Shown here: piece by piece, positions 1-64,000 of the stretch
How positions within the stretch are numbered: the first letter of the stretch is position 1
Layout: each line of letters starts with the position of its first letter
Assembly: GCA_963797555.1 (NCBI GenBank)
Contig: CAWCPV010000004.1
Coordinates: 736,001-800,000 of the forward strand
DNA: 64,000 bases
Reading direction: 5' to 3'
From: an uncultured Gammaproteobacteria bacterium
Lineage (GTDB): Bacteria > Pseudomonadota > Gammaproteobacteria > CAWCPV01
Program-made: the position numbers and the translations under genes
Notes under the pieces: generated by a model
Told to the model about the DNA's origin: nothing
The model's input: the letters and a program-made list of their open reading frames with translations, nothing else
Databases searched by the model: none

Positions 1-1
1 C

Positions 2-2056
2 GTGTGGCTGCGCCACCGCGACACCACCTGCCTGAGGGCCGTCCCTCACAACGGCCTCATCAACATCTTCACCCCCGACGCACACATCAAGGCGGACCGC
101 ATGGACGACTTCTCCTGGGGTCACCGTGCACCCGACTGGCGTGGGCTGGAGCAAGCCGACCAGGAGGCGGTAGGCGCTCCCACTGCCAACCTGATCCCGT
201 CCGAGTACCACGGGCTGGACCGTTTCGAGGCGCGCGCCCGGATCGTCGCCGACCTCCAGAGGGAGGCGCTGCTGGAGCGGGTGGAGTCGCACCGCCTGAT
301 GATCCCGCGCGGGGATCGCAGCGCTGCGATCATCGAGCCATTCCTCACCGACCAGTGGTACGTCGGGGTGAGGCCGCTGGCCGCCGAGGCAATACGAGTC
401 GTGGAGGAGGGACGCATCCGCTTCGTCCCGGAGAACTGGACCAAGACCTATTTCGAGTGGATGCGCATCATCCAGGACTGGTGCATCAGCCGCCAGATCT
501 GGTGGGGCCATCGCATCCCCGCCTGGTACGACGAGCGGGGCAACGAGTACGTGGGCCGCAGCGAAGAGGAGGTGCGCCGCAAGCATGGGCTCGCCCCCGA
601 GATCCCGCTGAGCCAGGACCCGGACGTGCTGGACACGTGGTTCTCCTCAGCGCTGTGGCCGTTCTCGACCCTTGGCTGGCCGGAGCACACGCCGGAGCTG
701 GCAACGTTCTACCCCACGAGCGTTCTGGTCACCGGCTTCGACATCATTTTCTTCTGGGTCGCCCGCATGACCATGATGGGGCTCAAGTTCGCCGGCGACG
801 TTCCGTTTCGCGATGTCTATATCCACGGCTTGGTGCGAGACGCCCACGGCCAGAAGATGTCGAAATCCAAGGGCAACGTCCTCGACCCCATCGACCTCAT
901 CGACGGCATCGATCTGGAATCGCTGGTCGCCAAACGCGTCACCGGGCTGATGCAGCCGGAGATGGCGTCGCGCATCGAGAAAGCTACGCGGCGGGACTTT
1001 CCCGACGGCATCCCCGCCTTCGGCACGGACGCGCTGCGCTTCACCTTCGCGGCCCTGGCGTCCACCGGACGCGACATCAAGTTCGACCTCGGACGCACCG
1101 AGGGTTACCGCAACTTCTGCAACAAGCTTTGGAATGCCGCGCGCTATGTGCTGATGAACACCGAAGGGCGAGACACCGGCCTGGAGGGCGGCGAGGTGGA
1201 GCTAAGCACGCCGGACCGCTGGATCGTGTCCCGCCTGCAGGAGGCGGCGCGCCTGGTGAACGACGCGATCGCCGGGTATCGGTTCGATCACGCGGCCCAG
1301 GCGATCTACGAGTTCACCTGGAACGAGTACTGCGACTGGTATCTGGAGCTGTCCAAGCCGGTGCTCACCTCGCCACAGTCCGCGCCGGAGGCGTTGCGCG
1401 GCACGCGCCGGACGCTGGTGCAGGTCCTCGAAGCCTTGCTGCGCATCGCCCATCCCGTCATGCCGTTCATCACCGAGGAGATCTGGCAGCGCGTTGCACC
1501 GCTAGCCGGTAAGCAAGGCCCGACCATCATGCTGCAGCCCTTTCCGCAGGCGCAAGACGCGCTCATCGACCAAGACGCCTGCAGGGAGATGGAGTGGGTC
1601 ACGCAGGTGGTCCTCGGCGTGCGCAGCCTGCGCGGGGAGTTCAATCTGCCCCCCGCGCACGCTCTGACACTGCTGTTGCAGCAGGGGACCGTGGCGGACC
1701 GGGAACGGGCGGCACGCTACGAGATGTCCCTCAGACACCTGGCCAGGCTGGCGGAGCTCCGCTGGCTCGCCCCCGAGGAGCCGGCGCCCCCTGCAGCGAC
1801 CGCCTTGGCCGGCCGGCTCAAGCTGCTGATCCCGATCGCCGGATTGATCGACCGGGACGCCGAGCTGGAGCGCCTGGATCGGGAGATCGCGAAGCTGCGA
1901 GCGGATCTCGAGCGCGGACGGGACAAGCTCGCCAATCCAGCCTATGTAGACCGGGCCCCGCGAGAGATCGTGGACAGGGAGCGGAACCGTGTCGCCGAGC
2001 TGCAAGCCGCCCTCACCAAGCTCGGGCATCAACGCGAGCGCATCGGGGCGCTCTGA
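2..2056 (+). CDS. valS: Valyl-tRNA synthetase (5' end outside window)
   Basis: [29 protein letters not shown] signature, FGTDALRF, and C-terminal coiled-coil arm ([11 protein letters not shown]). Confidence 0.98.
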
Positions 2057-2149
2057 GCCGCGGCTCCAGCAGTTGCGCCCTGCGCGGCGTGCTTGTTTCG
2101 CGTCGGAGCTGTTGTTTATAGTGGCTCTGGCTTACGCTGGAGGATGACC

Positions 2150-2350
2150 ATGGCACCGCCGCAATCCCAAGGTCTGTCGGGGACCGCGTTTCGCCTCAGA
2201 AGGCCGGATGACGAATTCGCCGCCTTCAGCGAAGCACACATCCAGCGCATGCTGGCGAGCCGACCGAACTTCGATGAGGCGCTCTACCGGGAAGCGAGCG
2301 ACTTGGTGGCGCGCAAGCTGCGCCGCTATGCCGAGGCGAGCGCCGCATGA
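2150..2350 (+). CDS. Small hypothetical protein coupled to the downstream ATPase
   Basis: GGAGG at 2139-2143 precedes ATG 2150; stop overlaps next start (ATGA 2347-2350). Confidence 0.6.
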   Translation: MAPPQSQGLSGTAFRLRRPDDEFAAFSEAHIQRMLASRPNFDEALYREASDLVARKLRRYAEASAA

Positions 2351-4605
2351 TCGTCCTCGCCCTGCGCGCCCGCAACCTGCTGAAGTATGCGCGTCTGGAG
2401 CTGCGGGACCTGCCCGTCCAGGGTCGGATCGCCATCGGCGGCCCCAATGAATCGGGCAAGACCGCCATCGGCGAGATCATCTGTTTCGCGTTGTTCGGCC
2501 GCACCTTCGCCGCATCCGGCTCGGACCTGGCCAAGATCGTCAAATGGCGGGAGTCGCGGGCAAACGTCGAGATCGACTTCGCAGCGAATGACGGCAGCGA
2601 GTATACGGTCACCCGTTACCTGGATAGCGACGGCCGCTGCGACGCGCGGCTCGCGCGCCGGGGCGAAGCGGACCCTGTGGCGCGTGGGGCAGAGGCTGTC
2701 GACGGCAGTGTGGTCCGGCTGATCGGGTTCGGCTATGGGGAGTTCGTCGACACCTTTTACCTCGCCCAGCGCGAGATCACCGTGCCCCACTCCCAGAGCA
2801 GCACCGTGAAATCCATCGTGGGCGTGGCCGCCATGGAACGCGCCGCTCAAGAGATTGGCGAGGAGATCAAGCAGGAGCGCGAGGCCGCGGAGCGGCACAA
2901 GCTGGAGATCACCAACCTCAACTTGCAGATCATGCAGCTCGACTTCCACGAGGAGAGCGCGGCTTCCCTCGAGTCGGAGTTGCGCGTGCAGCACGAGTCC
3001 ATGGAGGAAAAGCGCGCCCGGATAGCGACGCTGAACAGCAACGCCCAGCGCCTGGAACAGGCATTCGCCCAACTGCGCCGCTTGGCGGACCAGGTACCCG
3101 TTACCGACATCCAGACGTTTTACGCACACTGGCTGAGATATGCCGACGGCCTGGCTCGCACGCTGGACGACCTCCACCGCGCCTGTCATGCCACCGAAGC
3201 CGGGCAGGAGCTGCGGACTGCTGCCGATGTCAGAACGCTCGCACGAGAGCTCGAGGAGCACTTGGGGAGGTTCGTGGAGTTGCAAGCCAGGGCGTCCCTG
3301 TACCGACGCAGCCTCAGTGGCGTGCTGGGCGAGTCCGCGCCCGGCGTCGACGCTGAGGCGGCTTTGCCCGAGCGCCAGAAGGCCCTGTGCCAGAAGCTGA
3401 GCGAGACAAGGCACCGGCAGCGGCGTGGACGCTTGGTGATGTGGCTGTTCGCGCTCGTCTCGCTGGCCACCTGGGGCATGTGGATCGTCGTGAGCCTGGC
3501 ACCTCACGGTCCTCTGGGCGGTCTCGTGCTGAGCCTGACCCGAACCTACGTCCCCGCCTGGAAGCCGCTCCAGAACCCTTCCCATCTACTATGGCTGGCC
3601 GCGCTCGCGGCGGCCTGGACGCTGTTGACTCTTCCGATGCTGCTGCGCACGGTGGCGTTGGCGACCCGAACTGACCGCCTGTACCAACGGGTCGAGGAGC
3701 TGGGCGGGCGGATCGAGCGCCTGCGCAAGGAGGCGGAAATACTCGACACGCTGAGCGAGATCCCGCTGCCGGAGGCGCTGGCAGCACTGCGCCAGATCGA
3801 CGATGCAGGGGTCACCGAAGCCATTCGGGGATTCATAGGCAATGCGGACAATCCCCTTTTGGACGTGCAGGCCCTGCACGAATTCTTGCAGCGGCTGCGA
3901 ACGTCGCTGCACGATTGCGAGGCCGAGGTGGTGGCTCGCGGCGATCACTTGCGCGAGAGCATCGTCCAGCTCCAGCGTGAGGCAGGGGATTTGGAGCTTC
4001 GGGTCGATCAGACCCGACACGCCATCGAGGACGAGCGAGAGAAGCGTCGCCGCTCCCAGGAGCTGACCGGGCTCATCCGCGAGCTGCACACCAAGGTCGC
4101 CGAGCATGAACGGCGTATCACGGTGCGGGACGTGGCGGTGAACTTGCTGTCGGGCGCTGCCCGGGAGGTCTCGGCCCGCTTCAACCGAGATCTGCAGGCT
4201 TATCTGCCGGGCATCATGCCTCGCCTCACGGATGGCCGCTACCGGTACCTGCAGATCGGGGACGACTATCGGCTCAGGGTGTTCTCTTCAGAGAAGAGCG
4301 ATTTTGCCGACCTCGATGAGCTTTCCAGCGGGACGCAACGCCAGATCACTTTCGCCTTGCGCCTGGCCCTCGCCGCGGCGCTCGCGCAGGCCGCCGTCCG
4401 CGGCGCCCAGTGCCTCATCCTGGACGAGCCCTTCGCCTTCTTCGACCGCGGTCGGATGCGGGAAACGCTTGCCGGACTGCCGTCCGTCAGCGATCGGCTC
4501 ACTCAGATCTGGGTCATCTCCCAGGAGTTCGAGCCGAACGCCGGTTTCACTCTGGAAATCCATTGCGCGCCGGACCAGGACACGCTCACCGTGAAAGCCG
4601 CCTGA
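2347..4605 (+). CDS. SMC/SbcC(Rad50)-like coiled-coil ATPase with central transmembrane segments
   Basis: Walker A GPNESGKT, ABC signature LSSGTQ, Walker B LILDEP, long coiled coils, hydrophobic stretches (LVMWLFALVSLATWGMWIVV; LLWLAALAAAWTLLTLPMLL). Confidence 0.85.
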   Translation: MIVLALRARNLLKYARLELRDLPVQGRIAIGGPNESGKTAIGEIICFALFGRTFAASGSDLAKIVKWRESRANVEIDFAANDGSEYTVTRYLDSDGRCDARLARRGEADPVARGAEAVDGSVVRLIGFGYGEFVDTFYLAQREITVPHSQSSTVKSIVGVAAMERAAQEIGEEIKQEREAAERHKLEITNLNLQIMQLDFHEESAASLESELRVQHESMEEKRARIATLNSNAQRLEQAFAQLRRLADQVPVTDIQTFYAHWLRYADGLARTLDDLHRACHATEAGQELRTAADVRTLARELEEHLGRFVELQARASLYRRSLSGVLGESAPGVDAEAALPERQKALCQKLSETRHRQRRGRLVMWLFALVSLATWGMWIVVSLAPHGPLGGLVLSLTRTYVPAWKPLQNPSHLLWLAALAAAWTLLTLPMLLRTVALATRTDRLYQRVEELGGRIERLRKEAEILDTLSEIPLPEALAALRQIDDAGVTEAIRGFIGNADNPLLDVQALHEFLQRLRTSLHDCEAEVVARGDHLRESIVQLQREAGDLELRVDQTRHAIEDEREKRRRSQELTGLIRELHTKVAEHERRITVRDVAVNLLSGAAREVSARFNRDLQAYLPGIMPRLTDGRYRYLQIGDDYRLRVFSSEKSDFADLDELSSGTQRQITFALRLALAAALAQAAVRGAQCLILDEPFAFFDRGRMRETLAGLPSVSDRLTQIWVISQEFEPNAGFTLEIHCAPDQDTLTVKAA

Positions 4606-4792
4606 GGAGGCCGCGCGAGCCGGTCGGCGCGATAGCCCGCGCATGCCAGGAGAGCGGGGCCAAGTCGATCGTCGCGCCCCCACCCCTCGCCTGCCCTGGC
4701 GAGAGGAGCAGTCATCGAGGAGCGGCTCGACACGTGACTGAGGACATCCGGCCAATCAGTAGCTTGTGGTGATCTTCTCGAGAGCCGCGCAC

Positions 4793-5497
4793 ATGACGAG
4801 TCCGCCGACGTTCTCTCTGGACACCCTGGAGCTGGGGCCCATGGAGAATTTCGTCTACCTGATCCGCGACCATGACACCGGCCGCGCGGCCGTGATTGAC
4901 CCGGCATGGGAGGTGCCCCGCATCGTGGAGCTGGCGAGGCAGCGCAGCGTCCGCATCACGGACGTCCTGCTGACCCACAGCCATCACGACCACGTGAACG
5001 GCGTTGGCGAGTTGCTGGAGAGCTTCGATGCGCGCATCCACCTGCTCCAGCCGGAGGTGGCGTTCTGGGGCCGGGAGCTGGAGCGTCCGCTCCTGCACCA
5101 CGGTGGAGACACCATCGCTCTCGGCCGGACATCGATCCAGGTCCTGCACACCCCGGGCCACACTCCCGGGTCCGCCTGCTACCTGATCGACCGTCACCTC
5201 ATCACTGGCGACACGCTGTTCGTCTTCGGCTGCGGGCGCTGCGACCTGCGCGGCGGGGACCCCGAAGCGATGTACCGGACGCTGAAGGATTTCGCGACCA
5301 ACCTCTCGGGCGAAACCGTGATCCACCCGGGCCACAACTACGCGGAGCAACTGGTCTCCAATATCGAGGAACAGCGCGAAGGGAACCCGTTCATGCACTT
5401 CGAGAGCCTGTCGGAGTTCGTGCGTTACCGGATGGTAGACCACGACCGGCTGCGGCACTCTCCTTACGCTCCGGTCCCGCGCCCGCCCCGGTCCTGA
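4793..5497 (+). CDS. MBL-fold metallo-hydrolase (glyoxalase II-like)
   Basis: THSHHDH, HTPGHT, GDTLF and HPGHNY motifs. Confidence 0.92.
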   Translation: MTSPPTFSLDTLELGPMENFVYLIRDHDTGRAAVIDPAWEVPRIVELARQRSVRITDVLLTHSHHDHVNGVGELLESFDARIHLLQPEVAFWGRELERPLLHHGGDTIALGRTSIQVLHTPGHTPGSACYLIDRHLITGDTLFVFGCGRCDLRGGDPEAMYRTLKDFATNLSGETVIHPGHNYAEQLVSNIEEQREGNPFMHFESLSEFVRYRMVDHDRLRHSPYAPVPRPPRS

Positions 5498-5564
5498 GCG
5501 GCGTCGGAGCGCTACGCTGCGCGGGCCGGAGACCGGCCGGCCACGACAACAAAGGGGGGGATCC

Positions 5565-6068
5565 ATGAACCGCTGGGCTGCAATTCTGCTGCTTCTCGCC
5601 GGCACGACTGCTGTCGCCGGCAAGGTTTACCGCTGGACCGATGAGCAGGGCCAAGTCCACTTCGGCGACACGCCCCCGGGGCAGGCCGCTGCGACGGCGG
5701 TCGAGACGACCGGCGACTGCTTAGCCTATGAGACGCCGGCCGACTGCGATCAGCGGGTGGCCAAGGCCCGAAGGCTGGACGAGCAACGCATGCAGGAAGC
5801 CGTCCAGGCTGAAGGGAGGGCGGCGAGCAAGGCCACCAGTAAGGCCGAGCGATCGACCTCGCAGAAGCGGGCCTCGACGCGGCAGGAGCGGCAGCGCGCG
5901 GCATCCGGCCCAACCTGTGAAGAGCATCAGCGTGAGATACGCGACCTGGACCAGCGCATGCGTCACCAGACACATACCGGAGCGGACCTCAGCTATCTCC
6001 GGAAGCGGCTGCGAGAGCTGGAGGGAGCCTATCGCAAGGAGTGCCCTGCGCCAGCCCTCCGCTGGTGA
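5565..6068 (+). CDS. Exported DUF4124-like protein
   Basis: Signal peptide followed by VYRWTDEQGQVHFGDTPP and a charged helical C-terminus. Confidence 0.8.
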   Translation: MNRWAAILLLLAGTTAVAGKVYRWTDEQGQVHFGDTPPGQAAATAVETTGDCLAYETPADCDQRVAKARRLDEQRMQEAVQAEGRAASKATSKAERSTSQKRASTRQERQRAASGPTCEEHQREIRDLDQRMRHQTHTGADLSYLRKRLRELEGAYRKECPAPALRW

Positions 6069-6088
6069 ACAGCATCGCCAGCGCTGTC

Positions 6089-6236
6089 GCAACAGCCATC
6101 ATCGCCCCCAGGGAGCGCACGTATCGCTCGGCGATAGCGACCTGCTGTGCGGCGAAACCACCTCTAGCTCGGCGCGCCACTCAACTCCCTATACCACAAC
6201 AACTCGACCCTGGCCCGACCCTGGCCCCTTTAACTT
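6089..6236. repeat. Left arm of a ~140-bp inverted repeat
   Basis: Reverse complement of 6825-6960 apart from an 11-bp tandem duplication (cgaccctggcc), one extra C and one substitution. Confidence 0.95.
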
Positions 6237-6237
6237 T

Positions 6238-6817
6238 CGACCACGTGAACGGCGTTGGCGAGTTGCTGGAGAGCTTCGATGCGCGCATCCACCTGCTCCA
6301 GCCGGAGGCGGCGTTCTGGGGCTGGGAGCTGGAGCGTCCACTCCTGCACCACGGTGGCGATACCATCGCTCTCGGCCGGACATCGATCCAGGTCCTGCAC
6401 ACGCCGGGCCACACTCCAGGGTCCGCCTGCTACCTGATCGACCGTCACCTCATCACCGGCGACACGCTGTTCGTCTTCGCCGGCCGACTGCGATCAGCGG
6501 GTGGCCAAGGCCCGAAGGCTGGACGAGCAACGCATGCAGGAAGCCGTCCAGGCTGAAGGGAGGGCGGCGAGCAAGGCCACCAGTAAGGCCGAGCGATCGA
6601 CCTCGCAGAAGCGGGCCTCGACGCGGCAGGAGCGGCAGCGCGCGGCATCCGGCCCAACCTGTGAAGAGCATCAGCGTGAGATACGCGACCTGGACCAGCG
6701 CATGCGTCACCAGACACATACCGGAGCGGACCTCAGCTATCTCCGGAAGCGGCTGCGAGAGCTGGAGGGAGCCTATCGCAAGGAGTGCCCTGCGCCAGCC
6801 CTCCGCTGGTGAACAGC
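6238..6817 (+). pseudogene. Chimeric partial duplicate: MBL gene 4987-5228 fused to DUF4124 gene region 5734-6073
   Basis: 6238-6479 matches 4987-5228 with 8 substitutions; 6478-6817 is identical to 5734-6073; junction at a CG microhomology. Confidence 0.95.
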
Positions 6818-6824
6818 TCCGAAG

Positions 6825-6960
6825 AAGTTAAAGGGGCCAGGGTCGAGTTATTGTGGTATAGGGAGTTGAGTGGCGCGCCGAGCTAGAGGTGGTTTCGCCG
6901 CACAGCAGGTCGCTATCGCCGAGCGATACGTGCGCTCCCTGGGGCGATGATGGCTGTTGC
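6825..6960. repeat. Right arm of a ~140-bp inverted repeat
   Basis: aagttaaaggggccagggtcgag...gatggctgttgc is the reverse complement of 6089-6236. Confidence 0.95.
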
Positions 6961-7175
6961 CACGGCAGCCGTACCGCCTGGGCTGGCCCCAGGGACGCCC
7001 TGCCGCGGGCTGTGCAGGCGCTGCCCGAGGCTCAGAGGGTGGCGCCGTGGGACTGGCGACATCACCGCTCGTTCGACGCGCTGAGAGCCCGCCGGGAGAC
7101 GAGAATCCGACCCGACTCCGCCGCAAGGGCATCATGGCTAGCGGCAGGAGAAATGGCTTATCAGCTTAGCCATTA

Positions 7176-7971
7176 TCGCGCTGGGCAAAGCTCGGCGCTT
7201 CTTGCAGGTGAGAGTCCCTGTCGGGAGAAGAGGTCGTAAGGCATCTTCATAAGGGTTAGCCACCCACCCGTATCGAAGCCTTGGGTCCGTGGCGGAGTAG
7301 CCGAGAGGCTGCGAACAAGACGGGCTAAGCGTAGGCAGAGTATCCTGTAGGCCGTAGGGGAGGCCGCGCTCCCTGAAGTGCTGGTACAGCTTCGAGATAA
7401 GCTTGTTGCGGATGCCGAGGGTTTTAACGTGCCCGAAGGCTACACGAAGCGCCCGTTTTGGCGAGGGCGTGGAGGTCCGCCGGAGTCCTCAGGCCGTGGC
7501 ATGCAGGAAGAGAGGCGTCGGAGAACCCAGGAGGCCCCATCGGCTCCTGGCCGGAGGGAAGCTCGGTCATACGGTATACGGCTATTGAGGCACGGAAGGG
7601 GAAACCCGGACACAGGGTTAAGCCGGAACCTAAGTGGACGAAGGGAACTTCGGAGCAGGCAGGCGGAGAAGTACTGTCAAAGGGAACGCCCGCCGTATGC
7701 TGGTGGGGAGTCTTACCAGGCATAGTACTCGGAGACGGGGAAAGCCCGTTACAAGGGGAAGGACCTGGCGGAAGTACGCAGCCCGTATAGGAAACTTGCG
7801 CCGGACAGAGTCGGGCCGGAGAACGCAAGCGAACCTCACTGCGGGCAATAGCCAACAGACGGCGAGTGGCCGTCTGCGCGGAAGCGAGTACAACCGAGGA
7901 ACCGGATGCGGAAAAACTGCACGTCCGGGTCTGTGCCGGGGGCGGCGGGTGACCGCCGTCCCTACGGCGGA
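7176..7971 (+). ncRNA. ORF-less group II intron (RT ORF deleted)
   Basis: Domain V hairpin gaaccggatgcggaaaaactgcacgtccgggtc (7899-7931); domain VI with bulged A7964; DI-DIII-like motifs (ggtgagagtccc, catagtactc...ggggaagg); RT-start-like remnant KRTSLRAIANR at ~7827-7859. Confidence 0.85.
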
Positions 7972-7972
7972 G

Positions 7973-9639
7973 CCTGGATCCGTGACTTGAATCTCCGAGC
8001 GCCCGGGGCGCGAGAGAATGGGAGCTATTCTCAGTTGAGTTGGTTAGTTTTTAGCCAACCGGTGACGCCGGCTATGTACAGCGGGCGTAGACCCTCGTCG
8101 GCGCAGGAGTGACGGCGGGGCTTTGAGGCTTGGACGCTGAATTTCGGGCGTAGGTTTACACCGGGGTCTGGTGAGGCCCGGGTCGAGTTTCTATGGAGGT
8201 CGTCCTAGCTACCCGAAGGCGAGCTGGTAATACAGCTGCTCGAAGGCGCGGAAGCCGGGACAGAGCCGGCTGAAGCGCAGCTTCAGTCTGCGGGCGGTGG
8301 CGACCAACCGGGCGGCGAGGTACATCAGCTCCTGGATGACGGTCTTGATCCGCCGGCGCTTGGCCGGATGGCGCAGGGGAGCCGACTCGCCGGTCAGCCC
8401 GATGAGTCCGATGAAGCGCAGGATGTTGTAGGCGAACACGGCAAAGGCGAGCACCAGGTCATTGGTGTCGAATTTCCCGGAGGGCAGCCGTTCGATATCG
8501 AGGTCGGTCTTGAACTCGCTGTGGAACTGCTCGGAGGTGCCGTGGTCACGGTACAGGGCGACGATCTCCGCGTCCGGATAGGCGAGCGAGGTCCACCAGC
8601 CATCGAGCTCCAGCTCCGGTACCAACAGCGCCTGGCCCTTCTTGTCGATGGTGCGCTCGGTCACCCGCATCACCCGGCGAACGTGGTAGGTGTGCTCCCG
8701 ATGGGGGTGCTCCTCGACGACGCTGAACAGCGCCACGCGCTTGCCGGGGCGGGGTGTCTCCCATGCCCCTTGGCGCTCGGCGCGCTCCAGCCAATGGGCA
8801 GGGTCCTCGCCCCGAGGGTTCCACTGGATAATGAAGTCCACCTCCTCTTCGAGGTAGCGCAGCCGGTTCTCCAAGGCGTCGTGGGCGCTGTCCTGGCGCA
8901 CCAGCAGCGGCAGTTTGGTCAGGCGCCTGGCCCGCGGCAGGATGCGCTCCCAGACCTAGCCGAATTCCTTCTGACTGTGCTGCTTGCCTTCTCGCAGCTC
9001 ACAGCCGACGCACCACCCTTCGGTTCCCACGTAGGTCGCGATCGGCGCATAACCGTCATAGCCGTGGTAGGTGCGCGAGACTCCTTCTTGCTTGGTCCCG
9101 GAGTTGTCCATGGGAAAGACATCGATGTCCACCGGCACATGACCGGTCTTGAGCGCACTGACCGGTGCCTTGGCGTTGACCATGAACTCGATATCGGCCT
9201 CGTCAATGACCTTACCCGCAGGACCGCTGCGTGCTCGTCGAGACGCTGCCTCAGCGTTTCTGGCGAGGGTACCCGCTCCAGCCCCAACGCCTGGCGGAAG
9301 AAATCGTCCTCTCGGACGTTGGAGACCGCTTCGAAGTCGCTCTTGCCCAAACACATCAACCCCAGATAGCTCTTGGCTACGTCTTCATGGGAGATGCCGT
9401 GGCGTAGCGGGATCGCCTGCTTCAGCGCCTTGCCCAACCCGCTAAAGCGGTTGACGCAAAGACCGACCAAGGCCAGACCAGAATGGGAGGTGTAAAATTC
9501 CTCATCGGACTGCTCCAAGATGAACCGCTTCATCGTTCACCTGCCGGGTGAGCTGGAGTGCGGCCCGATTTTAGCTGAACTGCAATGATAAATCAGCAGG
9601 TTGCGGCCATCCGCTGAGACGCGAAGTCACGGAATCAGG
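7973..9639 (-). mobile_element. IS1380-family insertion sequence; transposase 8209-9533 split by two frameshifts
   Basis: 16-bp terminal IRs cctggatccgtgactt / cctgattccgtgactt; transposase pieces MKRFILEQSDEEFYTSHSGL, DIDVFPMDNS, YRDHGTSEQFHSEFKTDLDIERLPSGKF. Confidence 0.9.
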
Positions 9640-10286
9640 ATTAGGTCAAGCGCGGTAGCGAGGACGGGTTGCAGGCTACGTCTCGATGGTTTCCCACCAT
9701 CCTCCCAGCGGAGCGGGTTTTGTGAACCTTGCGGCTCGGAGCAGTACTTGTAAAACTGAAGCCCCGCCGGGGTGGCTTCGCTGTCCTTGATGCCCTGATA
9801 AATGACGTGGGGCTCAAGAGCATCTGCGATGCCGGATAAGAACGGTCCTGGCCCTTCCCACCGGCCCCACTTGACGTCCTCGGCCTTTAGGCCATACAAG
9901 ACCACAGCGTACGTCTCACCTACAAGGGTAACTGCGGGAAGCTCGGTGATGTACCAAGTCCTAGCCTGCCCGCCTTGACGGGCGTTCTCCACAAGATGCT
10001 CGGCCGCCTTTTGCGTTGCGTGCGGCCGCGGATAGTATCTCTCGTGCCACTCGGGAAGGGGGTGGCTGTAACTCACGCGGTACCCTCCGCAGAAAACATT
10101 GCCGCACCAATTCGTCGGGCAGCCGTGGGTTGCTGGCAGGTCCCTGCTTAGCGGATCGTAGGGGACATCTGGATCACCCGGTTGCCGGGAACACGTTCGG
10201 GTTTTTGGACCCCGCCGCGTTCGGGGTTCTCCGGTGACTTTCCTGAGAATCCTGGTGCCGGCGAGTCGACTCGAACCACCGACCAC
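9627..10286 (-). CDS. Hypothetical protein with 3' end interrupted by IS1380; start uncertain
   Basis: Open frame with globular-looking C-terminal part; last codons come from the IS; frame continues to a TAG at 7138-7140 if IS and intron are removed. Confidence 0.45.
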   Translation of the reverse strand: MVGGSSRLAGTRILRKVTGEPRTRRGPKTRTCSRQPGDPDVPYDPLSRDLPATHGCPTNWCGNVFCGGYRVSYSHPLPEWHERYYPRPHATQKAAEHLVENARQGGQARTWYITELPAVTLVGETYAVVLYGLKAEDVKWGRWEGPGPFLSGIADALEPHVIYQGIKDSEATPAGLQFYKYCSEPQGSQNPLRWEDGGKPSRRSLQPVLATALDLILIP

Positions 10287-10401
10287 ATTACCGGGTCAAG
10301 CGTTGGCACCGCCCCATGATGGCGGGCCCGGACTTCGTAGGACACCCCAGGAGCCGCGATCTCACCCTGATCGTAGGGTATACCACCGACCCCTCCTTCA
10401 C

Positions 10402-10426
10402 CCCCGCCTGTAGCGGGGTTCTTTTT
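10402..10426 (+). terminator. Rho-independent terminator-like hairpin
   Basis: ccccgc-ctgta-gcgggg followed by ttcttttt. Confidence 0.5.
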
Positions 10427-10489
10427 GTCTGCTGGCGCATCGCAACACCGCTACACTTCGTTACAGGTAACACCCTTGGGCGGCTTGCT

Positions 10490-10831
10490 CTATTCAGACA
10501 CGGGAGGCATTACAAGAGGCCATGTTTCGGCCTGCTGCCCCTCGATCACGCGCAGAAATGGCTCCAGTTCCTGAGCCATCGCTTGTGGAAACTGTCCTCG
10601 GGCAACCCTTTCCCGCAGCCGGTCAACACGTGCCCGGCGGTCGAGGGCCGCATCTTTGAGTACCTCAAACAGCACGATCTGAAGCGTGGCGAGCTTGGCC
10701 ATCATGTTCACATTCTGTTCATGGGCAGTCGTCACGTGGCCCGAGACCTGGGCCAAGCGGTGCGTCAGTTGCGTCAACCGATCCTCGTGTGTCTTGACTA
10801 TTTCGAGTAGCTTGTTCAGCGCTCGCTCCAT
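10490..10831 (-). CDS. Hypothetical helical protein (113 aa)
   Basis: GGAG RBS before ATG 10831; coiled-coil-like sequence MERALNKLLEIVKTHEDRL. Confidence 0.55.
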   Translation of the reverse strand: MERALNKLLEIVKTHEDRLTQLTHRLAQVSGHVTTAHEQNVNMMAKLATLQIVLFEVLKDAALDRRARVDRLRERVARGQFPQAMAQELEPFLRVIEGQQAETWPLVMPPVSE

Positions 10832-11231
10832 GGTAACTCCCTTGGGGTGACCTCGCTCCGGCAACTTCCTGCCGGCTTGGAATCGAACCACCGACGAGAT
10901 GACCAGATGTCAAGCGTCGGCACCGCTCGCGAACGACAGGCGCAGGCTTCCACCTGACGCCCCAGCGCCGGCGCACCACGCTCGCGCCTATGGCCGGCGC
11001 TGGTGGCGGTACTGCTGGCCCTGTGTTGTGCCACTGAGTAGCCTGAGGAGTATCCAGGATGGGGCCGGGAAGGCCGCTCCCTGGCGCTCAGGGACGCGTT
11101 CGCCCTCGACCCAATAGGGGAGGAGCTATACCCACACCCTGTGCGGGGGGTTTCTTGGCTGGCCGGCCGGGGGGATTCTTCCGAAATTTTACCGAAGCCA
11201 CCCTTCGTTTTTCGTAAGTCATTGTCTTATT

Positions 11232-11307
11232 TGGCGCTCCCTACCGGACTCGAACCGGTGTTACCGCCGTGAGAGGGCGGCGTCCTAGGCCGCTAGACGA
11301 AGGGAGC
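11232..11307 (-). tRNA. tRNA-Glu (CUC)
   Basis: Minus strand gctcccttcgtctagcggcctaggacgccgccctCTCacggcggtaacaccggttcgagtccggtagggagcgcca; cloverleaf with encoded CCA. Confidence 0.96.
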
Positions 11308-11352
11308 ATGTTGGGGGGCCGCCCGCCTGGGTCCGCCCCGCAACGCGATGCT

Positions 11353-11380
11353 ATTATAGCGCGAGTCCTATTCAGCTCAA
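11353..11380 (-). promoter_or_regulatory. Sigma70-like promoter for tRNA-Glu
   Basis: TTGAGC-16 nt-TATAAT on the minus strand upstream of the tRNA. Confidence 0.55.
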
Positions 11381-12694
11381 GTGAACAGGGTGGAACCGCT
11401 GCCAAGCAACCACGATCCGATCGTCATTCCTCGCTCCGAACACCTGATATCCCGGTCGAACATCAGCGAAGGTGCGCTCAAGGTCCTATACCGCCTCAAG
11501 GGCGGCGGTTACCACGCCTATCTGGTGGGCGGCTGCGTGCGCGATCTGTTGTTGGGACGAGAGCCCAAGGACTTCGACGTAGCCACGGACGCCACTCCGG
11601 AACAGGTCAAAGCGCTGTTCCGCGGCTGCCTGTTGATCGGAAGGCGCTTCCGGCTGGCCCATGTGCGGCAGGGACGAGAAGTTATCGAGGTCGCGACCTT
11701 CAGGGCGGGTCTCGGCACCGAGGACGGCGAAGGCCAGGTCGCGCCGAACGGGCGCATCCTCAGCGACAACGTCTACGGGACTCTAGAGGAAGATGCCTGG
11801 CGCCGGGACTTCACGGTCAATGCCCTGTACTACAACATCCGTGACTTTTCGGTCGTGGACTATGTGGGTGGCATGCAGGACCTCAAGGCTGGCGCGTTGC
11901 GCCTCATCGGCGACCCGCAACGCCGCTACCGTGAAGATCCGGTGCGGATGCTGCGGGCTGTGCGTTTCGCAGCCCGACTCGGTTTCCGGCTGCACCCGCA
12001 GACGGAAGCGCCGCTCGCGGATCTTGGGCATTTGCTGGCGGACGTGCCGCCCGCCCGGCTGTTCGAGGAGGCCCTGAAGCTCTTCCTGGGAGGCTTCGCG
12101 GTTCAGGCATACGAGCTGCTGCGCCAGTATGCGTTGTTCGGGTACCTGTTCCCCATGACCGAGCAGTCCCTGTCCCATGAAGAAGGCGGTTTTCCTCACA
12201 CACTAGTCACCCGAGCGCTGGCCAACACGGACGCCCGGGTCGGGGTGGGCAATCCGGTTACGCCCGCCTTCCTGTTCGCGGCGATGCTTTGGGAACCGGT
12301 CCGGGAACGCCTGTCCTTCCACCGTGAACGCGACAAGAGTGATGCCGAGGCACTGCGACTCGCGGTGTCCGAGGCTCTGATGCAGCAGCGGCACCGGATC
12401 GCCATCCCGCGGCGCATCGCGTTGGTGGCCCAAGAGATTTGGAGTCTGCAACCGCGCTTCCTGTACCGCGCGGGGCGACGGCCGGGACGGCTGCTTGCCC
12501 ACCCACGGTTCCGGGCGGGTTACGATTTTCTAATGCTGCGCGTCGAGTGTGGGGAGGAAGCCGAGGAGGTTGGGCAGTGGTGGACCCAGTTCCAGGAGGC
12601 CACCGAGGAAAAGCGGAGCGCGATGACTCGGGGGGAGCGGGCCGCGGGGCGCCGCCGACGCCGTCCGCGCCGCACCGCCAACACTGCGGGTTAG
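11381..12694 (+). CDS. pcnB: Poly(A) polymerase I
   Basis: LVGGCVRDLLLGREPKDFDVAT, IGRRFRLAHV, RRDFTVNAL, EDPVRMLRA, Arg-rich tail. Confidence 0.96.
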   Translation: MNRVEPLPSNHDPIVIPRSEHLISRSNISEGALKVLYRLKGGGYHAYLVGGCVRDLLLGREPKDFDVATDATPEQVKALFRGCLLIGRRFRLAHVRQGREVIEVATFRAGLGTEDGEGQVAPNGRILSDNVYGTLEEDAWRRDFTVNALYYNIRDFSVVDYVGGMQDLKAGALRLIGDPQRRYREDPVRMLRAVRFAARLGFRLHPQTEAPLADLGHLLADVPPARLFEEALKLFLGGFAVQAYELLRQYALFGYLFPMTEQSLSHEEGGFPHTLVTRALANTDARVGVGNPVTPAFLFAAMLWEPVRERLSFHRERDKSDAEALRLAVSEALMQQRHRIAIPRRIALVAQEIWSLQPRFLYRAGRRPGRLLAHPRFRAGYDFLMLRVECGEEAEEVGQWWTQFQEATEEKRSAMTRGERAAGRRRRRPRRTANTAG

Positions 12695-12705
12695 GACTCC
12701 GATTC

Positions 12706-13218
12706 GTGGCGCACAACGGGAGTCCACAGAACCGGGCCTACATCGGTTTGGGCAGCAATCTTGCCGATCCGCATGCACAGATAATGCGCGCCTTGGGTGC
12801 CCTGGACCGGCTCGCGGGGACCCGTGTGGTGGCGCGCTCTGGATTGTACGTCAGTCGCCCGCTTGCGGACCTGCCGCAGCCGGACTACCTGAACGCAGTC
12901 GCGACGGTTGATACCGCCTTGGCTGCCCACCGCCTGCTTCATGAGATGCAGCGCATCGAGCGCGAGCAGGGGCGCGTCCCGGGCGGCGAACGATGGGCTG
13001 CTCGAACCATCGACCTCGATCTCTTGATCTACGGCCAGTCCGTGATCCGATCGGCTTCACTCAGCGTGCCTCACCCGGGACTGTCGCAGCGGGACTTCGT
13101 GCTGCAACCGTTGGCGGAGCTGGCCCCGGACCTCGAGGTCCCGTCACTGGGCAAGGTGCATTCTCTGCTCGAGTCGTGTCCCCGGCGCGGCCTGAGGCGC
13201 ATCGAGGCGTCACGGTGA
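12706..13218 (+). CDS. folK: 2-amino-4-hydroxy-6-hydroxymethyldihydropteridine diphosphokinase
   Basis: AYIGLGSNL, YLNAV, RTIDLDLL, PHP motifs; follows pcnB. Confidence 0.93.
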   Translation: MAHNGSPQNRAYIGLGSNLADPHAQIMRALGALDRLAGTRVVARSGLYVSRPLADLPQPDYLNAVATVDTALAAHRLLHEMQRIEREQGRVPGGERWAARTIDLDLLIYGQSVIRSASLSVPHPGLSQRDFVLQPLAELAPDLEVPSLGKVHSLLESCPRRGLRRIEASR

Positions 13219-13877
13219 GCGGACAAGACCGGCAGTACATCGTGGTCGAAGGGCCTATCGGCGTGGGTAAGACGACACTGGCCCGCCGCCTCGCCCAGAG
13301 CCTGGCTGGGGAGGCCCTGCTCGAGCGGGCGGAGGATAACCCGTTCTTGGAGCGCTTCTACCAAGATCCGCGCGTGGCGGCTCTGCCCACGCAGCTCTAC
13401 TTCTTGTTCCAAAGGTCGCGCCAGTTGGCGGCTCTGCGTCAGGGAGATCTGTTTCGGTCCTCGGTGGTGAGCGACTTCATGATGGAAAAGGACCGCTTGT
13501 TCGCCCGGCTGACCTTGGACGAGGACGAGTTTCGCCTCTATGAACAGATTTATGGCTATGTGGCGGTACAGGTGCCTCCCCCCGATCTGGTGGTCTACCT
13601 GCAAGCTCCCGTGCGCGTTCTGCAGGAACGTATCGCGGGAAGGGGTGCCGCCTGGGAGCGGAACATCCCCGCGGGCTACCTCGAACGATTGACGCAGGCG
13701 TACCTCGAGTTCTTCCAGCACTACGAGTCGGCGCCGTTGCTCATCGTGAACGCCGCCGAGGTCGACCTTGCGCACTCCGACACCGATTATGGTTTCTTGC
13801 TGGACCAAATGGAGACCCTGCGCGGCGGCCGCCACTATCTCAACCCAGAGCCTTCCCTCGCTCCATGGGGCGCATAA
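13215..13877 (+). CDS. Deoxynucleoside kinase family protein
   Basis: VEGPIGVGKTT P-loop, NPFLERFY, PDLVVYLQA. Confidence 0.9.
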   Translation: MSGQDRQYIVVEGPIGVGKTTLARRLAQSLAGEALLERAEDNPFLERFYQDPRVAALPTQLYFLFQRSRQLAALRQGDLFRSSVVSDFMMEKDRLFARLTLDEDEFRLYEQIYGYVAVQVPPPDLVVYLQAPVRVLQERIAGRGAAWERNIPAGYLERLTQAYLEFFQHYESAPLLIVNAAEVDLAHSDTDYGFLLDQMETLRGGRHYLNPEPSLAPWGA

Positions 13878-14656
13878 CCCTGTCGACCTTGCGAGAGATG
13901 AAAGCGGCGGGGGACAAGATCGCCTGCTTGACGGCCTATGATGCCAGCTTCGCGGGGCTGATGGAGGCTGCAGGGGTAGAAGTCCTGCTGGTCGGCGACT
14001 CCCTCGGGATGGTCATCCAGGGTCACGACAGCACCTTGCCGGTGACGCTCGCTGACATGATCTACCATACCCGCTGCGTGCGCCGCGGGTGTCGCAATGC
14101 TTTCCTCGTGGCGGACCTTCCTTTCATGAGCTACGCGACGGTGGCACAGTCGCTCGGCAACGCAGCCCGGCTGCTGCGCGACGGCGGGGCTCACATGGTC
14201 AAGCTGGAAGGGCCGCGGCCGGAGGTGGTGCGGGCCTTGACCCGTCAGGGTATCCCGGTGTGCGGACATCTGGGGCTGCTCCCACAATCGGTGCACAAGC
14301 TCGGGGGTTACCGTGTCCAGGGGCGCGAAGCGGCCTCGGCCGAAACACTGCTTTCCGACGCCGAGGTCCTGCAGGGCGAGGGTGCCGACCTCATGGTGCT
14401 GGAATGTGTTCCGCGCGACCTGGCCGCGCGGGTCACCAGGCGTCTGCGAATACCGGTCATCGGCATTGGTGCTGGGGCCGACTGCGACGGCCAGGTGCTG
14501 GTCTGCTACGACGCGCTCGGCGTAAGTGCCGGTAGGCTGCCGCGTTTCGCGAGGAACTTCCTGCAGGGCGTCCCGAGTGTCGAGGCTGCGGTGTGCAGCT
14601 ACGTCCAGGCAATCAAAGCCGGGGCCTTCCCGGGCACCGAGAACGGCTACGACTGA
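13865..14656 (+). CDS. panB: 3-methyl-2-oxobutanoate hydroxymethyltransferase
   Basis: LTAYDA, LVGDSLGM, GHLGLLPQS, IGIGAG, DGQVLV. Confidence 0.97.
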   Translation: MGRITLSTLREMKAAGDKIACLTAYDASFAGLMEAAGVEVLLVGDSLGMVIQGHDSTLPVTLADMIYHTRCVRRGCRNAFLVADLPFMSYATVAQSLGNAARLLRDGGAHMVKLEGPRPEVVRALTRQGIPVCGHLGLLPQSVHKLGGYRVQGREAASAETLLSDAEVLQGEGADLMVLECVPRDLAARVTRRLRIPVIGIGAGADCDGQVLVCYDALGVSAGRLPRFARNFLQGVPSVEAAVCSYVQAIKAGAFPGTENGYD

Positions 14657-15516
14657 TGCGCACTCTGTCCACGGTGCCCGCTGTGCGCAGCGCGGTTCGC
14701 GAGTGGCGCGCCCGCGGCGAGAGTATCGGGCTCGTCGCGACCATGGGCAATCTCCACCGCGGGCACATGCGGCTGGTAGATGAGGCCCGTCAGCGAGTGC
14801 GGCGGCTCGCGGTCAGCATCTTCGTCAACCCCATGCAGTTCGGTCCCCAGGACGATCTCGCGAGCTATCCGCGTACCTTGGCGCAGGACAGCGCACTGCT
14901 CGCCGAACGGAAGGTCGATATCCTGTTCGCGCCGACGGTCGAGGAAATGTACCCCGACGGTATGGAACAGAGCAGTCGCGTCGAGGTTCCGGGGCTGTCC
15001 GACATCTTGTGTGGCCTGCATCGGCCCGGCCACTTCGTCGGCGTCGCTACGGTGGTGACGAAGCTGTTCAACATAGTGCAGCCGGATCTGGCATGGTTCG
15101 GCGAGAAGGATTACCAACAGTTGCTGGTCATTCGGAAGTTGGCGGGTGACCTGAGCATGCCGGTGGACGTTATCGGCGTGCCCACGGTACGGGAGGCGGA
15201 TGGGCTCGCGCTCAGCTCGCGCAACAGCTACCTCACGCCGGACGAGCGCCGCACGGCCCCGCGGTTGTGGGCGAGCCTGCACCAAGCCGCGTTGCGCCTG
15301 CAGGGAGGCGACAAGACATTCGGCGTCTTGGAGGAGGAGGGGAGACGCACCCTGATCGCGGGCGGTCTGCGTCCGGACTACTTCGTTATCCGCAATGCCG
15401 AGAGTCTGGCCCCTGCCGGTCGGGAGGACGCGTCCCTGGTGGTCATGGCCGCGGCCTGGCTCGGCAAGGCGCGACTCATCGACAGCTCCCGCGTGGAGCT
15501 CGAGGCGCTCCGGTAG
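14656..15516 (+). CDS. panC: Pantoate-beta-alanine ligase
   Basis: [40 protein letters not shown]. Confidence 0.97.
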
Positions 15517-15602
15517 CCCTCCGCGGCTCCTCTGCTACAATACGGGTCCGTGCAGGGAATTCGGGGCAGTCCGCAACTCCTACCGACTCGTCACAGCCAG
15601 CC

Positions 15603-15974
15603 ATGTATCTGACACTGCTCAAAGCCAAGCTCCACCATGCGCGCGTGACCCAGTCCGAGCTGGAATACGAAGGCTCTTGCGCCATAGACGGCGACCTGCT
15701 CGACGCGGCCCGCATCCGCGAGTACGAGCAGATTCATATTTACAACCTGAACAACGGCGAGCGGTTCATTACCTACGCCATCCGTGCGCCGGGGGGCTCC
15801 GGAGTCATCTCGGTCAACGGAGCGGCGGCACGCAAGGCGAGTCCCGGAGACCGCATCATCATCTGCAGCTACACCATGCTGGCTGTGGAGGAGGCCGCTG
15901 GCTTCCAGCCTACTCTGGTGCATCTGGATGAACAAAACCGCGTGATCCGCGATCGGCTGACGCTCTCGGCCTGA
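15603..15974 (+). CDS. panD: Aspartate 1-decarboxylase
   Basis: [28 protein letters not shown]; extended -10-like TGCTACAAT at 15533-15541. Confidence 0.96.
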
Positions 15975-16029
15975 GCGGTGTGCGCGCGGCAGCGTGCCAG
16001 GCACTGTTCCTGGCTCGGCGCGAGCATGC

Positions 16030-18883
16030 TCAGCCGGTGTTGCGCATGCCTGCGGAGATGGCGTTGATCGAGCGCAGCAGCGGATCCAGCCAGACATCCC
16101 GCTCGCCGTTGCCCAACGTAGGGTCGCGATAGCGCTTCAGGAGGGCGATCTGGATGTGATTGAGGGGCTCCAGATAGGGGTTGCGACGCATCAGGGAGAG
16201 CGCGAGAGGTCGACTTTCCTCCAGCAGGGCGAAGGCGGACACGACGCTTAGCACCTGATGCACGGTGCGGCGGAATTCGTCGCGAATCATTCGGAAGACG
16301 TGCCGCCCCAGCTCCTTGTCGCGGCAGAGCCAGGCGTACTCCTCGGCAATGCCCGCATCGGCCTTGTACAGGGACATTTGGGTGTTGCTGAGCAAGGCCC
16401 TGAAGAACGGCCACTGGTGGTACATCAACTGCAGCTTGGCCAGCCGCAACGCATCATCCCGGCGCCACTGCTCCAGTGCCGTTCCGATGCCGTACCAGGC
16501 CGGCAGCGTGTGGCGCGCCTGCGCCCAGGCGAAGACCCACGGAATGGCCCGGATAGACGTCTTGGAACGATCGGCCTGGGCGCGGTGCGTGGGGCGCGAA
16601 CCGATGTTGAGCAACGCGATCTCGTGGATCGGTGTCGCCTCGTAGAAGTAATCGAGGATGCCCGGTGTGCGTTCGGTGAGATCCCTGTAGGCAGCCTCAC
16701 CCAGCGCAGCGAGTTCGTCCATGATTCCCAACAAGTCGCGGTGCTCGGCGGGTACTGGGCGTATCACGCTCAGGCTTGCCTTGATGAGGCCGGTCATCCC
16801 CATGGTCAGCTCATACACTGCGGTCTCGGGATTGCTGTATTTGTAGGACAGCACTTCCCCCTGCTCGGTGAACTTGATTTGGCCGTGCACGGTTCCTGGC
16901 GGCTGGGCGAGGATGGACTCGTGCGTGGGACCGCCGCCGCGCCCGATGGTGCCGCCGCGTCCGTGAAACAAACGGCAGCCCACCTGGTGTGCGGCGGTGA
17001 GGGCGGTGATCTTCGTCTGAGCCTCGTAGAGGTTCCACGCCGAGGCCAGGATGCCGCCGTCCTTGGCCGAGTCCGAGTAGCCGAGCATGACCTCCTGCAG
17101 GTTCCCGGATGCTTTGAGCAATGCCACATAGGTCGGGTGGTCGAGAAGAGCGCCGAGCACCCGCTCGACGTGCTCGAGGTCCTCGATAGTCTCGAAGAGC
17201 GGCGCCACCCGGATGCGGCAGAACCAGCCTGCGTCGTCTCTGCCCGCCAAGCCAGCGAAAGCGGCGAGCAGCATGACCTCCATGACGTGGCTGGCGGCGT
17301 GAGTCATGGATATCACGTAGCTGCCGAAAGCGTCCTCCCCAAGCTCCTGACGGGCCTGGGCCATGACTTCGAGGACCGCGAGCGTCTCGCGCGTCTCGGC
17401 GCTCAACTCACCCTTGTTCAGGCGTAAGGTCCCGGACTCTGCAATCGCCAGGGAGAGGACTCCGACACGTTCCTGCTCGGCAAGCTGCCGGTAATCGGTG
17501 CCGTGCGTCAGCCGCAGGATCTCGGCGCAGGCCTCGGTGTGGCGCGCGGAGTCCTGCCGGATGTCGAGCTGCATGAGGTGGAATCCGAAGGTCTCCACGA
17601 GACGGATGAGGTCCTTCAGCTCGGCGTCTGCAATGTGGCCGTCGCCATGGCTCTCGAGGGACTCGCGAATGAGATGCAGATCAGCTAGGAAGCTCGTCGG
17701 GCGACCGGTAACCCTGTGCGTCTTCTCCCGGCTCCGTGCCCGCCAGCCGCGCCTGAACCAGCCGCAGATTGCGCTCGAGCCGGTGACGCATGATGTAGAG
17801 CTTGCGGCGGTACGGTTCGTGGCTGAATTGCCGGGGCCTGTGGCAGAACACCTTTTCGCAAAACTTCTCGTCTCGGCTCAGGCCGTCCAGGAACGCCGCC
17901 GACGGCTGGCACAGGAGGCTGGAGTGGGTGAGGATCTGGCTCAGCCGAATCACCTCCCTGAGGTATTCCTTCAGTATCTGCTCCCCGTGCAGACGCACCG
18001 CCTGTAGAGTGACCTCCGGCGCAACGTGGGGGTTGCCGTCGCGGTCCCCGCCGGTCCAGGACCCGAAACACAGAAAGCTCGGCACGTCGATCCGCGGCTG
18101 AGGCTCCCGGCCCTGGCCGTAGATGCGGCGGACGGCCTTCTCCAGGTTCCGGTAGACGATGGGCACCGCCTGGAACAGGGATTCTCGGAAGAAGTACAAG
18201 CCGTTACGGATCTCGTCCACGACTTCGGGCCGGTGCACCCGAACCTCGTCGGTCTTCCACAACATCTGGATGTGATCCTCCAACCGCTGCGTGAGGTTCT
18301 CCCGATACTCCTTCCCAGCCCGCACCTCGTCCAGCTCTTCACTCAAGACGAAGATGCGGCGCAGCGCAGTCATGACGGTGCGACGCCTGGCCTCGGTGGG
18401 ATGTGCCGTGAATACGGGCATGTAGCACAAGCCGTTGAGCAGTCGCTGCAGATCCCCCGCTCCGATGCCCTGTTTGCGGAAGTCCCTGAGGGTCGCGTCG
18501 AACGAGCCTGTCCACAAGGGGCCACCGGCCCGCACGTAGCGTTGCCGTTCCCGGTACTGGAAAGCTTCCTCGGCGATGTTCACCAGGCTGAAGTAGGTAT
18601 TGAAAGCCCGCACCACATGCGTCAGCGTGTCGGCGTCGAGCTTTTGGATCAGCCCGCTCAGGCGCGCGCGCAGCCTGGCGTCGTCCTTGTCACGGAGCCG
18701 GATATAGCCGCGCCGCAGGGTCTCGACCGCGAGCAGCACCTTCCCCCCAGCCTGGGAGCGCAGCACGTTGCCGAGCAGCGTGCCGAGCAGCTTGACCCGC
18801 GAGCGCAGCTTCTTGTCCTTCGGGAGCAGGTACAGCGCCTGGTCCTCGATGGCGTTACGCCTGGCGGACGGTGGCTGCTGCAT
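16030..18883 (-). CDS. ppc: Phosphoenolpyruvate carboxylase (one frameshift near 17690; start approximate)
   Basis: VFTAHPTE, GGDRDGNP, VMLGYSDS, FHGRGGTIGRGG, RAIPWVF, terminal MRNTG; split across ORFs 17681-18997 and 16030-17598. Confidence 0.93.
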
Positions 18884-18950
18884 CGGTTTCATGGACCTCA
18901 TGGGGCGATCTGGGGGGGCGGCAGGTCCGGGAGCGCCGCGACGGACGGCC

Positions 18951-20433
18951 TTAGCCGACGGCGGCCTGCTCGCCTCGGCGGATCGCCTGCTGGGCACGCC
19001 GATAGAGCATCAGGTAATGCCACGCAGCCACCTCCCAGCTGAAGTCCTGGGCCATGCCGGTTTCGATGAGCTGGCGCCACAGTGCGGGTTGGCGGTAGAG
19101 GCCGACCGAGCGGCGGACCGCGCGCAGCAGCGCGCCTGCGTCCGGCTCCTCGAATACGACGCCGTTGGCGACGCCGGCCGCGAGATGGTCCTCCGTGGCA
19201 TCCACCACCGTGTCATTCAAGCCACCGGTGCGCCGCACCACGGGAACGGTGCCGTAGCGCAGGCTGTACATTTGATTGAGCCCGCATGGCTCGAAACGAG
19301 ACGGCATCAGCAGCATATCCGCGCCGGCCTCGATGAGATGTGCCAGCCCCTCGTCGAACCCGATATGAGCCGCGACGCGGTCCGGATAGCTGCGTACGGC
19401 GTCACGAACGGCATCCTCGTAACGGGCTTCGCCGCTGCCCAGGATTACGCACTGCACCCTCTCGTGCATCAGCTCGGGGAGGACCGCCAATAGCAGGTCG
19501 GGGCCCTTCTGCTCCACGAGACGGCCGATCATTCCCAGCAGGGGTGCGTCCGGCTTGGGCGGGAGACCGACCCGTGCTTGCAGGGCCTGCTTGTTCACGG
19601 CCTTGCCATCGAGATGATGCCGATCGTAGGTGGCGGCGAGCCATGGATCGTGGGCAGGGTTCCAGAGGGAGGAATCGATGCCGTTGAGTATACCCGAGAG
19701 CTGGGCCGATCGATGGCGTAGCAAACCCTCCAACCCGTACCCGAGGGCCGGCGTCAGGATCTCCCGTGCATAGGTCGGGCTGACGGTACTGAGCAGGTCG
19801 GCGAACACCAGCCCACCCTTCATGAACGAGAGTCGCCCGTAGAATTCCATTGCGTCAGGGGACCACAAGCGCGGCGGCAGCCCCAGGCTCCGAAACGTGT
19901 CCTGGGGGAAGAGCCCCTGGTACGCCAAGTTGTGGATGGTGTAGATGGTCGCCGGACGTGCGCGCTCCTCGTCCAGTAACGCCGGGACCAGTCCGGTTTG
20001 CCAGTCGTGGCAGTGCACCACGTCGGGCTGCCAGCTCAGACCCGCCTGGTCCAGAGCCAGCGCCACGACGACCCGGGCAAAGGCGTCGAAACGCTCCGCG
20101 TTGTCCGGCCAATCTCGGCCGTCCGCACCTACGTACGGATGTCCCGGTCGATCGAAGTAGGCCGGGATATCGACCAGCAGGCACGGAACCCTGCTGCCGG
20201 GCACGATCCCTTGCAGAAGCTGCGGCGCATCCTGCAACCCCGGGATCGGAACGGTGCCGAGCGGAGTCAGGCCATGCATCCGATCCTTGGCCGCCGGGTA
20301 GGCGGGGAGCACCAGCCGGACGTTCCTGCCGAAGTCTGGCCAACGCCGCAGGCAGGCTCCCGCAGACGTCGCCCAGCCCACCGGTCTTGACCAAGGGGTG
20401 GGCCTCGCTGGCGGCGAACAGGATCTTTTGCAT
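18951..20433 (-). CDS. glgA: Glycogen synthase (frameshift near 20330)
   Basis: KTGGLGDV, HCHDWQ, TIHNLAYQG, MPSRFEPCGLNQ. Confidence 0.93.
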
Positions 20434-20658
20434 CTCGGGAGCTCCAACTGCGTGTGCGCGGAAGCACAAGTTTCGGTTTTCGGCTTGTAGGTTTCAAGCC
20501 GCCCGTGTTCTACCCCCGTCAGAGGAGACCCGCGGGCGGCGAACGCGAGGTCTGGCATTCGACCGCCAATCATCCCATAATGCGCGGCTGTGGCCCGCGG
20601 CGCGCCACGTGGACCACGCCCATCGCAGAGAGGTTCGGGAGAGAGGAGGAAGCCAGGC

Positions 20659-21930
20659 ATGAGAACTGTCCGGCCTGCGCGTTTCGTCAGCCGGCTCACG
20701 CGTGACACCTTGGCGCTCATCCTGGCCGGAGGCCGAGGTTCTCGTCTCAAGCAGCTCACTCTATGGCGCGCCAAGCCCGCGGTGCCGTTCGGTGGAAAGT
20801 TCCGAATTATCGACTTCACCCTGTCCAACTGCACCAACTCGGGGATTCGCCGCGTGGGCGTCCTGACGCAGTACAAGGCCCATTCGCTCATTCGCCACAT
20901 CCAGCAGGGCTGGGGTTTCCTGCGCGGGGAGTTCGGCGAGTTCGTGGAACTGCTCCCGGCACAGCAGCGCATCGGCACCTCCGCCTGGTATGCCGGAACG
21001 GCGGACGCCGTCTACCAGAATCTGGACATCATCAGGAACTACCAGCCCGAGTACGTGCTGATCCTGGCCGGAGACCACATCTACAAGATGGACTATGGCC
21101 CGCTACTGGCCTACCACGTGGAGCAAAATGCCGACCTCACCGTAGGCTGCGTGGAGGTCCCCGTGGATCACGCCACGGCTTTCGGCGTGATGGCGGTGGA
21201 CGACGATGGCCGCATCCTCGGCTTCGACGAGAAGCCGGCGTGTCCGAGTCCGACGCCGGGCCGTCCGGGGCTGGCGCTCGCTTCGATGGGAATCTACGTA
21301 TTCAATGCCGGATTCCTTTACGAGCAGCTCATCAAGGACTCGGACGACATCAACTCCGCGCACGACTTCGGCAAGGACGTGATTCCCGCAGTCATCGATA
21401 AGTACCGCGTATGCGCTTACCCCTTCCGCGACGTTCAGAGCGGGGAACAGGGCTATTGGCGAGACGTGGGGACGGTGGACGCATACTGGTCGGCGAACCT
21501 GGAGCTGACCGAGGTGGTGCCGCCCCTGAACCTGTACGACGCCGAGTGGCCTATCTGGACCTACCAGGAGCAACTTCCGCCCGCCAAGTTCGTATTCGAC
21601 TACGATGGCCGGCGCGGAATGGCGGTGGACTCCATGGTCTCGGGGGGCTGCATCATCTCCGGGGCCGTACTGCGCCGCTCGCTGTTGTTCTCCAATGTGC
21701 ACGTGGAGGTGAACAGCTACCTCACAGAGGCGGTGATCTTGCCCGATGTCCACATCGGCCCGCGTTGCCGCCTGCACAAGGTCGTGCTCGACAAGGGGGC
21801 CGTGATCCCGGACGGCACGGTGATCGGTTTGGACCACCAGGTCGACAGCAAGCGCTTCTATGTCAGCCCCGGGGGGGTCGTGCTGGTGACTCCGGAGATG
21901 CTCGGCCAGGAGATACATCATGTCCGTTAA
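20659..21930 (+). CDS. glgC: Glucose-1-phosphate adenylyltransferase
   Basis: [42 protein letters not shown]. Confidence 0.97.
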
Positions 21931-21957
21931 CGGTTGTGGCGGCTGGAATTGCGGCCC

Positions 21958-23469
21958 ATGAGCCGGGATGCAAACTCCTGTCCACGGCGGGCGGGGATTC
22001 TGCTGCATCCGACTTCTCTCCCTGGACCCGGCGAGTCAGGCGACGTGGGGTCACAGGCGCACCGCTTTGTGGACTTCCTGGTGCAGGCAGGTCTGAGCGT
22101 CTGGCAGACCCTCCCGCTCGCCCCTGCTCACGAGGGCGGCTCACCTTATCAGTGCCTCTCCGTGCATGCGGGGAGCCCGCTGCTGATCAGCCTGGAGCGG
22201 CTAGCGCAGGACGGATGGCTCAACGCAGCACTGCTTTCGCAGCAGGAGCCCAACCCCCTGGCCAACCGCCAGCGCTGCCTTGCCCAGGCATTGGAAGGCT
22301 TCCGGCAGAAGGGGAGGTCCGAGGACCAGGAGGCATTTGCGGCCTTCAAGGTCGACCACTCGCATTGGCTGGACGACTACGCTCTCTATGTGGCCTTGCG
22401 GCAGCTTTACGAACAGAGATCCTGGAGCGAATGGCCCACGCCGCTGCGCGACCGCGACCCCAATGCCCTCGAGGAGGCGCGGCGGCGCCTCGCTCCGGCC
22501 ATCGACCAGCAGTGTTTCGAGCAGTTCGTGTTCTTTCGGCAGTGGGAGGAGCTGAAGCGTTACGCTAACCAGCGGGGCGTGCTGATGTTCGGAGACATGC
22601 CGATCTTCGTCGCTCACGACAGCGCGGATGTGTGGGCGCGACGGGAGTACTTCGAGCTGGACGAGTGCGGACAGCCCAAGGCGGTGGCAGGTGTTCCGCC
22701 CGACTATTTCTCCGAGAGCGGCCAGCGCTGGGGCAACCCGCTCTACCATTGGCCGCGTCTGGCGGCGGATGGGTTTTCCTGGTGGCTGGAGCGCATGGCC
22801 ACCCAGTTGCGCTTCTTCGACCTGATCCGAGTGGACCACTTCCGCGGATTTCAGGCGTACTGGGCGATCCCTGCCGAAGACGACACGGCGGTCAACGGGC
22901 GCTGGGTGGAAGCTCCCGGGGATGCCCTGTTCGCGGCGTTGCGCGACCATTTCGGTACGCTGCCGCTGGTGGCCGAGGACCTCGGGCTGATCACCCCGGA
23001 GGTGGAGGCATTGCGCGACAAGTACGAGCTGCCCGGGATGAAGGTGCTGCAGTTCGCATTCGACGGCGGGCCCGACAACCCGTATCTGCCGCACCAACAT
23101 ATCCGTCGGTGCGTCATGTACACGGGGACGCACGACAACGATACCACCCTCGGCTGGTTCCAGAGCCTGCCCAAGGATGCCCAGCAGCGCGTACAGGATT
23201 ACCTGGGATGGCCGGCGGAGCCGATGCCCTGGCCGCTGATTCGGGCGGCGTTCGCCTCCGTGGCGGAATTGACCGTGATCCCTCTACAGGACCCACTGAT
23301 GCTCGGGTCCGAGGCGCGCATGAACCGTCCCAGTCTGGACCACGGCAACTGGCGGTGGCGGTTCCGTTGGGATTGGGTGCCTGACGATCTCACGGCGCGT
23401 CTGCGCCACCTGACGGAGATTTACGGCCGCTGTCCAGTGCCGCCGAGGACCGAAGACGCCCCCGGATAG
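21958..23469 (+). CDS. malQ: 4-alpha-glucanotransferase
   Basis: GILLHPTSLP, GVPPDYFS..GQRWGNP, RVDHFRG, AEDLG, YTGTHDNDT. Confidence 0.96.
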   Translation: MSRDANSCPRRAGILLHPTSLPGPGESGDVGSQAHRFVDFLVQAGLSVWQTLPLAPAHEGGSPYQCLSVHAGSPLLISLERLAQDGWLNAALLSQQEPNPLANRQRCLAQALEGFRQKGRSEDQEAFAAFKVDHSHWLDDYALYVALRQLYEQRSWSEWPTPLRDRDPNALEEARRRLAPAIDQQCFEQFVFFRQWEELKRYANQRGVLMFGDMPIFVAHDSADVWARREYFELDECGQPKAVAGVPPDYFSESGQRWGNPLYHWPRLAADGFSWWLERMATQLRFFDLIRVDHFRGFQAYWAIPAEDDTAVNGRWVEAPGDALFAALRDHFGTLPLVAEDLGLITPEVEALRDKYELPGMKVLQFAFDGGPDNPYLPHQHIRRCVMYTGTHDNDTTLGWFQSLPKDAQQRVQDYLGWPAEPMPWPLIRAAFASVAELTVIPLQDPLMLGSEARMNRPSLDHGNWRWRFRWDWVPDDLTARLRHLTEIYGRCPVPPRTEDAPG

Positions 23470-23508
23470 GAGCCGCACCCCTTCGGGGGAGCGGCGGCCG
23501 GGCGGCCG

Positions 23509-26086
23509 TCACAGCCAGCGCATGGACCCGCACTCGAAGCGGTGGCTGAGCAGCGGGTGATAAGGGTAGATCCGTATCTTGTACGATTGCAGGCCGGGCA
23601 GAGGAATGCCGCGTTCCGGCGAGCACAGGTCCAGCCGGAACAGCGTCTCGCCTTCCAGCGTTCGTCCGGCTGCCGTGAAGTCCAGGCTGTTGGTCGGGAT
23701 GAATTCCCCCAACTCGTTCTCTTTGCCCAGCACGCATTCCACCACCACGTCGTCGGGACCCAGTTCATTGAGGAAGACGGCGACCTCGATAGGGACCGAG
23801 TGCCCGTGCTTCACCCGCAGCGGAGGGGCGCTCACCATCCGGATGCGGATCCCGGACCAGCATTCGGCCGTGCGCTTCTTCCACGCGGCCAACTTCCGCG
23901 ACGGCGCCCCCTCATCGGCGAGCAACTGGGCGCGCTGGCGGCTGGCCGGGCCGTAGTAGTCCCGGACATAGTCCAGGGCCATGCGCTGAGCATTGAAGCG
24001 CGGCATGATCGACTTCATCGAGGCTTTGGACTTGCGCACCCAGCCTTGGGGCTCCCCGTGGCCGTTGCGTGAAAAGTACAGCGGGATGACTTGGTGCTCC
24101 AAGGTGTCCAGGAGCTCCATGCGCCTCTTCGGCGTTGCGCGTGTCCGGGTCGAGGCCCGCGGCGTGGGGAGTGATGGCCCAGCCGTTTTCGCCGTTATAA
24201 GCCTCGCCCCACCAGCCGTCCAGCACGCTGAAGTTGATGACGCCGTTGATGCCGGCTTTCATCCCCGAGGTGCCGCACGCCTCCAGAGGGTACTCCGGGT
24301 TGTTGAGCCACACGTCGACCCCGGGCAGCAGCTTGCGGGCCATGGACAGGTTGTAGTCCTCCAGCAGGATGATCCGGCCCTCGAACTCCGGCCTCATGCT
24401 GATCTCGGCGACCTCGCGGATGAGCTGCTGGCCCGGCCTGTCGTTCGGATGCGCCTTGCCGGCGAAGATGAACAGCATCGGCCGTTGCCGATCGTTCAGC
24501 AGGCGCGCCAGGCGTCGGAAGGTCGGAGAACAGCAGGGTCGCGCGCTTGTAGGTGGCGAAGCGGCGCGCGAAGCCGATGACCAACGTGTCGAGCTGGTGC
24601 GGCGACAGGTGTCTGGTGATGCGCCGGATGTGCGACTCGCTGCAGCCATTGCGCCTGAGCTGGATGATCGCACGATGGCGGGCATCCTCGAGCATCTCCG
24701 CCTTGAGAACCTGGTGGGTGCTCAGATACACGTGGTCCGGGATGCTGTCGATGTGCTGCTCCCAGAACTGCTCGTCGTCCAGCTTGTTGCGCCACCCGGT
24801 CCCGAAATACATGTCGAACAACGCGACCCAGGCGCGTCCCAGGAAGGTCGGAACGTGGATGCCGTTGGTGACATACCCGAGGGGATTTTCCTCCGGCGGG
24901 ACCTCCGGCCAGATATAGGCTTCCATCTCCGCGGCGATGCGCGCCGTGGATGCGACTCACGCCGTTGTGGAACCGGGATCCACGCAGGGCCAGCGCAGTC
25001 ATGTTGAAGCCATGACGGGTGTTGTTGCTCGCGCCTAAAGCCAGGAACCGCGGCTCCGAGATGCCGAGTTGGCGCAAATAGTCGGAAAAATAGGTGCGCA
25101 TCAGACTGTGGTCGAAGATGTCGTGCCCCGCAGGCACTGGTGTGTGGGTCGTGAACACCGTGCACGCTGCGACCAGCTCCAGAGCGCTGTCGAAATCCAT
25201 CCCATCATCGACCCGCTCGCGGCAGCGTTCCAGGACCTGGAAGGCGGCATGTCCCTCGTTCATATGCCAGACGGTGGGCTCCAACCCAGCGCCCGCAGCG
25301 CTTTCACGCCCCCGATCCCGAGACAATCTCCTGCTGGATGCGTGTCTCGCTGTCCCCGCCGTAGAGCTGCATGGTGATGGAGCGGTCCACGTCACGGTTC
25401 GCGGGCAGGTCGCTGTCCAGGAGGTACAGAGTGATGTGCCCGGCGCGGGCGCGCCAGACCTTCAGCTCCACCCGCCGACCGGGAAGATCCAGGAACACGC
25501 GCACCTCTTCCCCGGCGGCGTCGCGCGCAGGGGTCACCGGCAGATCGGCGGAGTGCACGTAGGCATAGTGGGCGATCTGGTCCCCGTGGCAGTCGATGAC
25601 CTGGGTGAAATATCCCTGGCGGTACAGCAGACCGACCGCCACGAACGGCAAGCCCAGATCGCTGACTGCCTTGCAGTAGTCCCCGGTCAGGATCCCCAAG
25701 CCCCCGGCGTAGATGGGGAAGCTCTCGTGGAAGCCGTACTCCGCCGAGAAATAGGCGACGAGGTCCTGCTCCGGGTTGAGGATGCGCTCGACGTGGGCAT
25801 GCACCCGCTCGTTCTTGTAAGTGTCGTAGCCGGAGAGGACGCGATTGTAGTCCTCGAGAAACACCATGTCGTGCGCCGCCGCCTCCAGCTTGTCCTGGGC
25901 GATGCGGCGCAGGAACACCTTGGGGTTGTGGCCGCAAGCCTCCCAGAGATCCTGGTCTAGGCGGTGGAAGAGGGTGCGGACGCCCCGGTCCCAGCTATAG
26001 AAGAGGTCGTTTGCGAGCTCATCGAGGCGCCGGAAACGCTCCGGCAGAATCGGCTGGACCTCGAGGGTGAAGCGGGTACCCGGCAT
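23509..26086 (-). CDS. glgP: Alpha-glucan phosphorylase (about five single-base indels)
   Basis: YAGGLGILTGD, HMNEGH, TTHTPVPAGHD, FARRFATYKR, EACGTSGMK, SVLDGWW spread over several frames; shifts near 25322, 25285, 24940, 24520, 24120. Confidence 0.9.
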
Positions 26087-26176
26087 TGCATCATCTCGGT
26101 GGTGGAAGGGTGCAGTCGCGATGCAGTGGCCCGCCGCCCGAAGGCGTCATCTCGTCCCGCAAGGGGTACTGCCGTA

Positions 26177-26263
26177 TGGTGCCGAGGGTCGGAGTCGAAC
26201 CGACACGGTGTCGCCACCACCGGATTTTGAGTCCGGCGCGTCTACCAGTTTCGCCACCTCGGC
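26177..26263 (-). tRNA. tRNA-Leu (CAA)
   Basis: Minus strand gccgaggtggcgaaactggtagacgcgccggactCAAaatccgg...ggttcgactccgaccctcggcacca; long variable arm, CCA end. Confidence 0.96.
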
Positions 26264-26699
26264 TCTTTGAGAGGAAGGGTTCTGAGACAGGAACCTAACG
26301 TGTCAGCTCCCGGGCAACAGCCACAGGCTCGTCACGCGACAGCCCCCAGTTTACGTCAATTTGTGGGAGCCCGTCACGCATCGCCGCAACGCGGCTCGTT
26401 GGCCGCGAGGGTATGGTTCGGTCGCGGTGCCGGAGGCACGGCGGACCCGATGGTATAGGGCTGGCTGTCCCGTTGCCCATGGTTGGCCCGGTCCCGTGGC
26501 TGTGACGTAGAGCCCGCAGGCTGCCATTCCCGACTTGGAACGGCGCGACTGAGCGGGGCTCTGGCGGTGCCGGCGTTCCATGACACGGCAGGGCCATCGT
26601 TTTCCGACCGCGACAGCTTGGCCGGGTGTGCCCGCGGGATGCGCTGGTGCAGCGCGGCGGAGCCCCGCGAATGAGACTCGCCTAAACTATGTCCCTCTG

Positions 26700-26773
26700 G
26701 CCATTCGGCAGTCGGCGGGACGCCCCGAAGGGGTGGCGTACCGGGAGGTACGCCATGAACACCGCGCAACGCC
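26700..26773. repeat. Dispersed ~75-bp hairpin-forming repeat, copy 1
   Basis: Clearly homologous to 51302-51376; contains the hairpin tggcgtacc-ggga-ggtacgcca. Confidence 0.75.
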
Positions 26774-26929
26774 GCTATCGGCACGCGCAGCCGGTTTCAC
26801 AGGCTCCGAGCACAGCGCTTCCCGGAGGCGGCAAGCTGTGGGAGGAGGTGAGCCGAGGCGAACCCCTGGGCGGAATGCGCTTCACGATGGCCCCGCGGCA
26901 CGGGCAGAAGGCGCGGGAAGTCCGCCCGT

Positions 26930-27260
26930 AAATGAGTGCGCCAACTATCTGCCGACCTACAAAGACCTGCTGAAAAACGACGAATACTTGGCCCAGGGAC
27001 TGCCCATCGCCACTGGGGTCATCGAGGGCGCCTGTCGTCACTTGGTCAAGGACCGCATGGACCTCGCCGGCGCGCGTTGGGGTCTGCAACGCGCCGAGGC
27101 CGTTCTGAAGCTGCGCTCGCTCGCCTCCAGCGGCGACTCCGAGTCGTACCGGGAGTTCTACAAGGCCCAGGCGTTAAGGCGCAACCACGCATCACGCTAT
27201 GCCAGCCCCCTGCTACCGGAGGCTGCCTGACCGTTCCCATCGTCCGAAAGAGCCACACCC
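26930..27260 (+). mobile_element. ISKra4-family transposase C-terminal remnant with right end
   Basis: YLAQGLPIATGVIEGACRHLVKDRMDLAGARW; ends in gaaagagccacaccc. Confidence 0.8.
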
Positions 27261-27276
27261 AAAATTATTAGTAGGC

Positions 27277-28194
27277 TCAGGAGTTCCTCGCTAGAAGTGC
27301 GGCGACCCGTTTGGCGATGCGGCAGTCCGGGGCGTCGAACCAACTGAACGCGGGCGAGGGGTTCACCTCGAAGCAGAACCATTCGCCGGCAGGTGATTGA
27401 CGCAAGTCGATCCCGGCCACGGGCAGCTCCAGCGAAGCGGCGAGGACACGGCACCGATCGGCCACCTCCACCGGTACATCCGCCTGGCGTCGACGCACTG
27501 CGGCCCCCTGACGCTCGCTGTATCGGTAGTCATCCGCCTCCGATACGAGCCCGCAGACGTATACATCATCACCGACTACGTGCACCCGGTAGTCAACCCC
27601 CCTCACGTACTCCTGGAACTGCGTGGGACAGACGGCTACCGCCTCGAGCTGCGCCCGTTTCTTCGGGGTCAGACGCGACACAATGCTACGGACGCCGCTC
27701 ACTGATTTGTATACGACATCGCCGAGCCGATCACAAAACTCCTCCGCCGCCTTCGGATCGGTTGTGACCAGCGTTTCCGGCACGGCAAAACCGGCTGCGC
27801 GTATCAGTTCCAATTGGTACGGTTTGGAGCTGTTGGAAGCCATCGCACTCATACGATTGACAACCAGCGCCGAGGTCATTTCGCTCCAGAGCCGTATAGC
27901 CTCGTACACCGCGACCGCGTAACGTCCTTCGGCACTCTGGTACCCGGCCTTGGCCACAGCCGGTATGCCGAGTGGATCGTACGGACGCACGTACGCCGCA
28001 GCGACCTTTTCGAGATCCAGACGCAGACCATCCCATTCGACCACGCACGCGACATCGGCGTCGACGCTGAGCTCGACGTTCGTCTCGAGCACCGCGCGCT
28101 GATCAATGAGCACAGCCGTGCGCTCCATGCGTGCCAATTCGTTCCGGACGGAGGCGATCGGGCGATCGCCCGCCAGTCCCCAGAGGAGGATCAT
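27277..28194 (-). CDS. ATP-grasp ligase (RimK / RiPP-maturase-like)
   Basis: SNSSKPYQL, GFAVPETLVTTDP, VVYKSVSG, QFQEYV, DYRVHVVG, AGIDLR, FEVNPSPAF. Confidence 0.88.
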   Translation of the reverse strand: MILLWGLAGDRPIASVRNELARMERTAVLIDQRAVLETNVELSVDADVACVVEWDGLRLDLEKVAAAYVRPYDPLGIPAVAKAGYQSAEGRYAVAVYEAIRLWSEMTSALVVNRMSAMASNSSKPYQLELIRAAGFAVPETLVTTDPKAAEEFCDRLGDVVYKSVSGVRSIVSRLTPKKRAQLEAVAVCPTQFQEYVRGVDYRVHVVGDDVYVCGLVSEADDYRYSERQGAAVRRRQADVPVEVADRCRVLAASLELPVAGIDLRQSPAGEWFCFEVNPSPAFSWFDAPDCRIAKRVAALLARNS

Positions 28195-28985
28195 GCAGTC
28201 TCCATTGCGCTGGCAACCATCCGCACCGGGCGCGCTTCGTGAGGTGCACGTACGAAGTCGCGACACCGGTCGATTAAAGCCTCGGCAACGCTTTCCGCGG
28301 CGACATCGATCCAGAGGCCCGCCTCGAGAAATACCGGTGCCTGCTCTGATCCGCGTTCGAAATACACCCGGAGCAGTTCGACCCCGGCGTCTCGGGCTAA
28401 AGCGATGGCCGCTTGCGCTAACGAAGCCTCGGCGGCACCAGGCGAGCGCCCACCCACCAGGAAAGCACGGTCGCCTACCACATCGACAAAGACCGCATTC
28501 GCGTTGACCCGGCACTCAGCGCCAGACGACCCGCCCGGCGTGTATACGATGCGTTGCCTGACCGGCCGGGTTGCTATCCCGAGCCGTCGTGCCCGTTGTA
28601 CCCACTGGGCAACGCTCCACGAAGGACCTCCCAGATTGGACGGCGACGGACGATTGAGAACGGGGCATTCGAGCGACATGAGCCACGCCACGAGGAACGC
28701 TTGCATCTCGGCCGCGGCATACCTGCGGTCTTCCTCGTGCACATGCGTCAGCTCAGCCTCTCCTACTGCCGGGATACGCGAGATGACCGCGCGGATGTCG
28801 TGGGTTGCGATCACCTGCCCATCGATCACCGCCTCTCCAAGTGCCACTCCGGCCACGTAGCGCCAGCCGGGACGCGACAGGTCCGCGCAGGTGAGGAGCG
28901 CCGCTCGCTCACCCGCGGCGCGCCAATGTTGAACGAGGGCGCGCGCTCCCGCGTCATGCCCGTACGCAAGGACAACGAACATCAT
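28191..28985 (-). CDS. Degenerate ATP-grasp-like partner protein
   Basis: N-terminal pre-ATP-grasp-like region (AVISRIP, LECPVLNRP, VDVVGDR, FLEAG) without canonical KP/QE/EVN motifs; ATGA overlaps with both neighbours. Confidence 0.6.
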   Translation of the reverse strand: MMFVVLAYGHDAGARALVQHWRAAGERAALLTCADLSRPGWRYVAGVALGEAVIDGQVIATHDIRAVISRIPAVGEAELTHVHEEDRRYAAAEMQAFLVAWLMSLECPVLNRPSPSNLGGPSWSVAQWVQRARRLGIATRPVRQRIVYTPGGSSGAECRVNANAVFVDVVGDRAFLVGGRSPGAAEASLAQAAIALARDAGVELLRVYFERGSEQAPVFLEAGLWIDVAAESVAEALIDRCRDFVRAPHEARPVRMVASAMETA

Positions 28986-29686
28986 TCCGTCCGTGGTTCA
29001 TTAAGTGCCCGCTCGCCCAGCATGGGGCGCTCGTCGGGAGCGATGAAGACACGCTGCTCGGAGTACCTCGGCGGTACGACAAACGGCAGGTTCTCCCCGA
29101 GCGGGTAGTCCAGGTGAAAGCCCTCGCTTATGACGCCAGGCCCATGGTGGTCTGCGTCTTTCTTCTCGGCGGCACCCAGACCGTCCTTGGTCGCCTCTTT
29201 CGCATTCTTGTCAGTATCGTCCTTGTCCTCCTTGTGTTCCTTGCTATCTTTGCTGTCCTTCTGATGTTTGGCTTCCTGGTTATCTTTGGTGTCCTTGGTT
29301 TCTTTAGTGTCCTTGGTTTCTTTAGTGTCTTTAGTATCCTTGGTATCCTTGGTGTCCTTCGACGCTTCTTTCTCCTTGCTGTCCTTTTCCTTGGCGTTGA
29401 GAAGGGTGACGATCTCGTTCAAGCAGACACTTAGCTGCGCCCGCAGCGCGTCGATACAGATGAAAGCGCGGCGCACGTTATCGCCGAGCGCATCGAGGTC
29501 CGCTTCGATCTTATGTAATCGCTCGTTGATGCCTCCCTCTTCGGGGGTCTTCCCCGCCTGCACCAGGCTTTCGCCGTCGATCCAGTCGCGGTGCTGGAAC
29601 GTGCGTACGAAGGTGTAAGCGCAATTCGGATCGGTCGCCTGTACACCGTTCACACACGCGATCTCGAGCGGGTTTGCGTCTGCCAT
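28982..29686 (-). CDS. Protein with coiled coil and (T/S)K(D/E) repeat tract; candidate ATP-grasp substrate and tail appendage
   Basis: GGAG RBS before ATG 29686; SKD-(TKD/TKE)x8 tract encoded by 9-bp repeats at ~29283-29363; C-terminal VFIAPDERP. Confidence 0.75.
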   Translation of the reverse strand: MADANPLEIACVNGVQATDPNCAYTFVRTFQHRDWIDGESLVQAGKTPEEGGINERLHKIEADLDALGDNVRRAFICIDALRAQLSVCLNEIVTLLNAKEKDSKEKEASKDTKDTKDTKDTKETKDTKETKDTKDNQEAKHQKDSKDSKEHKEDKDDTDKNAKEATKDGLGAAEKKDADHHGPGVISEGFHLDYPLGENLPFVVPPRYSEQRVFIAPDERPMLGERALNEPRTE

Positions 29687-29705
29687 TTGCAGTTCTCCTA
29701 TAGAC

Positions 29706-31997
29706 CTACGTCTCGCTAACGCCGCTTGCGCCGACGTGGCGAAGTTGGCGATACGGACGAAATGTGCGCGACAGCCTCGGCGAAAGCGCCTCGGCCGAGC
29801 CGTCGCCGTCCGCGTCGATTTGGTCACGGATCGCCCGGGTGTCGACGATCGTGCCCAGCGGGCGGATCCGTTCGAGCAGGTTCATCAGGAACTCGTATTG
29901 CTCCAGGTTGACGAGCGCTCCGTCGGGAGGCGCAACCCGCAGCTCCAATGGGTCGACCCGTCCACGCGGGTCCGCACTTCCGCGTTTACCGGGTACCGCC
30001 ACAACCACTGCGCACAAGCCGGTCCCGGAGATCCACCCGTTGCGGCTGCCAATCTTGCGTTCGAGCTGCCCTGGTTCGCCGCTCAGCGGCATCAGGTACC
30101 AACGGAAGGAATTCTTTGAACGCGCCGTGAGCAACGTCGCGTCGCCAGGCAGCGTCGTCACCGCCAACACGAGGAGCACGCGGCTGTCGCTGGTCAAAAG
30201 CGGGAGTATCGAGAAGAATCCAGCCTTCTGGAACGCGATGATCAGTGTAAGCAGCGTCTGCGCCGCCGTTGCGTCGTGCGCGATGAGCTTTGCGGCGAGC
30301 GCAGCATCGATTTGTAACGTTGCGACCAGTTCGCTCGGCAACGCCTGCAGCGCAGACTTGGCCCTGTCCACGTCCTGGGCGTCCTTCACCATATGGATGC
30401 GTGCATCGGTCATCGATTGTACCAGCGCGTCGGGTGGCGCCACGGCCAGCCCCCAGGCGGCGCGTTCTTCTGCGCCCGTGAGCAGAATCCATGGCGCGAT
30501 GCCGGCCGCGGCTCGTTCCACGTCTGCATCGAGCAGCGCGAGGACGAGCAGCGCATCGGGTCCCGAATCGAGCGGTGCGTTCCAGCGCGCATCGAGTAGC
30601 GTTTTTCCCGCCGTTACGTTCTTACCGATTACCAGCCCGTGGAATACCAGGTGGGAGACGTAGGTCTTGCTGGCATCGAGCGGATGCACGGTCGGCAGGC
30701 CGCATGGGGCAAGGAGCCAGCGGCCGCGCGGATCCTCGGTCGATGACTTGGGCTGCATTAGAGCGAGGAGCGCGCGGATCTCTGGCGCCGTATCAGGAGC
30801 GATGTTGCCGACCACATGGTTGGCTACCAGCGCGTCCAGCTCCGTCGCCGGCACTGCCTCGACGTCGACACCGAGGCCCAGTTCGTAGCGGCTTCCGCCC
30901 GCATGGTCCTGTGCACGCAGGACGGACCAGCGGCGCGTGCCACCGAGCGCCCGGCGGCACTCGCCCAGGCGATCCAATGCCCGCGCCAGCATGGGCGCGA
31001 TGTGCGCATTAGCGGGAAACTCGAAATTCAGGGCCAGGCGGGCGCGTAAGGCGTTCTCCTCGAGACGCACGTCGCTGGGGAGTAGGCGCGTGTCGGGGAC
31101 GTCGACGCCGGGCTGGAGCAGGAAAGCTTGACGCGCGTAATCCAAGAACGCGGTCCGCGGCGTGTCGTCTGGAGACGAGACCAGGCGCACGGCAACGAGG
31201 AACTCGGTGTCCGGCTCGGCGATGGTCAAGCGGTGCGTTACGCCCATCCGCGACAGAAGGCCCGCGTTGCCGCCGGTGCCCGGCCCGTTGATCACGCCCT
31301 CGACTGCGCGGCGCGACGAGCGCAAGAACGGGCGGTAGATGCTGAGGCGCGCGCGGAACGACGCGTCGGCCTCGCCTTGCGGTACGATGGTGGGCGCGCG
31401 CAGCGTCGCATCCCACACCAGGCGTGCGTTGAAACGCGGTACGCCCAACTCCGCACCAAGGCGGTCGAGCGCGGCGCCGCGTGCTTCGGCAAGTCGACGG
31501 GCGGCATAGATCTCGTTCGCCTCGCGTCTGAGGCGCATCTTCTCCGAGCCGATCACATAGAGCAGGCGCGCCAGGTTTCCCTCGACGACGCGCAGATCGA
31601 AGAGATCGCCCATTGCCGCAGACTCGCCTCCGACGCCCGGATCGAGGAACACGTCGAATGGCGTGGCGAAGTCGAGATCCATCGAGGCATCACCAGGGCG
31701 GTAGGCTAGAACTGACGCCCCCGCCTCCGTGTACGGCGCGAAACGCACGACCGCCGGCTCCACGGCCTCGCCGCTCGATTGGGTGATGTGGACGGTGCAG
31801 GCGAGTGCTTCAGCGCCGACCGCTCCCTTTGTCGAGACGAGGAGCAGCGGCAGCCTTGCCTTCCAGTCGACCCGGGCGGCGCCTGCCGCGTCGACGACCA
31901 GCTTGGTCTCGACCGCGCCTCCAGTGAACGGTCCGCTCAGGTGAGCGAACATGCTCTCGTGAGCCGCCGATCGATTGGGGTCCGGATGCAGGCTCAT
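29706..31997 (-). CDS. Putative baseplate wedge / tail protein I-like protein
   Basis: ARGAALDRLGAELGVPR...EADASFRARL resembles phage baseplate wedge proteins; directly follows baseplate J. Confidence 0.6.
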   Translation of the reverse strand: MSLHPDPNRSAAHESMFAHLSGPFTGGAVETKLVVDAAGAARVDWKARLPLLLVSTKGAVGAEALACTVHITQSSGEAVEPAVVRFAPYTEAGASVLAYRPGDASMDLDFATPFDVFLDPGVGGESAAMGDLFDLRVVEGNLARLLYVIGSEKMRLRREANEIYAARRLAEARGAALDRLGAELGVPRFNARLVWDATLRAPTIVPQGEADASFRARLSIYRPFLRSSRRAVEGVINGPGTGGNAGLLSRMGVTHRLTIAEPDTEFLVAVRLVSSPDDTPRTAFLDYARQAFLLQPGVDVPDTRLLPSDVRLEENALRARLALNFEFPANAHIAPMLARALDRLGECRRALGGTRRWSVLRAQDHAGGSRYELGLGVDVEAVPATELDALVANHVVGNIAPDTAPEIRALLALMQPKSSTEDPRGRWLLAPCGLPTVHPLDASKTYVSHLVFHGLVIGKNVTAGKTLLDARWNAPLDSGPDALLVLALLDADVERAAAGIAPWILLTGAEERAAWGLAVAPPDALVQSMTDARIHMVKDAQDVDRAKSALQALPSELVATLQIDAALAAKLIAHDATAAQTLLTLIIAFQKAGFFSILPLLTSDSRVLLVLAVTTLPGDATLLTARSKNSFRWYLMPLSGEPGQLERKIGSRNGWISGTGLCAVVVAVPGKRGSADPRGRVDPLELRVAPPDGALVNLEQYEFLMNLLERIRPLGTIVDTRAIRDQIDADGDGSAEALSPRLSRTFRPYRQLRHVGASGVSET

Positions 31998-32005
31998 CGC
32001 GTCAC

Positions 32006-33433
32006 CTAGACGATCTTCATGAGGGCGTCGTCGTCGGCGAACGTGGCGATCTCGCTCACCCCCACAGTGAGGTTCTCGCCACAGGGCAACTCACCAAAGT
32101 CGCGCCCGCCGAGCTGTTGCACTTCACCGAAGCGCGGCGGCGACCGCAGCAACCGAAGGTTGCGTACGTCCGCGAGCCCGGATTCGCCCATGAGCGCATA
32201 GGTCACCTCGGAGAAGCGTACCGGTTCGCCGAAGTCGAGCGTGTCGACATAGCGCTGGACCCGATCCAGGAGCGCCTTCTTGAAGTTCTTCGCCGCGTCG
32301 GAATCGTTGATGACCCCGGTCGACGTGCGCGGCAGCGGGATCCCGGTGACCACCAGGTCGGCGGCGATCCCGACGAACACGCGGTGCGCCTCCTGCACAC
32401 GCGGGTAGATGCCGATCGGACGCAGGTCCTCGATCACGGACTCGACGGAGACGCCTACGCCGGCCGGCCCATCGAAGATGGCTGCGTCAGTGAGGGCTAC
32501 CAGTACGGTGAAGAAGTTGGGCGACACGATGTCGCGCTCGGCGCCGAACACGCGCTCGATGAAGTTGAAGGTGCCGAAGATGGGGAGGTCGATGTCGAGC
32601 CCGCCGCCGTCGCGCACGACCACGCGCCGCACCCCCGGGACCAGGGATGCCGCCACGCGGATAGCCTCGACCGACCAGGTGGAGCGCGGGGCGCGCAATA
32701 GCAAGTCACGGTAGCGCCTGTCGGGCCAGCGCAGCTCCCCTCCGGCTAGGGGACGCGTATGCTCGATGGCGACCACCGATTCGAGTGAACCCGTCCCAGC
32801 GGCGGTGATCAGTGCGTCGAGGGTATCGGAGTCGTCGCGGTTCCAGAAGGCGATCTTCTGCGGGTTACCCCCGCCTGCGCTCACGTTCGGGTCGAGGTTG
32901 TGCTCGGGGCCGGGATAGAACGCCTCCACGGCCACATCCTTGGGCCCGCCCGTCCGGGTGAGGAGCACACTTTCGGTGGTAGCCACATGGTGGTTTCCGC
33001 TGGTATAGAGCCGGGCGCCGCGCGGGATCAAAAGCTCGTCGATCCCAGCGGGCAGCGCGGGCGTCAGGCGGATGGTCCCTTGCCCCTGCAAAAAGGGCCG
33101 CGGCAACCCCAGCTCCTCGCCCAGGCGGCTCAGCGCTTCTCCCCGCGCCGAAGAGACGAACTGGTTGTCATACACGGCAGCCAGCGCCGCCCAGGTGCGC
33201 GCGTCTTCCAGCGCCGTGACCTCGAGGATCTTGCGGATTGCCGAGCCCGAGGTGAGGTCGACATCCTTGCCGAACACCGTGCGTGCGAGAGCCAGCTTCT
33301 CCGCTAGGAGGCGCGCGAACGGCTTGGGGACGAACCCTCCGTCGGTCAGGCCGTATCCCTGAGCGCTCGTGGTGCGGGCCAGCTCCTCGTCGACTGCAAG
33401 GATGTCCGCAGTGTTGACCGTACCGTTAGCCAT
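32006..33433 (-). CDS. Baseplate J/gp47-like protein
   Basis: YGLTDGGFVPK, SARGEALSRLGEELGLPR, IPRGARL, GGELRWPDRRYR, YVDTLDFGEPV. Confidence 0.82.
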   Translation of the reverse strand: MANGTVNTADILAVDEELARTTSAQGYGLTDGGFVPKPFARLLAEKLALARTVFGKDVDLTSGSAIRKILEVTALEDARTWAALAAVYDNQFVSSARGEALSRLGEELGLPRPFLQGQGTIRLTPALPAGIDELLIPRGARLYTSGNHHVATTESVLLTRTGGPKDVAVEAFYPGPEHNLDPNVSAGGGNPQKIAFWNRDDSDTLDALITAAGTGSLESVVAIEHTRPLAGGELRWPDRRYRDLLLRAPRSTWSVEAIRVAASLVPGVRRVVVRDGGGLDIDLPIFGTFNFIERVFGAERDIVSPNFFTVLVALTDAAIFDGPAGVGVSVESVIEDLRPIGIYPRVQEAHRVFVGIAADLVVTGIPLPRTSTGVINDSDAAKNFKKALLDRVQRYVDTLDFGEPVRFSEVTYALMGESGLADVRNLRLLRSPPRFGEVQQLGGRDFGELPCGENLTVGVSEIATFADDDALMKIV

Positions 33434-33908
33434 TCGGCACCACCTTCCCGAGATCGAGCGTCGCAGTATCGCCCGTGACCGTCTCGAACACCACCTTCAC
33501 CTCCAGCTCGCGGATGTTGGAACCGGGGCTGGTCAGCCGCCCGTCCTGCAACTGCACATCGACGATGCGCCGCACCCGCGGGTCCTTCTGCAGCAGCGTG
33601 ATCACGGCGATGCGGATGCGCTCCTGCACCATGATCGGGACCGTCTCCTCGGCAATGGCGTTGAGCCCGTCGAAGCCGAAATCCACGTTGAACACATCAC
33701 CCGTGAGAGGTGTGGTGAGGGCCACGGTGAGCGCCTGCCCGAGGTTCTCCATTCCCTCGGTCAAGGCGAAGTCGCGCGTCATGCCGTCGCCGCTCGGCGC
33801 GAGCACCAGATCGCGCCCGAGGTCCAGCGCGCCCTGCGTGGGCGCGCACAGGAGGCCGAAGCCAAGCAGCCTGCGCCGCAGAATGGCACGTTCGCGTTCG
33901 GCATCCAT
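33426..33908 (-). CDS. GPW/gp25-like baseplate protein (sheath initiator)
   Basis: NLGQALTVALTTPLTGDVFNVDFG...LQKDPRVRRIVDV. Confidence 0.8.
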   Translation of the reverse strand: MDAERERAILRRRLLGFGLLCAPTQGALDLGRDLVLAPSGDGMTRDFALTEGMENLGQALTVALTTPLTGDVFNVDFGFDGLNAIAEETVPIMVQERIRIAVITLLQKDPRVRRIVDVQLQDGRLTSPGSNIRELEVKVVFETVTGDTATLDLGKVVPNG

Positions 33909-35825
33909 CAGCTGCCCCTCCCTCTGACGTCCATCACACCGTCGGTCTCGACTATCACGTTCCCCTTGGAGTCGAAGGTGATGTCCTCTCCCGCCACGAA
34001 GTGCAGCTTCTTCTTGGATTCAATGGTGATGTTCCCGTCCTGATCGATGACGATCTTGGACCCACTGGCGTGTTCAATGCTCACATGTTCATTGGCGGCG
34101 GCGGGGCGCGTGCCAGCCCGTTGCAGCTTGTCCGCACCCACGCGCACGGTGAACTTGCCCACCTCGATAACGCGGTTGCCGTCGGCGTCGATCAGGTCGT
34201 TGGTGGCCTTGCCGCCCGGCTCGTTCAGCTTCTTGTCGTCGGCGACCTGTTGGCGATCGGCCTCAGGAATGGCGGCCGGCAGGACCAGCCAGTAGTCACC
34301 GGGATTGGACGCGGGCGCCTGGCCCCGCTCCCACAGCGCCCCGATGTCGATAAGGTCGTCGTCGTCGCCGTTGCGGTGGGCAAGGAGCACCCGCATCCCC
34401 GGGTAGCGCGGCAGGACCAGACCGAACTTGCCCCAGGCGAACGGCGAGGCGTACGGTGCGGCATTGAAGTGACTTCCCCGGTCATCGAAGGCGAGTCGCG
34501 CGGCCGCGTACGGATAGCCGTCGTCGGCCACGAGGCCGCGCCAGAGCTTCTCGGTCTGTGCCGGGAGCTGTCCCCCGTTGGCGTTGGTGGCGCGCACCTG
34601 GCCCACGTCGAGGCGCCGTCCGCCCCCTTTGGCGGCGTGTTGACGGACCAGGCCCGCGAGCTCCCCTTCGGGGCTGTCGTCGTGCTGCGCCGGCTCGGGC
34701 ATGGCCGGCCCTTTGGGCGACCCGTGCTCAAACCAGCCTTCAAATTTCCCCGGGGGTCCGGAAGGGATGGCGACGCCGCGAAGCAGGGTTATGAAGGCGG
34801 ACTCGCGGGACAGACGGTGGTTGACGCCGCGCACGTACATTCTGGTCTTGGTGGCCGCGAGGACCTCGGGCACACCGAGTGCGAAGCTCACCGCCGACCC
34901 CAGCTCATCGGTCTCGTCGGGAGGACGGTTGAACTCGACGAAGTCGCCCGGTTTGATGTCCGGACGCCCGCGCAGGGTCAATTCGAAGACATCGCGCTTG
35001 CCGGCATCCGGGTTGCCCGGGTCTTCGGGTTCCTGGCCGCGACTCTCGATCTGGATGAGCCCTTCGTCGGCGCCGATCTGGAACGTCTTGCCGACCAGCC
35101 GCAGCCGGTCCGGGCCCATGTACAGCAGTCCATCGCGGATGAGGTACATCCCGAGGCCGAACTGCCCGGTTTGCTGCTCCATGGCCGCACCAAGCTCGCG
35201 CAGGCGCTCTACGCCTATCTCCCCTTCGGACCAGCTCCGCTCGTCGTTGTTCAACCTCGGAGGAGGGCGTCTTTTCCTGCGACAGGGAGTTCACCCTGAG
35301 CAAATGAGTGATTTGCGCCGCCGCCTGCAGGCTGTCGGCCTCCGTCCCCATCTGGGGAATAGGCTTCAGCAGCTTGTCGTAGACCAGGTCGCGCGCCTCG
35401 ATCACGACCTCGTAGCGACGCGCCCCCGCGCGCCGCTTGAGCGATGACACGCGCAACACTGCGACCAACGAGTCGTCGGGCGGCTCGTCGCCCTGCAGGG
35501 TGTCGGTGAGCCCGGCGAGGTCCACCAAGTAGCCCACCGGCCCTGCATCGCGCCAATAGAGGCGAAGGTTCGCCACCAGGTTCGCGCGCGCCTTGTAGAG
35601 CTTCGCATAGTCCTCGCTGCTCATCCCCTCGATGACGAAGGTGTAGCTCCCGCCGTCCAGGGTCCCCGGCAGGGTGGCGTCGATCGAGGCGTAATAATCC
35701 GACGAGCTAAGCGCCGCAACGCGCTCATTCTTGATATCCTCGGGCTTGACGTCCAAACCCTGGGACACCTCGCGAAACTCGATGTGCCACGCCGCGTGGA
35801 CGCCGACCTTGGGGATCGCGCTCAC
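33908..35825 (-). CDS. VgrG-like baseplate hub + spike (frameshift near 35255-35280)
   Basis: Hub-like LTLRGRPDIKPGD, OB-fold-like GLVLPRYPGMRVLLAHRNGD, beta-helix repeats SKIVIDQDGNITIESKK; N-terminal part in ORF 34905-36311 from GTG 35825. Confidence 0.75.
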
Positions 35826-36418
35826 GGCAAGTAGCCTCCACGCGGGCTGATTGTCGCGCCCGGAATACCGATGGCCGACTGCGAGAGCGCCGTGTTGCGG
35901 GCCGCCACGTAGGGGTCGATGGGTGCGAGCGGGAACGCGCTCGTCCCCCTGTCGACACGCCGCCAAGCCACCTCCACGAACGAGCCATAGTTGCCCGGTC
36001 CGCGCACGCAGCCGGCGTGGAGCAGCCAGCCGGCGACGTACAGGTCGATCACCGTGCGGCCGCCGTCCCCGTCCGGGATCACGCGCGACAGGCCCGCGGC
36101 CAGCGGGATCGCCGCGAGCGTCGCGCGCCCCTGGCGGAGGAGCAAGCGGATGGCTGGACGCTCCAGCGGATCGGCGCCGCGGGGCGCGCTGTGTACCTGA
36201 GTCTCGTCGATGGCCGCGCTCACCACGGCTTCCGGATCGGCCTCGCGCCAGAACGCCGCGAACCCTGTGGGAACCAAGAGTACCAGGCTCAGATCCGATT
36301 CGAGCGGCCACTGAAAGGGGACGCCGCGCGTGAGTTCCTGCCGCGACCGGGTGAAGCCGGCCGGGATCGCGATCGGTTCCTCGGGGGTGAGGAACCGATC
36401 CATCGGCATTGGCGTCAT
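35822..36418 (-). CDS. Hypothetical tail/baseplate-associated protein
   Basis: Co-oriented; stop overlaps the hub gene start (GTGA); start uncertain. Confidence 0.55.
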   Translation of the reverse strand: MTPMPMDRFLTPEEPIAIPAGFTRSRQELTRGVPFQWPLESDLSLVLLVPTGFAAFWREADPEAVVSAAIDETQVHSAPRGADPLERPAIRLLLRQGRATLAAIPLAAGLSRVIPDGDGGRTVIDLYVAGWLLHAGCVRGPGNYGSFVEVAWRRVDRGTSAFPLAPIDPYVAARNTALSQSAIGIPGATISPRGGYLP

Positions 36419-36434
36419 GACCGGGCCCACGGCG

Positions 36435-36977
36435 TCACCTCGCGAAGTCCGCGAGCGCTCCCACGGCCAGCGGGGCGGCGTCGAGGACCTTGGCGAGAAC
36501 GCCGGGGCGTGGCACGTGCACCAGCGATATCGACACATCGAGCACGTCGCGCCGGGCCGCCGAGGCAGTGAACGTCAGCGACTGGATCTGCATGTCGGTG
36601 CGGATCGTCATCGAAGTGACCAGCGTCAAGCCCGACACCGCGCCGCCGGTGATGCGTTCGATGGCCGTGCCGCGCTTGCTCAGATCGGCCATGGTCTCGA
36701 GCATGAACTTGAAGGTGAAGCGCTGCGGGCCGACGAGCAGTCCGCTCAAGCTGACGGTGTCGTCATGCGCCGCCACGATCATCCGTTCTTGCGATGGCCC
36801 GATCGGCGGCAGGTGGTACGACTCGGAGAGAGACATGGACGTGACCGCAAACAAAGGCACGAAGAGCGGGGTGACAATCGCGGGCACGGGCGTGAGGGCT
36901 TGAACCGCAAGCTGGACCGGGTCCGCCAGCACGGCCGAGGGCACCGCCGTATTCAGGAAACTGCTCTCAAGTGGCAT
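36435..36977 (-). CDS. Putative tube-initiator / Dit-like protein
   Basis: Beta-rich pattern SLSESYHLP...TVSLSGLL...MQIQSLTF...LDVSISLVHV resembling tube-fold baseplate proteins. Confidence 0.55.
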   Translation of the reverse strand: MPLESSFLNTAVPSAVLADPVQLAVQALTPVPAIVTPLFVPLFAVTSMSLSESYHLPPIGPSQERMIVAAHDDTVSLSGLLVGPQRFTFKFMLETMADLSKRGTAIERITGGAVSGLTLVTSMTIRTDMQIQSLTFTASAARRDVLDVSISLVHVPRPGVLAKVLDAAPLAVGALADFAR

Positions 36978-37023
36978 CACATGCCGCCTTTCGCCCGCGT
37001 TACCCTGCACCCATGGGATTGCC

Positions 37024-37386
37024 TCACTCCGCCTTCAACCGATCGTGCACGCCCGCGCCCGCCGCGATCGTCCCCGGCGGAGTCCCATTCGTGGTTCCGC
37101 CTGGGGGATCGATGACGACGAACTCGCCATCGACCTTAAGCTTGGTAGCTTTACCCGACGTTACTTCCGACACGGCGGTGCACTTCACCTGGCCCGCATC
37201 CTCCTTGTTCTGGCAGGCTGAAATGGTCGCGGTCGCGACGAGAATGTTCGCCGTAGTCAGGACCTTATGGCCGTCCACCTTCAGCCTGCCGACGCCGCTC
37301 TTGGACAGCGTGCCCCCGTGCGGAGCCGGCTGCTCGGGCGTGGCCACGCACTTCAACACCGTGTCCTCAGTGAGCACCTTACCCAT
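37024..37386 (-). CDS. PAAR-like spike tip protein
   Basis: LKC...PHGG, LKVDGHKV, C...KC, LKVDGEFV; Cys/His metal-ligand pattern; 120 aa. Confidence 0.78.
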   Translation of the reverse strand: MGKVLTEDTVLKCVATPEQPAPHGGTLSKSGVGRLKVDGHKVLTTANILVATATISACQNKEDAGQVKCTAVSEVTSGKATKLKVDGEFVVIDPPGGTTNGTPPGTIAAGAGVHDRLKAE

Positions 37387-37783
37387 CAGCGTTACCTCTT
37401 TCGAGCCATTCGATGATCAGACGTGGCAGTGGGCCGAGGAGTGGGGCCTCGGCCGGCCACTTCCCCAGCTGCACTTGAATTACTTGCCCGCCGTTGGGCT
37501 TGCGCCAGTAGCTGGTGCTCATGGCGTACCGGTCGCCTCCGGCGTCCTCGCCGATCCGGATGGCCCCGCGAAAACCTCGAGGTGTCCACGTTCCCTCGAC
37601 GGGACGCAGCTCCGACACGCCATAGAGGGTAATGTCCGCTGCGGGGATCGAGAGCCCATCCGTGAGCTCGAGTAGCGCACTCGGTTGATTGGGGAGGCCC
37701 ACGCCGGCCCGGTCTTCGCCGTTGTAGCTCCGTAGGAGAGCAGAGCAGCAGGGTCTCGCCGTATAGCTGGTGATCGCCATCAC
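37379..37783 (-). CDS. SMI1/KNR4 (SUKH)-like immunity protein
   Basis: LP...LLELTDG...LYGVSEL...AIRIGEDAGGDRYA...LIIEWLE pattern; directly downstream of the toxin-like gene. Confidence 0.65.
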   Translation of the reverse strand: MMAITSYTARPCCSALLRSYNGEDRAGVGLPNQPSALLELTDGLSIPAADITLYGVSELRPVEGTWTPRGFRGAIRIGEDAGGDRYAMSTSYWRKPNGGQVIQVQLGKWPAEAPLLGPLPRLIIEWLERGNADG

Positions 37784-37792
37784 GCTTCCTCG

Positions 37793-40700
37793 CTAGTTGA
37801 AACTCACAAACGGTAGCGTCGCCTCGAAGGCGTTCCGGTACTCGGTGAGTTCGGCCTCGGTGATATCGCCGCGCTTGAGGGCCCGCTTGATCACGGCGTG
37901 TTCGAGCGCCGGTCGCAGCCGCCCCTTCACATCCTCAATGACCTGCCGCATCACGGCCGGATCGTTGACATCCGAGATCTTGAGCCGGCGTGCCGCCGCC
38001 GCGGCGATTTCCTGGCTGCGAATGCGCCAGTCGATCGACTCAAACGCGCGAGAACTCCCAGTCAACATCCGGCGCTCCGTCACCTCGATGACGATGTTGG
38101 TCGCCAGCTGGCGGACCGCGTCGTCTCCGAGGCTGCGCAGCCGATAGATTTCCTTCACCTCGACGCGCCGAGTCAGGGCTGCACTGGGACGGAACACGCG
38201 GAAGTCCGACACGCGCAACTCTCCACCGGCAGACAGACCCGGGTCTTCGAACGCCAAGTGGGCGTCCGGGAAGCGGTCCAGTTCCTTATTGGCTGCGAGC
38301 AGGACGCCAACGACAGCCTTGTACTTCTGAGGTACGTTGCCGGTGAGATCCGGGATAAGTCTGCCCAGATCTAAGGAGCGCGGCGCCAGCCGCTGCAATG
38401 ACTCGAAGATCCCCACGACTTGCTGTGGTTCGAAGTTGTGAAAGACGCGTAGCGCCTTGCTGGCGGTCGTACCCGATCGCAGCTCGAAGAAGATCTCCAG
38501 TCCCTCGTTCGCCTGCGGCGAGAAGCTCGCCAACGTGCGCAACGCCTTCTGCACGTCCATGAACCACTCGCCGGTTTCGATGGGAGAAAGCAGCTTGGCC
38601 AGCGTCGAGGCGTTGCCGCCGCGCTCGAGAAAGCGGCTGAATCCCTCCATTTCGGCGGTGTGCTGTGGTCCCAGGAAGCGGCCGATCCCCCGCAAAAGCC
38701 GCTGTGCCGTGCGCTGGCTGCGCTGGGCGACGGTCGTCAGTTGTGCCACGAACTTCGCGGTGTCGGGCTGTCCCTGGATCACGTGCAGTGCGCGGCGCTG
38801 CGCTTTAACGTCGTATCCGCCGACGATGGCGTCAATCGATGGGGGAGGCACGCTCGGGCGGCCGGGCAGCAGCAACAGAGGCCGGTCCATACCCGCGCCG
38901 GTCAACCGGAGGACGCCACCGCCCGTATCGGTCACCTCATAGCCTGCCCGACGGAATCGCACCATCATCTGGTCTGCGCTTTGCGCAGGCACATATGGGT
39001 TGTATTCGAACGCCTCCGGTCCGACGGCGACCAACTCGTGGACCACTTCCGATGGCGCAGGGCGCGTCCGCGCCGCCCCTGCCCCTGCGGAGGGTGGCTG
39101 CGAGTTGCGGACGATCTCGGCGTACTGCGCGACTATCTTCGCCAAGGCACCCACACGCGAGCGGCTGAGGCCCAGTGAGGCCAAGGCTTCGTCGGAAAAG
39201 TTCTTGCCCGCCATACGCCCGAGCACCTCTTCGAGCTCTGGCAGGATTGTCAGCAAGCGTTTCTTCAGCGATGCGTGTTGTGCGTCGTCTGGCCCACTCG
39301 GACCGATTCGGCGAATCTCGTCGAAAATGGCAGCGCCTTCCTGGCGCACGCGATCGAACCGGGCCAAGAGTTCGTCCTGGATATTCAGCGCACGCAACTG
39401 CTGGCGTAGGCGCGAGCCACCGAGGAGCGCACCGGTCGCCGACAGCACCACGCTGGAGAACATGAATGTCTCCATGTCCTCCGGCATGTGGCCGGTTTGG
39501 ACAAGCGTCAAGCCCAGATTGATGCCGGTGCCCACCGCCGCGTCGGCGCCCAACACGATGCTGAGCTGCGCTAGATCGCGCCCAGGGGCAAGGTAGCGTC
39601 CAAATGCCACGAAGCGGACGTTAAACCATCGGAATAGGAACCCGAAGGCCGCATTTTCACTGAATGAGACCAGCACGTCTCGGGCGCTCACCTCCTCGTG
39701 CAGAGCGACGACCTGTCCGAGCGTCGTCACAGCCGTAAACGTTCCGGCTCCAATCAGCGTGGTCTCGGTGGCGGTCAAGCCCAACGCGCCTTCGGCGATC
39801 CCTGCGACGCCCCAGGTCACGACCATCGCGACAACGGTGATTCCAAGGCGAACCCAGAACTTCCGTTTGTTGCGTCTGACTTCTTCCTCTGCCTTGTCGT
39901 TTATTTCTTTGACCAGCTCATCGAGGCGCTGCTGCCACCCCTTCATCTTGTCTGGCAGGTTGGCGTAATCAGGGTGTTCAAGCTCGCGCTTGACCCCAGC
40001 GATGATGGGGTCGGTACGCCGCCACCAACTGACGTGATCGTCGACATCACCGATGTCGTGATCGATTGCCCAGTCCGGCAACTGCAGCGCGCCGTGCCAG
40101 AACGTCATCAGGGATCGCTTTACTTCGAGCTCGCCGAGCTGTTGCCGCAGCTTGCCGGCTAACACGAGATAGGGCTCACCACGGCCGTGCTTGCCCGCGT
40201 TTGCCACTTCGCTCCCCAGTGCGCCGACCTGCTGTAGGAGCTGATTGAGTTTCGTGTTGAACTTGGTGTATGCGTTGTCGTGGCCGACCCCCATCACAAA
40301 GATGGGGATCAACGTCACCTGGTAGGTCAGCTCTTTGATTCCCGCTGCGACATGCTCCAGCCGCTTGTCGGCGGCGAGCCCCTGCCAATCCGCATAAAAT
40401 GCGTCCGCGTCTTTCAGCAGTTTGTCGATCGGATCCTTCCGGAACGGCGATGCGCGCAACGCATCGATGAGCACGTCCAGATAGCGCGAGCGAGCCTGCA
40501 ACAGGATCTGTACCTCCTCCAGGTTGTCAGCCTCCTGTCCTGCACTGAGTCGATACAGCAGCAGCCAATTGTCAATCTCGCGCACCTTGGCCAGTACCGC
40601 CACCAAGACCTGGTAGTATGCGAGTAACTCTTCCTGTGGCACGAACGTGCTTATGCCTTGCTTGCCGCTGGCGAGCGCCGCCAGCAGCGCGGGATAGCGC

Positions 40701-41689
40701 CACAGATCGATGCGATTCAGTGCCTTGAAGATCACATCCTCGGTCTTCTCTTCCGCGGTGATCAGGTAGCCCTGCAGATGCAGTCGCGCAGTGGCGATCG
40801 GATCGAGGAGCGCGACGATACGCCGGAAGCCTGGAATGCGGCGCTCCAATTCGCCCGTGAGCCACGCGGCTTCGGGCAACTCTCCGGCCAAATGGATTGC
40901 GTCGGCGGCAATGTCGAGAGACTGGGCGGCTTCTTGGATCGCTTGCTTGTCTTTATCGATACGCCTGATCGCACCTTCGGAGAATTCGTAAACACGTGCG
41001 ATCGCCGCAGCGCTCCCTGTCGAGGCTTCCAGCAGCAGCTTGCGGAACTTCGCTGGGTTGCGCTTGGCAAACGCGCGCAGGATTTCCACGTTCAGGGGAT
41101 CGGCGGGATCCCGCCCCGGTCTCGTCCGTGTTCCGCTCAAGATTCGCTGGAACAGACTGCCGTCGTCTTTGACAAGTTGCGCGACCGTCGTGCGAATCAG
41201 TGTGAGCTGTTCGTCGGAGAAATCGCCAGGTTGCCGGGCACGCTTGACGATCAGGAGCTTCGGCGTAAGGTCCTTTTTCGGCTGATAGCTGGGAATGAGG
41301 TAGCCGTCGCCGTCGAGCGTCCATCGATGCTCGTCGACCCGTTCGCGAATCTCGTCCGGCAGTACAGGGGGCGCCGTGACCGCGGCGCGTACGAAGTCGT
41401 ACAGGTGTGCACTGGAGGCGGCACGTGAGAAGGTCTCTTTCACCAGCGCTTCGATATCGGCGCGGACCGCCGCCGATACCCGGTCGAGCTCGCCACCGGT
41501 CCAGACGACTTTGGGTTCCCAGAGACGGATAGTCGCATATCCGCCGCGCCGCGCGAGGACGACATCCCGCGAGCTGGCGAGAGCCCGTCCGGCGGCAGAG
41601 GCGAGAGCTTCTGCGATCACGTCGCGCCGCTTCGCGAGGCCCGTCGCGTTGACCCGGATGCGGGTTGGAATGATCACGCTCACGGGCAT
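37793..41689 (-). CDS. Large putative effector/toxin with TM segments and a C-terminal PD-(D/E)xK-like domain
   Basis: Helical N-half; Gly/Ala-rich hydrophobic block FWVRLGITVVAMVVTWGVAG...; C-terminal FED...VSDFRV...VEVKEI. Confidence 0.6.
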   Translation of the reverse strand: MPVSVIIPTRIRVNATGLAKRRDVIAEALASAAGRALASSRDVVLARRGGYATIRLWEPKVVWTGGELDRVSAAVRADIEALVKETFSRAASSAHLYDFVRAAVTAPPVLPDEIRERVDEHRWTLDGDGYLIPSYQPKKDLTPKLLIVKRARQPGDFSDEQLTLIRTTVAQLVKDDGSLFQRILSGTRTRPGRDPADPLNVEILRAFAKRNPAKFRKLLLEASTGSAAAIARVYEFSEGAIRRIDKDKQAIQEAAQSLDIAADAIHLAGELPEAAWLTGELERRIPGFRRIVALLDPIATARLHLQGYLITAEEKTEDVIFKALNRIDLWRYPALLAALASGKQGISTFVPQEELLAYYQVLVAVLAKVREIDNWLLLYRLSAGQEADNLEEVQILLQARSRYLDVLIDALRASPFRKDPIDKLLKDADAFYADWQGLAADKRLEHVAAGIKELTYQVTLIPIFVMGVGHDNAYTKFNTKLNQLLQQVGALGSEVANAGKHGRGEPYLVLAGKLRQQLGELEVKRSLMTFWHGALQLPDWAIDHDIGDVDDHVSWWRRTDPIIAGVKRELEHPDYANLPDKMKGWQQRLDELVKEINDKAEEEVRRNKRKFWVRLGITVVAMVVTWGVAGIAEGALGLTATETTLIGAGTFTAVTTLGQVVALHEEVSARDVLVSFSENAAFGFLFRWFNVRFVAFGRYLAPGRDLAQLSIVLGADAAVGTGINLGLTLVQTGHMPEDMETFMFSSVVLSATGALLGGSRLRQQLRALNIQDELLARFDRVRQEGAAIFDEIRRIGPSGPDDAQHASLKKRLLTILPELEEVLGRMAGKNFSDEALASLGLSRSRVGALAKIVAQYAEIVRNSQPPSAGAGAARTRPAPSEVVHELVAVGPEAFEYNPYVPAQSADQMMVRFRRAGYEVTDTGGGVLRLTGAGMDRPLLLLPGRPSVPPPSIDAIVGGYDVKAQRRALHVIQGQPDTAKFVAQLTTVAQRSQRTAQRLLRGIGRFLGPQHTAEMEGFSRFLERGGNASTLAKLLSPIETGEWFMDVQKALRTLASFSPQANEGLEIFFELRSGTTASKALRVFHNFEPQQVVGIFESLQRLAPRSLDLGRLIPDLTGNVPQKYKAVVGVLLAANKELDRFPDAHLAFEDPGLSAGGELRVSDFRVFRPSAALTRRVEVKEIYRLRSLGDDAVRQLATNIVIEVTERRMLTGSSRAFESIDWRIRSQEIAAAAARRLKISDVNDPAVMRQVIEDVKGRLRPALEHAVIKRALKRGDITEAELTEYRNAFEATLPFVSFN

Positions 41690-41766
41690 GAGTCAGGCGC
41701 CTACCAGCACGACGTTCCACATGGAGACCTGTCTACCGCCCTCGCGGCGCTTGACCGTCAACACAT

Positions 41767-42033
41767 TTAGGTCTCGCGTAGGCGCCGCGACAGCCGCTCG
41801 TAGACGTAGCGGGCGATTGCATCCATGTCAACGTCCCCGCCCTCCCCGCGCACCTCGATCTCGACGGGGAAGTGATAATGGATCACCGTGCGCGCATCGT
41901 CGGCCACGAACTCGGCCTGCGCCTCGCTCCCGGCGGCCGGGAGGACCACTTCCCCCTCGTGCACCAGCGCGATGCCGGTCTCGAGGATGCGTTTGGCTCC
42001 CGTCTCCTCACGGTCTTCAGGCTCTCTCGCCAT
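41767..42033 (-). CDS. Small protein resembling a tape-measure C-terminal motif
   Basis: GIALVHEGEVVLP motif; follows the tube gene. Confidence 0.55.
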   Translation of the reverse strand: MAREPEDREETGAKRILETGIALVHEGEVVLPAAGSEAQAEFVADDARTVIHYHFPVEIEVRGEGGDVDMDAIARYVYERLSRRLRET

Positions 42034-42044
42034 GTGCTAGCCCC

Positions 42045-42485
42045 TCATGGGATCTCCACTTTGACGTTGTCCTTGCCGTCGGTGGTGGCGTGCATGCTGA
42101 AGCCCGAGAAGGTGGCGGTGGGCGCACCGCTCGGCGATGCTGAGGTGGGCGTAGCGCTGGTGATCATGCAGTCGCCCAACACGACGGAGTTGAACGACCA
42201 GTCGTCGCCGATCTTCTCCTGCAGGGTGATGTCGAAGCGCTTCCCCTGCATCGCCAGCGCGGTCAGACGCGCAGCCACATCCCCAATGGCCTTGACGGTG
42301 ATGGAGAAAGTGATCGACTGGGGCGAGAACACCGCCCCCACGTGGGTGCGCTCGATCGAATGGATAGGCTCTATCGCGAGGGAGAAAGAGGGGGAGAACG
42401 AGTCGATCGGGGTGATATCGACCGTCGTCCCGTTCTCGGTGTAGCTCACCGCGAGGCGAGTCCTCCAGTCCAGATTGTCTGCCAT
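42045..42485 (-). CDS. Putative tail tube protein
   Basis: 146 aa, beta-rich, GGAGG RBS, directly downstream of the sheath gene. Confidence 0.7.
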   Translation of the reverse strand: MADNLDWRTRLAVSYTENGTTVDITPIDSFSPSFSLAIEPIHSIERTHVGAVFSPQSITFSITVKAIGDVAARLTALAMQGKRFDITLQEKIGDDWSFNSVVLGDCMITSATPTSASPSGAPTATFSGFSMHATTDGKDNVKVEIP

Positions 42486-42497
42486 GGCTCAACCCTC

Positions 42498-43664
42498 CTA
42501 GAACTTCGGCTGCAGCGTGACCCGCAGGCGATGCACGGCGGGGCCGTAGGTAACGCTCACGAACATATCCACGCTGCGGTTGGCGCGCGCGTTGGTGACC
42601 AGCGCCCGCTCCGTGGCGGTCCAGTTGCTCTCGGGGATCGAGAGGATGTTGAGCACCGGTATATCGATGGTGTAGTCATCGATGGTCGCGGCACGCTTGA
42701 GCGGACCCATGATGCCGTCGACACGGGTCTTGACCCCGACGAGGCCCGGCTTGGTGATGCGTGCATCGCCAATTGCGCCGATGAGACCGGCCTTGAGTCG
42801 GAAGTCGATGTCGTCGAGAGTGCGCACGATGTCGACGTAAAGCAGGTTGGCGTCGGTGGTAAACAGCCGTCCTTCGGCGAAGAAGAAGCCGCCTCCCACG
42901 ATCAGCGCCGGCTGGATGATGGGGACGATGCCGAACTCGGAGAGCGCCCTGATCTCCGAGGGGCTGTATTGCTCCGCGACCGGGATGGCGATCCCGCGGA
43001 TCCGTTTCAACACGATGGAGGTCGATGGCGCGTATCCGGCGACCGCGGCCATTGCGGCGCTGGCGGTGTCGGCTTGCGTCCCGGCGTCGTTCTTCGCGCC
43101 TCGCGCGGCGACCATGAGGACCCGGCTCACGCTGCTCTCCAACGTGGGTGTACCGGTGAGCCCCGTGTGCACGTCGCTGGCGTAGGTGGGCGACTTGCCG
43201 ATGGTCGGGTCCACCATCATCACCGCGATGCGCTTCTGCCCCGCGGCCGACATATTCTCGGCGTGGGTTTTCAGCTTGCTCAAGTTGGTCTTGTCGGTGA
43301 CATTGGCCAGCGACACGAAGGTGACGTCGTCCGCGGCCTCGAGGGCGGCGAGCCCGGCGTCGAAGTCGGCGTCCGCCAGCTTGACGCCATAGATCTTCGA
43401 GGGCCGCGGGTCCTGCAAGAGGGCCAACCGCAGCGATTCGTACAGGGGGTTGGGGGTCACGGTGTTGCTGCTGACTGCGGCGAACAGCGCGGCGGCGTCG
43501 GCGAGGGTGTCGACCACGAGCGGCACGTTGACCGCTGCGGTGCCGCCCCCTCCCGTCGCGCCCACGATAGCGATAACGCCTGGCGCGCGCTGCGCCACCG
43601 GGGCGAGCTGCGAGGTGTCGATGAACACCTCGATGAACGGATACGCTGCAGGTACGCTTGCCAT
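42498..43664 (-). CDS. Contractile tail sheath protein
   Basis: APGVIAIVG at the N-terminus; C-terminal sheath-like LYVDIVRTLDDI...IDDYTI...VSVTYGPAVHRLRVTL. Confidence 0.82.
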   Translation of the reverse strand: MASVPAAYPFIEVFIDTSQLAPVAQRAPGVIAIVGATGGGGTAAVNVPLVVDTLADAAALFAAVSSNTVTPNPLYESLRLALLQDPRPSKIYGVKLADADFDAGLAALEAADDVTFVSLANVTDKTNLSKLKTHAENMSAAGQKRIAVMMVDPTIGKSPTYASDVHTGLTGTPTLESSVSRVLMVAARGAKNDAGTQADTASAAMAAVAGYAPSTSIVLKRIRGIAIPVAEQYSPSEIRALSEFGIVPIIQPALIVGGGFFFAEGRLFTTDANLLYVDIVRTLDDIDFRLKAGLIGAIGDARITKPGLVGVKTRVDGIMGPLKRAATIDDYTIDIPVLNILSIPESNWTATERALVTNARANRSVDMFVSVTYGPAVHRLRVTLQPKF

Positions 43665-43679
43665 GTCGGAGTTCTCCCG

Positions 43680-44627
43680 TTAGGGGTGTTTTGGAGTGGG
43701 CGCGAAGGCGATCCCCTCCGGTCCCAACCACGCGGCCGCAGCGCGGCGCCTGAGCAGGCGCTTCTCCGCCACGGAGCCGCTTGTGCCGCCGGGCCAATCG
43801 TCGTCGTCGAAAATCGTCTCGGGCACCATCCACACCACTAGGATGGGCGCCCGCGCGCTTGTGTTGGCATCACGCGCCCGCTCCACACCTGCCTCTCGCA
43901 GGTGCTCGCCGACCATCTTGCTCTGTGACAGGATCTCGGCGAGCGAGATCGGCTGATCGCGCAGGAGCACCGCCGCGGTGATGGGGAGCTCGCGCGGCGA
44001 AGGGGGCGGCGCCGTCGGGTCGGAATAGCGGATACGCAAGGTCCCGGTCGAAATGACGCCGCGGAAACGGGTCATGAGGTCGCTCACCGATTCGGCGCCG
44101 ACGCGACCCAGCCAATCATCGAAGATCGCATCGGTGAAGGCATCGGGCTGGCGCAACGCCGCGCGGATGCGCGCGAGGAACCGGTTGCGCCTTTCTCTGT
44201 CCAGTGTGATTGGGTTGGTCGGCGGCGCGCCCAGCGCCGCGATGATCTCCCCGTCGATCCCCGACGGATCGGGCCACTCCGAGATCTCCTCGATGATTTT
44301 CCCCGTCGCGGGGGTGATGCGGGCGATGATGCTGCCGCGCCAGAGCGCGTCGATGCGCACCGACGAATCGCGCCCCATCCCAGTGATGATGAAGCGCCCT
44401 TCGTTGCGCATCGTCCCCATGTTCCACCAGCCGTCGACGGTCGAGCGGTTGGGGATCGATAACCCGATCTCCATCTCACGAAAGACCGCCTGGTACGGCC
44501 CGCTCAGCGCAGCCGCCTCCTCCCCATAGCCGGCGGCGGCCATCTGCTCGAGCGCTTCTTCGTCGAACAGAGTTGCCCGCGTCGCCGGATCGGCCATGCG
44601 GATGAGCGTAAAGTCGACGTAGTTCAC
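43680..44627 (-). CDS. Hypothetical protein, first gene of the tail cluster
   Basis: 315-aa ORF, GTG start with G-rich RBS, 15 bp upstream of the sheath gene. Confidence 0.7.
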   Translation of the reverse strand: MNYVDFTLIRMADPATRATLFDEEALEQMAAAGYGEEAAALSGPYQAVFREMEIGLSIPNRSTVDGWWNMGTMRNEGRFIITGMGRDSSVRIDALWRGSIIARITPATGKIIEEISEWPDPSGIDGEIIAALGAPPTNPITLDRERRNRFLARIRAALRQPDAFTDAIFDDWLGRVGAESVSDLMTRFRGVISTGTLRIRYSDPTAPPPSPRELPITAAVLLRDQPISLAEILSQSKMVGEHLREAGVERARDANTSARAPILVVWMVPETIFDDDDWPGGTSGSVAEKRLLRRRAAAAWLGPEGIAFAPTPKHP

Positions 44628-44749
44628 GAGTCCGCCGCCCCTCCCTTACAGCGAACACATGGATGGATAGGAACTCCAAACCAGGGTCGGAACGATGCGC
44701 CCGGCCTAAGTCGTTGTCAAGCGATGAGGTCGCGCGGTGATGCTTAAAA

Positions 44750-45056
44750 GGGCACCTGGAAAGTTTGGCACTGTGGTCGGCTGCCCGGTAGATTGGGCTC
44801 GTTTGGCGACCGACCAGGAACAGCGCGATGCCCCGGCCCCGATTCTTCGACCCCGACGAGTTGTTATGAACGCCTGACCCGCATCGCTGACCCCGGGGGT
44901 GCATCAACGAGGTCGTCGACTGGGACGCGTTTCGACCCGCCTTGAGCGCCTGAGGGAGAAGCCTCGCAAGGGCAACGCGGGGCGCAAGCCTTACGATGCC
45001 GTGCTCATGTTCAAGGTGCTGATTCTCCGGCACCTGTACAACGTCGGCGACGAGCA
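44750..45056 (+). mobile_element. IS5-family transposase N-terminal remnant
   Basis: MPRPRFFD..., VDWDAFRP, GNAGRKPYDAVLMFKVLILRHLYNVGDE across frameshifts. Confidence 0.75.
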
Positions 45057-45276
45057 CCCCGTAGATCGCCGCCGCAGGCGCTCCTCCTCCCGTTCGTCCA
45101 ACCCCTTCCCCGACCCCTCCCCACGAACTGGGGAAGGGAGCGATCGCAGCCCTCTCCAAGACTGTCGAGGGGGCCGGGAGTGAGATGCGGGAGAGAATGC
45201 GGGGAGGGCAGGGGGGACCGGTCGTGACGTGGCAGCGGTCTTCAGGCTCCGGGGCGGCGAAACCCGCGATGACCGG

Positions 45277-46674
45277 TTAGTCGTCGACGATTTTCCGTAC
45301 GTCGCAGAGAAGCCTTCCCTCCGCCAGCCGGGCCTGGATTTGGCTTCCCGGTGCCACGTCCCGGGCGCGGCGCACGATAGCGCCGTCGGGTGGTTGGGTC
45401 ACGATGGCGTAGCCGCGGGCCAGCGTAGACAGTGGGCTCACCGCCTCCAAGGCGCGGGTCAGATTGGCCAGCCTTCCTTGACGGTTTTCGAGGGACGCCC
45501 GCAGGGCGCCACGCAGCCGCAGGGCGAGCTGCTCCTGGCGAGCCCGGAGCGAACCGATCCGCCCCATCGGGTTATGTTTCTGCAAGTGCGCTTGCCACTG
45601 TGCCAACTGGGCAGATTTGTGACGCAGCAGCATCTGCTGGGCGCGTCCAAGGCGCTGCTCCAGCTCGTCCAGCCGCTGGGCGATGGCGCTCACGCGCCGT
45701 CCGGGATGCTGCAGACGCTTCTCGACCCAAAGCAGCCGCTCCCGCGCTCTCGCCAGGTGCCGGGAGACGAGGCTCGCCAGGCGTACGCGGATGCGCTCCA
45801 GGCGCTGCTGCCACGCCCCCTGGTCGGGGCTCACCCGTTCCGCAGCCCCGGAAGGGGTCGGCGCCCTCAGGTCGGCGACGAAGTCCGCTATGGTGAAGTC
45901 GATCTCGTGGCCCACGCCAGTGACAACGGGGATCTGGCAACGATGAATGGCGCGGGCGACCAATTCCTCGCTGAACGCCCAGAGGTCCTCCAGCGACCCG
46001 CCTCCCCGTGCGAGGATGAGCACATCGCAGTCACGGCGCTGCGATGCCAGGTCCAGGGCATGGACGATGCGCGGGGCCGCCTCCGGCCCTTGCACCGGCA
46101 CCGGGTAGACCAGGACGGGGATCGCCGGAAACCTGCGGCGCAGGACGCTCAGAATGTCCCGAAGCGCGGCCCCCGTGGGCGAAGTGATGACCCCGATGCG
46201 GCGCGGCAACGCGGGCAGAGGCTTCTTATGCGCGGTGTCGAAGAGCCCTTCGAGCGCCAAGCGCTGTTTGAGCAGGTCGAAGGCTCGGCGCAGGGCGCCG
46301 TCGCCGGCCTCCTCCAAGTGATGGGCAATGAGCTGGAAGTCGCCGCGAGCCTCGAACAGGCTCACCTCCGCCCTCAGCAGGACGTGCAGCCCGTCCCGCG
46401 GGACGAAGGCTACCTCGCGATTGCGCCCGCGGAACATGGCGCAACGCACCTGTGCGCCCTCGTCCTTGAGGGTGAAGTACCAGTGACCCGAGGCGGGCCG
46501 GGAAAGGTTGGACACCTCTCCCTCCACCCACAGCAGCGGGAAACCTCCCTCCAGCAGCTCTCGCGCCTCCCGATTCAGCCGGGAAACGGTGTAGACGTCC
46601 TGGGGGCTGTCCGCGGCCGAGCTGCCGCCGGGCGGCGCATCGGAAAGACCGCGGGTGCCCAGTAGCTCGGCCAC
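45277..46674 (-). CDS. xseA: Exodeoxyribonuclease VII large subunit (start approximate)
   Basis: WVEGEVSN, SGHWYFTLKD, RGGGSLEDLWAF, GVGHEIDFTIADFVADLRAPTPS, LARGYAI. Confidence 0.96.
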   Translation of the reverse strand: MAELLGTRGLSDAPPGGSSAADSPQDVYTVSRLNREARELLEGGFPLLWVEGEVSNLSRPASGHWYFTLKDEGAQVRCAMFRGRNREVAFVPRDGLHVLLRAEVSLFEARGDFQLIAHHLEEAGDGALRRAFDLLKQRLALEGLFDTAHKKPLPALPRRIGVITSPTGAALRDILSVLRRRFPAIPVLVYPVPVQGPEAAPRIVHALDLASQRRDCDVLILARGGGSLEDLWAFSEELVARAIHRCQIPVVTGVGHEIDFTIADFVADLRAPTPSGAAERVSPDQGAWQQRLERIRVRLASLVSRHLARARERLLWVEKRLQHPGRRVSAIAQRLDELEQRLGRAQQMLLRHKSAQLAQWQAHLQKHNPMGRIGSLRARQEQLALRLRGALRASLENRQGRLANLTRALEAVSPLSTLARGYAIVTQPPDGAIVRRARDVAPGSQIQARLAEGRLLCDVRKIVDD

Positions 46675-46708
46675 GGTCGGTGGTTCGCGTGCTCGGTGCT
46701 GCTCCGTC

Positions 46709-47044
46709 TCAGAACGGCGGCTTGGCGTTGCGCTGTTGCAGGTACTGCTCGTATCCGGCCTCTGCCTGGAATCTGGCCTGGTCGGCAAGTTTCACTGCGG
46801 CGGCGCTGTCGCCCTTGCTCACCGCGTCCTGCGCCTCCTTGAGCAGCTTCTCGGTATCGATCCAAAGGTATCCCACGCCGGCCGTCTTCTTGACGGCAAT
46901 TGCGGCGTTGTCGATAGCCTGCTGGACTACCTCTTTGGATTCGGCCGTGGCCGCGGAGACCGGGCCGGCGGCCCCGCCCGCCATGCCAGCACAGGCCGTG
47001 GTCACCAGGAAGGCAGCGAAGTACGCGGTTGTCCTGGAGTTCAT
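46709..47044 (-). CDS. SoxXA-binding protein (SoxK)-like exported protein
   Basis: Signal peptide; GYLWIDTEKLLKEAQ...GD...AVKLADQA..QAE...Q..NAKPPF pattern. Confidence 0.6.
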   Translation of the reverse strand: MNSRTTAYFAAFLVTTACAGMAGGAAGPVSAATAESKEVVQQAIDNAAIAVKKTAGVGYLWIDTEKLLKEAQDAVSKGDSAAAVKLADQARFQAEAGYEQYLQQRNAKPPF

Positions 47045-47232
47045 CGGCGGTTCCTCCGGCATTTTCTCGTGGTGTGGAGCAGAAGGCTGCCACAAAGGCC
47101 CGGATAGGGCAAGGGAGGCCGCTGGCGCCTCGCCTCTTCAGCCTCTCATCCACACTGAACCCCCACATCACTTCAACGCCTGCACTCAATCGACGGATCT
47201 TGACCGGACCATAACACTGGATACCCGTCACG

Positions 47233-47261
47233 TTTACCCAGGCCACCGTGATCCTTATAAT
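47233..47261 (+). promoter_or_regulatory. Sigma70-like promoter for guaBA
   Basis: TTTACC-17 nt-TATAAT upstream of guaB. Confidence 0.6.
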
Positions 47262-47292
47262 GCGCTGACTGATCCCGCTGCCCAGCGACACC

Positions 47293-48753
47293 ATGCGAAT
47301 CGTTGAAGAGGCGCTTACGTTCGATGATGTGATGCTGCTGCCCGGTTACTCGCGGGTGGTGCCCAAAGAGGTGCGCCTCCAAACCTCCTTGACCCGGGCC
47401 ATCCGCCTCAACATTCCCCTGCTCTCGGCGGCCATGGATACCGTGACCGAGGCGCGTCTGGCCATTGCTCTGGCGCAAGAGGGCGGCATCGGGATTATCC
47501 ACAAGAACATGGGCATTGAGCAGCAAGCGGGGCAGGTACGGAAGGTCAAGAAGTTCGAGAGCGGTGTCATCAAGGAGCCCATCACGGTTACCCCCGAAAC
47601 CAGCATCGGGCGGGTGCTCGAGCTGACCCGCGCGCACAATATCTCGGGCGTCCCGGTGGTCGAAGGGGAGCAGCTCACCGGGATCGTCACGGCGCGCGAC
47701 CTGCGCTTCGAGACTCGCCGCAACAACCCGGTGTCCTCCATCATGACGCCGCGCGAACGGCTGGTGACCGTGCGCGAGGGCGCGAGCCGGGAAGAGGTGA
47801 TCCGCCTGTTGCACCAGCACCGCATCGAGAAGGTGCTGGTGGTGGACACCCAGTTCCGGCTGCGCGGGCTCATCACCGTCAAGGACATCCAGAAGGCCAA
47901 GGAGAATCCGCAGTCCTGTCGGGATGACCAGGCCCGTCTGCGCGTCGGCGCAGCGGTTGGCACCGGTCGGGGCAGTGAGGAGCGCGTGGCCGCGTTGGTG
48001 GCCGCTGGCGTGGACGTGATCGTGGTGGACACCGCGCACGGGCATTCGGAAGGCGTCCTGGAGCGGGTGCGTTGGATCAAACGCACCTATCCCGAGCTGC
48101 AGGTCATGGGTGGGAATGTGGCGACGGCCGAGGGAGCGCTGGCCCTGGTGGAGGCGGGCGCCGATGCGGTCAAGGTGGGGGTGGGGCCGGGGTCCATCTG
48201 CACGACGCGCATCGTCACAGGCGTCGGCGTGCCGCAGATCACCGCAGTGGCCAATGTATCGGCGGCTCTCGCCGGCACCGGGGTACCCGTGATCGCGGAC
48301 GGGGGTATCCGATACTCCGGCGACCTGTCCAAGGCCGTCGCCGCGGGCGCGCACGTCGCCATGGTGGGCGGTCTGTTCGCGGGCACCGACGAGGCCCCCG
48401 GCGAGGTGGAGCTATATCAGGGACGCTCCTACAAGAGCTACCGGGGCATGGGCTCCCTGGGGGCGATGCAGCAGGGCTCCGCCGATCGCTACTTCCAGGA
48501 GGAGTTGAGCGAGCTGGACAAGCTCGTGCCGGAAGGCATCGAGGGGCGCGTTCCCTATCGGGGCAGCCTGCACCAAATCGTCGACCAGCTCATGGGTGGG
48601 CTGCGGGCAAGCATGGGCTACACGGGGTGCGAGAACATCGACGAGATGCGCAGCCGCCCGAACTTCGTGCGTGTGACTTACTCCGGAATGCGGGAGAGCC
48701 ACGTGCACAACGTCGCCATCGTCAAAGAAGCGCCCAACTACCGCGTGGAATAG
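47293..48753 (+). CDS. guaB: IMP dehydrogenase
   Basis: [19 protein letters not shown] pair, [15 protein letters not shown]. Confidence 0.98.
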
Positions 48754-48792
48754 CCGCCGCAGCGACGCGCGGGCGGCTGCCGCGAGGGCCAT

Positions 48793-51107
<2,315 letters not shown>

Positions 51108-51301
51108 CTCCGCGTCCCCGAGGTTAGGGTAAACCCCAATACTAGCATTAGAATGCCAGATGCAGTTTTTGTCAACCCAAGGCTGGAGTGGTGCTCGACG
51201 CCTGCGAAGAAATCCTCGCGATCGCCCGAGAGTAGGGTGCACAGAGCGCAGCGACGGGATCTATCGAGTCGATAGGCGAGGGCCGACCGGATGGCAGGAG
51301 A

Positions 51302-51376
51302 GCCATTCGGCACGTCCACTGGACGCCTCGAAGGGGTGGTGAACAGGGAGGTACGCCATGAACACCGGGCAGCGCC
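51302..51376. repeat. Dispersed ~75-bp repeat, copy 2
   Basis: Homologous to 26700-26773. Confidence 0.75.
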
Positions 51377-51399
51377 GCGGTCGGGACGCCCGTAAGCAC

Positions 51400-52224
51400 T
51401 CAGCGCTTGAGGATGATCTCCAGGACCCACTTGCTGCCGAAGTAGGCCAGCATGAGGGACAGGAATCCCCCAAGGGTCCAGCGAATAGCGGTGCGCCCCC
51501 GCCAGCCGAACCGCCAACGGCCCCACAGCAGCAAGGCGAAGACCATCCACGCGAGCGTGGAGAGCACCGTCTTGTGCACCAAGTGTTGTGCAAAGATGTC
51601 CTCGACGAACAGCAGGCCGCTCCCGAGCGCCAGGCTGAGCAGCACAAAGCCCACGGTGATCATCCGGAACAGCAGGTTCTCCATGGTCTGCAATGGGGGT
51701 AGGGCACGGACGAAGCCGCCCGGATGCTTCTCCCGCAGGTGCTTCTCCTGGACTGCCAGCAACACCGCCTGGACCGCTGCGATACTCAGGACGCTATAGG
51801 CGAGTAGCGACGACAGGATATGCAGGTCGATTCCCAACCCTGTCTCCTCCAGGCGTTCCCCGTGCGGAGGCACGAGGACCTGTAACAGCAGCGTGATGGC
51901 AGCCAAGGGCAAAATGGCTAGGGCCAAGTTCTGTACGGGCTGTGCCAGGGCCGTGAGCATCCACAACAGGGCGATGAGCCAGGATACCAGCGAAAGGGCG
52001 TTGACGAACTGGAGGTCTAGTCCATGCTGGGTCGCGACGTGCCGGTAAAGGACCAGCGCATGAACCGTAAGGGCGGGCAGGACGAGCAGCGCCAGCCCGG
52101 CGGCCGCGGGGGGCGTACCGTCGTGACCGCGCCGCAGCGCGGACACGACGGGAACGGTGGCGAATAGATAGAGAGTGGTGCCGAGGCAGCCGAGGAGGAT
52201 GAACATCGCGGACAATGATGGCAT
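51400..52224 (-). CDS. ypjD: Cytochrome c assembly (CcsA/YpjD) family inner membrane protein
   Basis: Multi-TM; LPPLQTME, HKTVLS, GWRG, LAYFGSKWV; divergent from ffh. Confidence 0.88.
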   Translation of the reverse strand: MPSLSAMFILLGCLGTTLYLFATVPVVSALRRGHDGTPPAAAGLALLVLPALTVHALVLYRHVATQHGLDLQFVNALSLVSWLIALLWMLTALAQPVQNLALAILPLAAITLLLQVLVPPHGERLEETGLGIDLHILSSLLAYSVLSIAAVQAVLLAVQEKHLREKHPGGFVRALPPLQTMENLLFRMITVGFVLLSLALGSGLLFVEDIFAQHLVHKTVLSTLAWMVFALLLWGRWRFGWRGRTAIRWTLGGFLSLMLAYFGSKWVLEIILKR

Positions 52225-52330
52225 AGGTCCTTACCGCATTGAAGGGGTGATCAAGCTGCGGATGCGTGGACGCGGGCGCCGCACGTATAATGCGAATTCC
52301 CACAGCTCGGCAGATCCTTAGGATGAAAGC

Positions 52331-53693
52331 ATGTTCGATAACCTGACGGAACGCTTGGGCCGGAGTCTGCGCCAGTTGCGAGGGCGCGGGCGGCTGACCG
52401 AGGACAACATCAAGGACGCTCTGCGCGAGGTGCGCGTGGCTCTGCTCGAGGCCGACGTTGCGCTGCCCGTGGTACGCGAGTTCATCGAGCGCGTGAAAGC
52501 GCGGGCCGTGGGCCAAGAGGTCATGGGCAGCCTGACTCCCGGCCAGGCGCTCATCAAGGTGGTGCGGGACGAGCTGGTGGCGCTCATGGGCCAGGCGAAT
52601 GAGCAGTTGGACCTCAAGGTGCGGCCCCCGGCGGTTATCCTGATGGCGGGACTGCAGGGCTCCGGCAAGACCACCAGCGTGGCCAAGCTCGCGCGCTGGC
52701 TGATGGAACGCCAGAAGAAGTCGGTACTGGTGACGAGCGTGGATGTCTACCGTCCAGCGGCCATCGAGCAACTGGAGACCTTGGCTCGGGAAGTCGGGGC
52801 CAGTTTCTTTCCGTCTCGCGCCGGACAGGATCCGGTGAAAATCGCTGAGACCGCGGTGGCGGAGGCCAGGCGACGTTTTGCGGAACGTCGTGATCATCGA
52901 CAGTGCAGGGCGCCTGCACGTCGATGCGGCGATGATGGACGAGATCAAGCGCCTGCACGCGGCCGTGGAGCCGGTCGAGACTCTGTTCGTGGTCGACAGC
53001 ATGACCGGCCAGGACGCCGCCAATGCCGCGCGCGCCTTCAACGATGCGCTGCCGCTGAGCGGCGTGATCCTGACCAAGGCGGACGGCGACGCCCGGGGCG
53101 GCGCCGCGCTCTCAGTCCGGCACATCACCGGCAAGCCCATCAAGTTCATGGGGGTGGGCGAAAAGATCGATGCTTTGGAGCCGTTCCACCCCGAGCGCGT
53201 GGCGTCCCGTATTCTGGGGATGGGGGACGTGCTGAGCCTCATCGAGAAGGCGGAGCACACGGTCGACCGGGAGCGCGCACAGGAGATCGCCGGCAAGCTA
53301 AAGAAGGGCAAGGGCTTCGATCTGCAGGACTTCCGTGACCAGTTGAGCGAGATGCGCAAGCTCGGTGGCGTCGGGGCCTTGTTGGATACGCTCCCGGGAG
53401 GGGCTGCCTTGCCCCAAGCGATCAGGAGTCAGTTGGACGACCGCGAGGTGCGGCGCATGGAGGCCATCATCAACTCCATGACTCCGGCAGAGCGGCGCAA
53501 CCCGGACATCATCAAGAGTTCGCGCAAGCGCCGCATCGCTGCCGGCTCGGGTACGCAGATCCAGGAGGTGAACCGACTGCTGAAGCAGTTCGCGCACATG
53601 CAGAAAATGATGAAGCGCTTCTCCAAGAAGGGCGGGCTCGCAAGCATCATGGGTGGCCTGAGGGGCCGGATGCCACCGAACATGCGGTTCTGA
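52331..53693 (+). CDS. ffh: Signal recognition particle protein (frameshift near 52884)
   Basis: MFDNLTERL, GLQGSGKTT, DSAGRL, TKADGDARGG, SRKRRIAAGSG. Confidence 0.95.
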
Positions 53694-53809
53694 TGCGGCG
53701 ATTGGGGACGATACCTGGGTCAGGGCTCCATCTTAGTGACCGCCGCCCATGCGCAGCACAGCCGGTGGCGGGATGCAGCGGGGCAATGAGCGCGACGTGG
53801 GCACCAACT

Positions 53810-54184
53810 CCGGTGTCCATGAACTGCAGGGGATACTCTTTGCCCTGGTCTTGCTCGATCTTTGCGGACTCCGGGGGATACGCCTCCGGGGCGGCCTTGC
53901 CCGCAAGGCAAACTTCGTCTTCGTGTAGCGGTAGCCGAGGCGGCGCTGCACTGCGCTCCTGCGGCGCTCCTAGACTGCTCCACGACCCAGTGCCCCACTT
54001 CCTTCGCATCCAGCCGGTCCAACGACGATCGGCCTCACGCTGGTCGAGCGCGCCGCGGTACGCCGCACTCAGCGCTGCCGTTCTTCAGGTCGCGGAGCGT
54101 GGTCGAGCATGTCGTATATCATGCACATTGCTTCAGTTGCTTACATGAGAGAGTTCAACTAACTTCTGAGATGCGACCGGTATA
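53810..54184 (-). mobile_element. Degenerate IS630-like transposase remnant
   Basis: Fragments AKEVGHWV, RRLGYRYTKTK, AGKAAPEA, LQFMD in different frames; TATACC-type end at ~54184. Confidence 0.5.
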
Positions 54185-54496
54185 AATCTCAGGCTATCGG
54201 CCTGGGTGCGATCTCGGTAGGACGCGCGAGCGAGGAGGGGAACGGACGGGGGTGGAAGCCCCGACGCGGTCTGGACCAGCGGCGGGCGCCCGGTTTGCCG
54301 CTTCACCTGCGACGGCCGTGCTCACTGTGCCTGCGGCCGTCGGAGGACGGGGGCCCGACAGGGGGGCGTGGTGCGGTCTTCTGGTATCGGCATGTCATCC
54401 GAAGCAGGAGAGCCACCACCTGAGCTGCCAGTCGGCGAAGCGGTTCCCCGCAGGCCTCACGTGTCCTTACCCCGAACCTAACGCTGGAGCCCCTCC

Positions 54497-56473
54497 ATGG
54501 CGGAGAATCTGTGGGACGATCAGGACGCTGCCGGGTACCTGGGCGATCTGGCCTTGCGGGTCTATACCTCACGGCTGCTGGGCCGCGATCCTGCACTGGT
54601 CCTGCATGGTGGCGGCAACACTTCCGTGAAGATCCGGGAGCGCAACGTCCTCGGCGAGGAGCAGGACGTGCTTTACGTGAAGGGCTCGGGCTGGGACCTG
54701 GCGACCATCGAGGCTGCGGGGTTTACCCCCATTCGCATGGACCACTTGCTCCGGCTGGCGCGCCTGGAGGCGCTGTCGGACCTGCAGATGGTGAACGAGC
54801 TGAAGACCCAGCAGACCGACGCCGCGGCGCCCACCGGCTCGGTGGAGGCCATTTTGCACGCCGTCCTGCCCTACCGGTACGTCGACCACACCCACGCCGA
54901 CGCCCTGATTACCCTGACCAACACCCCTCAAGGCGAGGCGCGGGTGCGCGAGGCCTGCGGGGACTCGGTTGTGGTGGTCCCCTACGTGATGCCCGGGTTC
55001 GACCTGGCCCGCGTGGTGGCCCAGCGCTTCCCCGCCCAGGCCGACGAGCGGACCATCGGCATGGTGCTGATGAGCCACGGTCTGTTCTCCTTCGGCGCCA
55101 CGGCCCGCGAGTCCTACGAGCGCATGATTGTGCTGGTCAACCGCGTCGAGGATTACCTGAAGGCCCAGGGGGCCTGGGACCTGCCGGAGGCCTCGGCGGG
55201 CGAGCCGACGGCGGGGCGCCGCGTGGAACGGGCAGAACTGCGTCTGCAGGTCTCGGAGGCGGCGGGCTCGCCGATGGTGCTGCGCTGCGAGGACACGGCC
55301 GAAATCCTGGCGTTCTGCCGCCGCGACGACTTGACGCGCATCACCCAGCAAGGTCCGGCGACCCCCGACCATGTCATCCGCACCAAGCGTACCCCGTTGC
55401 TGGGGCGCGACGTGGCGGGCTATGCGGAAGACTACCGGGCCTACTTCGCCGAGCACGCGCCCCGGGCCCGGACGCCGGTTACTCCGCTCGATCCGGCCCC
55501 GCGCGTGATCCTGGACCCGGCGCTGGGCATGCTCACCGCCGGCCGTAGCGCACGGGAGGCGATCATCGTCGCCGACGTGTACCGCCACACCCTGCAGATC
55601 ATCCAGCGCTCCGAGCGCTTGGGCGGCTGGCAGGCGCTGCCCGCCCGGGACATCTTCGATGTGGAGTACTGGGAGCTGGAGCAGGCCAAGCTGCGCAAAA
55701 GCGCGAAGGCACCCGTGTTCCAAGGCGAGATCGCTCTGGTCACCGGGGCCGCCTCCGGGATCGGACGGGCCTGCGTGGAGTCCCTGCTCCAGCGCGGCGC
55801 GGCGGTGGTGGGGCTGGACGTGACCCCCGCGATGCAGGACATGGGTGATCGGCCCGATCTCCTGAACATCGTCTGCGACGTGACCGACACCGGTCAGGTG
55901 CAGACCGCCCTGGACCGGACGGTCCACGCCTTCGGCGGACTGGACATGCTGATCCTCAATGCGGGCCTGTTCCCCGGCGGGACTCGTATTGCGGAGCTGG
56001 ACGAGGTCACCTGGCGGCGGGTGATGGCGGTCAATCTGGACGCCAACCTGAATCTGCTGCGCGACTGCTACCCCCTGCTGAAGCTGGCGCCTGGGCGCGG
56101 CCGGGTGGTGGTCATCGGGTCCAAGAACGTCCCGGCGCCCGGGCCGGGCGCCGCGGCCTACTCAGCGTCCAAGGCAGCCCTGACCCAGCTCATGCGGGTG
56201 GCCGCCCTGGAGTGGGGGCTGGAGGGGATCCGGGTCAACGCGCTGCACCCCGACGCGGTCTTCGACACCGGGCTGTGGACCGAGGAAATTCTGGCGGCGC
56301 GCGCCTCCCAGTACGAAATGACGGTGGAGCAGTACAAGACCAAGAACCTTCTCAGGACCGAAGTGTGCAGTCGCGACGTGGCGGAACTGGCCGCGGAGAT
56401 GTGCGGCGCGCTCTTCGCCAAGACCACCGGCGCCCAGGTGCCGGTCGACGGGGGCAACGACCGAGTAGTCTAA
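54497..56473 (+). CDS. Bifunctional class II aldolase / short-chain dehydrogenase
   Basis: LVLHGGGNTSVK, VDHTH, TPDHVIRTK, YWELEQAKL, TGAASGIG, YSASK. Confidence 0.93.
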   Translation: MAENLWDDQDAAGYLGDLALRVYTSRLLGRDPALVLHGGGNTSVKIRERNVLGEEQDVLYVKGSGWDLATIEAAGFTPIRMDHLLRLARLEALSDLQMVNELKTQQTDAAAPTGSVEAILHAVLPYRYVDHTHADALITLTNTPQGEARVREACGDSVVVVPYVMPGFDLARVVAQRFPAQADERTIGMVLMSHGLFSFGATARESYERMIVLVNRVEDYLKAQGAWDLPEASAGEPTAGRRVERAELRLQVSEAAGSPMVLRCEDTAEILAFCRRDDLTRITQQGPATPDHVIRTKRTPLLGRDVAGYAEDYRAYFAEHAPRARTPVTPLDPAPRVILDPALGMLTAGRSAREAIIVADVYRHTLQIIQRSERLGGWQALPARDIFDVEYWELEQAKLRKSAKAPVFQGEIALVTGAASGIGRACVESLLQRGAAVVGLDVTPAMQDMGDRPDLLNIVCDVTDTGQVQTALDRTVHAFGGLDMLILNAGLFPGGTRIAELDEVTWRRVMAVNLDANLNLLRDCYPLLKLAPGRGRVVVIGSKNVPAPGPGAAAYSASKAALTQLMRVAALEWGLEGIRVNALHPDAVFDTGLWTEEILAARASQYEMTVEQYKTKNLLRTEVCSRDVAELAAEMCGALFAKTTGAQVPVDGGNDRVV

Positions 56474-56772
56474 CGGCTCGTCCCAAACAACTGAATCCAG
56501 TGTCCGTGGGCAGGATGGTGTAGTTTCCACTCGCGCTGGATATTTGAGAGCGGATGACGCGCTGAAACAGGCACAGGACGGCCTGCTTGGGGCCCTGGGC
56601 AAGCCGCCGGCGTGGGAGTTCCCCGTCACCCTCGGTCGGACCTGCGCCGCGGCCTGTGTTAAGGTGCAGTTCGGGGCGGGGCGCGCGGGCGCCGAAAGCG
56701 GCGGCGCGTCAAGGTAGCGGGTTTCAGCCGACGGGGGCGGGCTACCGCTTGAGCCGGGGTGGGGAGGTCGTC

Positions 56773-57801
56773 ATGACACAGCGGGTGACCTGGCTGGTTC
56801 TCGGGTGGGCCCTATGGCTCGCATGCGCCTCGGCCGGGCAGGCCGTGGTGCGTTCGGTGCTGTTCTATTCCCCTACCTGTCCCCACTGCCATGAGGTGAT
56901 GACCAACGCCCTCCCTCCGATCCTCGATCGTTTCGGCAAACAGCTTCGCATCGTCGGTGTGGACGTGACCCGCCCCGCCGGCAAGGCCCTCTATCGGTCG
57001 GCGGTCAAGCGCTACGCGATCCCCGATGATCGTCGCGGTGTGCCGACCTTGATCATCGGGAACACGGTCCTGGTCGGCTCGGAGGAGATTCCCCGCGAGC
57101 TGCCCGACCTGGTGGTCCGCGCCTTGGCTGCTGGCGGCACCGCCTGGCCGGACATCCCGGGGCTGGCCGTGGCGCTTCCCGGGGAGGTCGGTGCCCAGAA
57201 GCTCGCTGCCGACCAGCAGAGCGGTTGGCCGGAGCGGTTTGCGCGAGACCCGCTCGCCAACGGCCTGGCGGTAGCGGCGCTGGGGCTGATGGTCACGATA
57301 GCGGTCCCGGCCAGCCGGCGCATGCCCAAGGCATGGCGAGGCCGCAGCCGGCTCGGCTGGCCGGTGCCGATGCTGGCGCTGACCGGACTCGCCATCGCTG
57401 GTTACCTGGCCTATGTGGAGACCAGCGGAGCGGCGGCCGTGTGTGGCGCGGTGGGAGACTGCAACGCCGTGCAGCAGAGCGCATATGCGCGCCCGTTCGG
57501 CATCCCCATCGCGGTGTTGGGCGTGTGCACCTACCTGACGGTTCTGCTCGCCTGGGGGCTCACCCGCTGGCGGCGCGTGCGGCTGGATGTTTGGGCGCAT
57601 CGGATACTGCTCGTAGCGGCTGCCGCGGGGGCAGCCTTCTCGGCCTATCTGACCTTCCTCGAGCCCTTCGTCATCGGTGCCACCTGTCTCTGGTGCCTGT
57701 GCTCTGCCCTGATCATGACCGCTCTGCTGTGGATCAGCACCCGCCCGGACCCGGTCACGATCGGCGGTCCGCGCAGCGGCGGCCCAAGCGGCGCGCGCTG
57801 A
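56773..57801 (+). CDS. Thioredoxin-like + vitamin K epoxide reductase (VKOR) fusion
   Basis: Signal peptide, FYSPTCPHC, then VKOR motifs C..VGDCNAVQQS..., GIP, CLWC. Confidence 0.85.
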   Translation: MTQRVTWLVLGWALWLACASAGQAVVRSVLFYSPTCPHCHEVMTNALPPILDRFGKQLRIVGVDVTRPAGKALYRSAVKRYAIPDDRRGVPTLIIGNTVLVGSEEIPRELPDLVVRALAAGGTAWPDIPGLAVALPGEVGAQKLAADQQSGWPERFARDPLANGLAVAALGLMVTIAVPASRRMPKAWRGRSRLGWPVPMLALTGLAIAGYLAYVETSGAAAVCGAVGDCNAVQQSAYARPFGIPIAVLGVCTYLTVLLAWGLTRWRRVRLDVWAHRILLVAAAAGAAFSAYLTFLEPFVIGATCLWCLCSALIMTALLWISTRPDPVTIGGPRSGGPSGAR

Positions 57802-57829
57802 TCGCGGCCACGGCGCGGAGGCTGGGCGC

Positions 57830-58095
57830 ATTGGTCAACGCCGTGATGTATTTCCAGCCCTCGGCCGAGAGCGCCTCCTTGCCCCTGGCCTTGATCATGC
57901 CGCGGTCGCCGACCAAGACCACCTCTTCGACGGCGGATTGCTCCTTGAGGACCCGGATTTGCTCGGCGAGCGTGCTGGGGTCGGCCGTATTGCCCTCAAA
58001 TACCGGTACCGCCAAGGGCTCCCCATCATCGGCGCTGAGCAATCCGATGACCATCTGCAGCTTGCCGCGTTTGCCATCGCCGTGTCGTCCCGCAT
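57830..58095 (-). mobile_element. IS1634-like transposase internal fragment
   Basis: DGKRGKLQMVIGLL..DGEPLAVPVFEGNTAD...VVLVGDRGM...YITAL. Confidence 0.75.
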
Positions 58096-58861
58096 GAACT
58101 TGTGCATTACTTGCCGGCCCCGCAGAAAGCATGAGCGGAAATGCTGTGCAACGATAGGCTCTAATCGAATCCATACGACACTGAGCCCGACTCAGATGGA
58201 GTCGGGCACGGTTTCGGTAGAGGTTCGCCGGAGCGGCGAGCAAGGGTGCGATTTCCTTCATCACCTATGGTCGCTGCCGCACGGGAACAGTCTTGGATCT
58301 AGAGTCGTCACTGGGAATTCGGGCCCATATGCCCCTCACCGTTTTTTCCAGTTCGAGGTGGCTGTCCTACGGCGCTCCTTTACACTCACGGAAGCGTACC
58401 CTTGACGGGTAGGGCCTATTGGGTGAAGATTCGCGTCGGATAACGCAGGCGAAATCCCTACGTGCGGTGCAGCATCAGGCCGACAGTGGTTAGGCTGGTG
58501 GGGCATAGATGATCCCGCGAGACCGGCTCTTCCCAACTCGCGGATGTCGTGATGCGTTGGCCGAACTTGAGGCGGGCCGCGACTCCCCGGCGCGCTGCGG
58601 CTCATGGACCGTCTTGGACGGTGGCTCCGACCGAGGCCGCGCCGAGGGGATGGTACGCTGGCTGGAGACTCGACAATGGAAGGCCGGAGTAGTTGCTGCG
58701 CAAAGTCGCGTAAGACGCCTGCGTTTCGAGGCGGTGGCCCGGCCAGGGCGGAGGCACTGACGGTCTGCTCACCGAGCGCCGCTGCCCCGCCGGTTAGCCC
58801 ACACTTGGCGCACTCCCACTACGCGGTGTTGGACCGCTCGCCTCCAAAACCAGGAGATCCG

Positions 58862-59980
58862 ATGACGAACTTTGTGGCCGAACATCGCGCACGCAGCGCG
58901 CACCGCGTCAAGGTCTTCGCGATCGTAGTCACGAGCCTGTTGCTGGGGGCGGGGTGCGCGCGAGAAGAGAAAAAGCCCGAGGACATTCGGCCGGTGAATG
59001 CCGCGCGGGTCATGGAGAACTCCGCCGCGGTCGTGTCGGACTATGCGGGCTACGTGGAGCCCCGCTACGAAATGCCCCTCGCTTTCCGTATTTCAGGCAA
59101 GCTCCTGGAGCGCGACGTGGACGTAGGCGCCTTGGTCAAGCGCGGACAGCTATTGGCACGGCTCGACACCGCCGACCAGGAAGCCAATGTCGCCTCCGCG
59201 CGAGCCCAGGTTCTCTCGGCGGAATCCGACTATGGTCAGGCCAAGGCTGACTACGAGCGCTTTCGGGAGTCGTTCGCAAAGAAGTTCATCAGCGCAACCG
59301 AATTCGATCGCTACAAGACTGCATACAGTGTCGCCGCGCAGCGCGTCGAGCAGGCCCGCGCTCAGCTCAAGCTGACCGAGAACCAATCGGCGTATACGAC
59401 GTTGACGGCCAACTACGACGGGGTTATCACCGCGACCAAGGCAGAGGCGGGCCAGGTGGTGTCCGTTGGAGAGACGGTCGTGACGCTGGCGCGGCCGGAA
59501 GAGAAAGAGGTCGCGATCAGCATACCGGAGAACCGCCTGGGCGAACTCGGCGCGGCCACGGATATCCGGGTGAGCTTGTGGGTGAACCCCAGCCGGTACT
59601 ATAAAGGGAAGCTTCGCGAAGTCTCGCCGATCGCGGACGACGTCACCAGGACCTACCCAGCGAAGGTCACCCTAGTCGACCCGGACGACGCGGTCAAGCT
59701 GGGTATGACTGCCACCGTGTTTCTCACCAGGCCGGCGCCGCCGCATGTTGTGCAGGTGCCGTTGACCGCGTTGTACGAGCGCGATGCCCATCCTTTCGTC
59801 TGGGTGATCGACTCCCAGAAGGGGGTAGTCAAGCTCACTCCCGTCACTGTCGGCAAGTACCTCAAGGATGCGGTGACCATAACCTCCGGGCTGCAGCCTG
59901 GGGAACTGGTGGTAAGTGCAGGCGTCGACAAGCTGATCGACGGACAGAAGGTGCGAGTGCTCCCCGAGGACTGGCGATGA
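58862..59980 (+). CDS. RND efflux membrane fusion protein
   Basis: Lipoprotein-like leader LLGAGC, FRISGKL, GQLLARLD, GLQPGELVV; GGAG RBS. Confidence 0.92.
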   Translation: MTNFVAEHRARSAHRVKVFAIVVTSLLLGAGCAREEKKPEDIRPVNAARVMENSAAVVSDYAGYVEPRYEMPLAFRISGKLLERDVDVGALVKRGQLLARLDTADQEANVASARAQVLSAESDYGQAKADYERFRESFAKKFISATEFDRYKTAYSVAAQRVEQARAQLKLTENQSAYTTLTANYDGVITATKAEAGQVVSVGETVVTLARPEEKEVAISIPENRLGELGAATDIRVSLWVNPSRYYKGKLREVSPIADDVTRTYPAKVTLVDPDDAVKLGMTATVFLTRPAPPHVVQVPLTALYERDAHPFVWVIDSQKGVVKLTPVTVGKYLKDAVTITSGLQPGELVVSAGVDKLIDGQKVRVLPEDWR

Positions 59981-62900
59981 AGCAGTTCAACCTCTCCGAG
60001 TGGGCGCTGGAGCACCAGTCGCTCGTCCTCTACTGCATGATCGCGCTATTTGCCGCTGGCATGTACGCCGTCCACGGTCTGGGTGAGGCGGAAGACCCGG
60101 ACTTCACCTTCAAGCTGATGGTGGTGCAGACGATGTGGCCCGGCGCCACCACCACGCAGGTGGAGCAGGAGATCACGGACCGCATCGAAAAGAAGCTGCA
60201 GGAGACGCCTTGGCTGGGATCTGTCCGTAGCTATTCCAAGCCTGGCGAGTCGACGATCTTCGTGGTGCTGAAAGAGGCCGCTCCACCGAAGGACGTGCCC
60301 GAAATCTGGTACCAAGTGCGCAAGGAGGTGGGGGACATCACGTCTACGTTGCCCGACGGCGTGCAGGGGCCGTACTTTAACGACGAGTTCGGGGACACCT
60401 TTGGCAACGTATATGCCTTTACCGCCGATGGATTCTCCTACGCACAGCTTAAGGATTACGTGGAGGACGTGCGCAAGGAGATCCTGCGCGTCCCCGATGT
60501 CGCCAAGGCCGACCTCGTCGGAGTCCAGGAGGAGCGCATCTACGTCGAAGTGTCCCAAAAAAAGTTTGCCAACCTGGGGATCGATCCGTACCACTTCTTC
60601 GACGATCTCAAGAACCAGAACGCGATGACGCCAGCGGGCCACTTTGACTCCCCGTTCGACCGCTTCTACGTTCGTGTCACGGGCGCCTTCGATTCCGTGG
60701 ATAAGATTCGCGAGATCGGCATCCGGGCGAATGGGCATCTGTTCCGCCTCGGCGATATCGCCCGTGTTTACCGCGCCTACGTCGATCCGCCCGTATTCAA
60801 GATGCGTTACATGGGCCACGATGCGATCGGGCTCGCAGTGTCGATGACGAAGGGTGGCAACATCGTCGAGCTCGGCGAGAACCTCCGTAAGGCATTCGAT
60901 GGCATCAAGGCGAACATGCCCCGCGGCATCGAGGTGTATCAGGTCTCGAATCAGCCCTTGGTGGTTCAACGCTCGGTCAATGAGTTCTTGGAGACGCTCT
61001 TAGCGGCGGTCGTGATCGTCCTCGCCGTCAGCTTCCTCAGCCTGGGATTGAGGACGGGGCTCGTGGTCGCGACCTCGATACCCCTCGTGCTGTGCGTGAC
61101 TTTCCTACTGATGTGGCTTTACGGCATCGACCTGCAACGGATCTCCCTCGGCGCCCTGATCATCGCACTGGGGTTACTGGTCGACGATGCCATCATCGCC
61201 GTGGAGATGATGGCCACCAAGATGGAGCAGGGCTGGGAGCGCAAGAAAGCGGCAAGCTTCGCCTACACGTCCACAGCATTTCCCATGCTCACAGGAACCT
61301 TGGTCACCATTTCAGGTTTTCTGCCGGTGGGCCTCGCAAGGTCTTCGGCTGGCGAGTTCACTTTTTCCCTCTTTGCCGTCGTGAGCATCGCGCTGCTGGT
61401 GTCATGGGTGGTCGCCGTTCTTTTCACGCCTTACATCGGCTACAAGATCCTTCCCGACTTCAAACCTAGGCCGGGGCACGACCACAACGTCTACCAACGG
61501 CCGTTCTATAGGGGTTTTCGTCGCGTCGTGACCTGGTGCGTAACGCACCGCAAGCTGGTAATCCTCGTTACCGTAGGGGTCTTCGCGCTGGCGCTGTTCG
61601 CCTTTCGTTTCGTGCAGGACCAGTTTTTCCCCCCTTCCAATCGACCGGAGCTCATCATGGATTTGAGGCTTCCTGAAGGAGCCTCTTTCGCAGCGACGGA
61701 GCGCGAGGTCGAGCGAATGGAAGGATTGCTTAAAGGCGATCCCAACATCGTCAACTACGTAGCTTACGTCGGCGGCAACACGCCGCGCTTCTACCTGCCT
61801 CTCGACCAGCAACTCAATCAGATCAACATCGCTCAGATCGTCATTCTCGCCAAGGACAACAAGGCGCGGGAGGCAGTCAACGATCGCCTGCAGAAAGTCC
61901 TCGCGGACCAGTTCACCGGCCTGCGCGGGCGCATCAACCGCCTCGAAAACGGACCGCCTGTGGGCTATCCCATACAGTTCCGGGTGAGCGGCAAGGATCC
62001 GAATCTGGTACGGCACTATGCTGAAGAAGTAGCCGCCGTGATGCGTCGGAATCCACATGCGCTGAATGTGAACCTCGACTGGAATGAGCGCACCAAGGTG
62101 ATCAAGCTGAACATCGATCAGAACAAAGCGAGGGCGATCGGGATCGACTCGCAGGATCTATCCGCCGTTTTGAACGCGATCCTCGTCGGCTATGACATCA
62201 CGGAGTACCGGGAAAAGGACAAGCTGATAAAGGTCGTGGCGCGCGCGCCAGCCAACGAGCGCGTCGATGTTGCGGACTTGGGCGATATCACAGTGCCCAC
62301 GTCAAGCGGGAAGTACATTCCTCTGGCTCAAATTGCGAAGCCTTCGTACGAGTTCGAAGACGGCATCATTTGGCGGCGTCAACGACTGCCGACCATCACG
62401 GTCCGTTCCGACATCTTCGGAGACATCCAGGCGCCTGTGGTCACGGCGCAGATCAATCCGGAGTTGGACCCCATCCGGGCCAAGCTCCCCGAGGGCTATT
62501 ACATCGAGGTGGGAGGCGCCACCGAGGACAGCGCCAAGGCCGGGGCGTCCATCGCCGCCGTCATGCCGCTGATGGTGTTGGCGATCATCACCGTGCTGAT
62601 GATTCAGCTTCAGAGCTTGCAGCGGACGTTCCTGGTGCTGTTGACTGCTCCCCTCGGTCTGATCGGCGTGGTGGCGGTCCTGCTTGTGTGGAACGTTGCC
62701 TTCGGCTTTGTCTCCACACTCGGGGTAATCGCCCTGGCTGGCATGATCATGCGCAACGCGGTCATCTTGATCGATCAGATTGAACAGGACCACAAGAGCG
62801 GGCACTCGCACTGGGACGCCGTGGTCGAGGCGACCGTGAGGCGTTTTCGACCAATTATGCTCACCGCCGCTGCCGCGGTCCTGGCTATGATCCCATTGAC

Positions 62901-63042
62901 GCGCAGCAACTTCTGGGGACCCATGGCGGTCGCTATCATGGGCGGGCTGCTCGTAGCCACGGTACTCACGTTGCTCTTTCTGCCCGCACTCTACTCGGCT
63001 TGGTTCCGGATTAAGAGGCCCGAGGCGCAGAGTGGCCAGTGA
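59977..63042 (+). CDS. RND efflux permease (AcrB/AcrD/AcrF family)
   Basis: FNLSEWAL, EDPDFT, GLLVDDAII, RFRPIMLT. Confidence 0.96.
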   Translation: MKQFNLSEWALEHQSLVLYCMIALFAAGMYAVHGLGEAEDPDFTFKLMVVQTMWPGATTTQVEQEITDRIEKKLQETPWLGSVRSYSKPGESTIFVVLKEAAPPKDVPEIWYQVRKEVGDITSTLPDGVQGPYFNDEFGDTFGNVYAFTADGFSYAQLKDYVEDVRKEILRVPDVAKADLVGVQEERIYVEVSQKKFANLGIDPYHFFDDLKNQNAMTPAGHFDSPFDRFYVRVTGAFDSVDKIREIGIRANGHLFRLGDIARVYRAYVDPPVFKMRYMGHDAIGLAVSMTKGGNIVELGENLRKAFDGIKANMPRGIEVYQVSNQPLVVQRSVNEFLETLLAAVVIVLAVSFLSLGLRTGLVVATSIPLVLCVTFLLMWLYGIDLQRISLGALIIALGLLVDDAIIAVEMMATKMEQGWERKKAASFAYTSTAFPMLTGTLVTISGFLPVGLARSSAGEFTFSLFAVVSIALLVSWVVAVLFTPYIGYKILPDFKPRPGHDHNVYQRPFYRGFRRVVTWCVTHRKLVILVTVGVFALALFAFRFVQDQFFPPSNRPELIMDLRLPEGASFAATEREVERMEGLLKGDPNIVNYVAYVGGNTPRFYLPLDQQLNQINIAQIVILAKDNKAREAVNDRLQKVLADQFTGLRGRINRLENGPPVGYPIQFRVSGKDPNLVRHYAEEVAAVMRRNPHALNVNLDWNERTKVIKLNIDQNKARAIGIDSQDLSAVLNAILVGYDITEYREKDKLIKVVARAPANERVDVADLGDITVPTSSGKYIPLAQIAKPSYEFEDGIIWRRQRLPTITVRSDIFGDIQAPVVTAQINPELDPIRAKLPEGYYIEVGGATEDSAKAGASIAAVMPLMVLAIITVLMIQLQSLQRTFLVLLTAPLGLIGVVAVLLVWNVAFGFVSTLGVIALAGMIMRNAVILIDQIEQDHKSGHSHWDAVVEATVRRFRPIMLTAAAAVLAMIPLTRSNFWGPMAVAIMGGLLVATVLTLLFLPALYSAWFRIKRPEAQSGQ

Positions 63043-63271
63043 GAAGGGCGTGCACACTCCGATTATGAGCGGCCGATGCTCTCGGCAAGGTTCCACGAAT
63101 GCTTCTAGCGGGCGTGTCCAGGGCCAACCCTCGGAGACGCGGCTCACCACGGTGGAATCCACCCAAATCGAGCCGACCGGGGTAGCGGTGGGTAAATAGG
63201 GAGGTGGAGGTTTGGCTAGTTGTTCATGACTCTCCACTATTGTTCATTGCCTCACTCGAGGAGACGGGACC

Positions 63272-64000
63272 ATGACAGAAGAGAGAGCTTCAGGGGTGAT
63301 GTCAGATACCGTAGTGCGTTTGTTTGGCAGGGGTGAGGCGTTTGACTCCGAAGGGTTCATCGGTTTTTTCACCGACAAGCCGATGTACCAGTTTGGTAAT
63401 GGCGAGCCCTGCTTGAACAAAGCGGCCATCAAGGCTTCGGTGGACAACTTTTTCGGTAGTGTGGCGGCGCTCTATCACGACATCAGGAACCTGTGGGAAG
63501 TAGGGGATGTGGTGTTTGTCGAGATGGACGTGACGTATTGGCGCAAAGACGGGACGTCCATCACCTTGCCTTGCTGCGATATCTTCCGGTTCTCGGGCGA
63601 CCAAGTGGCGGAGCTGCGTATCTTCATGGATGCGAATCCTGTGTTTGACAAGTCCATGGTGGTGTCCGCCTCTGCGTCGGTGATGACGGTGAGCGAAGGC
63701 AAGCGGGTGACGCCGCCCGGGACGATGAGGAAGTATTTTGCTGAGCATCCGGAGGGGATCGCCAGGGCGACCCACGGCTTCCCCCCCAAGTGGTCTATCG
63801 CAGGACCGAAATGGCCGATAGTCTCCAAGCTGGATCGAGTGAGGGCTATGGAAGGCGCGGCATGGTCGGGGAACTGGGAATTGTTCAAGACGTTCCTAGC
63901 CGAAGATGCCTCCATGGCAGTCGGGAATCGTGGCGTAGTGCGGACCCCGCAAGGCATCGCAGACTGGTTAAAACTCCATCTCGCGACGGAGCTGACCGTG
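63272..64000 (+). CDS. SnoaL/NTF2-like protein with probable tandem domains (runs off the window)
   Basis: Translated by hand: MTEERASG...FFTDKPMYQFGN...VVFVEMDVTY...CDIFRFSGDQVAELRIFMD, then a second unit FLAEDASMAVGN; GAGGAG RBS. Confidence 0.75.
   Translation, partial: MTEERASGVMSDTVVRLFGRGEAFDSEGFIGFFTDKPMYQFGNGEPCLNKAAIKASVDNFFGSVAALYHDIRNLWEVGDVVFVEMDVTYWRKDGTSITLPCCDIFRFSGDQVAELRIFMDANPVFDKSMVVSASASVMTVSEGKRVTPPGTMRKYFAEHPEGIARATHGFPPKWSIAGPKWPIVSKLDRVRAMEGAAWSGNWELFKTFLAEDASMAVGNRGVVRTPQGIADWLKLHLATELTV

Follow-up and report, generated by a model that had tools for sequence, protein, structure and literature searches.

A contractile tail cluster without head genes carries a lysine/aspartate-repeat fibre-position protein and a candidate dedicated ATP-grasp pair

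R-type tailocins (R-pyocin, with its PA0622 sheath, and diffocin CD1363) and P2/Mu-like tails are built around a sheath protein of ~385 aa, and eCIS such as Afp/PVC, AlgoCIS and Streptomyces CIS are headless contractile tails encoded on the chromosome. In some eCIS tail fibres an N-terminal baseplate-anchor domain, DUF6519 (eBAP5), is followed by exchangeable distal modules (PMC12923769). Graspetide systems (MdnB/MdnC, PsnB, CorA/CorB/CorC) use ATP-grasp enzymes on substrates with repeated donor and acceptor residues, and microviridin clusters contain two ATP-grasp-fold genes. The corallotide precursor is a 22-kDa protein with five KxxxD motifs, where Lys-Asp isopeptides are formed by CorB, a TIGR04187 enzyme that requires a partner protein (PMC13097080). 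Here we describe a region for which we favour, as the likely interpretation and taking both parts together, a complete contractile tail without a head, belonging to a widespread and poorly annotated family, whose fibre tip is enzymatically cross-linked by an adjacent ATP-grasp pair.

The window analysed is a 64,000-nucleotide stretch from an uncultured Gammaproteobacteria bacterium, and the cluster discussed below lies on its minus strand. Positions 27277-44627 hold co-oriented genes whose neighbours overlap by 1-8 nt or are separated by short gaps, which confirms the coordinates, orientation and tight packing given in an initial annotation of the sequence; that annotation counted 15 genes, and 16 were found, distributed over 17 ORFs (g01-g17) with the hub gene split by a frameshift into g10 and g11. 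The first gene, g01 (43680..44627; 315 aa), matched nothing in Pfam, NCBIfam, PHROG or Atlas, and in four of the five other genomes examined the gene immediately 5' of the sheath gene encodes a homologue of 313-344 aa. By sequence alone g02 (42498..43664; 388 aa) gave weak matches. Its AF2 model (pLDDT 84), however, returned contractile sheaths as all of the top Foldseek matches in the PDB (E 3e-13 to 1e-8, TM 0.6-0.7), namely those of phage 812, diffocin CD1363, R-pyocin, PVC, AFP and Streptomyces CIS. The fold is therefore that of R-type and P2/Mu-like sheaths, but identity to R-type and myovirus sheaths in structural alignment is 13-17%.

The putative tube protein, g03 (42045..42485; 146 aa), is assigned by position and size. 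It is conserved in 26 loci at 50-68% identity; searches of Pfam, NCBIfam and the PDB gave nothing significant, and a PHROG 'tail protein' family was weakly matched by 3 of 27 homologues. Next, 3' of the tube gene and in the position of a chaperone, is the 88-aa g04 (41767..42033), present in most loci, followed by the presumed tape measure, g05 (37793..41689; 1298 aa), which in every locus has the tube gene and g04 on one side and the baseplate genes on the other. It contains a hydrophobic block beginning at residues 611-638, ranges in length from ~1030 to 1585 aa in the nine loci that yielded the complete ORF, and is conserved over residues 1-140 in nearly all loci and over residues 965-1295 in several. 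Family searches matched neither g04, which gives no support to its earlier label of 'mini-TMP', nor g05, which had been taken for a large toxin-like protein and instead occupies the tape-measure position with both termini conserved across loci.

A 134-aa accessory protein, g06 (37379..37783), occurs in the window and in one other locus (L003) only, and is followed by g07 (37024..37386; 120 aa), a candidate spike tip that is PAAR-like by position: it lies directly 3' of the hub gene in most loci where it was detected and is relocated in the window and L003. The labels 'SUKH-like' and 'PAAR' given to these two genes could not be upheld, as family searches found no match for either, the PAAR Pfam included. 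Two further proteins are each conserved in 75/79 loci: g08 (36435..37010; 165-190 aa, the start codon being uncertain), in the position of a baseplate/tube adaptor and with a sub-threshold Dit_like match as its only family signal, and g09 (35822..36421; ~199 aa), for which family searches gave no match. The hub/spike gene comprises g10 (35253..35825, starting with GTG at 35825) as its N-terminal part and g11 (33908..35254; 448 aa) as its C-terminal part, with the frameshift at ~35253-35256. Together they are colinear with single ORFs, which measure 615-676 aa in 23 of 29 diverse loci and 724 aa in one more, and a profile of full-length homologues weakly matches the Gp5/Vgr protein of Streptomyces CIS (9gtr_q, E 0.0023).

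The remaining baseplate genes are g12 (33426..33908), a gp25-like wedge protein (phrog_975 'baseplate protein', 2.8e-6; phrog_43, 1.9e-3), g13 (32006..33433), a baseplate J/gp47-like protein (phrog_6, 2.5e-35) some of whose homologues match PF04865/PF26079 or bear the name 'baseplate J/gp47 family', and g14 (29706..31997; 763 aa), a large wedge protein conserved in 77/79 loci. The sheath, gp25 and baseplate J assignments made initially are thus confirmed, while the wedge label for g14 has weak matches to phrog_6 (6e-4) and phrog_1160 behind it. We conclude that the cluster is a genuine unit.

In their order, running from sheath and tube through a small protein, the long presumed tape measure, hub, gp25, J and the large wedge to the fibre, the genes resemble what we take to be the arrangement of P2/Mu-type tail modules. 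Unlike R-type tailocins and myovirus tails, the cluster is spread over 8 phyla: relatives were found in 79 species genomes, strains of Myxococcus, Micromonospora and Paraburkholderia among them, almost without annotation, and the core synteny of g02-g04 and g08-g15 is kept across them with a J identity of 45-82%. The ORFs of the cluster scored below threshold with the Pfam models for sheath, tube, PAAR and gp25, and comparison with R-type tailocins revealed no lysis genes among them. Nor does the locus qualify as an eCIS by markers, since no AAA+ ATPase, DUF4255/Afp16-type cap or eCIS marker Pfam was found among the 17 ORFs; it further differs from eCIS in that, across the family loci compared, no gene conserved across phyla was found 3' of g15, and no effector is identifiable in this cluster.

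As in the tailocin comparison group, no head genes were seen in or beside the cluster. The window has 26 ORFs flanking the cluster, for which the best 25 of 39 families are housekeeping, and in five other genomes the clusters are bordered by unrelated cellular genes, again with no head genes among the best 25 of 62 families. Within these families, the absence of capsid genes claimed initially is supported, and it extends to the homologous clusters examined. Searches with tblastn against 50,697 phage records found no match for the sheath and just 12 marginal and partial matches for J, so that the tail family is without a real counterpart among these records. A scan of IMG/VR gave one close match only, on a contig that carries the cluster. 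One IMG/VR relative, L166, adjoins a tyrosine recombinase.

The fibre position is occupied by g15 (28982..29686), which combines a family N-domain, a coiled coil, a K/D repeat and a C-terminal motif. The N-domain is common to 74/79 loci, is presumably a baseplate anchor and is not DUF6519, although the plan of N-terminal anchor and exchangeable distal part is that of eBAP5 fibres. In g15 the usual distal C-domain of ~230 aa is swapped for ~20 xK[D/E] repeats and the motif, and this C-terminal half is restricted to loci with g16/g17. The tract spans residues 98-168 (29183..29395) and contains 22 K, 15 D, 10 T and 9 E, in keeping with the earlier label of K/D-repeat protein; its DNA is organised in period-9/18/27 arrays at 29219-29359. 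The motif, RxFIxPxERPxxG, covers residues 212-224 (29015..29053), with R212, F214, I215, R220, P221 and G224 invariant in 7/7 repeat-type g15 proteins, and is a putative enzyme-recognition site. No PDB sequence was matched significantly by g15 profiles, and a fibre role is suggested by its position.

Downstream of g15 are two genes that had both been annotated as ATP-grasp. The assignment is sound for g17 (27277..28194; 305 aa from an internal ATG), a graspetide-type ligase that matches TIGR04187 (1.1e-35), MvdD (3.6e-22) and MvdC (1.5e-18) in NCBIfam, every graspetide model falling below its curated cut-off, and whose nearest solved relatives are PsnB (7drm, 6e-23) and then PruB (9bou), CdnC, AMdnB and MdnB/C. 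It holds by fold for g16 (28191..28985; 264 aa), as the AF2 model (pLDDT 80) matches MdnC, PsnB, MdnB and PruB in Foldseek at E ~1e-8, and g16 and g17 align with each other in hhalign (E 1.3e-4). The invariant K163, E276 and N278 of g17 have no counterpart among the invariant columns of g16, whose family numbers 2325 representatives at 50% identity; g16 is probably a catalytically degenerate ATP-grasp protein acting as a non-catalytic partner. Complex prediction for g17 and g16 scored 0.85 in three runs against 0.00 for the best control, a value reached by 58/80 solved complexes and 2/110 mismatched pairs, with a partner pLDDT of 86 and contacts agreeing at ≥93%. The two proteins are accordingly predicted to form a pseudo-symmetric heterodimer, but the score may stem from homodimeric MdnC/PsnB structures on which the prediction model was trained. 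Just past g17, at 26580-27230, is a mobile-element-like ORF without a known family.

We next consider whether repeat tail and enzyme pair travel together. The pair is present in the window and in 6/79 species genomes, always directly after a repeat-type fibre gene, and the co-variation is strict: the repeat tail is found in 7/7 loci with the pair and in 0/68 without it. The seven pair-associated g15 proteins have 15-25 K[DE] dipeptides together with the motif; the 68 others have at most 5 such dipeptides, and the motif in 0/68. In a tree of J proteins, six of the seven pair loci form one clade mixing Acidobacteriota and Myxococcota (SH-aLRT 98), with an Amycolatopsis locus far away, and the cassette requires at least two changes, a value as low as which was seen in 0/500 shuffles. 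The cassette therefore entered the tail family at least twice. Its absence from 68/74 tail loci with a detectable g15 indicates that it is dispensable for the tail as such.

The same cassette is found in metagenomes. Of 80 loci with g17, 71 contain g16 (67 directly upstream, 4 downstream on the other strand), and the ORF 5' of g16 ends in K/E/D-rich repeats and an F[IV]xxx[ED]RP motif in 41/42 loci having ≥700 nt upstream of g16; a stricter script gives 34/48. Proteins in the substrate position measure 97-1378 aa, and Lys and Asp/Glu are always co-enriched in their repeat tracts, some of which show K/E patterns without fixed spacing. Thirteen are DUF6519-type proteins that end in the repeats and motif and precede the g16/g17 homologues. 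By tblastn, 11/13 of these have a baseplate gene upstream, J-like in 8 and solely gp48/Afp12-like in 3; Pfam confirmed Baseplate_J for L115, L147 and L153, and for L096 it gave a Mu Gp48 match below threshold. The initial expectation that the ATP-grasp pair would accompany tail clusters elsewhere is thus borne out in the 6/79 genomes and on the eBAP5 fibres of a second tail lineage. In metagenomes the pair nonetheless occurs mostly outside tail contexts, including nine Kelch-type loci and one peptidase M64 locus; since it also serves non-tail proteins, the system is not tail-specific. The genome of the window itself has a second g16/g17 pair next to its own Kelch-type substrate, which fits cis-dedicated enzyme-substrate pairs.

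On the basis of these comparisons, the dedicated pair very probably modifies the lysine/aspartate repeat of g15, and the initial suggestion of a cross-linked component or cargo is best kept in its first form, with fibre-position g15 as the most likely component and cargo set aside. We envisage that in the cytoplasm the pair, with g17 as active ligase and g16 as degenerate paralogue, would dock on the C-terminal motif of g15 and, with ATP, activate Asp/Glu side chains of the repeat tract, which would then be joined to Lys as amides and possibly to Thr as esters. Each repeat unit presents K-x-x-x-D, the register cross-linked in corallotide, and the bonds would probably be Lys-Asp/Glu; once the particle is assembled, the distal tip of its fibre would thus be braced covalently or cross-linked between chains. 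Any injection activity, like the function of the particle as a whole, is putative.

The repeat and its dedicated pair set this fibre apart from those of R-type tailocins. While g17 falls in the ATP-grasp clade of the graspetide enzymes, and its family may be one of the new RODEO groups (34/35), whose precursors are long and repetitive, the recognition motif here would be C-terminal rather than in an N-terminal leader, the substrates are large and comprise structural proteins and enzymes, and the window has neither a protease nor an exporter gene next to the pair. A putatively degenerate ATP-grasp protein takes the partner role, not an oxygenase or PPIase. Full-text literature searches gave no earlier description of a tail paired with this cassette, in line with the initial remark that the coupling was not recognisable from described eCIS loci, and the terms 'ATP-grasp', 'isopeptide' and 'post-translational' do not occur in the passages of PMC12923769 covered by these searches. 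A fibre repeat with a dedicated cross-linking pair, recurring in other bacteria, would therefore be new to the literature.

Could the pair simply be a neighbour of the tail, part of a free-standing graspetide (RiPP) cluster whose true substrate is a small peptide or a protein encoded elsewhere, with the K/D tract of g15 a disordered linker? The metagenomic distribution of the pair and the mobile-element-like ORF beside it are compatible with this, as is the GC3 of g15-g17 (0.69-0.73), which lies below that of most tail genes (0.76-0.88) and suggests separate acquisition. Yet repeat and motif share one reading frame with the N-domain of the tail family, to which they are fused, g15/g16 and g16/g17 are each joined by a 4-nt overlap, and no other ORF with motif and repeats was found near the window's pair in its genome. 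Given in addition the 7/7 against 0/68 association, the two or more independent gains and the DUF6519 fibres of another lineage, we regard a chance neighbourhood as very improbable. A decayed prophage, in which the cluster would be what is left of a dead myovirus's tail module, inactive and making no particle, and the cassette a moron or an insertion acquired later that plays no part in a tail, would account for the frameshifted hub, which could point to a dead locus or to a mistake in the assembly; the hub is split in four others of the 29 listed loci too (L005, L021, L023 and L037), one relative is beside an integrase and the cluster is found on an IMG/VR contig. Such decay is nevertheless unlikely in view of ~15 genes kept in order without head genes over 8 phyla at 45-82% J identity, the variable cellular flanks, the near-absence of phage counterparts and the intact hub of most loci, and indel errors are plausible in three of the four further loci with a split hub, which are on contigs assembled from uncultured organisms.

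It also seems rather unlikely that g17 acts on g15 by another chemistry, such as RimK-like addition of amino acids or ligation of the acidic tract to an external amine (for example a polyamine, a cell-wall component or another protein). Matches of g17 to rimK_fam (1.3e-15) and to RimK entries in the PDB (1e-6), the RimK-like public annotation of its relatives and the substrates lacking fixed spacing are in accord with such a reaction. Graspetide macrocyclases are, however, far better matches (6e-23 against 1e-6). Cross-linking within the fibre repeat is favoured further by the co-enrichment of Lys with Asp/Glu, as donor-acceptor pairs predict, and has a precedent in the Lys-Asp isopeptides that a TIGR04187 enzyme makes in repeated motifs.

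The window has a G+C content of ~65%, and from 44627 down to 27277 all real genes of the cluster lie on the minus strand, with 1–8 nt overlaps or short gaps between them. GC3 is 0.76–0.88 for most of the tail genes, 0.73 for the small gene g06 (37379–37783, 134 aa) and 0.69–0.73 for g15–g17, the fibre-position gene and the two enzyme-like genes that complete the cluster. Scanning the cluster for promoters and terminators gave fewer sites than were found in shuffled sequences and was uninformative.

The structural genes are nearly invisible to family searches. Pfam returned sub-threshold matches to Phage_sheath_1 (E 0.009) and Dit_like (0.003) among the cluster ORFs, a rerun with homologues from other phyla brought no improvement, and NCBIfam gave no match for any structural gene. 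PHROGs identified g13 (32006–33433, 475 aa) as a baseplate wedge/J protein (phrog_6, 2.5e-35; here J) and g12 (33426–33908, 160 aa) as a gp25-type baseplate protein (phrog_975, 2.8e-6), and scored g02 (42498–43664, 388 aa) and g14 (29706–31997, 763 aa) weakly. Judged by these sequence matches, a conserved baseplate core of gp25-like and gp6/J-like wedge proteins is present. The sheath candidate g02 was modelled with AlphaFold2 from 18 homologues (mean pLDDT 84) and compared with the PDB using Foldseek. The best matches were all contractile sheaths (E 3e-13 to 1e-8, TM 0.6–0.7, 13–17% identity), among them those of phage 812, diffocin CD1363, R-pyocin (3j9q), PVC, AFP and the Streptomyces CIS; 57 matches had E≤1e-3, and each of the 37 chains listed was a contractile tail, tailocin or CIS entry. 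By this model g02 has the contractile-sheath fold.

The weak point of the structural assignment is that several labels are positional. The weaker ones are g03 as tube (position and size), g05 as tape measure and g07 (37024–37386, 120 aa) as spike tip. The tube candidate g03 (42045–42485, 146 aa) directly follows the sheath gene and is conserved among loci; it had no significant match in Pfam, NCBIfam, PHROG or PDB sequences, and a PHROG search with 27 of its homologues returned just three weak matches. No significant match to PDB sequences came from profile searches with the g15, g16, sheath or tube alignments, and the ESM Atlas gave no result for g01 (43680–44627, 315 aa) or for a g15 of the form carrying the usual distal domain (type A). 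Searching with a profile built from hub homologues of full length gave a weak match to the Gp5/Vgr protein of the Streptomyces CIS (E 0.0023), and one hub homologue matched DUF2345 (E 0.032).

The hub gene of the window is in two pieces, g10 (35825–35253, N-terminal part) and g11 (35254–33908, C-terminal part, 448 aa), and the frame changes at ~35253–35256, within a poorly conserved linker. Together the pieces (~190 aa and 448 aa) have about the length of intact homologues, roughly 635 aa. They are colinear with single ORFs of 615–676 aa in 23 loci out of the 29 diverse relatives listed; in the remaining six, the gene encodes 724 aa in one, is split in four and was measured at 650 aa in L002. 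The split in the window may be a true frameshift or an assembly error. Comparable splits were seen at loci L005, L021, L023 and L037. Between g05 and the hub the window carries g06, g07, g08 (36435–37010, at most 191 aa with an uncertain start) and g09 (35822–36421, ~199 aa). In most loci where it was detected g07 comes right after the hub (compare L002–L080, at ~9.1 kb); in the window (37024–37783) and in L003 it lies ahead of g08, and the extra gene g06 beside it is present solely in these two loci.

The 1298-aa protein g05 (37793–41689) had been labelled toxin-like in the initial annotation, and the 88-aa g04 (41767–42033) a small tape-measure protein. In every locus g05 is encoded after the tube and g04 genes and before those of the baseplate; residues 1–140 of the protein are conserved almost everywhere and residues 965–1295 in several loci, and a hydrophobic block begins at residues 611–638. 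Position, conserved termini and the hydrophobic block suit a tape measure better than a toxin. The idea that g05 is a polymorphic toxin and g06 its SUKH immunity gene was rejected as the main reading, since g05 is in tape-measure position with both ends conserved, and g06 is without a family match and limited to the window and L003. The label for g04 was likewise abandoned: it shows no tape-measure feature, and the long gene in tape-measure position follows it.

Homologue clusters of these proteins are numerous: scoring 8000 candidates gave 716 for the sheath and 621 for J at E≤1e-3, nearly all of them named 'hypothetical'. A locus scan with the J alignment as query and one genome per species returned 79 loci which, going by record titles, come from Acidobacteriota, Myxococcota, Pseudomonadota, Actinomycetota, Cyanobacteriota, Chloroflexota, Armatimonadota and Eremiobacterota; Micromonospora contributes 34 of the Actinomycetota loci. 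When the 17 window proteins were searched against the loci by tblastn, the order g02–g04 and g08–g15 was kept in almost all 79. The sheath was not found in 40 genomes of the same class that were searched. Of five other genomes, four have a g01-like gene upstream of the sheath, and farther upstream all five have unrelated cellular genes such as ABC transporters, P450 and BREX. Neither side of the g01–g15 block has a further gene that is conserved, and downstream of g15 this was examined across phyla. The flanks in the window are housekeeping genes, including exonuclease VII, PEP carboxylase, IMP dehydrogenase, GMP synthase and SRP54 (25 of 39 families listed). No head family occurs among the 25 of 62 families listed for the five upstream flanks, and neither there nor among the listed families of the window was a capsid, portal or terminase found beside the tail module, in agreement with the initial annotation. 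Across 50,697 phage records, tblastn gave no match for the sheath and 12 marginal, partial matches for J. On this evidence the family is one of head-less tails, with g01 and g15 as its borders.

The IMG/VR scan returned one close locus, L166, with a tyrosine recombinase (XerC/integrase-like, 6e-7; 13738–15021, minus strand) directly after its fibre-position gene. Four actinobacterial loci, L043 (14845–15801), L033, L069 and L073, share an extra gene of ~318 aa past the fibre-position gene that was not seen in other phyla.

The class of the machine was then weighed from its markers. A type VI secretion system has a TssB/TssC pair, whereas the cluster has a single sheath gene; neither that pair nor TssJLM or ClpV was seen in the cluster ORFs or among the flank families listed (25 of 39), which upholds the earlier remark that no type VI membrane complex is present. 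The description 'eCIS-like' fared less well. No AAA family, and hence no Afp15-like AAA+ ATPase, matched any cluster ORF in Pfam or NCBIfam, and the Afp16/DUF4255 cap, DUF4157, Pvc16_N and CIS_tube had no match at E≤0.01. In contrast to Afp/PVC-type eCIS, the family is without the defining ATPase, cap and marker families, which is why we do not class it with the eCIS. It may function like an eCIS or like a tailocin.

The last gene of the cluster, g17 (27277–28194, 305 aa counted from an internal ATG of a 412-aa ORF), matched the NCBIfam graspetide maturases TIGR04187 (1.1e-35), MvdD (3.6e-22) and MvdC (1.5e-18). Every score fell under the curated cut-offs, which argues for a distinct subfamily. 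Among solved structures PsnB was the best match (7drm, 6e-23), followed by PruB, CdnC, AMdnB and MdnB/C, with RimK reaching only 1e-6; g17 is accordingly an ATP-grasp ligase of the MdnC/PsnB macrocyclase clade. Residues invariant in seven orthologues include K163, E276 and N278, which we take to be ATP-grasp residues with the catalytic roles known from the family.

The initial annotation had counted two ATP-grasp-family genes, and this holds in full for g17 and by fold for its neighbour g16 (28191–28985, 264 aa). BLASTP found no similarity between g16 and g17, and g16 matched no PDB sequence. By hhalign, g16 residues 21–141 pair with g17 residues 22–140 (probability 53%, E 1.3e-4), and the AF2 model of g16 (pLDDT 80) has MdnC (7e-9) and PsnB (1e-8) as its best Foldseek matches, with TM ~0.6; the kinship is visible solely through hhalign and fold. 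The protein is shorter than g17, its invariant columns contain no counterpart of the ATP/Mg residues, and we read it as a probable non-catalytic paralogue. Its family is large and uniform: at E≤1e-3 it comprises 2325 representatives at 50% identity (671 at ≤1e-30), and the best 150 matches are mostly 225–265 aa long. Over three runs the predicted g17+g16 complex scored 0.85, and the best of three controls 0.00. Among solved complexes 58 of 80 attain the mark of 0.85, as do two of 110 mismatched pairs; the pLDDT of the partner was 86 and contact agreement was at least 93%. The predicted interface is pseudo-symmetric, so this score may mirror the solved homodimers of the family.

What ties this enzyme pair to the tail is the fibre-position protein g15 (28982–29686, 234 aa). 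In 74 of the 79 loci the fibre-position gene shares with g15 an N-terminal domain of ~100 aa and a coiled coil. The C-terminal region follows the enzymes: exactly six other loci carry g16/g17 (L002, L003, L004, L005, L009 and L072), and these six and the window have a repeat form, in which the C-terminal half consists of an xK[D/E] tripeptide tract, an LGAAEK-like element and an invariant R-x-F-I-x-P-x-E-R-P-x-x-G motif. The co-occurrence of ATP-grasp genes with such tails, read at first from a single sequence, thus recurs elsewhere, each time with a repeat-form g15. Repeat forms have 15–25 K[DE] dipeptides and the motif in 7/7 cases, compared with at most five dipeptides and no motif in the other 68 g15 proteins; in the window, g15 contains 20 KxxxD/E positions and 21 K[DE] dipeptides. 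Among the 68 loci lacking the pair, 67 encode a g15 with another C-terminal region, and these proteins are mostly ~330–357 aa long. As far as sequence can tell, g15 looks like an adjacent precursor with repeated Lys/Thr and Asp/Glu residues and a conserved sequence, and the motif may serve in recognition.

The single exception among the 68, L030 from Leptolyngbya (14140–14805), has, instead of the usual distal domain, a C-terminal domain resembling phycobilisome proteins (PF00502, 1.4e-10). The last ~70 residues of type-A g15 proteins (for example L037, 13863–14870) show a non-significant likeness (E 0.3–0.9) to helix-hairpin-helix (HHH) modules, namely the RNA polymerase alpha CTD and the RAD51 N-domain.

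To place the cassette g15–g17 on the tail family, a tree of J proteins was inferred with IQ-TREE (quick search, LG+G4) from 50 rows; of the 34 Micromonospora rows, 30 were left out. One clade (SH-aLRT 98), drawn from two phyla, unites six of the seven cassette loci, and the Amycolatopsis cassette locus lies far from it in an actinobacterial clade. The distribution requires two or more changes on this tree, and 0 of 500 label shuffles gave a score that low. The cassette occurs in six of the 74 family loci with a detectable g15 and is not specific to tails.

When metagenomes were scanned with the g17 alignment, 458 encoding stretches came up, and 80 loci were retained. In 71 of these a g16 homologue was seen, 67 directly upstream of g17 and four downstream on the other strand (L117, L118, L119 and L121), and window-family tail genes were present in just two, L087 and L088. 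Where at least 700 nt of upstream sequence was available, the ORF before g16 had K/E/D-rich repeats (for example KEIKEIKE, KDKDKD or TKDTKD) followed by F[IV]xxx[ED]RP at its end in 41 of 42 loci, as counted by a looser scan checked by eye; a strict script, owing to its own frame and stop rules, gave 34 of 48. These ORFs range from 97 to 1378 aa. Pfam on a sample of them found DUF6519 in four, Kelch in one and a peptidase M64 with an Ig-like domain in one, and typing by tblastn assigned 13 loci to the DUF6519 type, nine to the Kelch type and one to the M64 type. The same enzyme pair and C-terminal tag are therefore attached to non-tail proteins too. The genome of the window itself has a second g16/g17-like pair (47% identity) on contig C3 (532358–536073), beside a 686-aa Kelch-type protein whose C-terminal end comprises K/E-rich repeats, a helix and a FISKKERPDVG motif, which suggests two enzyme–substrate cassettes in one genome.

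The DUF6519 loci lead back to contractile machines. PMC12923769 describes DUF6519 as eBAP5, the baseplate-anchor domain of eCIS tail fibres. A J-like gene lies upstream in eight of the 13 DUF6519-type loci, and three more have only a gp48/Afp12-like gene; by Pfam, Baseplate_J is found upstream in L115, L147 and L153, and L096 has a sub-threshold Mu Gp48 match together with a clear HHH_3 domain. Since the cassette sits on DUF6519 proteins behind baseplate genes, the same pair and tag appear on the fibres of a second, classical eCIS-like lineage.

The enzyme family, the fold of the partner and the strict association in cis of the pair with a tagged repeat tail are shown by the analysis. In the mechanism we propose, a g16/g17 heterodimer would bind the C-terminal motif of g15 as a 'follower' rather than a leader and would form amide bonds between Lys and Asp/Glu side chains in the repeat tract, perhaps with Thr–Asp esters as well, so that g15 may carry lactam or lactone cross-links. 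The tripeptide repeat sets a Lys four residues ahead of an Asp at every unit. This KxxxD register is the one cross-linked by the corallotide enzyme CorB, a TIGR04187 enzyme that acts on a 22 kDa precursor and needs a partner protein for activity (PMC13097080). No hydrophobic segment was found in g15, g16 or g17, and modification would therefore be cytoplasmic, ahead of assembly. The modified tip could stiffen or protease-proof the fibre, join fibre chains covalently, or itself be the binding element. Unlike graspetides with a small leader–core peptide that is cleaved and exported, the putative substrate here is a 234-aa structural protein, and Pfam showed no protease or transporter family in the cluster. 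Tentatively, and with more doubt than conviction, we suggest a large, undescribed class of graspetide systems that modify proteins, in which a C-terminal F[IV]xxx[ED]RP tag directs an active ATP-grasp enzyme with its pseudo-ATP-grasp partner. At least two contractile lineages would have recruited such systems repeatedly for a ribosomally encoded, enzymatically cross-linked fibre-tip 'warhead': a ladder of overlapping Lys–Asp macrocycles, possibly linking chains, would replace a folded receptor-binding domain and set what the particle sticks to, for example a surface protease as with microviridin-type graspetides.

Tail fibres set the binding targets of contractile injection systems and tailocins, and are the part re-engineered for delivery tools; to our knowledge, every fibre tip described to date is a folded domain. 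A repeat tip built and cross-linked by enzymes would, if confirmed, be a new principle of target binding or fibre stability and would take graspetide chemistry beyond small secreted peptides to large structural proteins, by means of a simple, transferable tag of K/D repeats and a 12-residue C-terminal motif. Head-less contractile tails and graspetide enzymes are both already known. What we rate as new is that a graspetide system of the protein-tagging kind, paired with a pseudo-enzyme, has been recruited to the fibres of contractile machines at least three times, counting two recruitments in the tail family of the window and one in the DUF6519 lineage. Full-text literature searches found no paper joining ATP-grasp with contractile injection systems or eCIS, or graspetides with phage tails, and nothing relevant on ATP-grasp, tail fibres and isopeptides together. 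The main text of the eCIS fibre catalogue PMC12923769 does not contain 'ATP-grasp', 'isopeptide' or 'post-translational', and the available text of the graspetide phylogenomic survey PMC8939145 contains neither 'phage' nor 'baseplate'. The 2026 RODEO update (PMC13097080) mentions new groups (compare groups 34/35) whose precursors are long and repetitive and whose co-occurring proteins are unknown; the g17 enzyme group may already figure among them. Two families that are publicly 'hypothetical' are exposed by this analysis: the contractile-tail family, in 79 species genomes of eight phyla, and the short ATP-grasp-fold partner family with its 2325 representatives.

Directly past the end of g17 lies a plus-strand ORF of 216 aa (26580–27230) without a Pfam family at 1e-6. 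Its C-terminal part presumably resembles the end of an IS-type transposase, and the ORF could be the edge of an insertion.

Follow-up and report, generated by a model that had tools for sequence, protein, structure and literature searches.

Comparative analysis of a three-gene operon from an uncultured gammaproteobacterium makes it reasonably probable that P0001, a protein encoded at the tail-fibre position of a contractile injection system, is stapled through Lys-Asp/Glu bonds by a graspetide-type ATP-grasp ligase, P0003, acting together with a catalytically dead partner, P0002. Within the window, i.e. the entire stretch of 64,000 nucleotides that was analyzed, the three genes follow each other on the minus strand in the order P0001, P0002, P0003. 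P0001 (28982..29686, stop included; minus strand; 234 aa) is the fibre-position protein and the proposed substrate, P0002 (28191..28985, minus strand; 264 aa) is a degenerate ATP-grasp paralogue and the putative pseudo-ligase partner, and P0003 (27277..28194, minus strand; 305 aa) is the intact graspetide-type ATP-grasp ligase. The genes are joined by ATGA overlaps, as the initial annotation had indicated: at 28982-28985, the TGA of P0001 shares bases with the ATG of P0002, and at 28191-28194, the TGA of P0002 shares bases with the ATG of P0003. An AGGAG sequence is located 8 nt ahead of the P0001 ATG, which itself lies 19 nt past the stop of an upstream gene for a 763-aa protein.

The results translate into the following model. 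P0001 would occupy the fibre position in a contractile injection system that is phage-tail-like but divergent, held to the baseplate by its N-terminal domain and extending through a helical stalk into a K-[D/E]-x tract that is disordered. Through its RxFIxPxERPxxG motif near the C-terminus, P0001 would recruit the P0003/P0002 heteromer, upon which P0003 would phosphorylate Asp/Glu side chains of the tract with ATP and couple these to Lys side chains. As in the case of CorB, the most likely product would be a series of intrachain isopeptide rings linking Lys(i) to Asp/Glu(i+4), and the stapled, presumably protease-resistant segment would remain in the particle as part of the fibre, with no peptide being released.

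The injection-machine setting

The location of P0001 directly past baseplate wedge genes, from which its fibre role had been proposed, holds for all three genes on its 5' side, two of which have clear PHROG matches and the nearest one weak matches. The nearest, 763-aa product (29706..31997, minus strand) is a probable baseplate wedge protein in the position of P2 gpI (weak PHROG baseplate matches, 6e-4 and 3e-3). It comes after a 475-aa gpJ/gp6-like baseplate wedge protein (32006..33433, minus strand; phrog_6, 2.5e-35) and a 160-aa gp25/gpW-like baseplate protein (33426..33908, minus strand; phrog_975, 2.8e-6; phrog_43, 1.9e-3). The remainder of the divergent contractile tail-like cluster (33908..44627, minus strand) is recognized from gene order, from homologues in loci L060, L069, L079, L087 and L093, and from family matches that are all weak (sheath, 9e-3 and 1e-3; Dit-like, 2.6e-3; DUF2345, 0.05). 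In this part of the cluster, the spike position is taken by a 448-aa gene, the tape-measure position by a 1298-aa gene and the tube position by a 146-aa gene, and there are also a sheath-like gene of 388 aa and genes for 315, 238, 191 and 130 aa; the assignments of the sheath and tube are weak.

In 34 of 42 metagenome loci sampled for the P0001 fibre family, the 763-aa baseplate gene has a homologue ahead of the family gene, and by such comparisons, the fibre position of P0001 is real and recurrent. Furthermore, at least 22 of the 50 P0002 loci that we collected are contractile-injection loci, in most of which the substrate gene lies directly past the baseplate genes, and 15 substrates of the enzyme pair carry DUF6519, that is, eBAP5, a published tail-fibre baseplate anchor of extracellular contractile injection systems (eCIS) (PMC12923769). 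The pairing of these enzymes with tail fibres of injection machines recurs in many bacteria. It is conceivable, although somewhat short of probable, that isopeptide stapling by a ligase and pseudo-ligase is a widespread, unrecognized maturation step of eCIS tail fibres, including the DUF6519/eBAP5 fibres.

Domain architecture of P0001

From its N-terminal domain, P0001 continues through a long helix and an 82-aa K-[D/E]-x tract to the C-terminal motif. P0001 has 75 homologues. In alignments, the N-terminal domain (aa 15-52; 29531..29644, minus strand) is conserved as F.RTF.H.DW.DG..VQAG.TP.E.G.N, and the conservation runs on into the helix (RFH.IEADLDALG). In 24 of the metagenome loci, the N-terminal region (aa ~15-105) is joined to another kind of C-terminus, and we propose that the N-terminal domain serves as a baseplate anchor. 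P0001 resembles the eCIS tail fibres that carry the N-terminal baseplate anchors eBAP1-5 (PMC12923769) in its placement past the baseplate genes and in an N-terminal module common to alternative fibre-position proteins; unlike the eBAP5 fibres, however, its N-terminal domain has no similarity to DUF6519 detectable with Pfam or by profile comparison with hhalign, and it has no receptor-binding domain.

The coiled coil reported beforehand corresponds to a confidently predicted helix at aa 53-111 (29354..29530, minus strand; AF2 and DSSP), a coiled-coil-like stalk with block-mean pLDDT of 79-90 over residues 51-100. Only this helix is confident in the AF2 model of P0001 (mean pLDDT 57), for which Foldseek against the PDB returned no match at E <= 0.001. 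The helix is followed by the disordered tract and then by the motif, with no distal receptor-binding domain. Pfam matches of P0001 to BUD22, DDHD and CIS_TMP were rejected because they do not reach their cut-offs and map to the low-complexity tract.

The ligase and its degenerate partner

The gene that had been described as a complete ATP-grasp enzyme is P0003, for which graspetide-type models and graspetide ligases from the PDB rank first. Among the family models, TIGR04187 scored best (1.1e-35), followed by MvdD (3.6e-22), MvdC (1.5e-18) and rimK_fam (1.3e-15); among the PDB sequences, the best match was PsnB (6e-23), then PruB, CdnC, AMdnB and MdnB/C, with MdnC at 1.5e-10 and RimK at 1e-6. 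By these scores, P0003 is closest to graspetide macrocyclases, ahead of RimK. At 123 bits vs 350, P0003 falls well short of the curated cut-offs for graspetide NCBIfam models and therefore has to be considered a divergent relative. All 24 members of the P0003 family that were aligned share residues K163, R203, H205, D263, E276 and N278, which we take to be the catalytic, nucleotide- and metal-binding residues of the ATP-grasp fold. In a ligase tree built by a quick method, the fibre-linked ligases were distributed over several well-supported clades, intermixed with other ligases.

Very unlikely, in our assessment, is the alternative that P0003 is a RimK-like ligase that adds Glu or other residues to the C-terminus or side chains of P0001 or of another protein and makes no rings. 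RimK, the ribosomal protein S6 glutamate ligase, belongs to the same ATP-grasp superfamily, Pfam places P0003 in the RimK family (PF08443) only, with 29.1 bits against a gathering score of 21, and Glu is the last residue of P0001 and of its close homologues. However, RimK matches P0003 less well than the graspetide ligases do in every comparison, with both models and structures scoring well below their graspetide counterparts, and the residues past the motif are not conserved in the more distant homologues of P0001. The conserved features of the substrate are, unlike in the case of RimK, an internal motif and a Lys-rich tract, and we do not class the system with the RimK family.

The degenerate ATP-grasp gene is P0002. 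Its AF2 model (pLDDT 90.2) has the fold of graspetide ligases, with MdnC, PsnB and PruB as the top Foldseek matches at about 1e-9, and in a profile alignment, the P0002 family is without the segments that carry the invariant residues of the P0003 family. The relationship between the two enzymes was detected in the hhalign comparison of the two families (probability 88.7, E 2.6e-6); BLASTP of P0002 against P0003 found no similarity, hhalign gave a probability of 0.6, i.e. no match, when the P0002 family was aligned to P0003 as a lone sequence, and the P0002-family profile searched against the PDB sequences reached only E 0.16-0.4, with RimK/LysX. We infer that P0002 is a catalytically dead partner of P0003 in a heteromeric enzyme. 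The P0002 family includes 2483 representative clusters.

A C-terminal motif tracks the enzyme pair

The C-terminal motif of P0001, RVFIAPDERPMLGERA, occupies aa 212-227 (29006..29053, minus strand) and is the proposed docking, or 'follower', element. The VFIAPDERP string singled out by the initial annotation is located at aa 213-221, and the conservation check suggested there came out clearly, with F214, I215, R220, P221 and G224 being invariant among the P0001 homologues (alignment A3). The comparison of loci likewise bears out the proposed recognition role. In all 50 P0002 loci, a P0003 homologue adjoins P0002, and in 45 of these, the gene directly upstream of the pair encodes a near-terminal F-I-x3-4-[EDQ]-R-P motif preceded by a K/D/E-rich tract, in proteins that are otherwise unrelated; the motif is absent upstream in the remaining five (L019, L049, L050, L052 and L053). 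As a control, 2372 six-frame ORFs were scanned with a loose form of the motif, which gave 54 matches, namely the 45 upstream genes, one second tandem substrate and eight chance matches of the FL/FV/FI type, none of which has the FI...RPxVG form. Apart from the fibre proteins, the proposed substrates of the enzyme pair include Kelch, papain-like protease and TIG proteins; substrates other than P0001 reach 1635 aa. A second module in the same genome encodes a Kelch protein ending WKELKWEIKEVKE...FISKKERPDVG, and paralogues of P0002 and P0003 come next.

Within the fibre family, the association is strict. The 42 metagenome loci comprise 18 with the tract and motif and 24 with the N-terminal domain only. 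In 17 of the 18 motif-bearing loci, P0002 comes next, and P0003 comes after P0002 wherever the contig continues; in the 18th, the contig stops 30 nt past the gene. P0002 and P0003 are both absent from all 24 loci in which the family member has a different C-terminus, nine of which offer at least 1.9 kb of downstream sequence. Taken together, these observations support a role of the C-terminal motif as a recognition element for the enzyme pair, and the comparison of loci supports P0001 as a substrate of P0002/P0003. A complex prediction from alignments of P0003, P0002 and P0001 aa 190-234 scored 0.83, compared to 0.69 for the control, and weighs neither way on binding.

The same distribution bears on the possibility that the tract is a charged spacer and that the motif recruits the pair for other cargo, or for assembly or regulation of the particle, to which we assign the lowest probability among the readings considered. 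The tract is of low complexity and predicted to be disordered, and such a charged composition could be conserved for other reasons. Nevertheless, the tract and the motif travel together on unrelated proteins beside the pair, in 45 of 50 loci, and the K and D/E residues of the tract are conserved with a non-random spacing.

The tract and its likely chemistry

The K-[D/E]-x tract has a period of three residues and spans aa 97-178 (29153..29398, minus strand); as the proposed core, it would offer overlapping Kxxx[D/E] units. It contains the series SKD-TKD-TKD-TKD-TKE-TKD-TKE-TKD-TKD exactly as first described. The 82 residues include 24 K and 26 D/E, along with 10 Thr and 4 Ser. Pairs of K followed by D/E occur 21 times at i+1, 17 times at i+4 and 15 times at i+7, compared to 7.1-7.6 +/- 2 when these residues are shuffled 2000 times, and a K-K spacing of 3 is found 15 times (mean 6.6 and maximum 13 in 5000 shuffles). 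At the nucleotide level, Tandem Repeats Finder places 8.2 copies of a 9-bp repeat at 29286-29359. Across 41 non-redundant tracts, pairs of K and a following D/E exceed the expectation at i+1 (271 vs 116+/-8) and i+4 (186 vs 108+/-7), and fall short of it at i+2 (33 vs 114). Given the greater enrichment at i+1 than at i+4, the ring pattern may also be other than i+4. Because AF2 predicts the tract to be disordered, the models lend no support to a defined stapled structure.

In alignments of the P0001 homologues, the K positions of the tract are invariant and D/E are conserved, and the third position of the repeat is variable (T/S/G/N/A/V/H). The initial annotation had taken the tract as the core, with Thr/Ser as well as Lys as potential partners of Asp/Glu; Lys and Asp/Glu remain likely in this role, but Thr/Ser, which vary and are missing altogether from three tracts, do not. 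Given that Lys and Asp/Glu are conserved and Thr/Ser are not, Lys-Asp/Glu isopeptides comparable to the corallotide KxxxD linkages appear to be the likeliest chemistry, and esters are unlikely as the common one. We accordingly regard Thr/Ser-Asp/Glu esters (lactones) in the TKD/TKE units, similar to plesiocin or microviridin, as quite unlikely in P0001: the tract does hold 10 Thr and 4 Ser, and the best solved relative of P0003 is PsnB, the plesiocin biosynthesis ligase, which forms esters, but K is invariant in the homologues where the third position varies, and the tracts of L021, L038 and L048 have neither T nor S.

Precedents exist for Lys-based linkages and for a recognition element on the C-terminal side of the core, as in P0001. 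CorB, a TIGR04187 ligase, acts on a 22-kDa substrate with five KxxxD repeats, in which it forms Lys9-Asp13 isopeptides (PMC13097080); MyxF forms lactams in (KxxE)n, and MyxD2 alone is inactive (PMC12848669); and ThfB remains active when its leader is relocated to a position C-terminal of the core (PMC13003496). We consider it rather unlikely that, in keeping with the cross-linked fibre of the initial annotation, the bonds are instead formed between chains, with the stalk aligning three chains such that Lys residues are joined to Asp/Glu of a neighbor, yielding a covalently locked, SDS-stable trimer or a link to the baseplate. Such cross-linking would be in keeping with the long helix directly ahead of the tract and with the fibre position of P0001, and engineered ThfB has been reported to yield cross-linked protein dimers (PMC13003496). 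By contrast, the natural ligases CorB, MyxF and ThfB make intrachain rings (PMC13097080, PMC12848669, PMC13003496), and the Kelch, papain-like protease and TIG substrates have no obvious trimerizing stalk. Intrachain Lys-Asp/Glu stapling remains the reading that we favor.

Relationship to known systems

Among the closest known counterparts of the proposed substrate is CorA, the 22-kDa corallotide precursor (graspetide group 15), with KxxxD repeats linked Lys-Asp (i, i+4); the P0001 tract is an overlapping Kxxx[D/E] array, and the corallotide ligase is of the TIGR04187 type, the best model for P0003 (PMC13097080). CorA also has an N-terminal helical region, followed by five spaced KIVAD-type repeats. 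Unlike the operon analyzed here, the corallotide cluster as described in that paper encodes a 2OG oxygenase and a beta-lactamase, and has no pseudo-ligase, C-terminal FIxPxERP motif or injection-system context (PMC13097080).

Two previously defined groups, both uncharacterized, may include the P0002/P0003 pair. Graspetide group 32 of Carter, Ramesh, Saad, Mubarik & Mitchell 2026 is uncharacterized, with diverse neighboring proteases, and its rows list two synthetases per cluster, as is the case for P0002/P0003 (PMC13097080). The precursors picked by RODEO for this group include K/D/E-repeat peptides ending ...FIRPEERPAVGERAL, and one precursor fragment, ...LGDNVAFLF...KDSKEGKETKEGKE...RPFITSDERPVVG, resembles the P0001 stalk; many of the other listed 'precursors' are unrelated small ORFs or truncated ATP-grasp fragments (PMC13097080). 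The match to group 32 is indirect, being made through the motif-bearing precursor rows and not through the synthetase sequences. Branch 8 of the ATP-grasp enzymes of Makarova et al. 2022 combines a ligase with a truncated, catalytically inactive ATP-grasp protein, as do P0003 and P0002, a correspondence by description only (PMC8939145). For this branch, the precursors were reported as not predictable, and peptidases were proposed to supply the peptides (PMC8939145); in contrast, the candidate substrate here is the tail of the upstream protein itself, with no peptidase.

In the main text of the group 32 paper, the words baseplate, contractile, eCIS, injection, phage and fiber do not occur (PMC13097080), that of the branch 8 paper contains no baseplate, contractile, eCIS, injection, DUF4157 or fiber (PMC8939145), and that of the eCIS fibre paper, neither 'ATP-grasp' nor 'grasp' (PMC12923769). 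The literature searched yielded no link of ATP-grasp enzymes to contractile injection, eCIS, baseplates or tail fibres, and no occurrence of the motif string FIRPEERP; among the graspetide papers listed, none had a phage-tail setting in its title or in the opening of its abstract.

Implications and additional observations

Graspetide ligases are known for making small cyclic peptides. The comparisons presented here point to whole proteins as substrates, marked by a portable C-terminal cassette that consists of a K/D/E tract and a docking motif, FIxxEERPxVG. In agreement with the initial annotation, the operon encodes neither a protease nor a transporter, and the substrate is a 234-aa protein in a structural position, so that this is not a RiPP system in the strict sense. 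If such stapling is indeed a widespread step in eCIS fibres, a 'RiPP' enzyme family with substrates reported as unpredictable would naturally act on a ribosomally made structural protein of a nanomachine, and the stapled Lys/Asp/Glu segment would represent a new covalently reinforced, or target-binding, fibre tip. Confirmation would mean that the assembly of phage-tail-like nanomachines includes an enzymatic cross-linking step, and would explain an orphan group of enzymes. The cassette itself could become a compact tag that is genetically encoded and directs isopeptide stapling to chosen sites in proteins.

A search of sequencing runs returned no RNA run among the matches listed, and one soil DNA run with 0.06 of the words. 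P0001 is a single-copy gene in its genome, and a transposase remnant and a tRNA-Leu gene are located on the 3' side of the operon.

The candidate fibre protein and its enzymes

The gene for P0001, the 234-aa protein in the tail-fibre position (28985-29686, minus strand), starts 8 nt 3' of an AGGAG and 19 nt 3' of the stop codon of the 763-aa baseplate gene. It is followed on the minus strand by P0002 (28194-28985, 264 aa) and P0003 (27280-28194, 305 aa), and the gene coordinates bear out the translational coupling proposed in the initial annotation, with the P0001 stop overlapping the P0002 start in an ATGA at 28982-28985 and the P0002 stop overlapping the P0003 start in another at 28191-28194. 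The reported SKD-TKD-TKD-TKD-TKE-TKD-TKE-TKD-TKD string was likewise found, within an 82-residue tract (aa 97-178) that is predicted to be disordered, and VFIAPDERP is located at aa 213-221. Of its residues, 24 are Lys and 26 are Asp/Glu; an Asp/Glu occurs after Lys 21 times at i+1, 17 times at i+4 and 15 times at i+7, compared to ~7 ± 2 in shuffled sequences. The DNA of the repeat has a 9-bp period, and its KDTKD units form overlapping Kxxx[D/E] motifs.

P0003 matched graspetide maturase models best, namely TIGR04187 (1.1e-35), MvdD (3.6e-22) and MvdC (1.5e-18), ahead of the RimK family (1.3e-15), all with scores under the curated cut-offs. Among solved structures, PsnB, PruB (9bou), CdnC, AMdnB and MdnB/MdnC ranked before RimK, and K163, R203, H205, D263, E276 and N278 are invariant in 24 family members. 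P0002 had no match in family-model searches and no similarity to P0003 in pairwise comparison. AF2 predicts its structure with confidence (pLDDT 90.2), with the graspetide ligases MdnC, PsnB, PruB, MdnB, AMdnB and CdnC as the best structural matches (E about 1e-9, TM about 0.6), and profiles of the P0002 and P0003 families align with a probability of 88.7 (E 2.6e-6). In the family-profile alignment, P0002 lacks the segments bearing the lysine-containing YKS stretch, the DDYRY loop and the FEVN site. Taking into account the shared fold, the alignment and the absent segments, we consider P0002 a degenerate paralogue of the ligase, in accord with its original designation as a degenerate ATP-grasp. 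Its family comprises 2483 representative clusters at E <= 1e-3.

Evidence for P0001 as the probable substrate

The 50 genome loci gathered via the P0002 family span Acidobacteriota, Actinomycetota, Cyanobacteriota, Myxococcota, Nitrospirota, Pseudomonadota, Verrucomicrobiota, Chloroflexota and archaea, and all 50 have a P0003 homologue beside P0002. In 45 of these, the gene directly upstream of the pair encodes F-I-x3-4-[E/D/Q]-R-P, usually followed by x-V-G, located 4-70 residues from the end and preceded by a K/D/E-rich tract. The motif-bearing proteins are otherwise unrelated (139 to 1635 aa as stop-to-stop frames) and include DUF6519, Kelch/galactose-oxidase-like, TIG, Big_2, papain-like and unassigned proteins. 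We counted 54 occurrences of the loose pattern in the 2372 six-frame ORFs of the 50 loci: the 45 upstream genes, a second tandem copy (L033) and 8 chance matches, the latter all without the FI...RPxVG form. In L033 (4592-6064), one enzyme pair is preceded by two small putative substrate genes in tandem, both of which encode a K/D/E tract and FIQPxERPxVG. The motif is absent upstream in L019, L049, L050, L052 and L053. In L049, L050 and L052 (Aphanothece / Synechococcus), the pair is kept and the upstream protein ends in ...DSF(F/V)(S/T)PEP, which may be a different docking element.

The comparison within the P0001 family points in the same direction. The N-terminal domain, the helix, the tract and the C-terminal R.FI.PDERP.VGERAL are common to the 75 homologues of P0001, so that the motif, whose conservation was to be checked, proved to be kept. 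Within the tract, every Lys position is invariant and the third residue of the repeat varies. A metagenome scan with this family yielded 42 loci; the P0001-family gene follows a homologue of the 763-aa baseplate gene in 34, and most of the remaining 8 have their start at a contig end or no more than a few hundred bases from it. Tract and motif are present in 18 of the 42 loci, and P0002 comes next in 17 of these, followed by P0003 where the contig continues; in the 18th, the contig stops 30 nt past the gene. In the other 24, only the N-terminal ~90 residues are common, joined to a different remainder of 280-760 aa, in many cases with a helix-hairpin-helix-like segment at its end (weak HHH_5/TfoX_C matches), and none of the 24 has either enzyme (9 of them with at least 1.9 kb of downstream sequence). 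This contrast (17/18 vs 0/24) implies that the tract-motif cassette and the enzyme pair are gained and lost together on a constant, putatively baseplate-anchored scaffold. Thus, the upstream motifs in 45 of 50 loci and the co-occurrence in the fibre family make the initial assignment of P0001 as a putative graspetide-type substrate in the tail-fibre position well supported by sequence comparison.

Alternative fibre-position proteins, with the P0001 N-terminal domain but no ligase pair, are encoded in metagenome loci L069-L073, L077-L092 and L094. The RPxxG core of the motif (aa 212-227, window 29006-29053) is RPxVG in most homologues and RPMLG in P0001. It resembles, from the residues alone, the RPFG tetrapeptide reported as the key recognition sequence for ThfB in graspimiditide leaders (PMC13003496).

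The window's own genome contains a second module (L004, contig C3, 9359-13523), in which a 686-aa Kelch protein with a K/E tract, ending WKELKWEIKEVKE...FISKKERPDVG, is followed by paralogues of P0002 and of the ligase, the latter 49% identical to P0003. This module adjoins a group II intron reverse transcriptase fragment and transposase-like ORFs.

Possible chemistry

In 41 non-redundant tracts, Asp/Glu is enriched at i+1 (271 vs 116 ± 8) and i+4 (186 vs 108 ± 7) from Lys and depleted at i+2, and 3 of the tracts contain no Thr/Ser. Because of this spacing and the tracts devoid of Thr/Ser, Lys and Asp/Glu appear to be the reactive residues that stay constant, and isopeptides are thus a likelier linkage than esters; the suggested participation of Thr/Ser is not well supported by comparison. 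Precedents exist: the TIGR04187-type ligase CorB acts on the 22-kDa CorA, linking Lys to Asp (i, i+4) by isopeptide bonds in five KxxxD repeats (PMC13097080), MyxF installs lactams in (KxxE)n, with MyxD2 alone being inactive (PMC12848669), and ThfB modifies the core even with the leader moved to the C-terminal side (PMC13003496). An interchain cross-linked fibre is not well supported by comparison, and any ring pattern or assignment of links within or between chains would be inferential.

Link to injection systems

Directly upstream of P0001 are the 763-aa baseplate gene (29706-31997, weak match), a baseplate wedge gene (32006-33433, PHROG baseplate wedge 2.5e-35) and a gp25-like baseplate gene (33426-33908, PHROG 2.8e-6). 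Farther upstream, where family matches are weak, the order resembles that of P2-like tails, with a spike position, three small genes, a 1298-aa gene at the tape-measure position, a tube position and a sheath-like gene. No head genes lie beside the tail cluster, and xseA (45277-46788) is found beyond one end. We regard the cluster as a divergent contractile system of the phage-tail-like type. L005 (Vicinamibacterales) and L006 (Kofleriaceae) share its baseplate genes as well as P0001 and the enzyme pair.

Among the 50 loci, 21 have, immediately before the putative substrate gene, homologues of Baseplate_J or Tail_P2_I proteins verified by Pfam, or else eCIS_core-domain proteins downstream of it. 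The addition of L031 brings the injection-system loci to 22, a minimum given that several contigs are short. DUF6519, the baseplate anchor eBAP5 of the eCIS tail-fibre catalogue (PMC12923769), is present on 15 substrates (L009, L010, L012, L014, L016, L017, L020, L022, L026, L029, L030, L031, L032, L036, L043); the P0001 N-terminal domain showed no relatedness to it. A quick maximum-likelihood tree places the fibre-linked ligases in several supported clades, interspersed with others.

Systems of this kind were known before, yet uncharacterised, and the P0001 fibre case is a new form. 'Branch 8' of Makarova et al. 2022 has a truncated, inactive ATP-grasp partner, and no precursors were predictable for it (PMC8939145). 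In Carter et al. 2026, 'group 32' comes up only on account of the diverse proteases in its neighbourhood; the group-32 rows of their data set include some K/D/E-repeat peptides with FIRPEERPAVGERAL at the end, plus one fragment resembling the P0001 stalk, along with many unrelated small ORFs (PMC13097080). The words baseplate, contractile, eCIS and fiber are absent from the main texts of PMC8939145 and PMC13097080, as is 'grasp' from the text of the eCIS fibre catalogue (PMC12923769), and our literature searches brought up no publication that connects ATP-grasp to contractile injection systems or eCIS.

Additional observations

In the Acidobacteriota eCIS loci L009, L012, L014, L016, L017, L018, L020, L022 and L036, the ligase is followed (about 8650-10950) by a gene of ~720-760 aa homologous to the Methyltransf_24 / family-2 glycosyltransferase fusion of L017 (confirmed by Pfam in L009, L017 and L018), with an eCIS_core-domain protein next in L012, L020, L022 and L036. 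This arrangement suggests further fibre modification.

In the window, the 1298-aa ORF (37793-41689, minus strand) had no match in family searches, and its GC3 is under the 0.78 threshold that its neighbours pass. Where the fibre/ligase operon ends (26177-27230), an ISKra4-family transposase remnant, covering only profile positions 343-421 of 422, and tRNA-Leu(CAA) may mark an insertion hot spot. An alpha-glucan phosphorylase gene (23509-26086, minus strand) is broken over five consecutive reading frames, with TIGR02094 positions 1-150, 160-275, 282-410, 411-542 and 544-599 each in a separate ORF; either at least 4 frameshifts have made it a pseudogene or the breaks stem from assembly errors.
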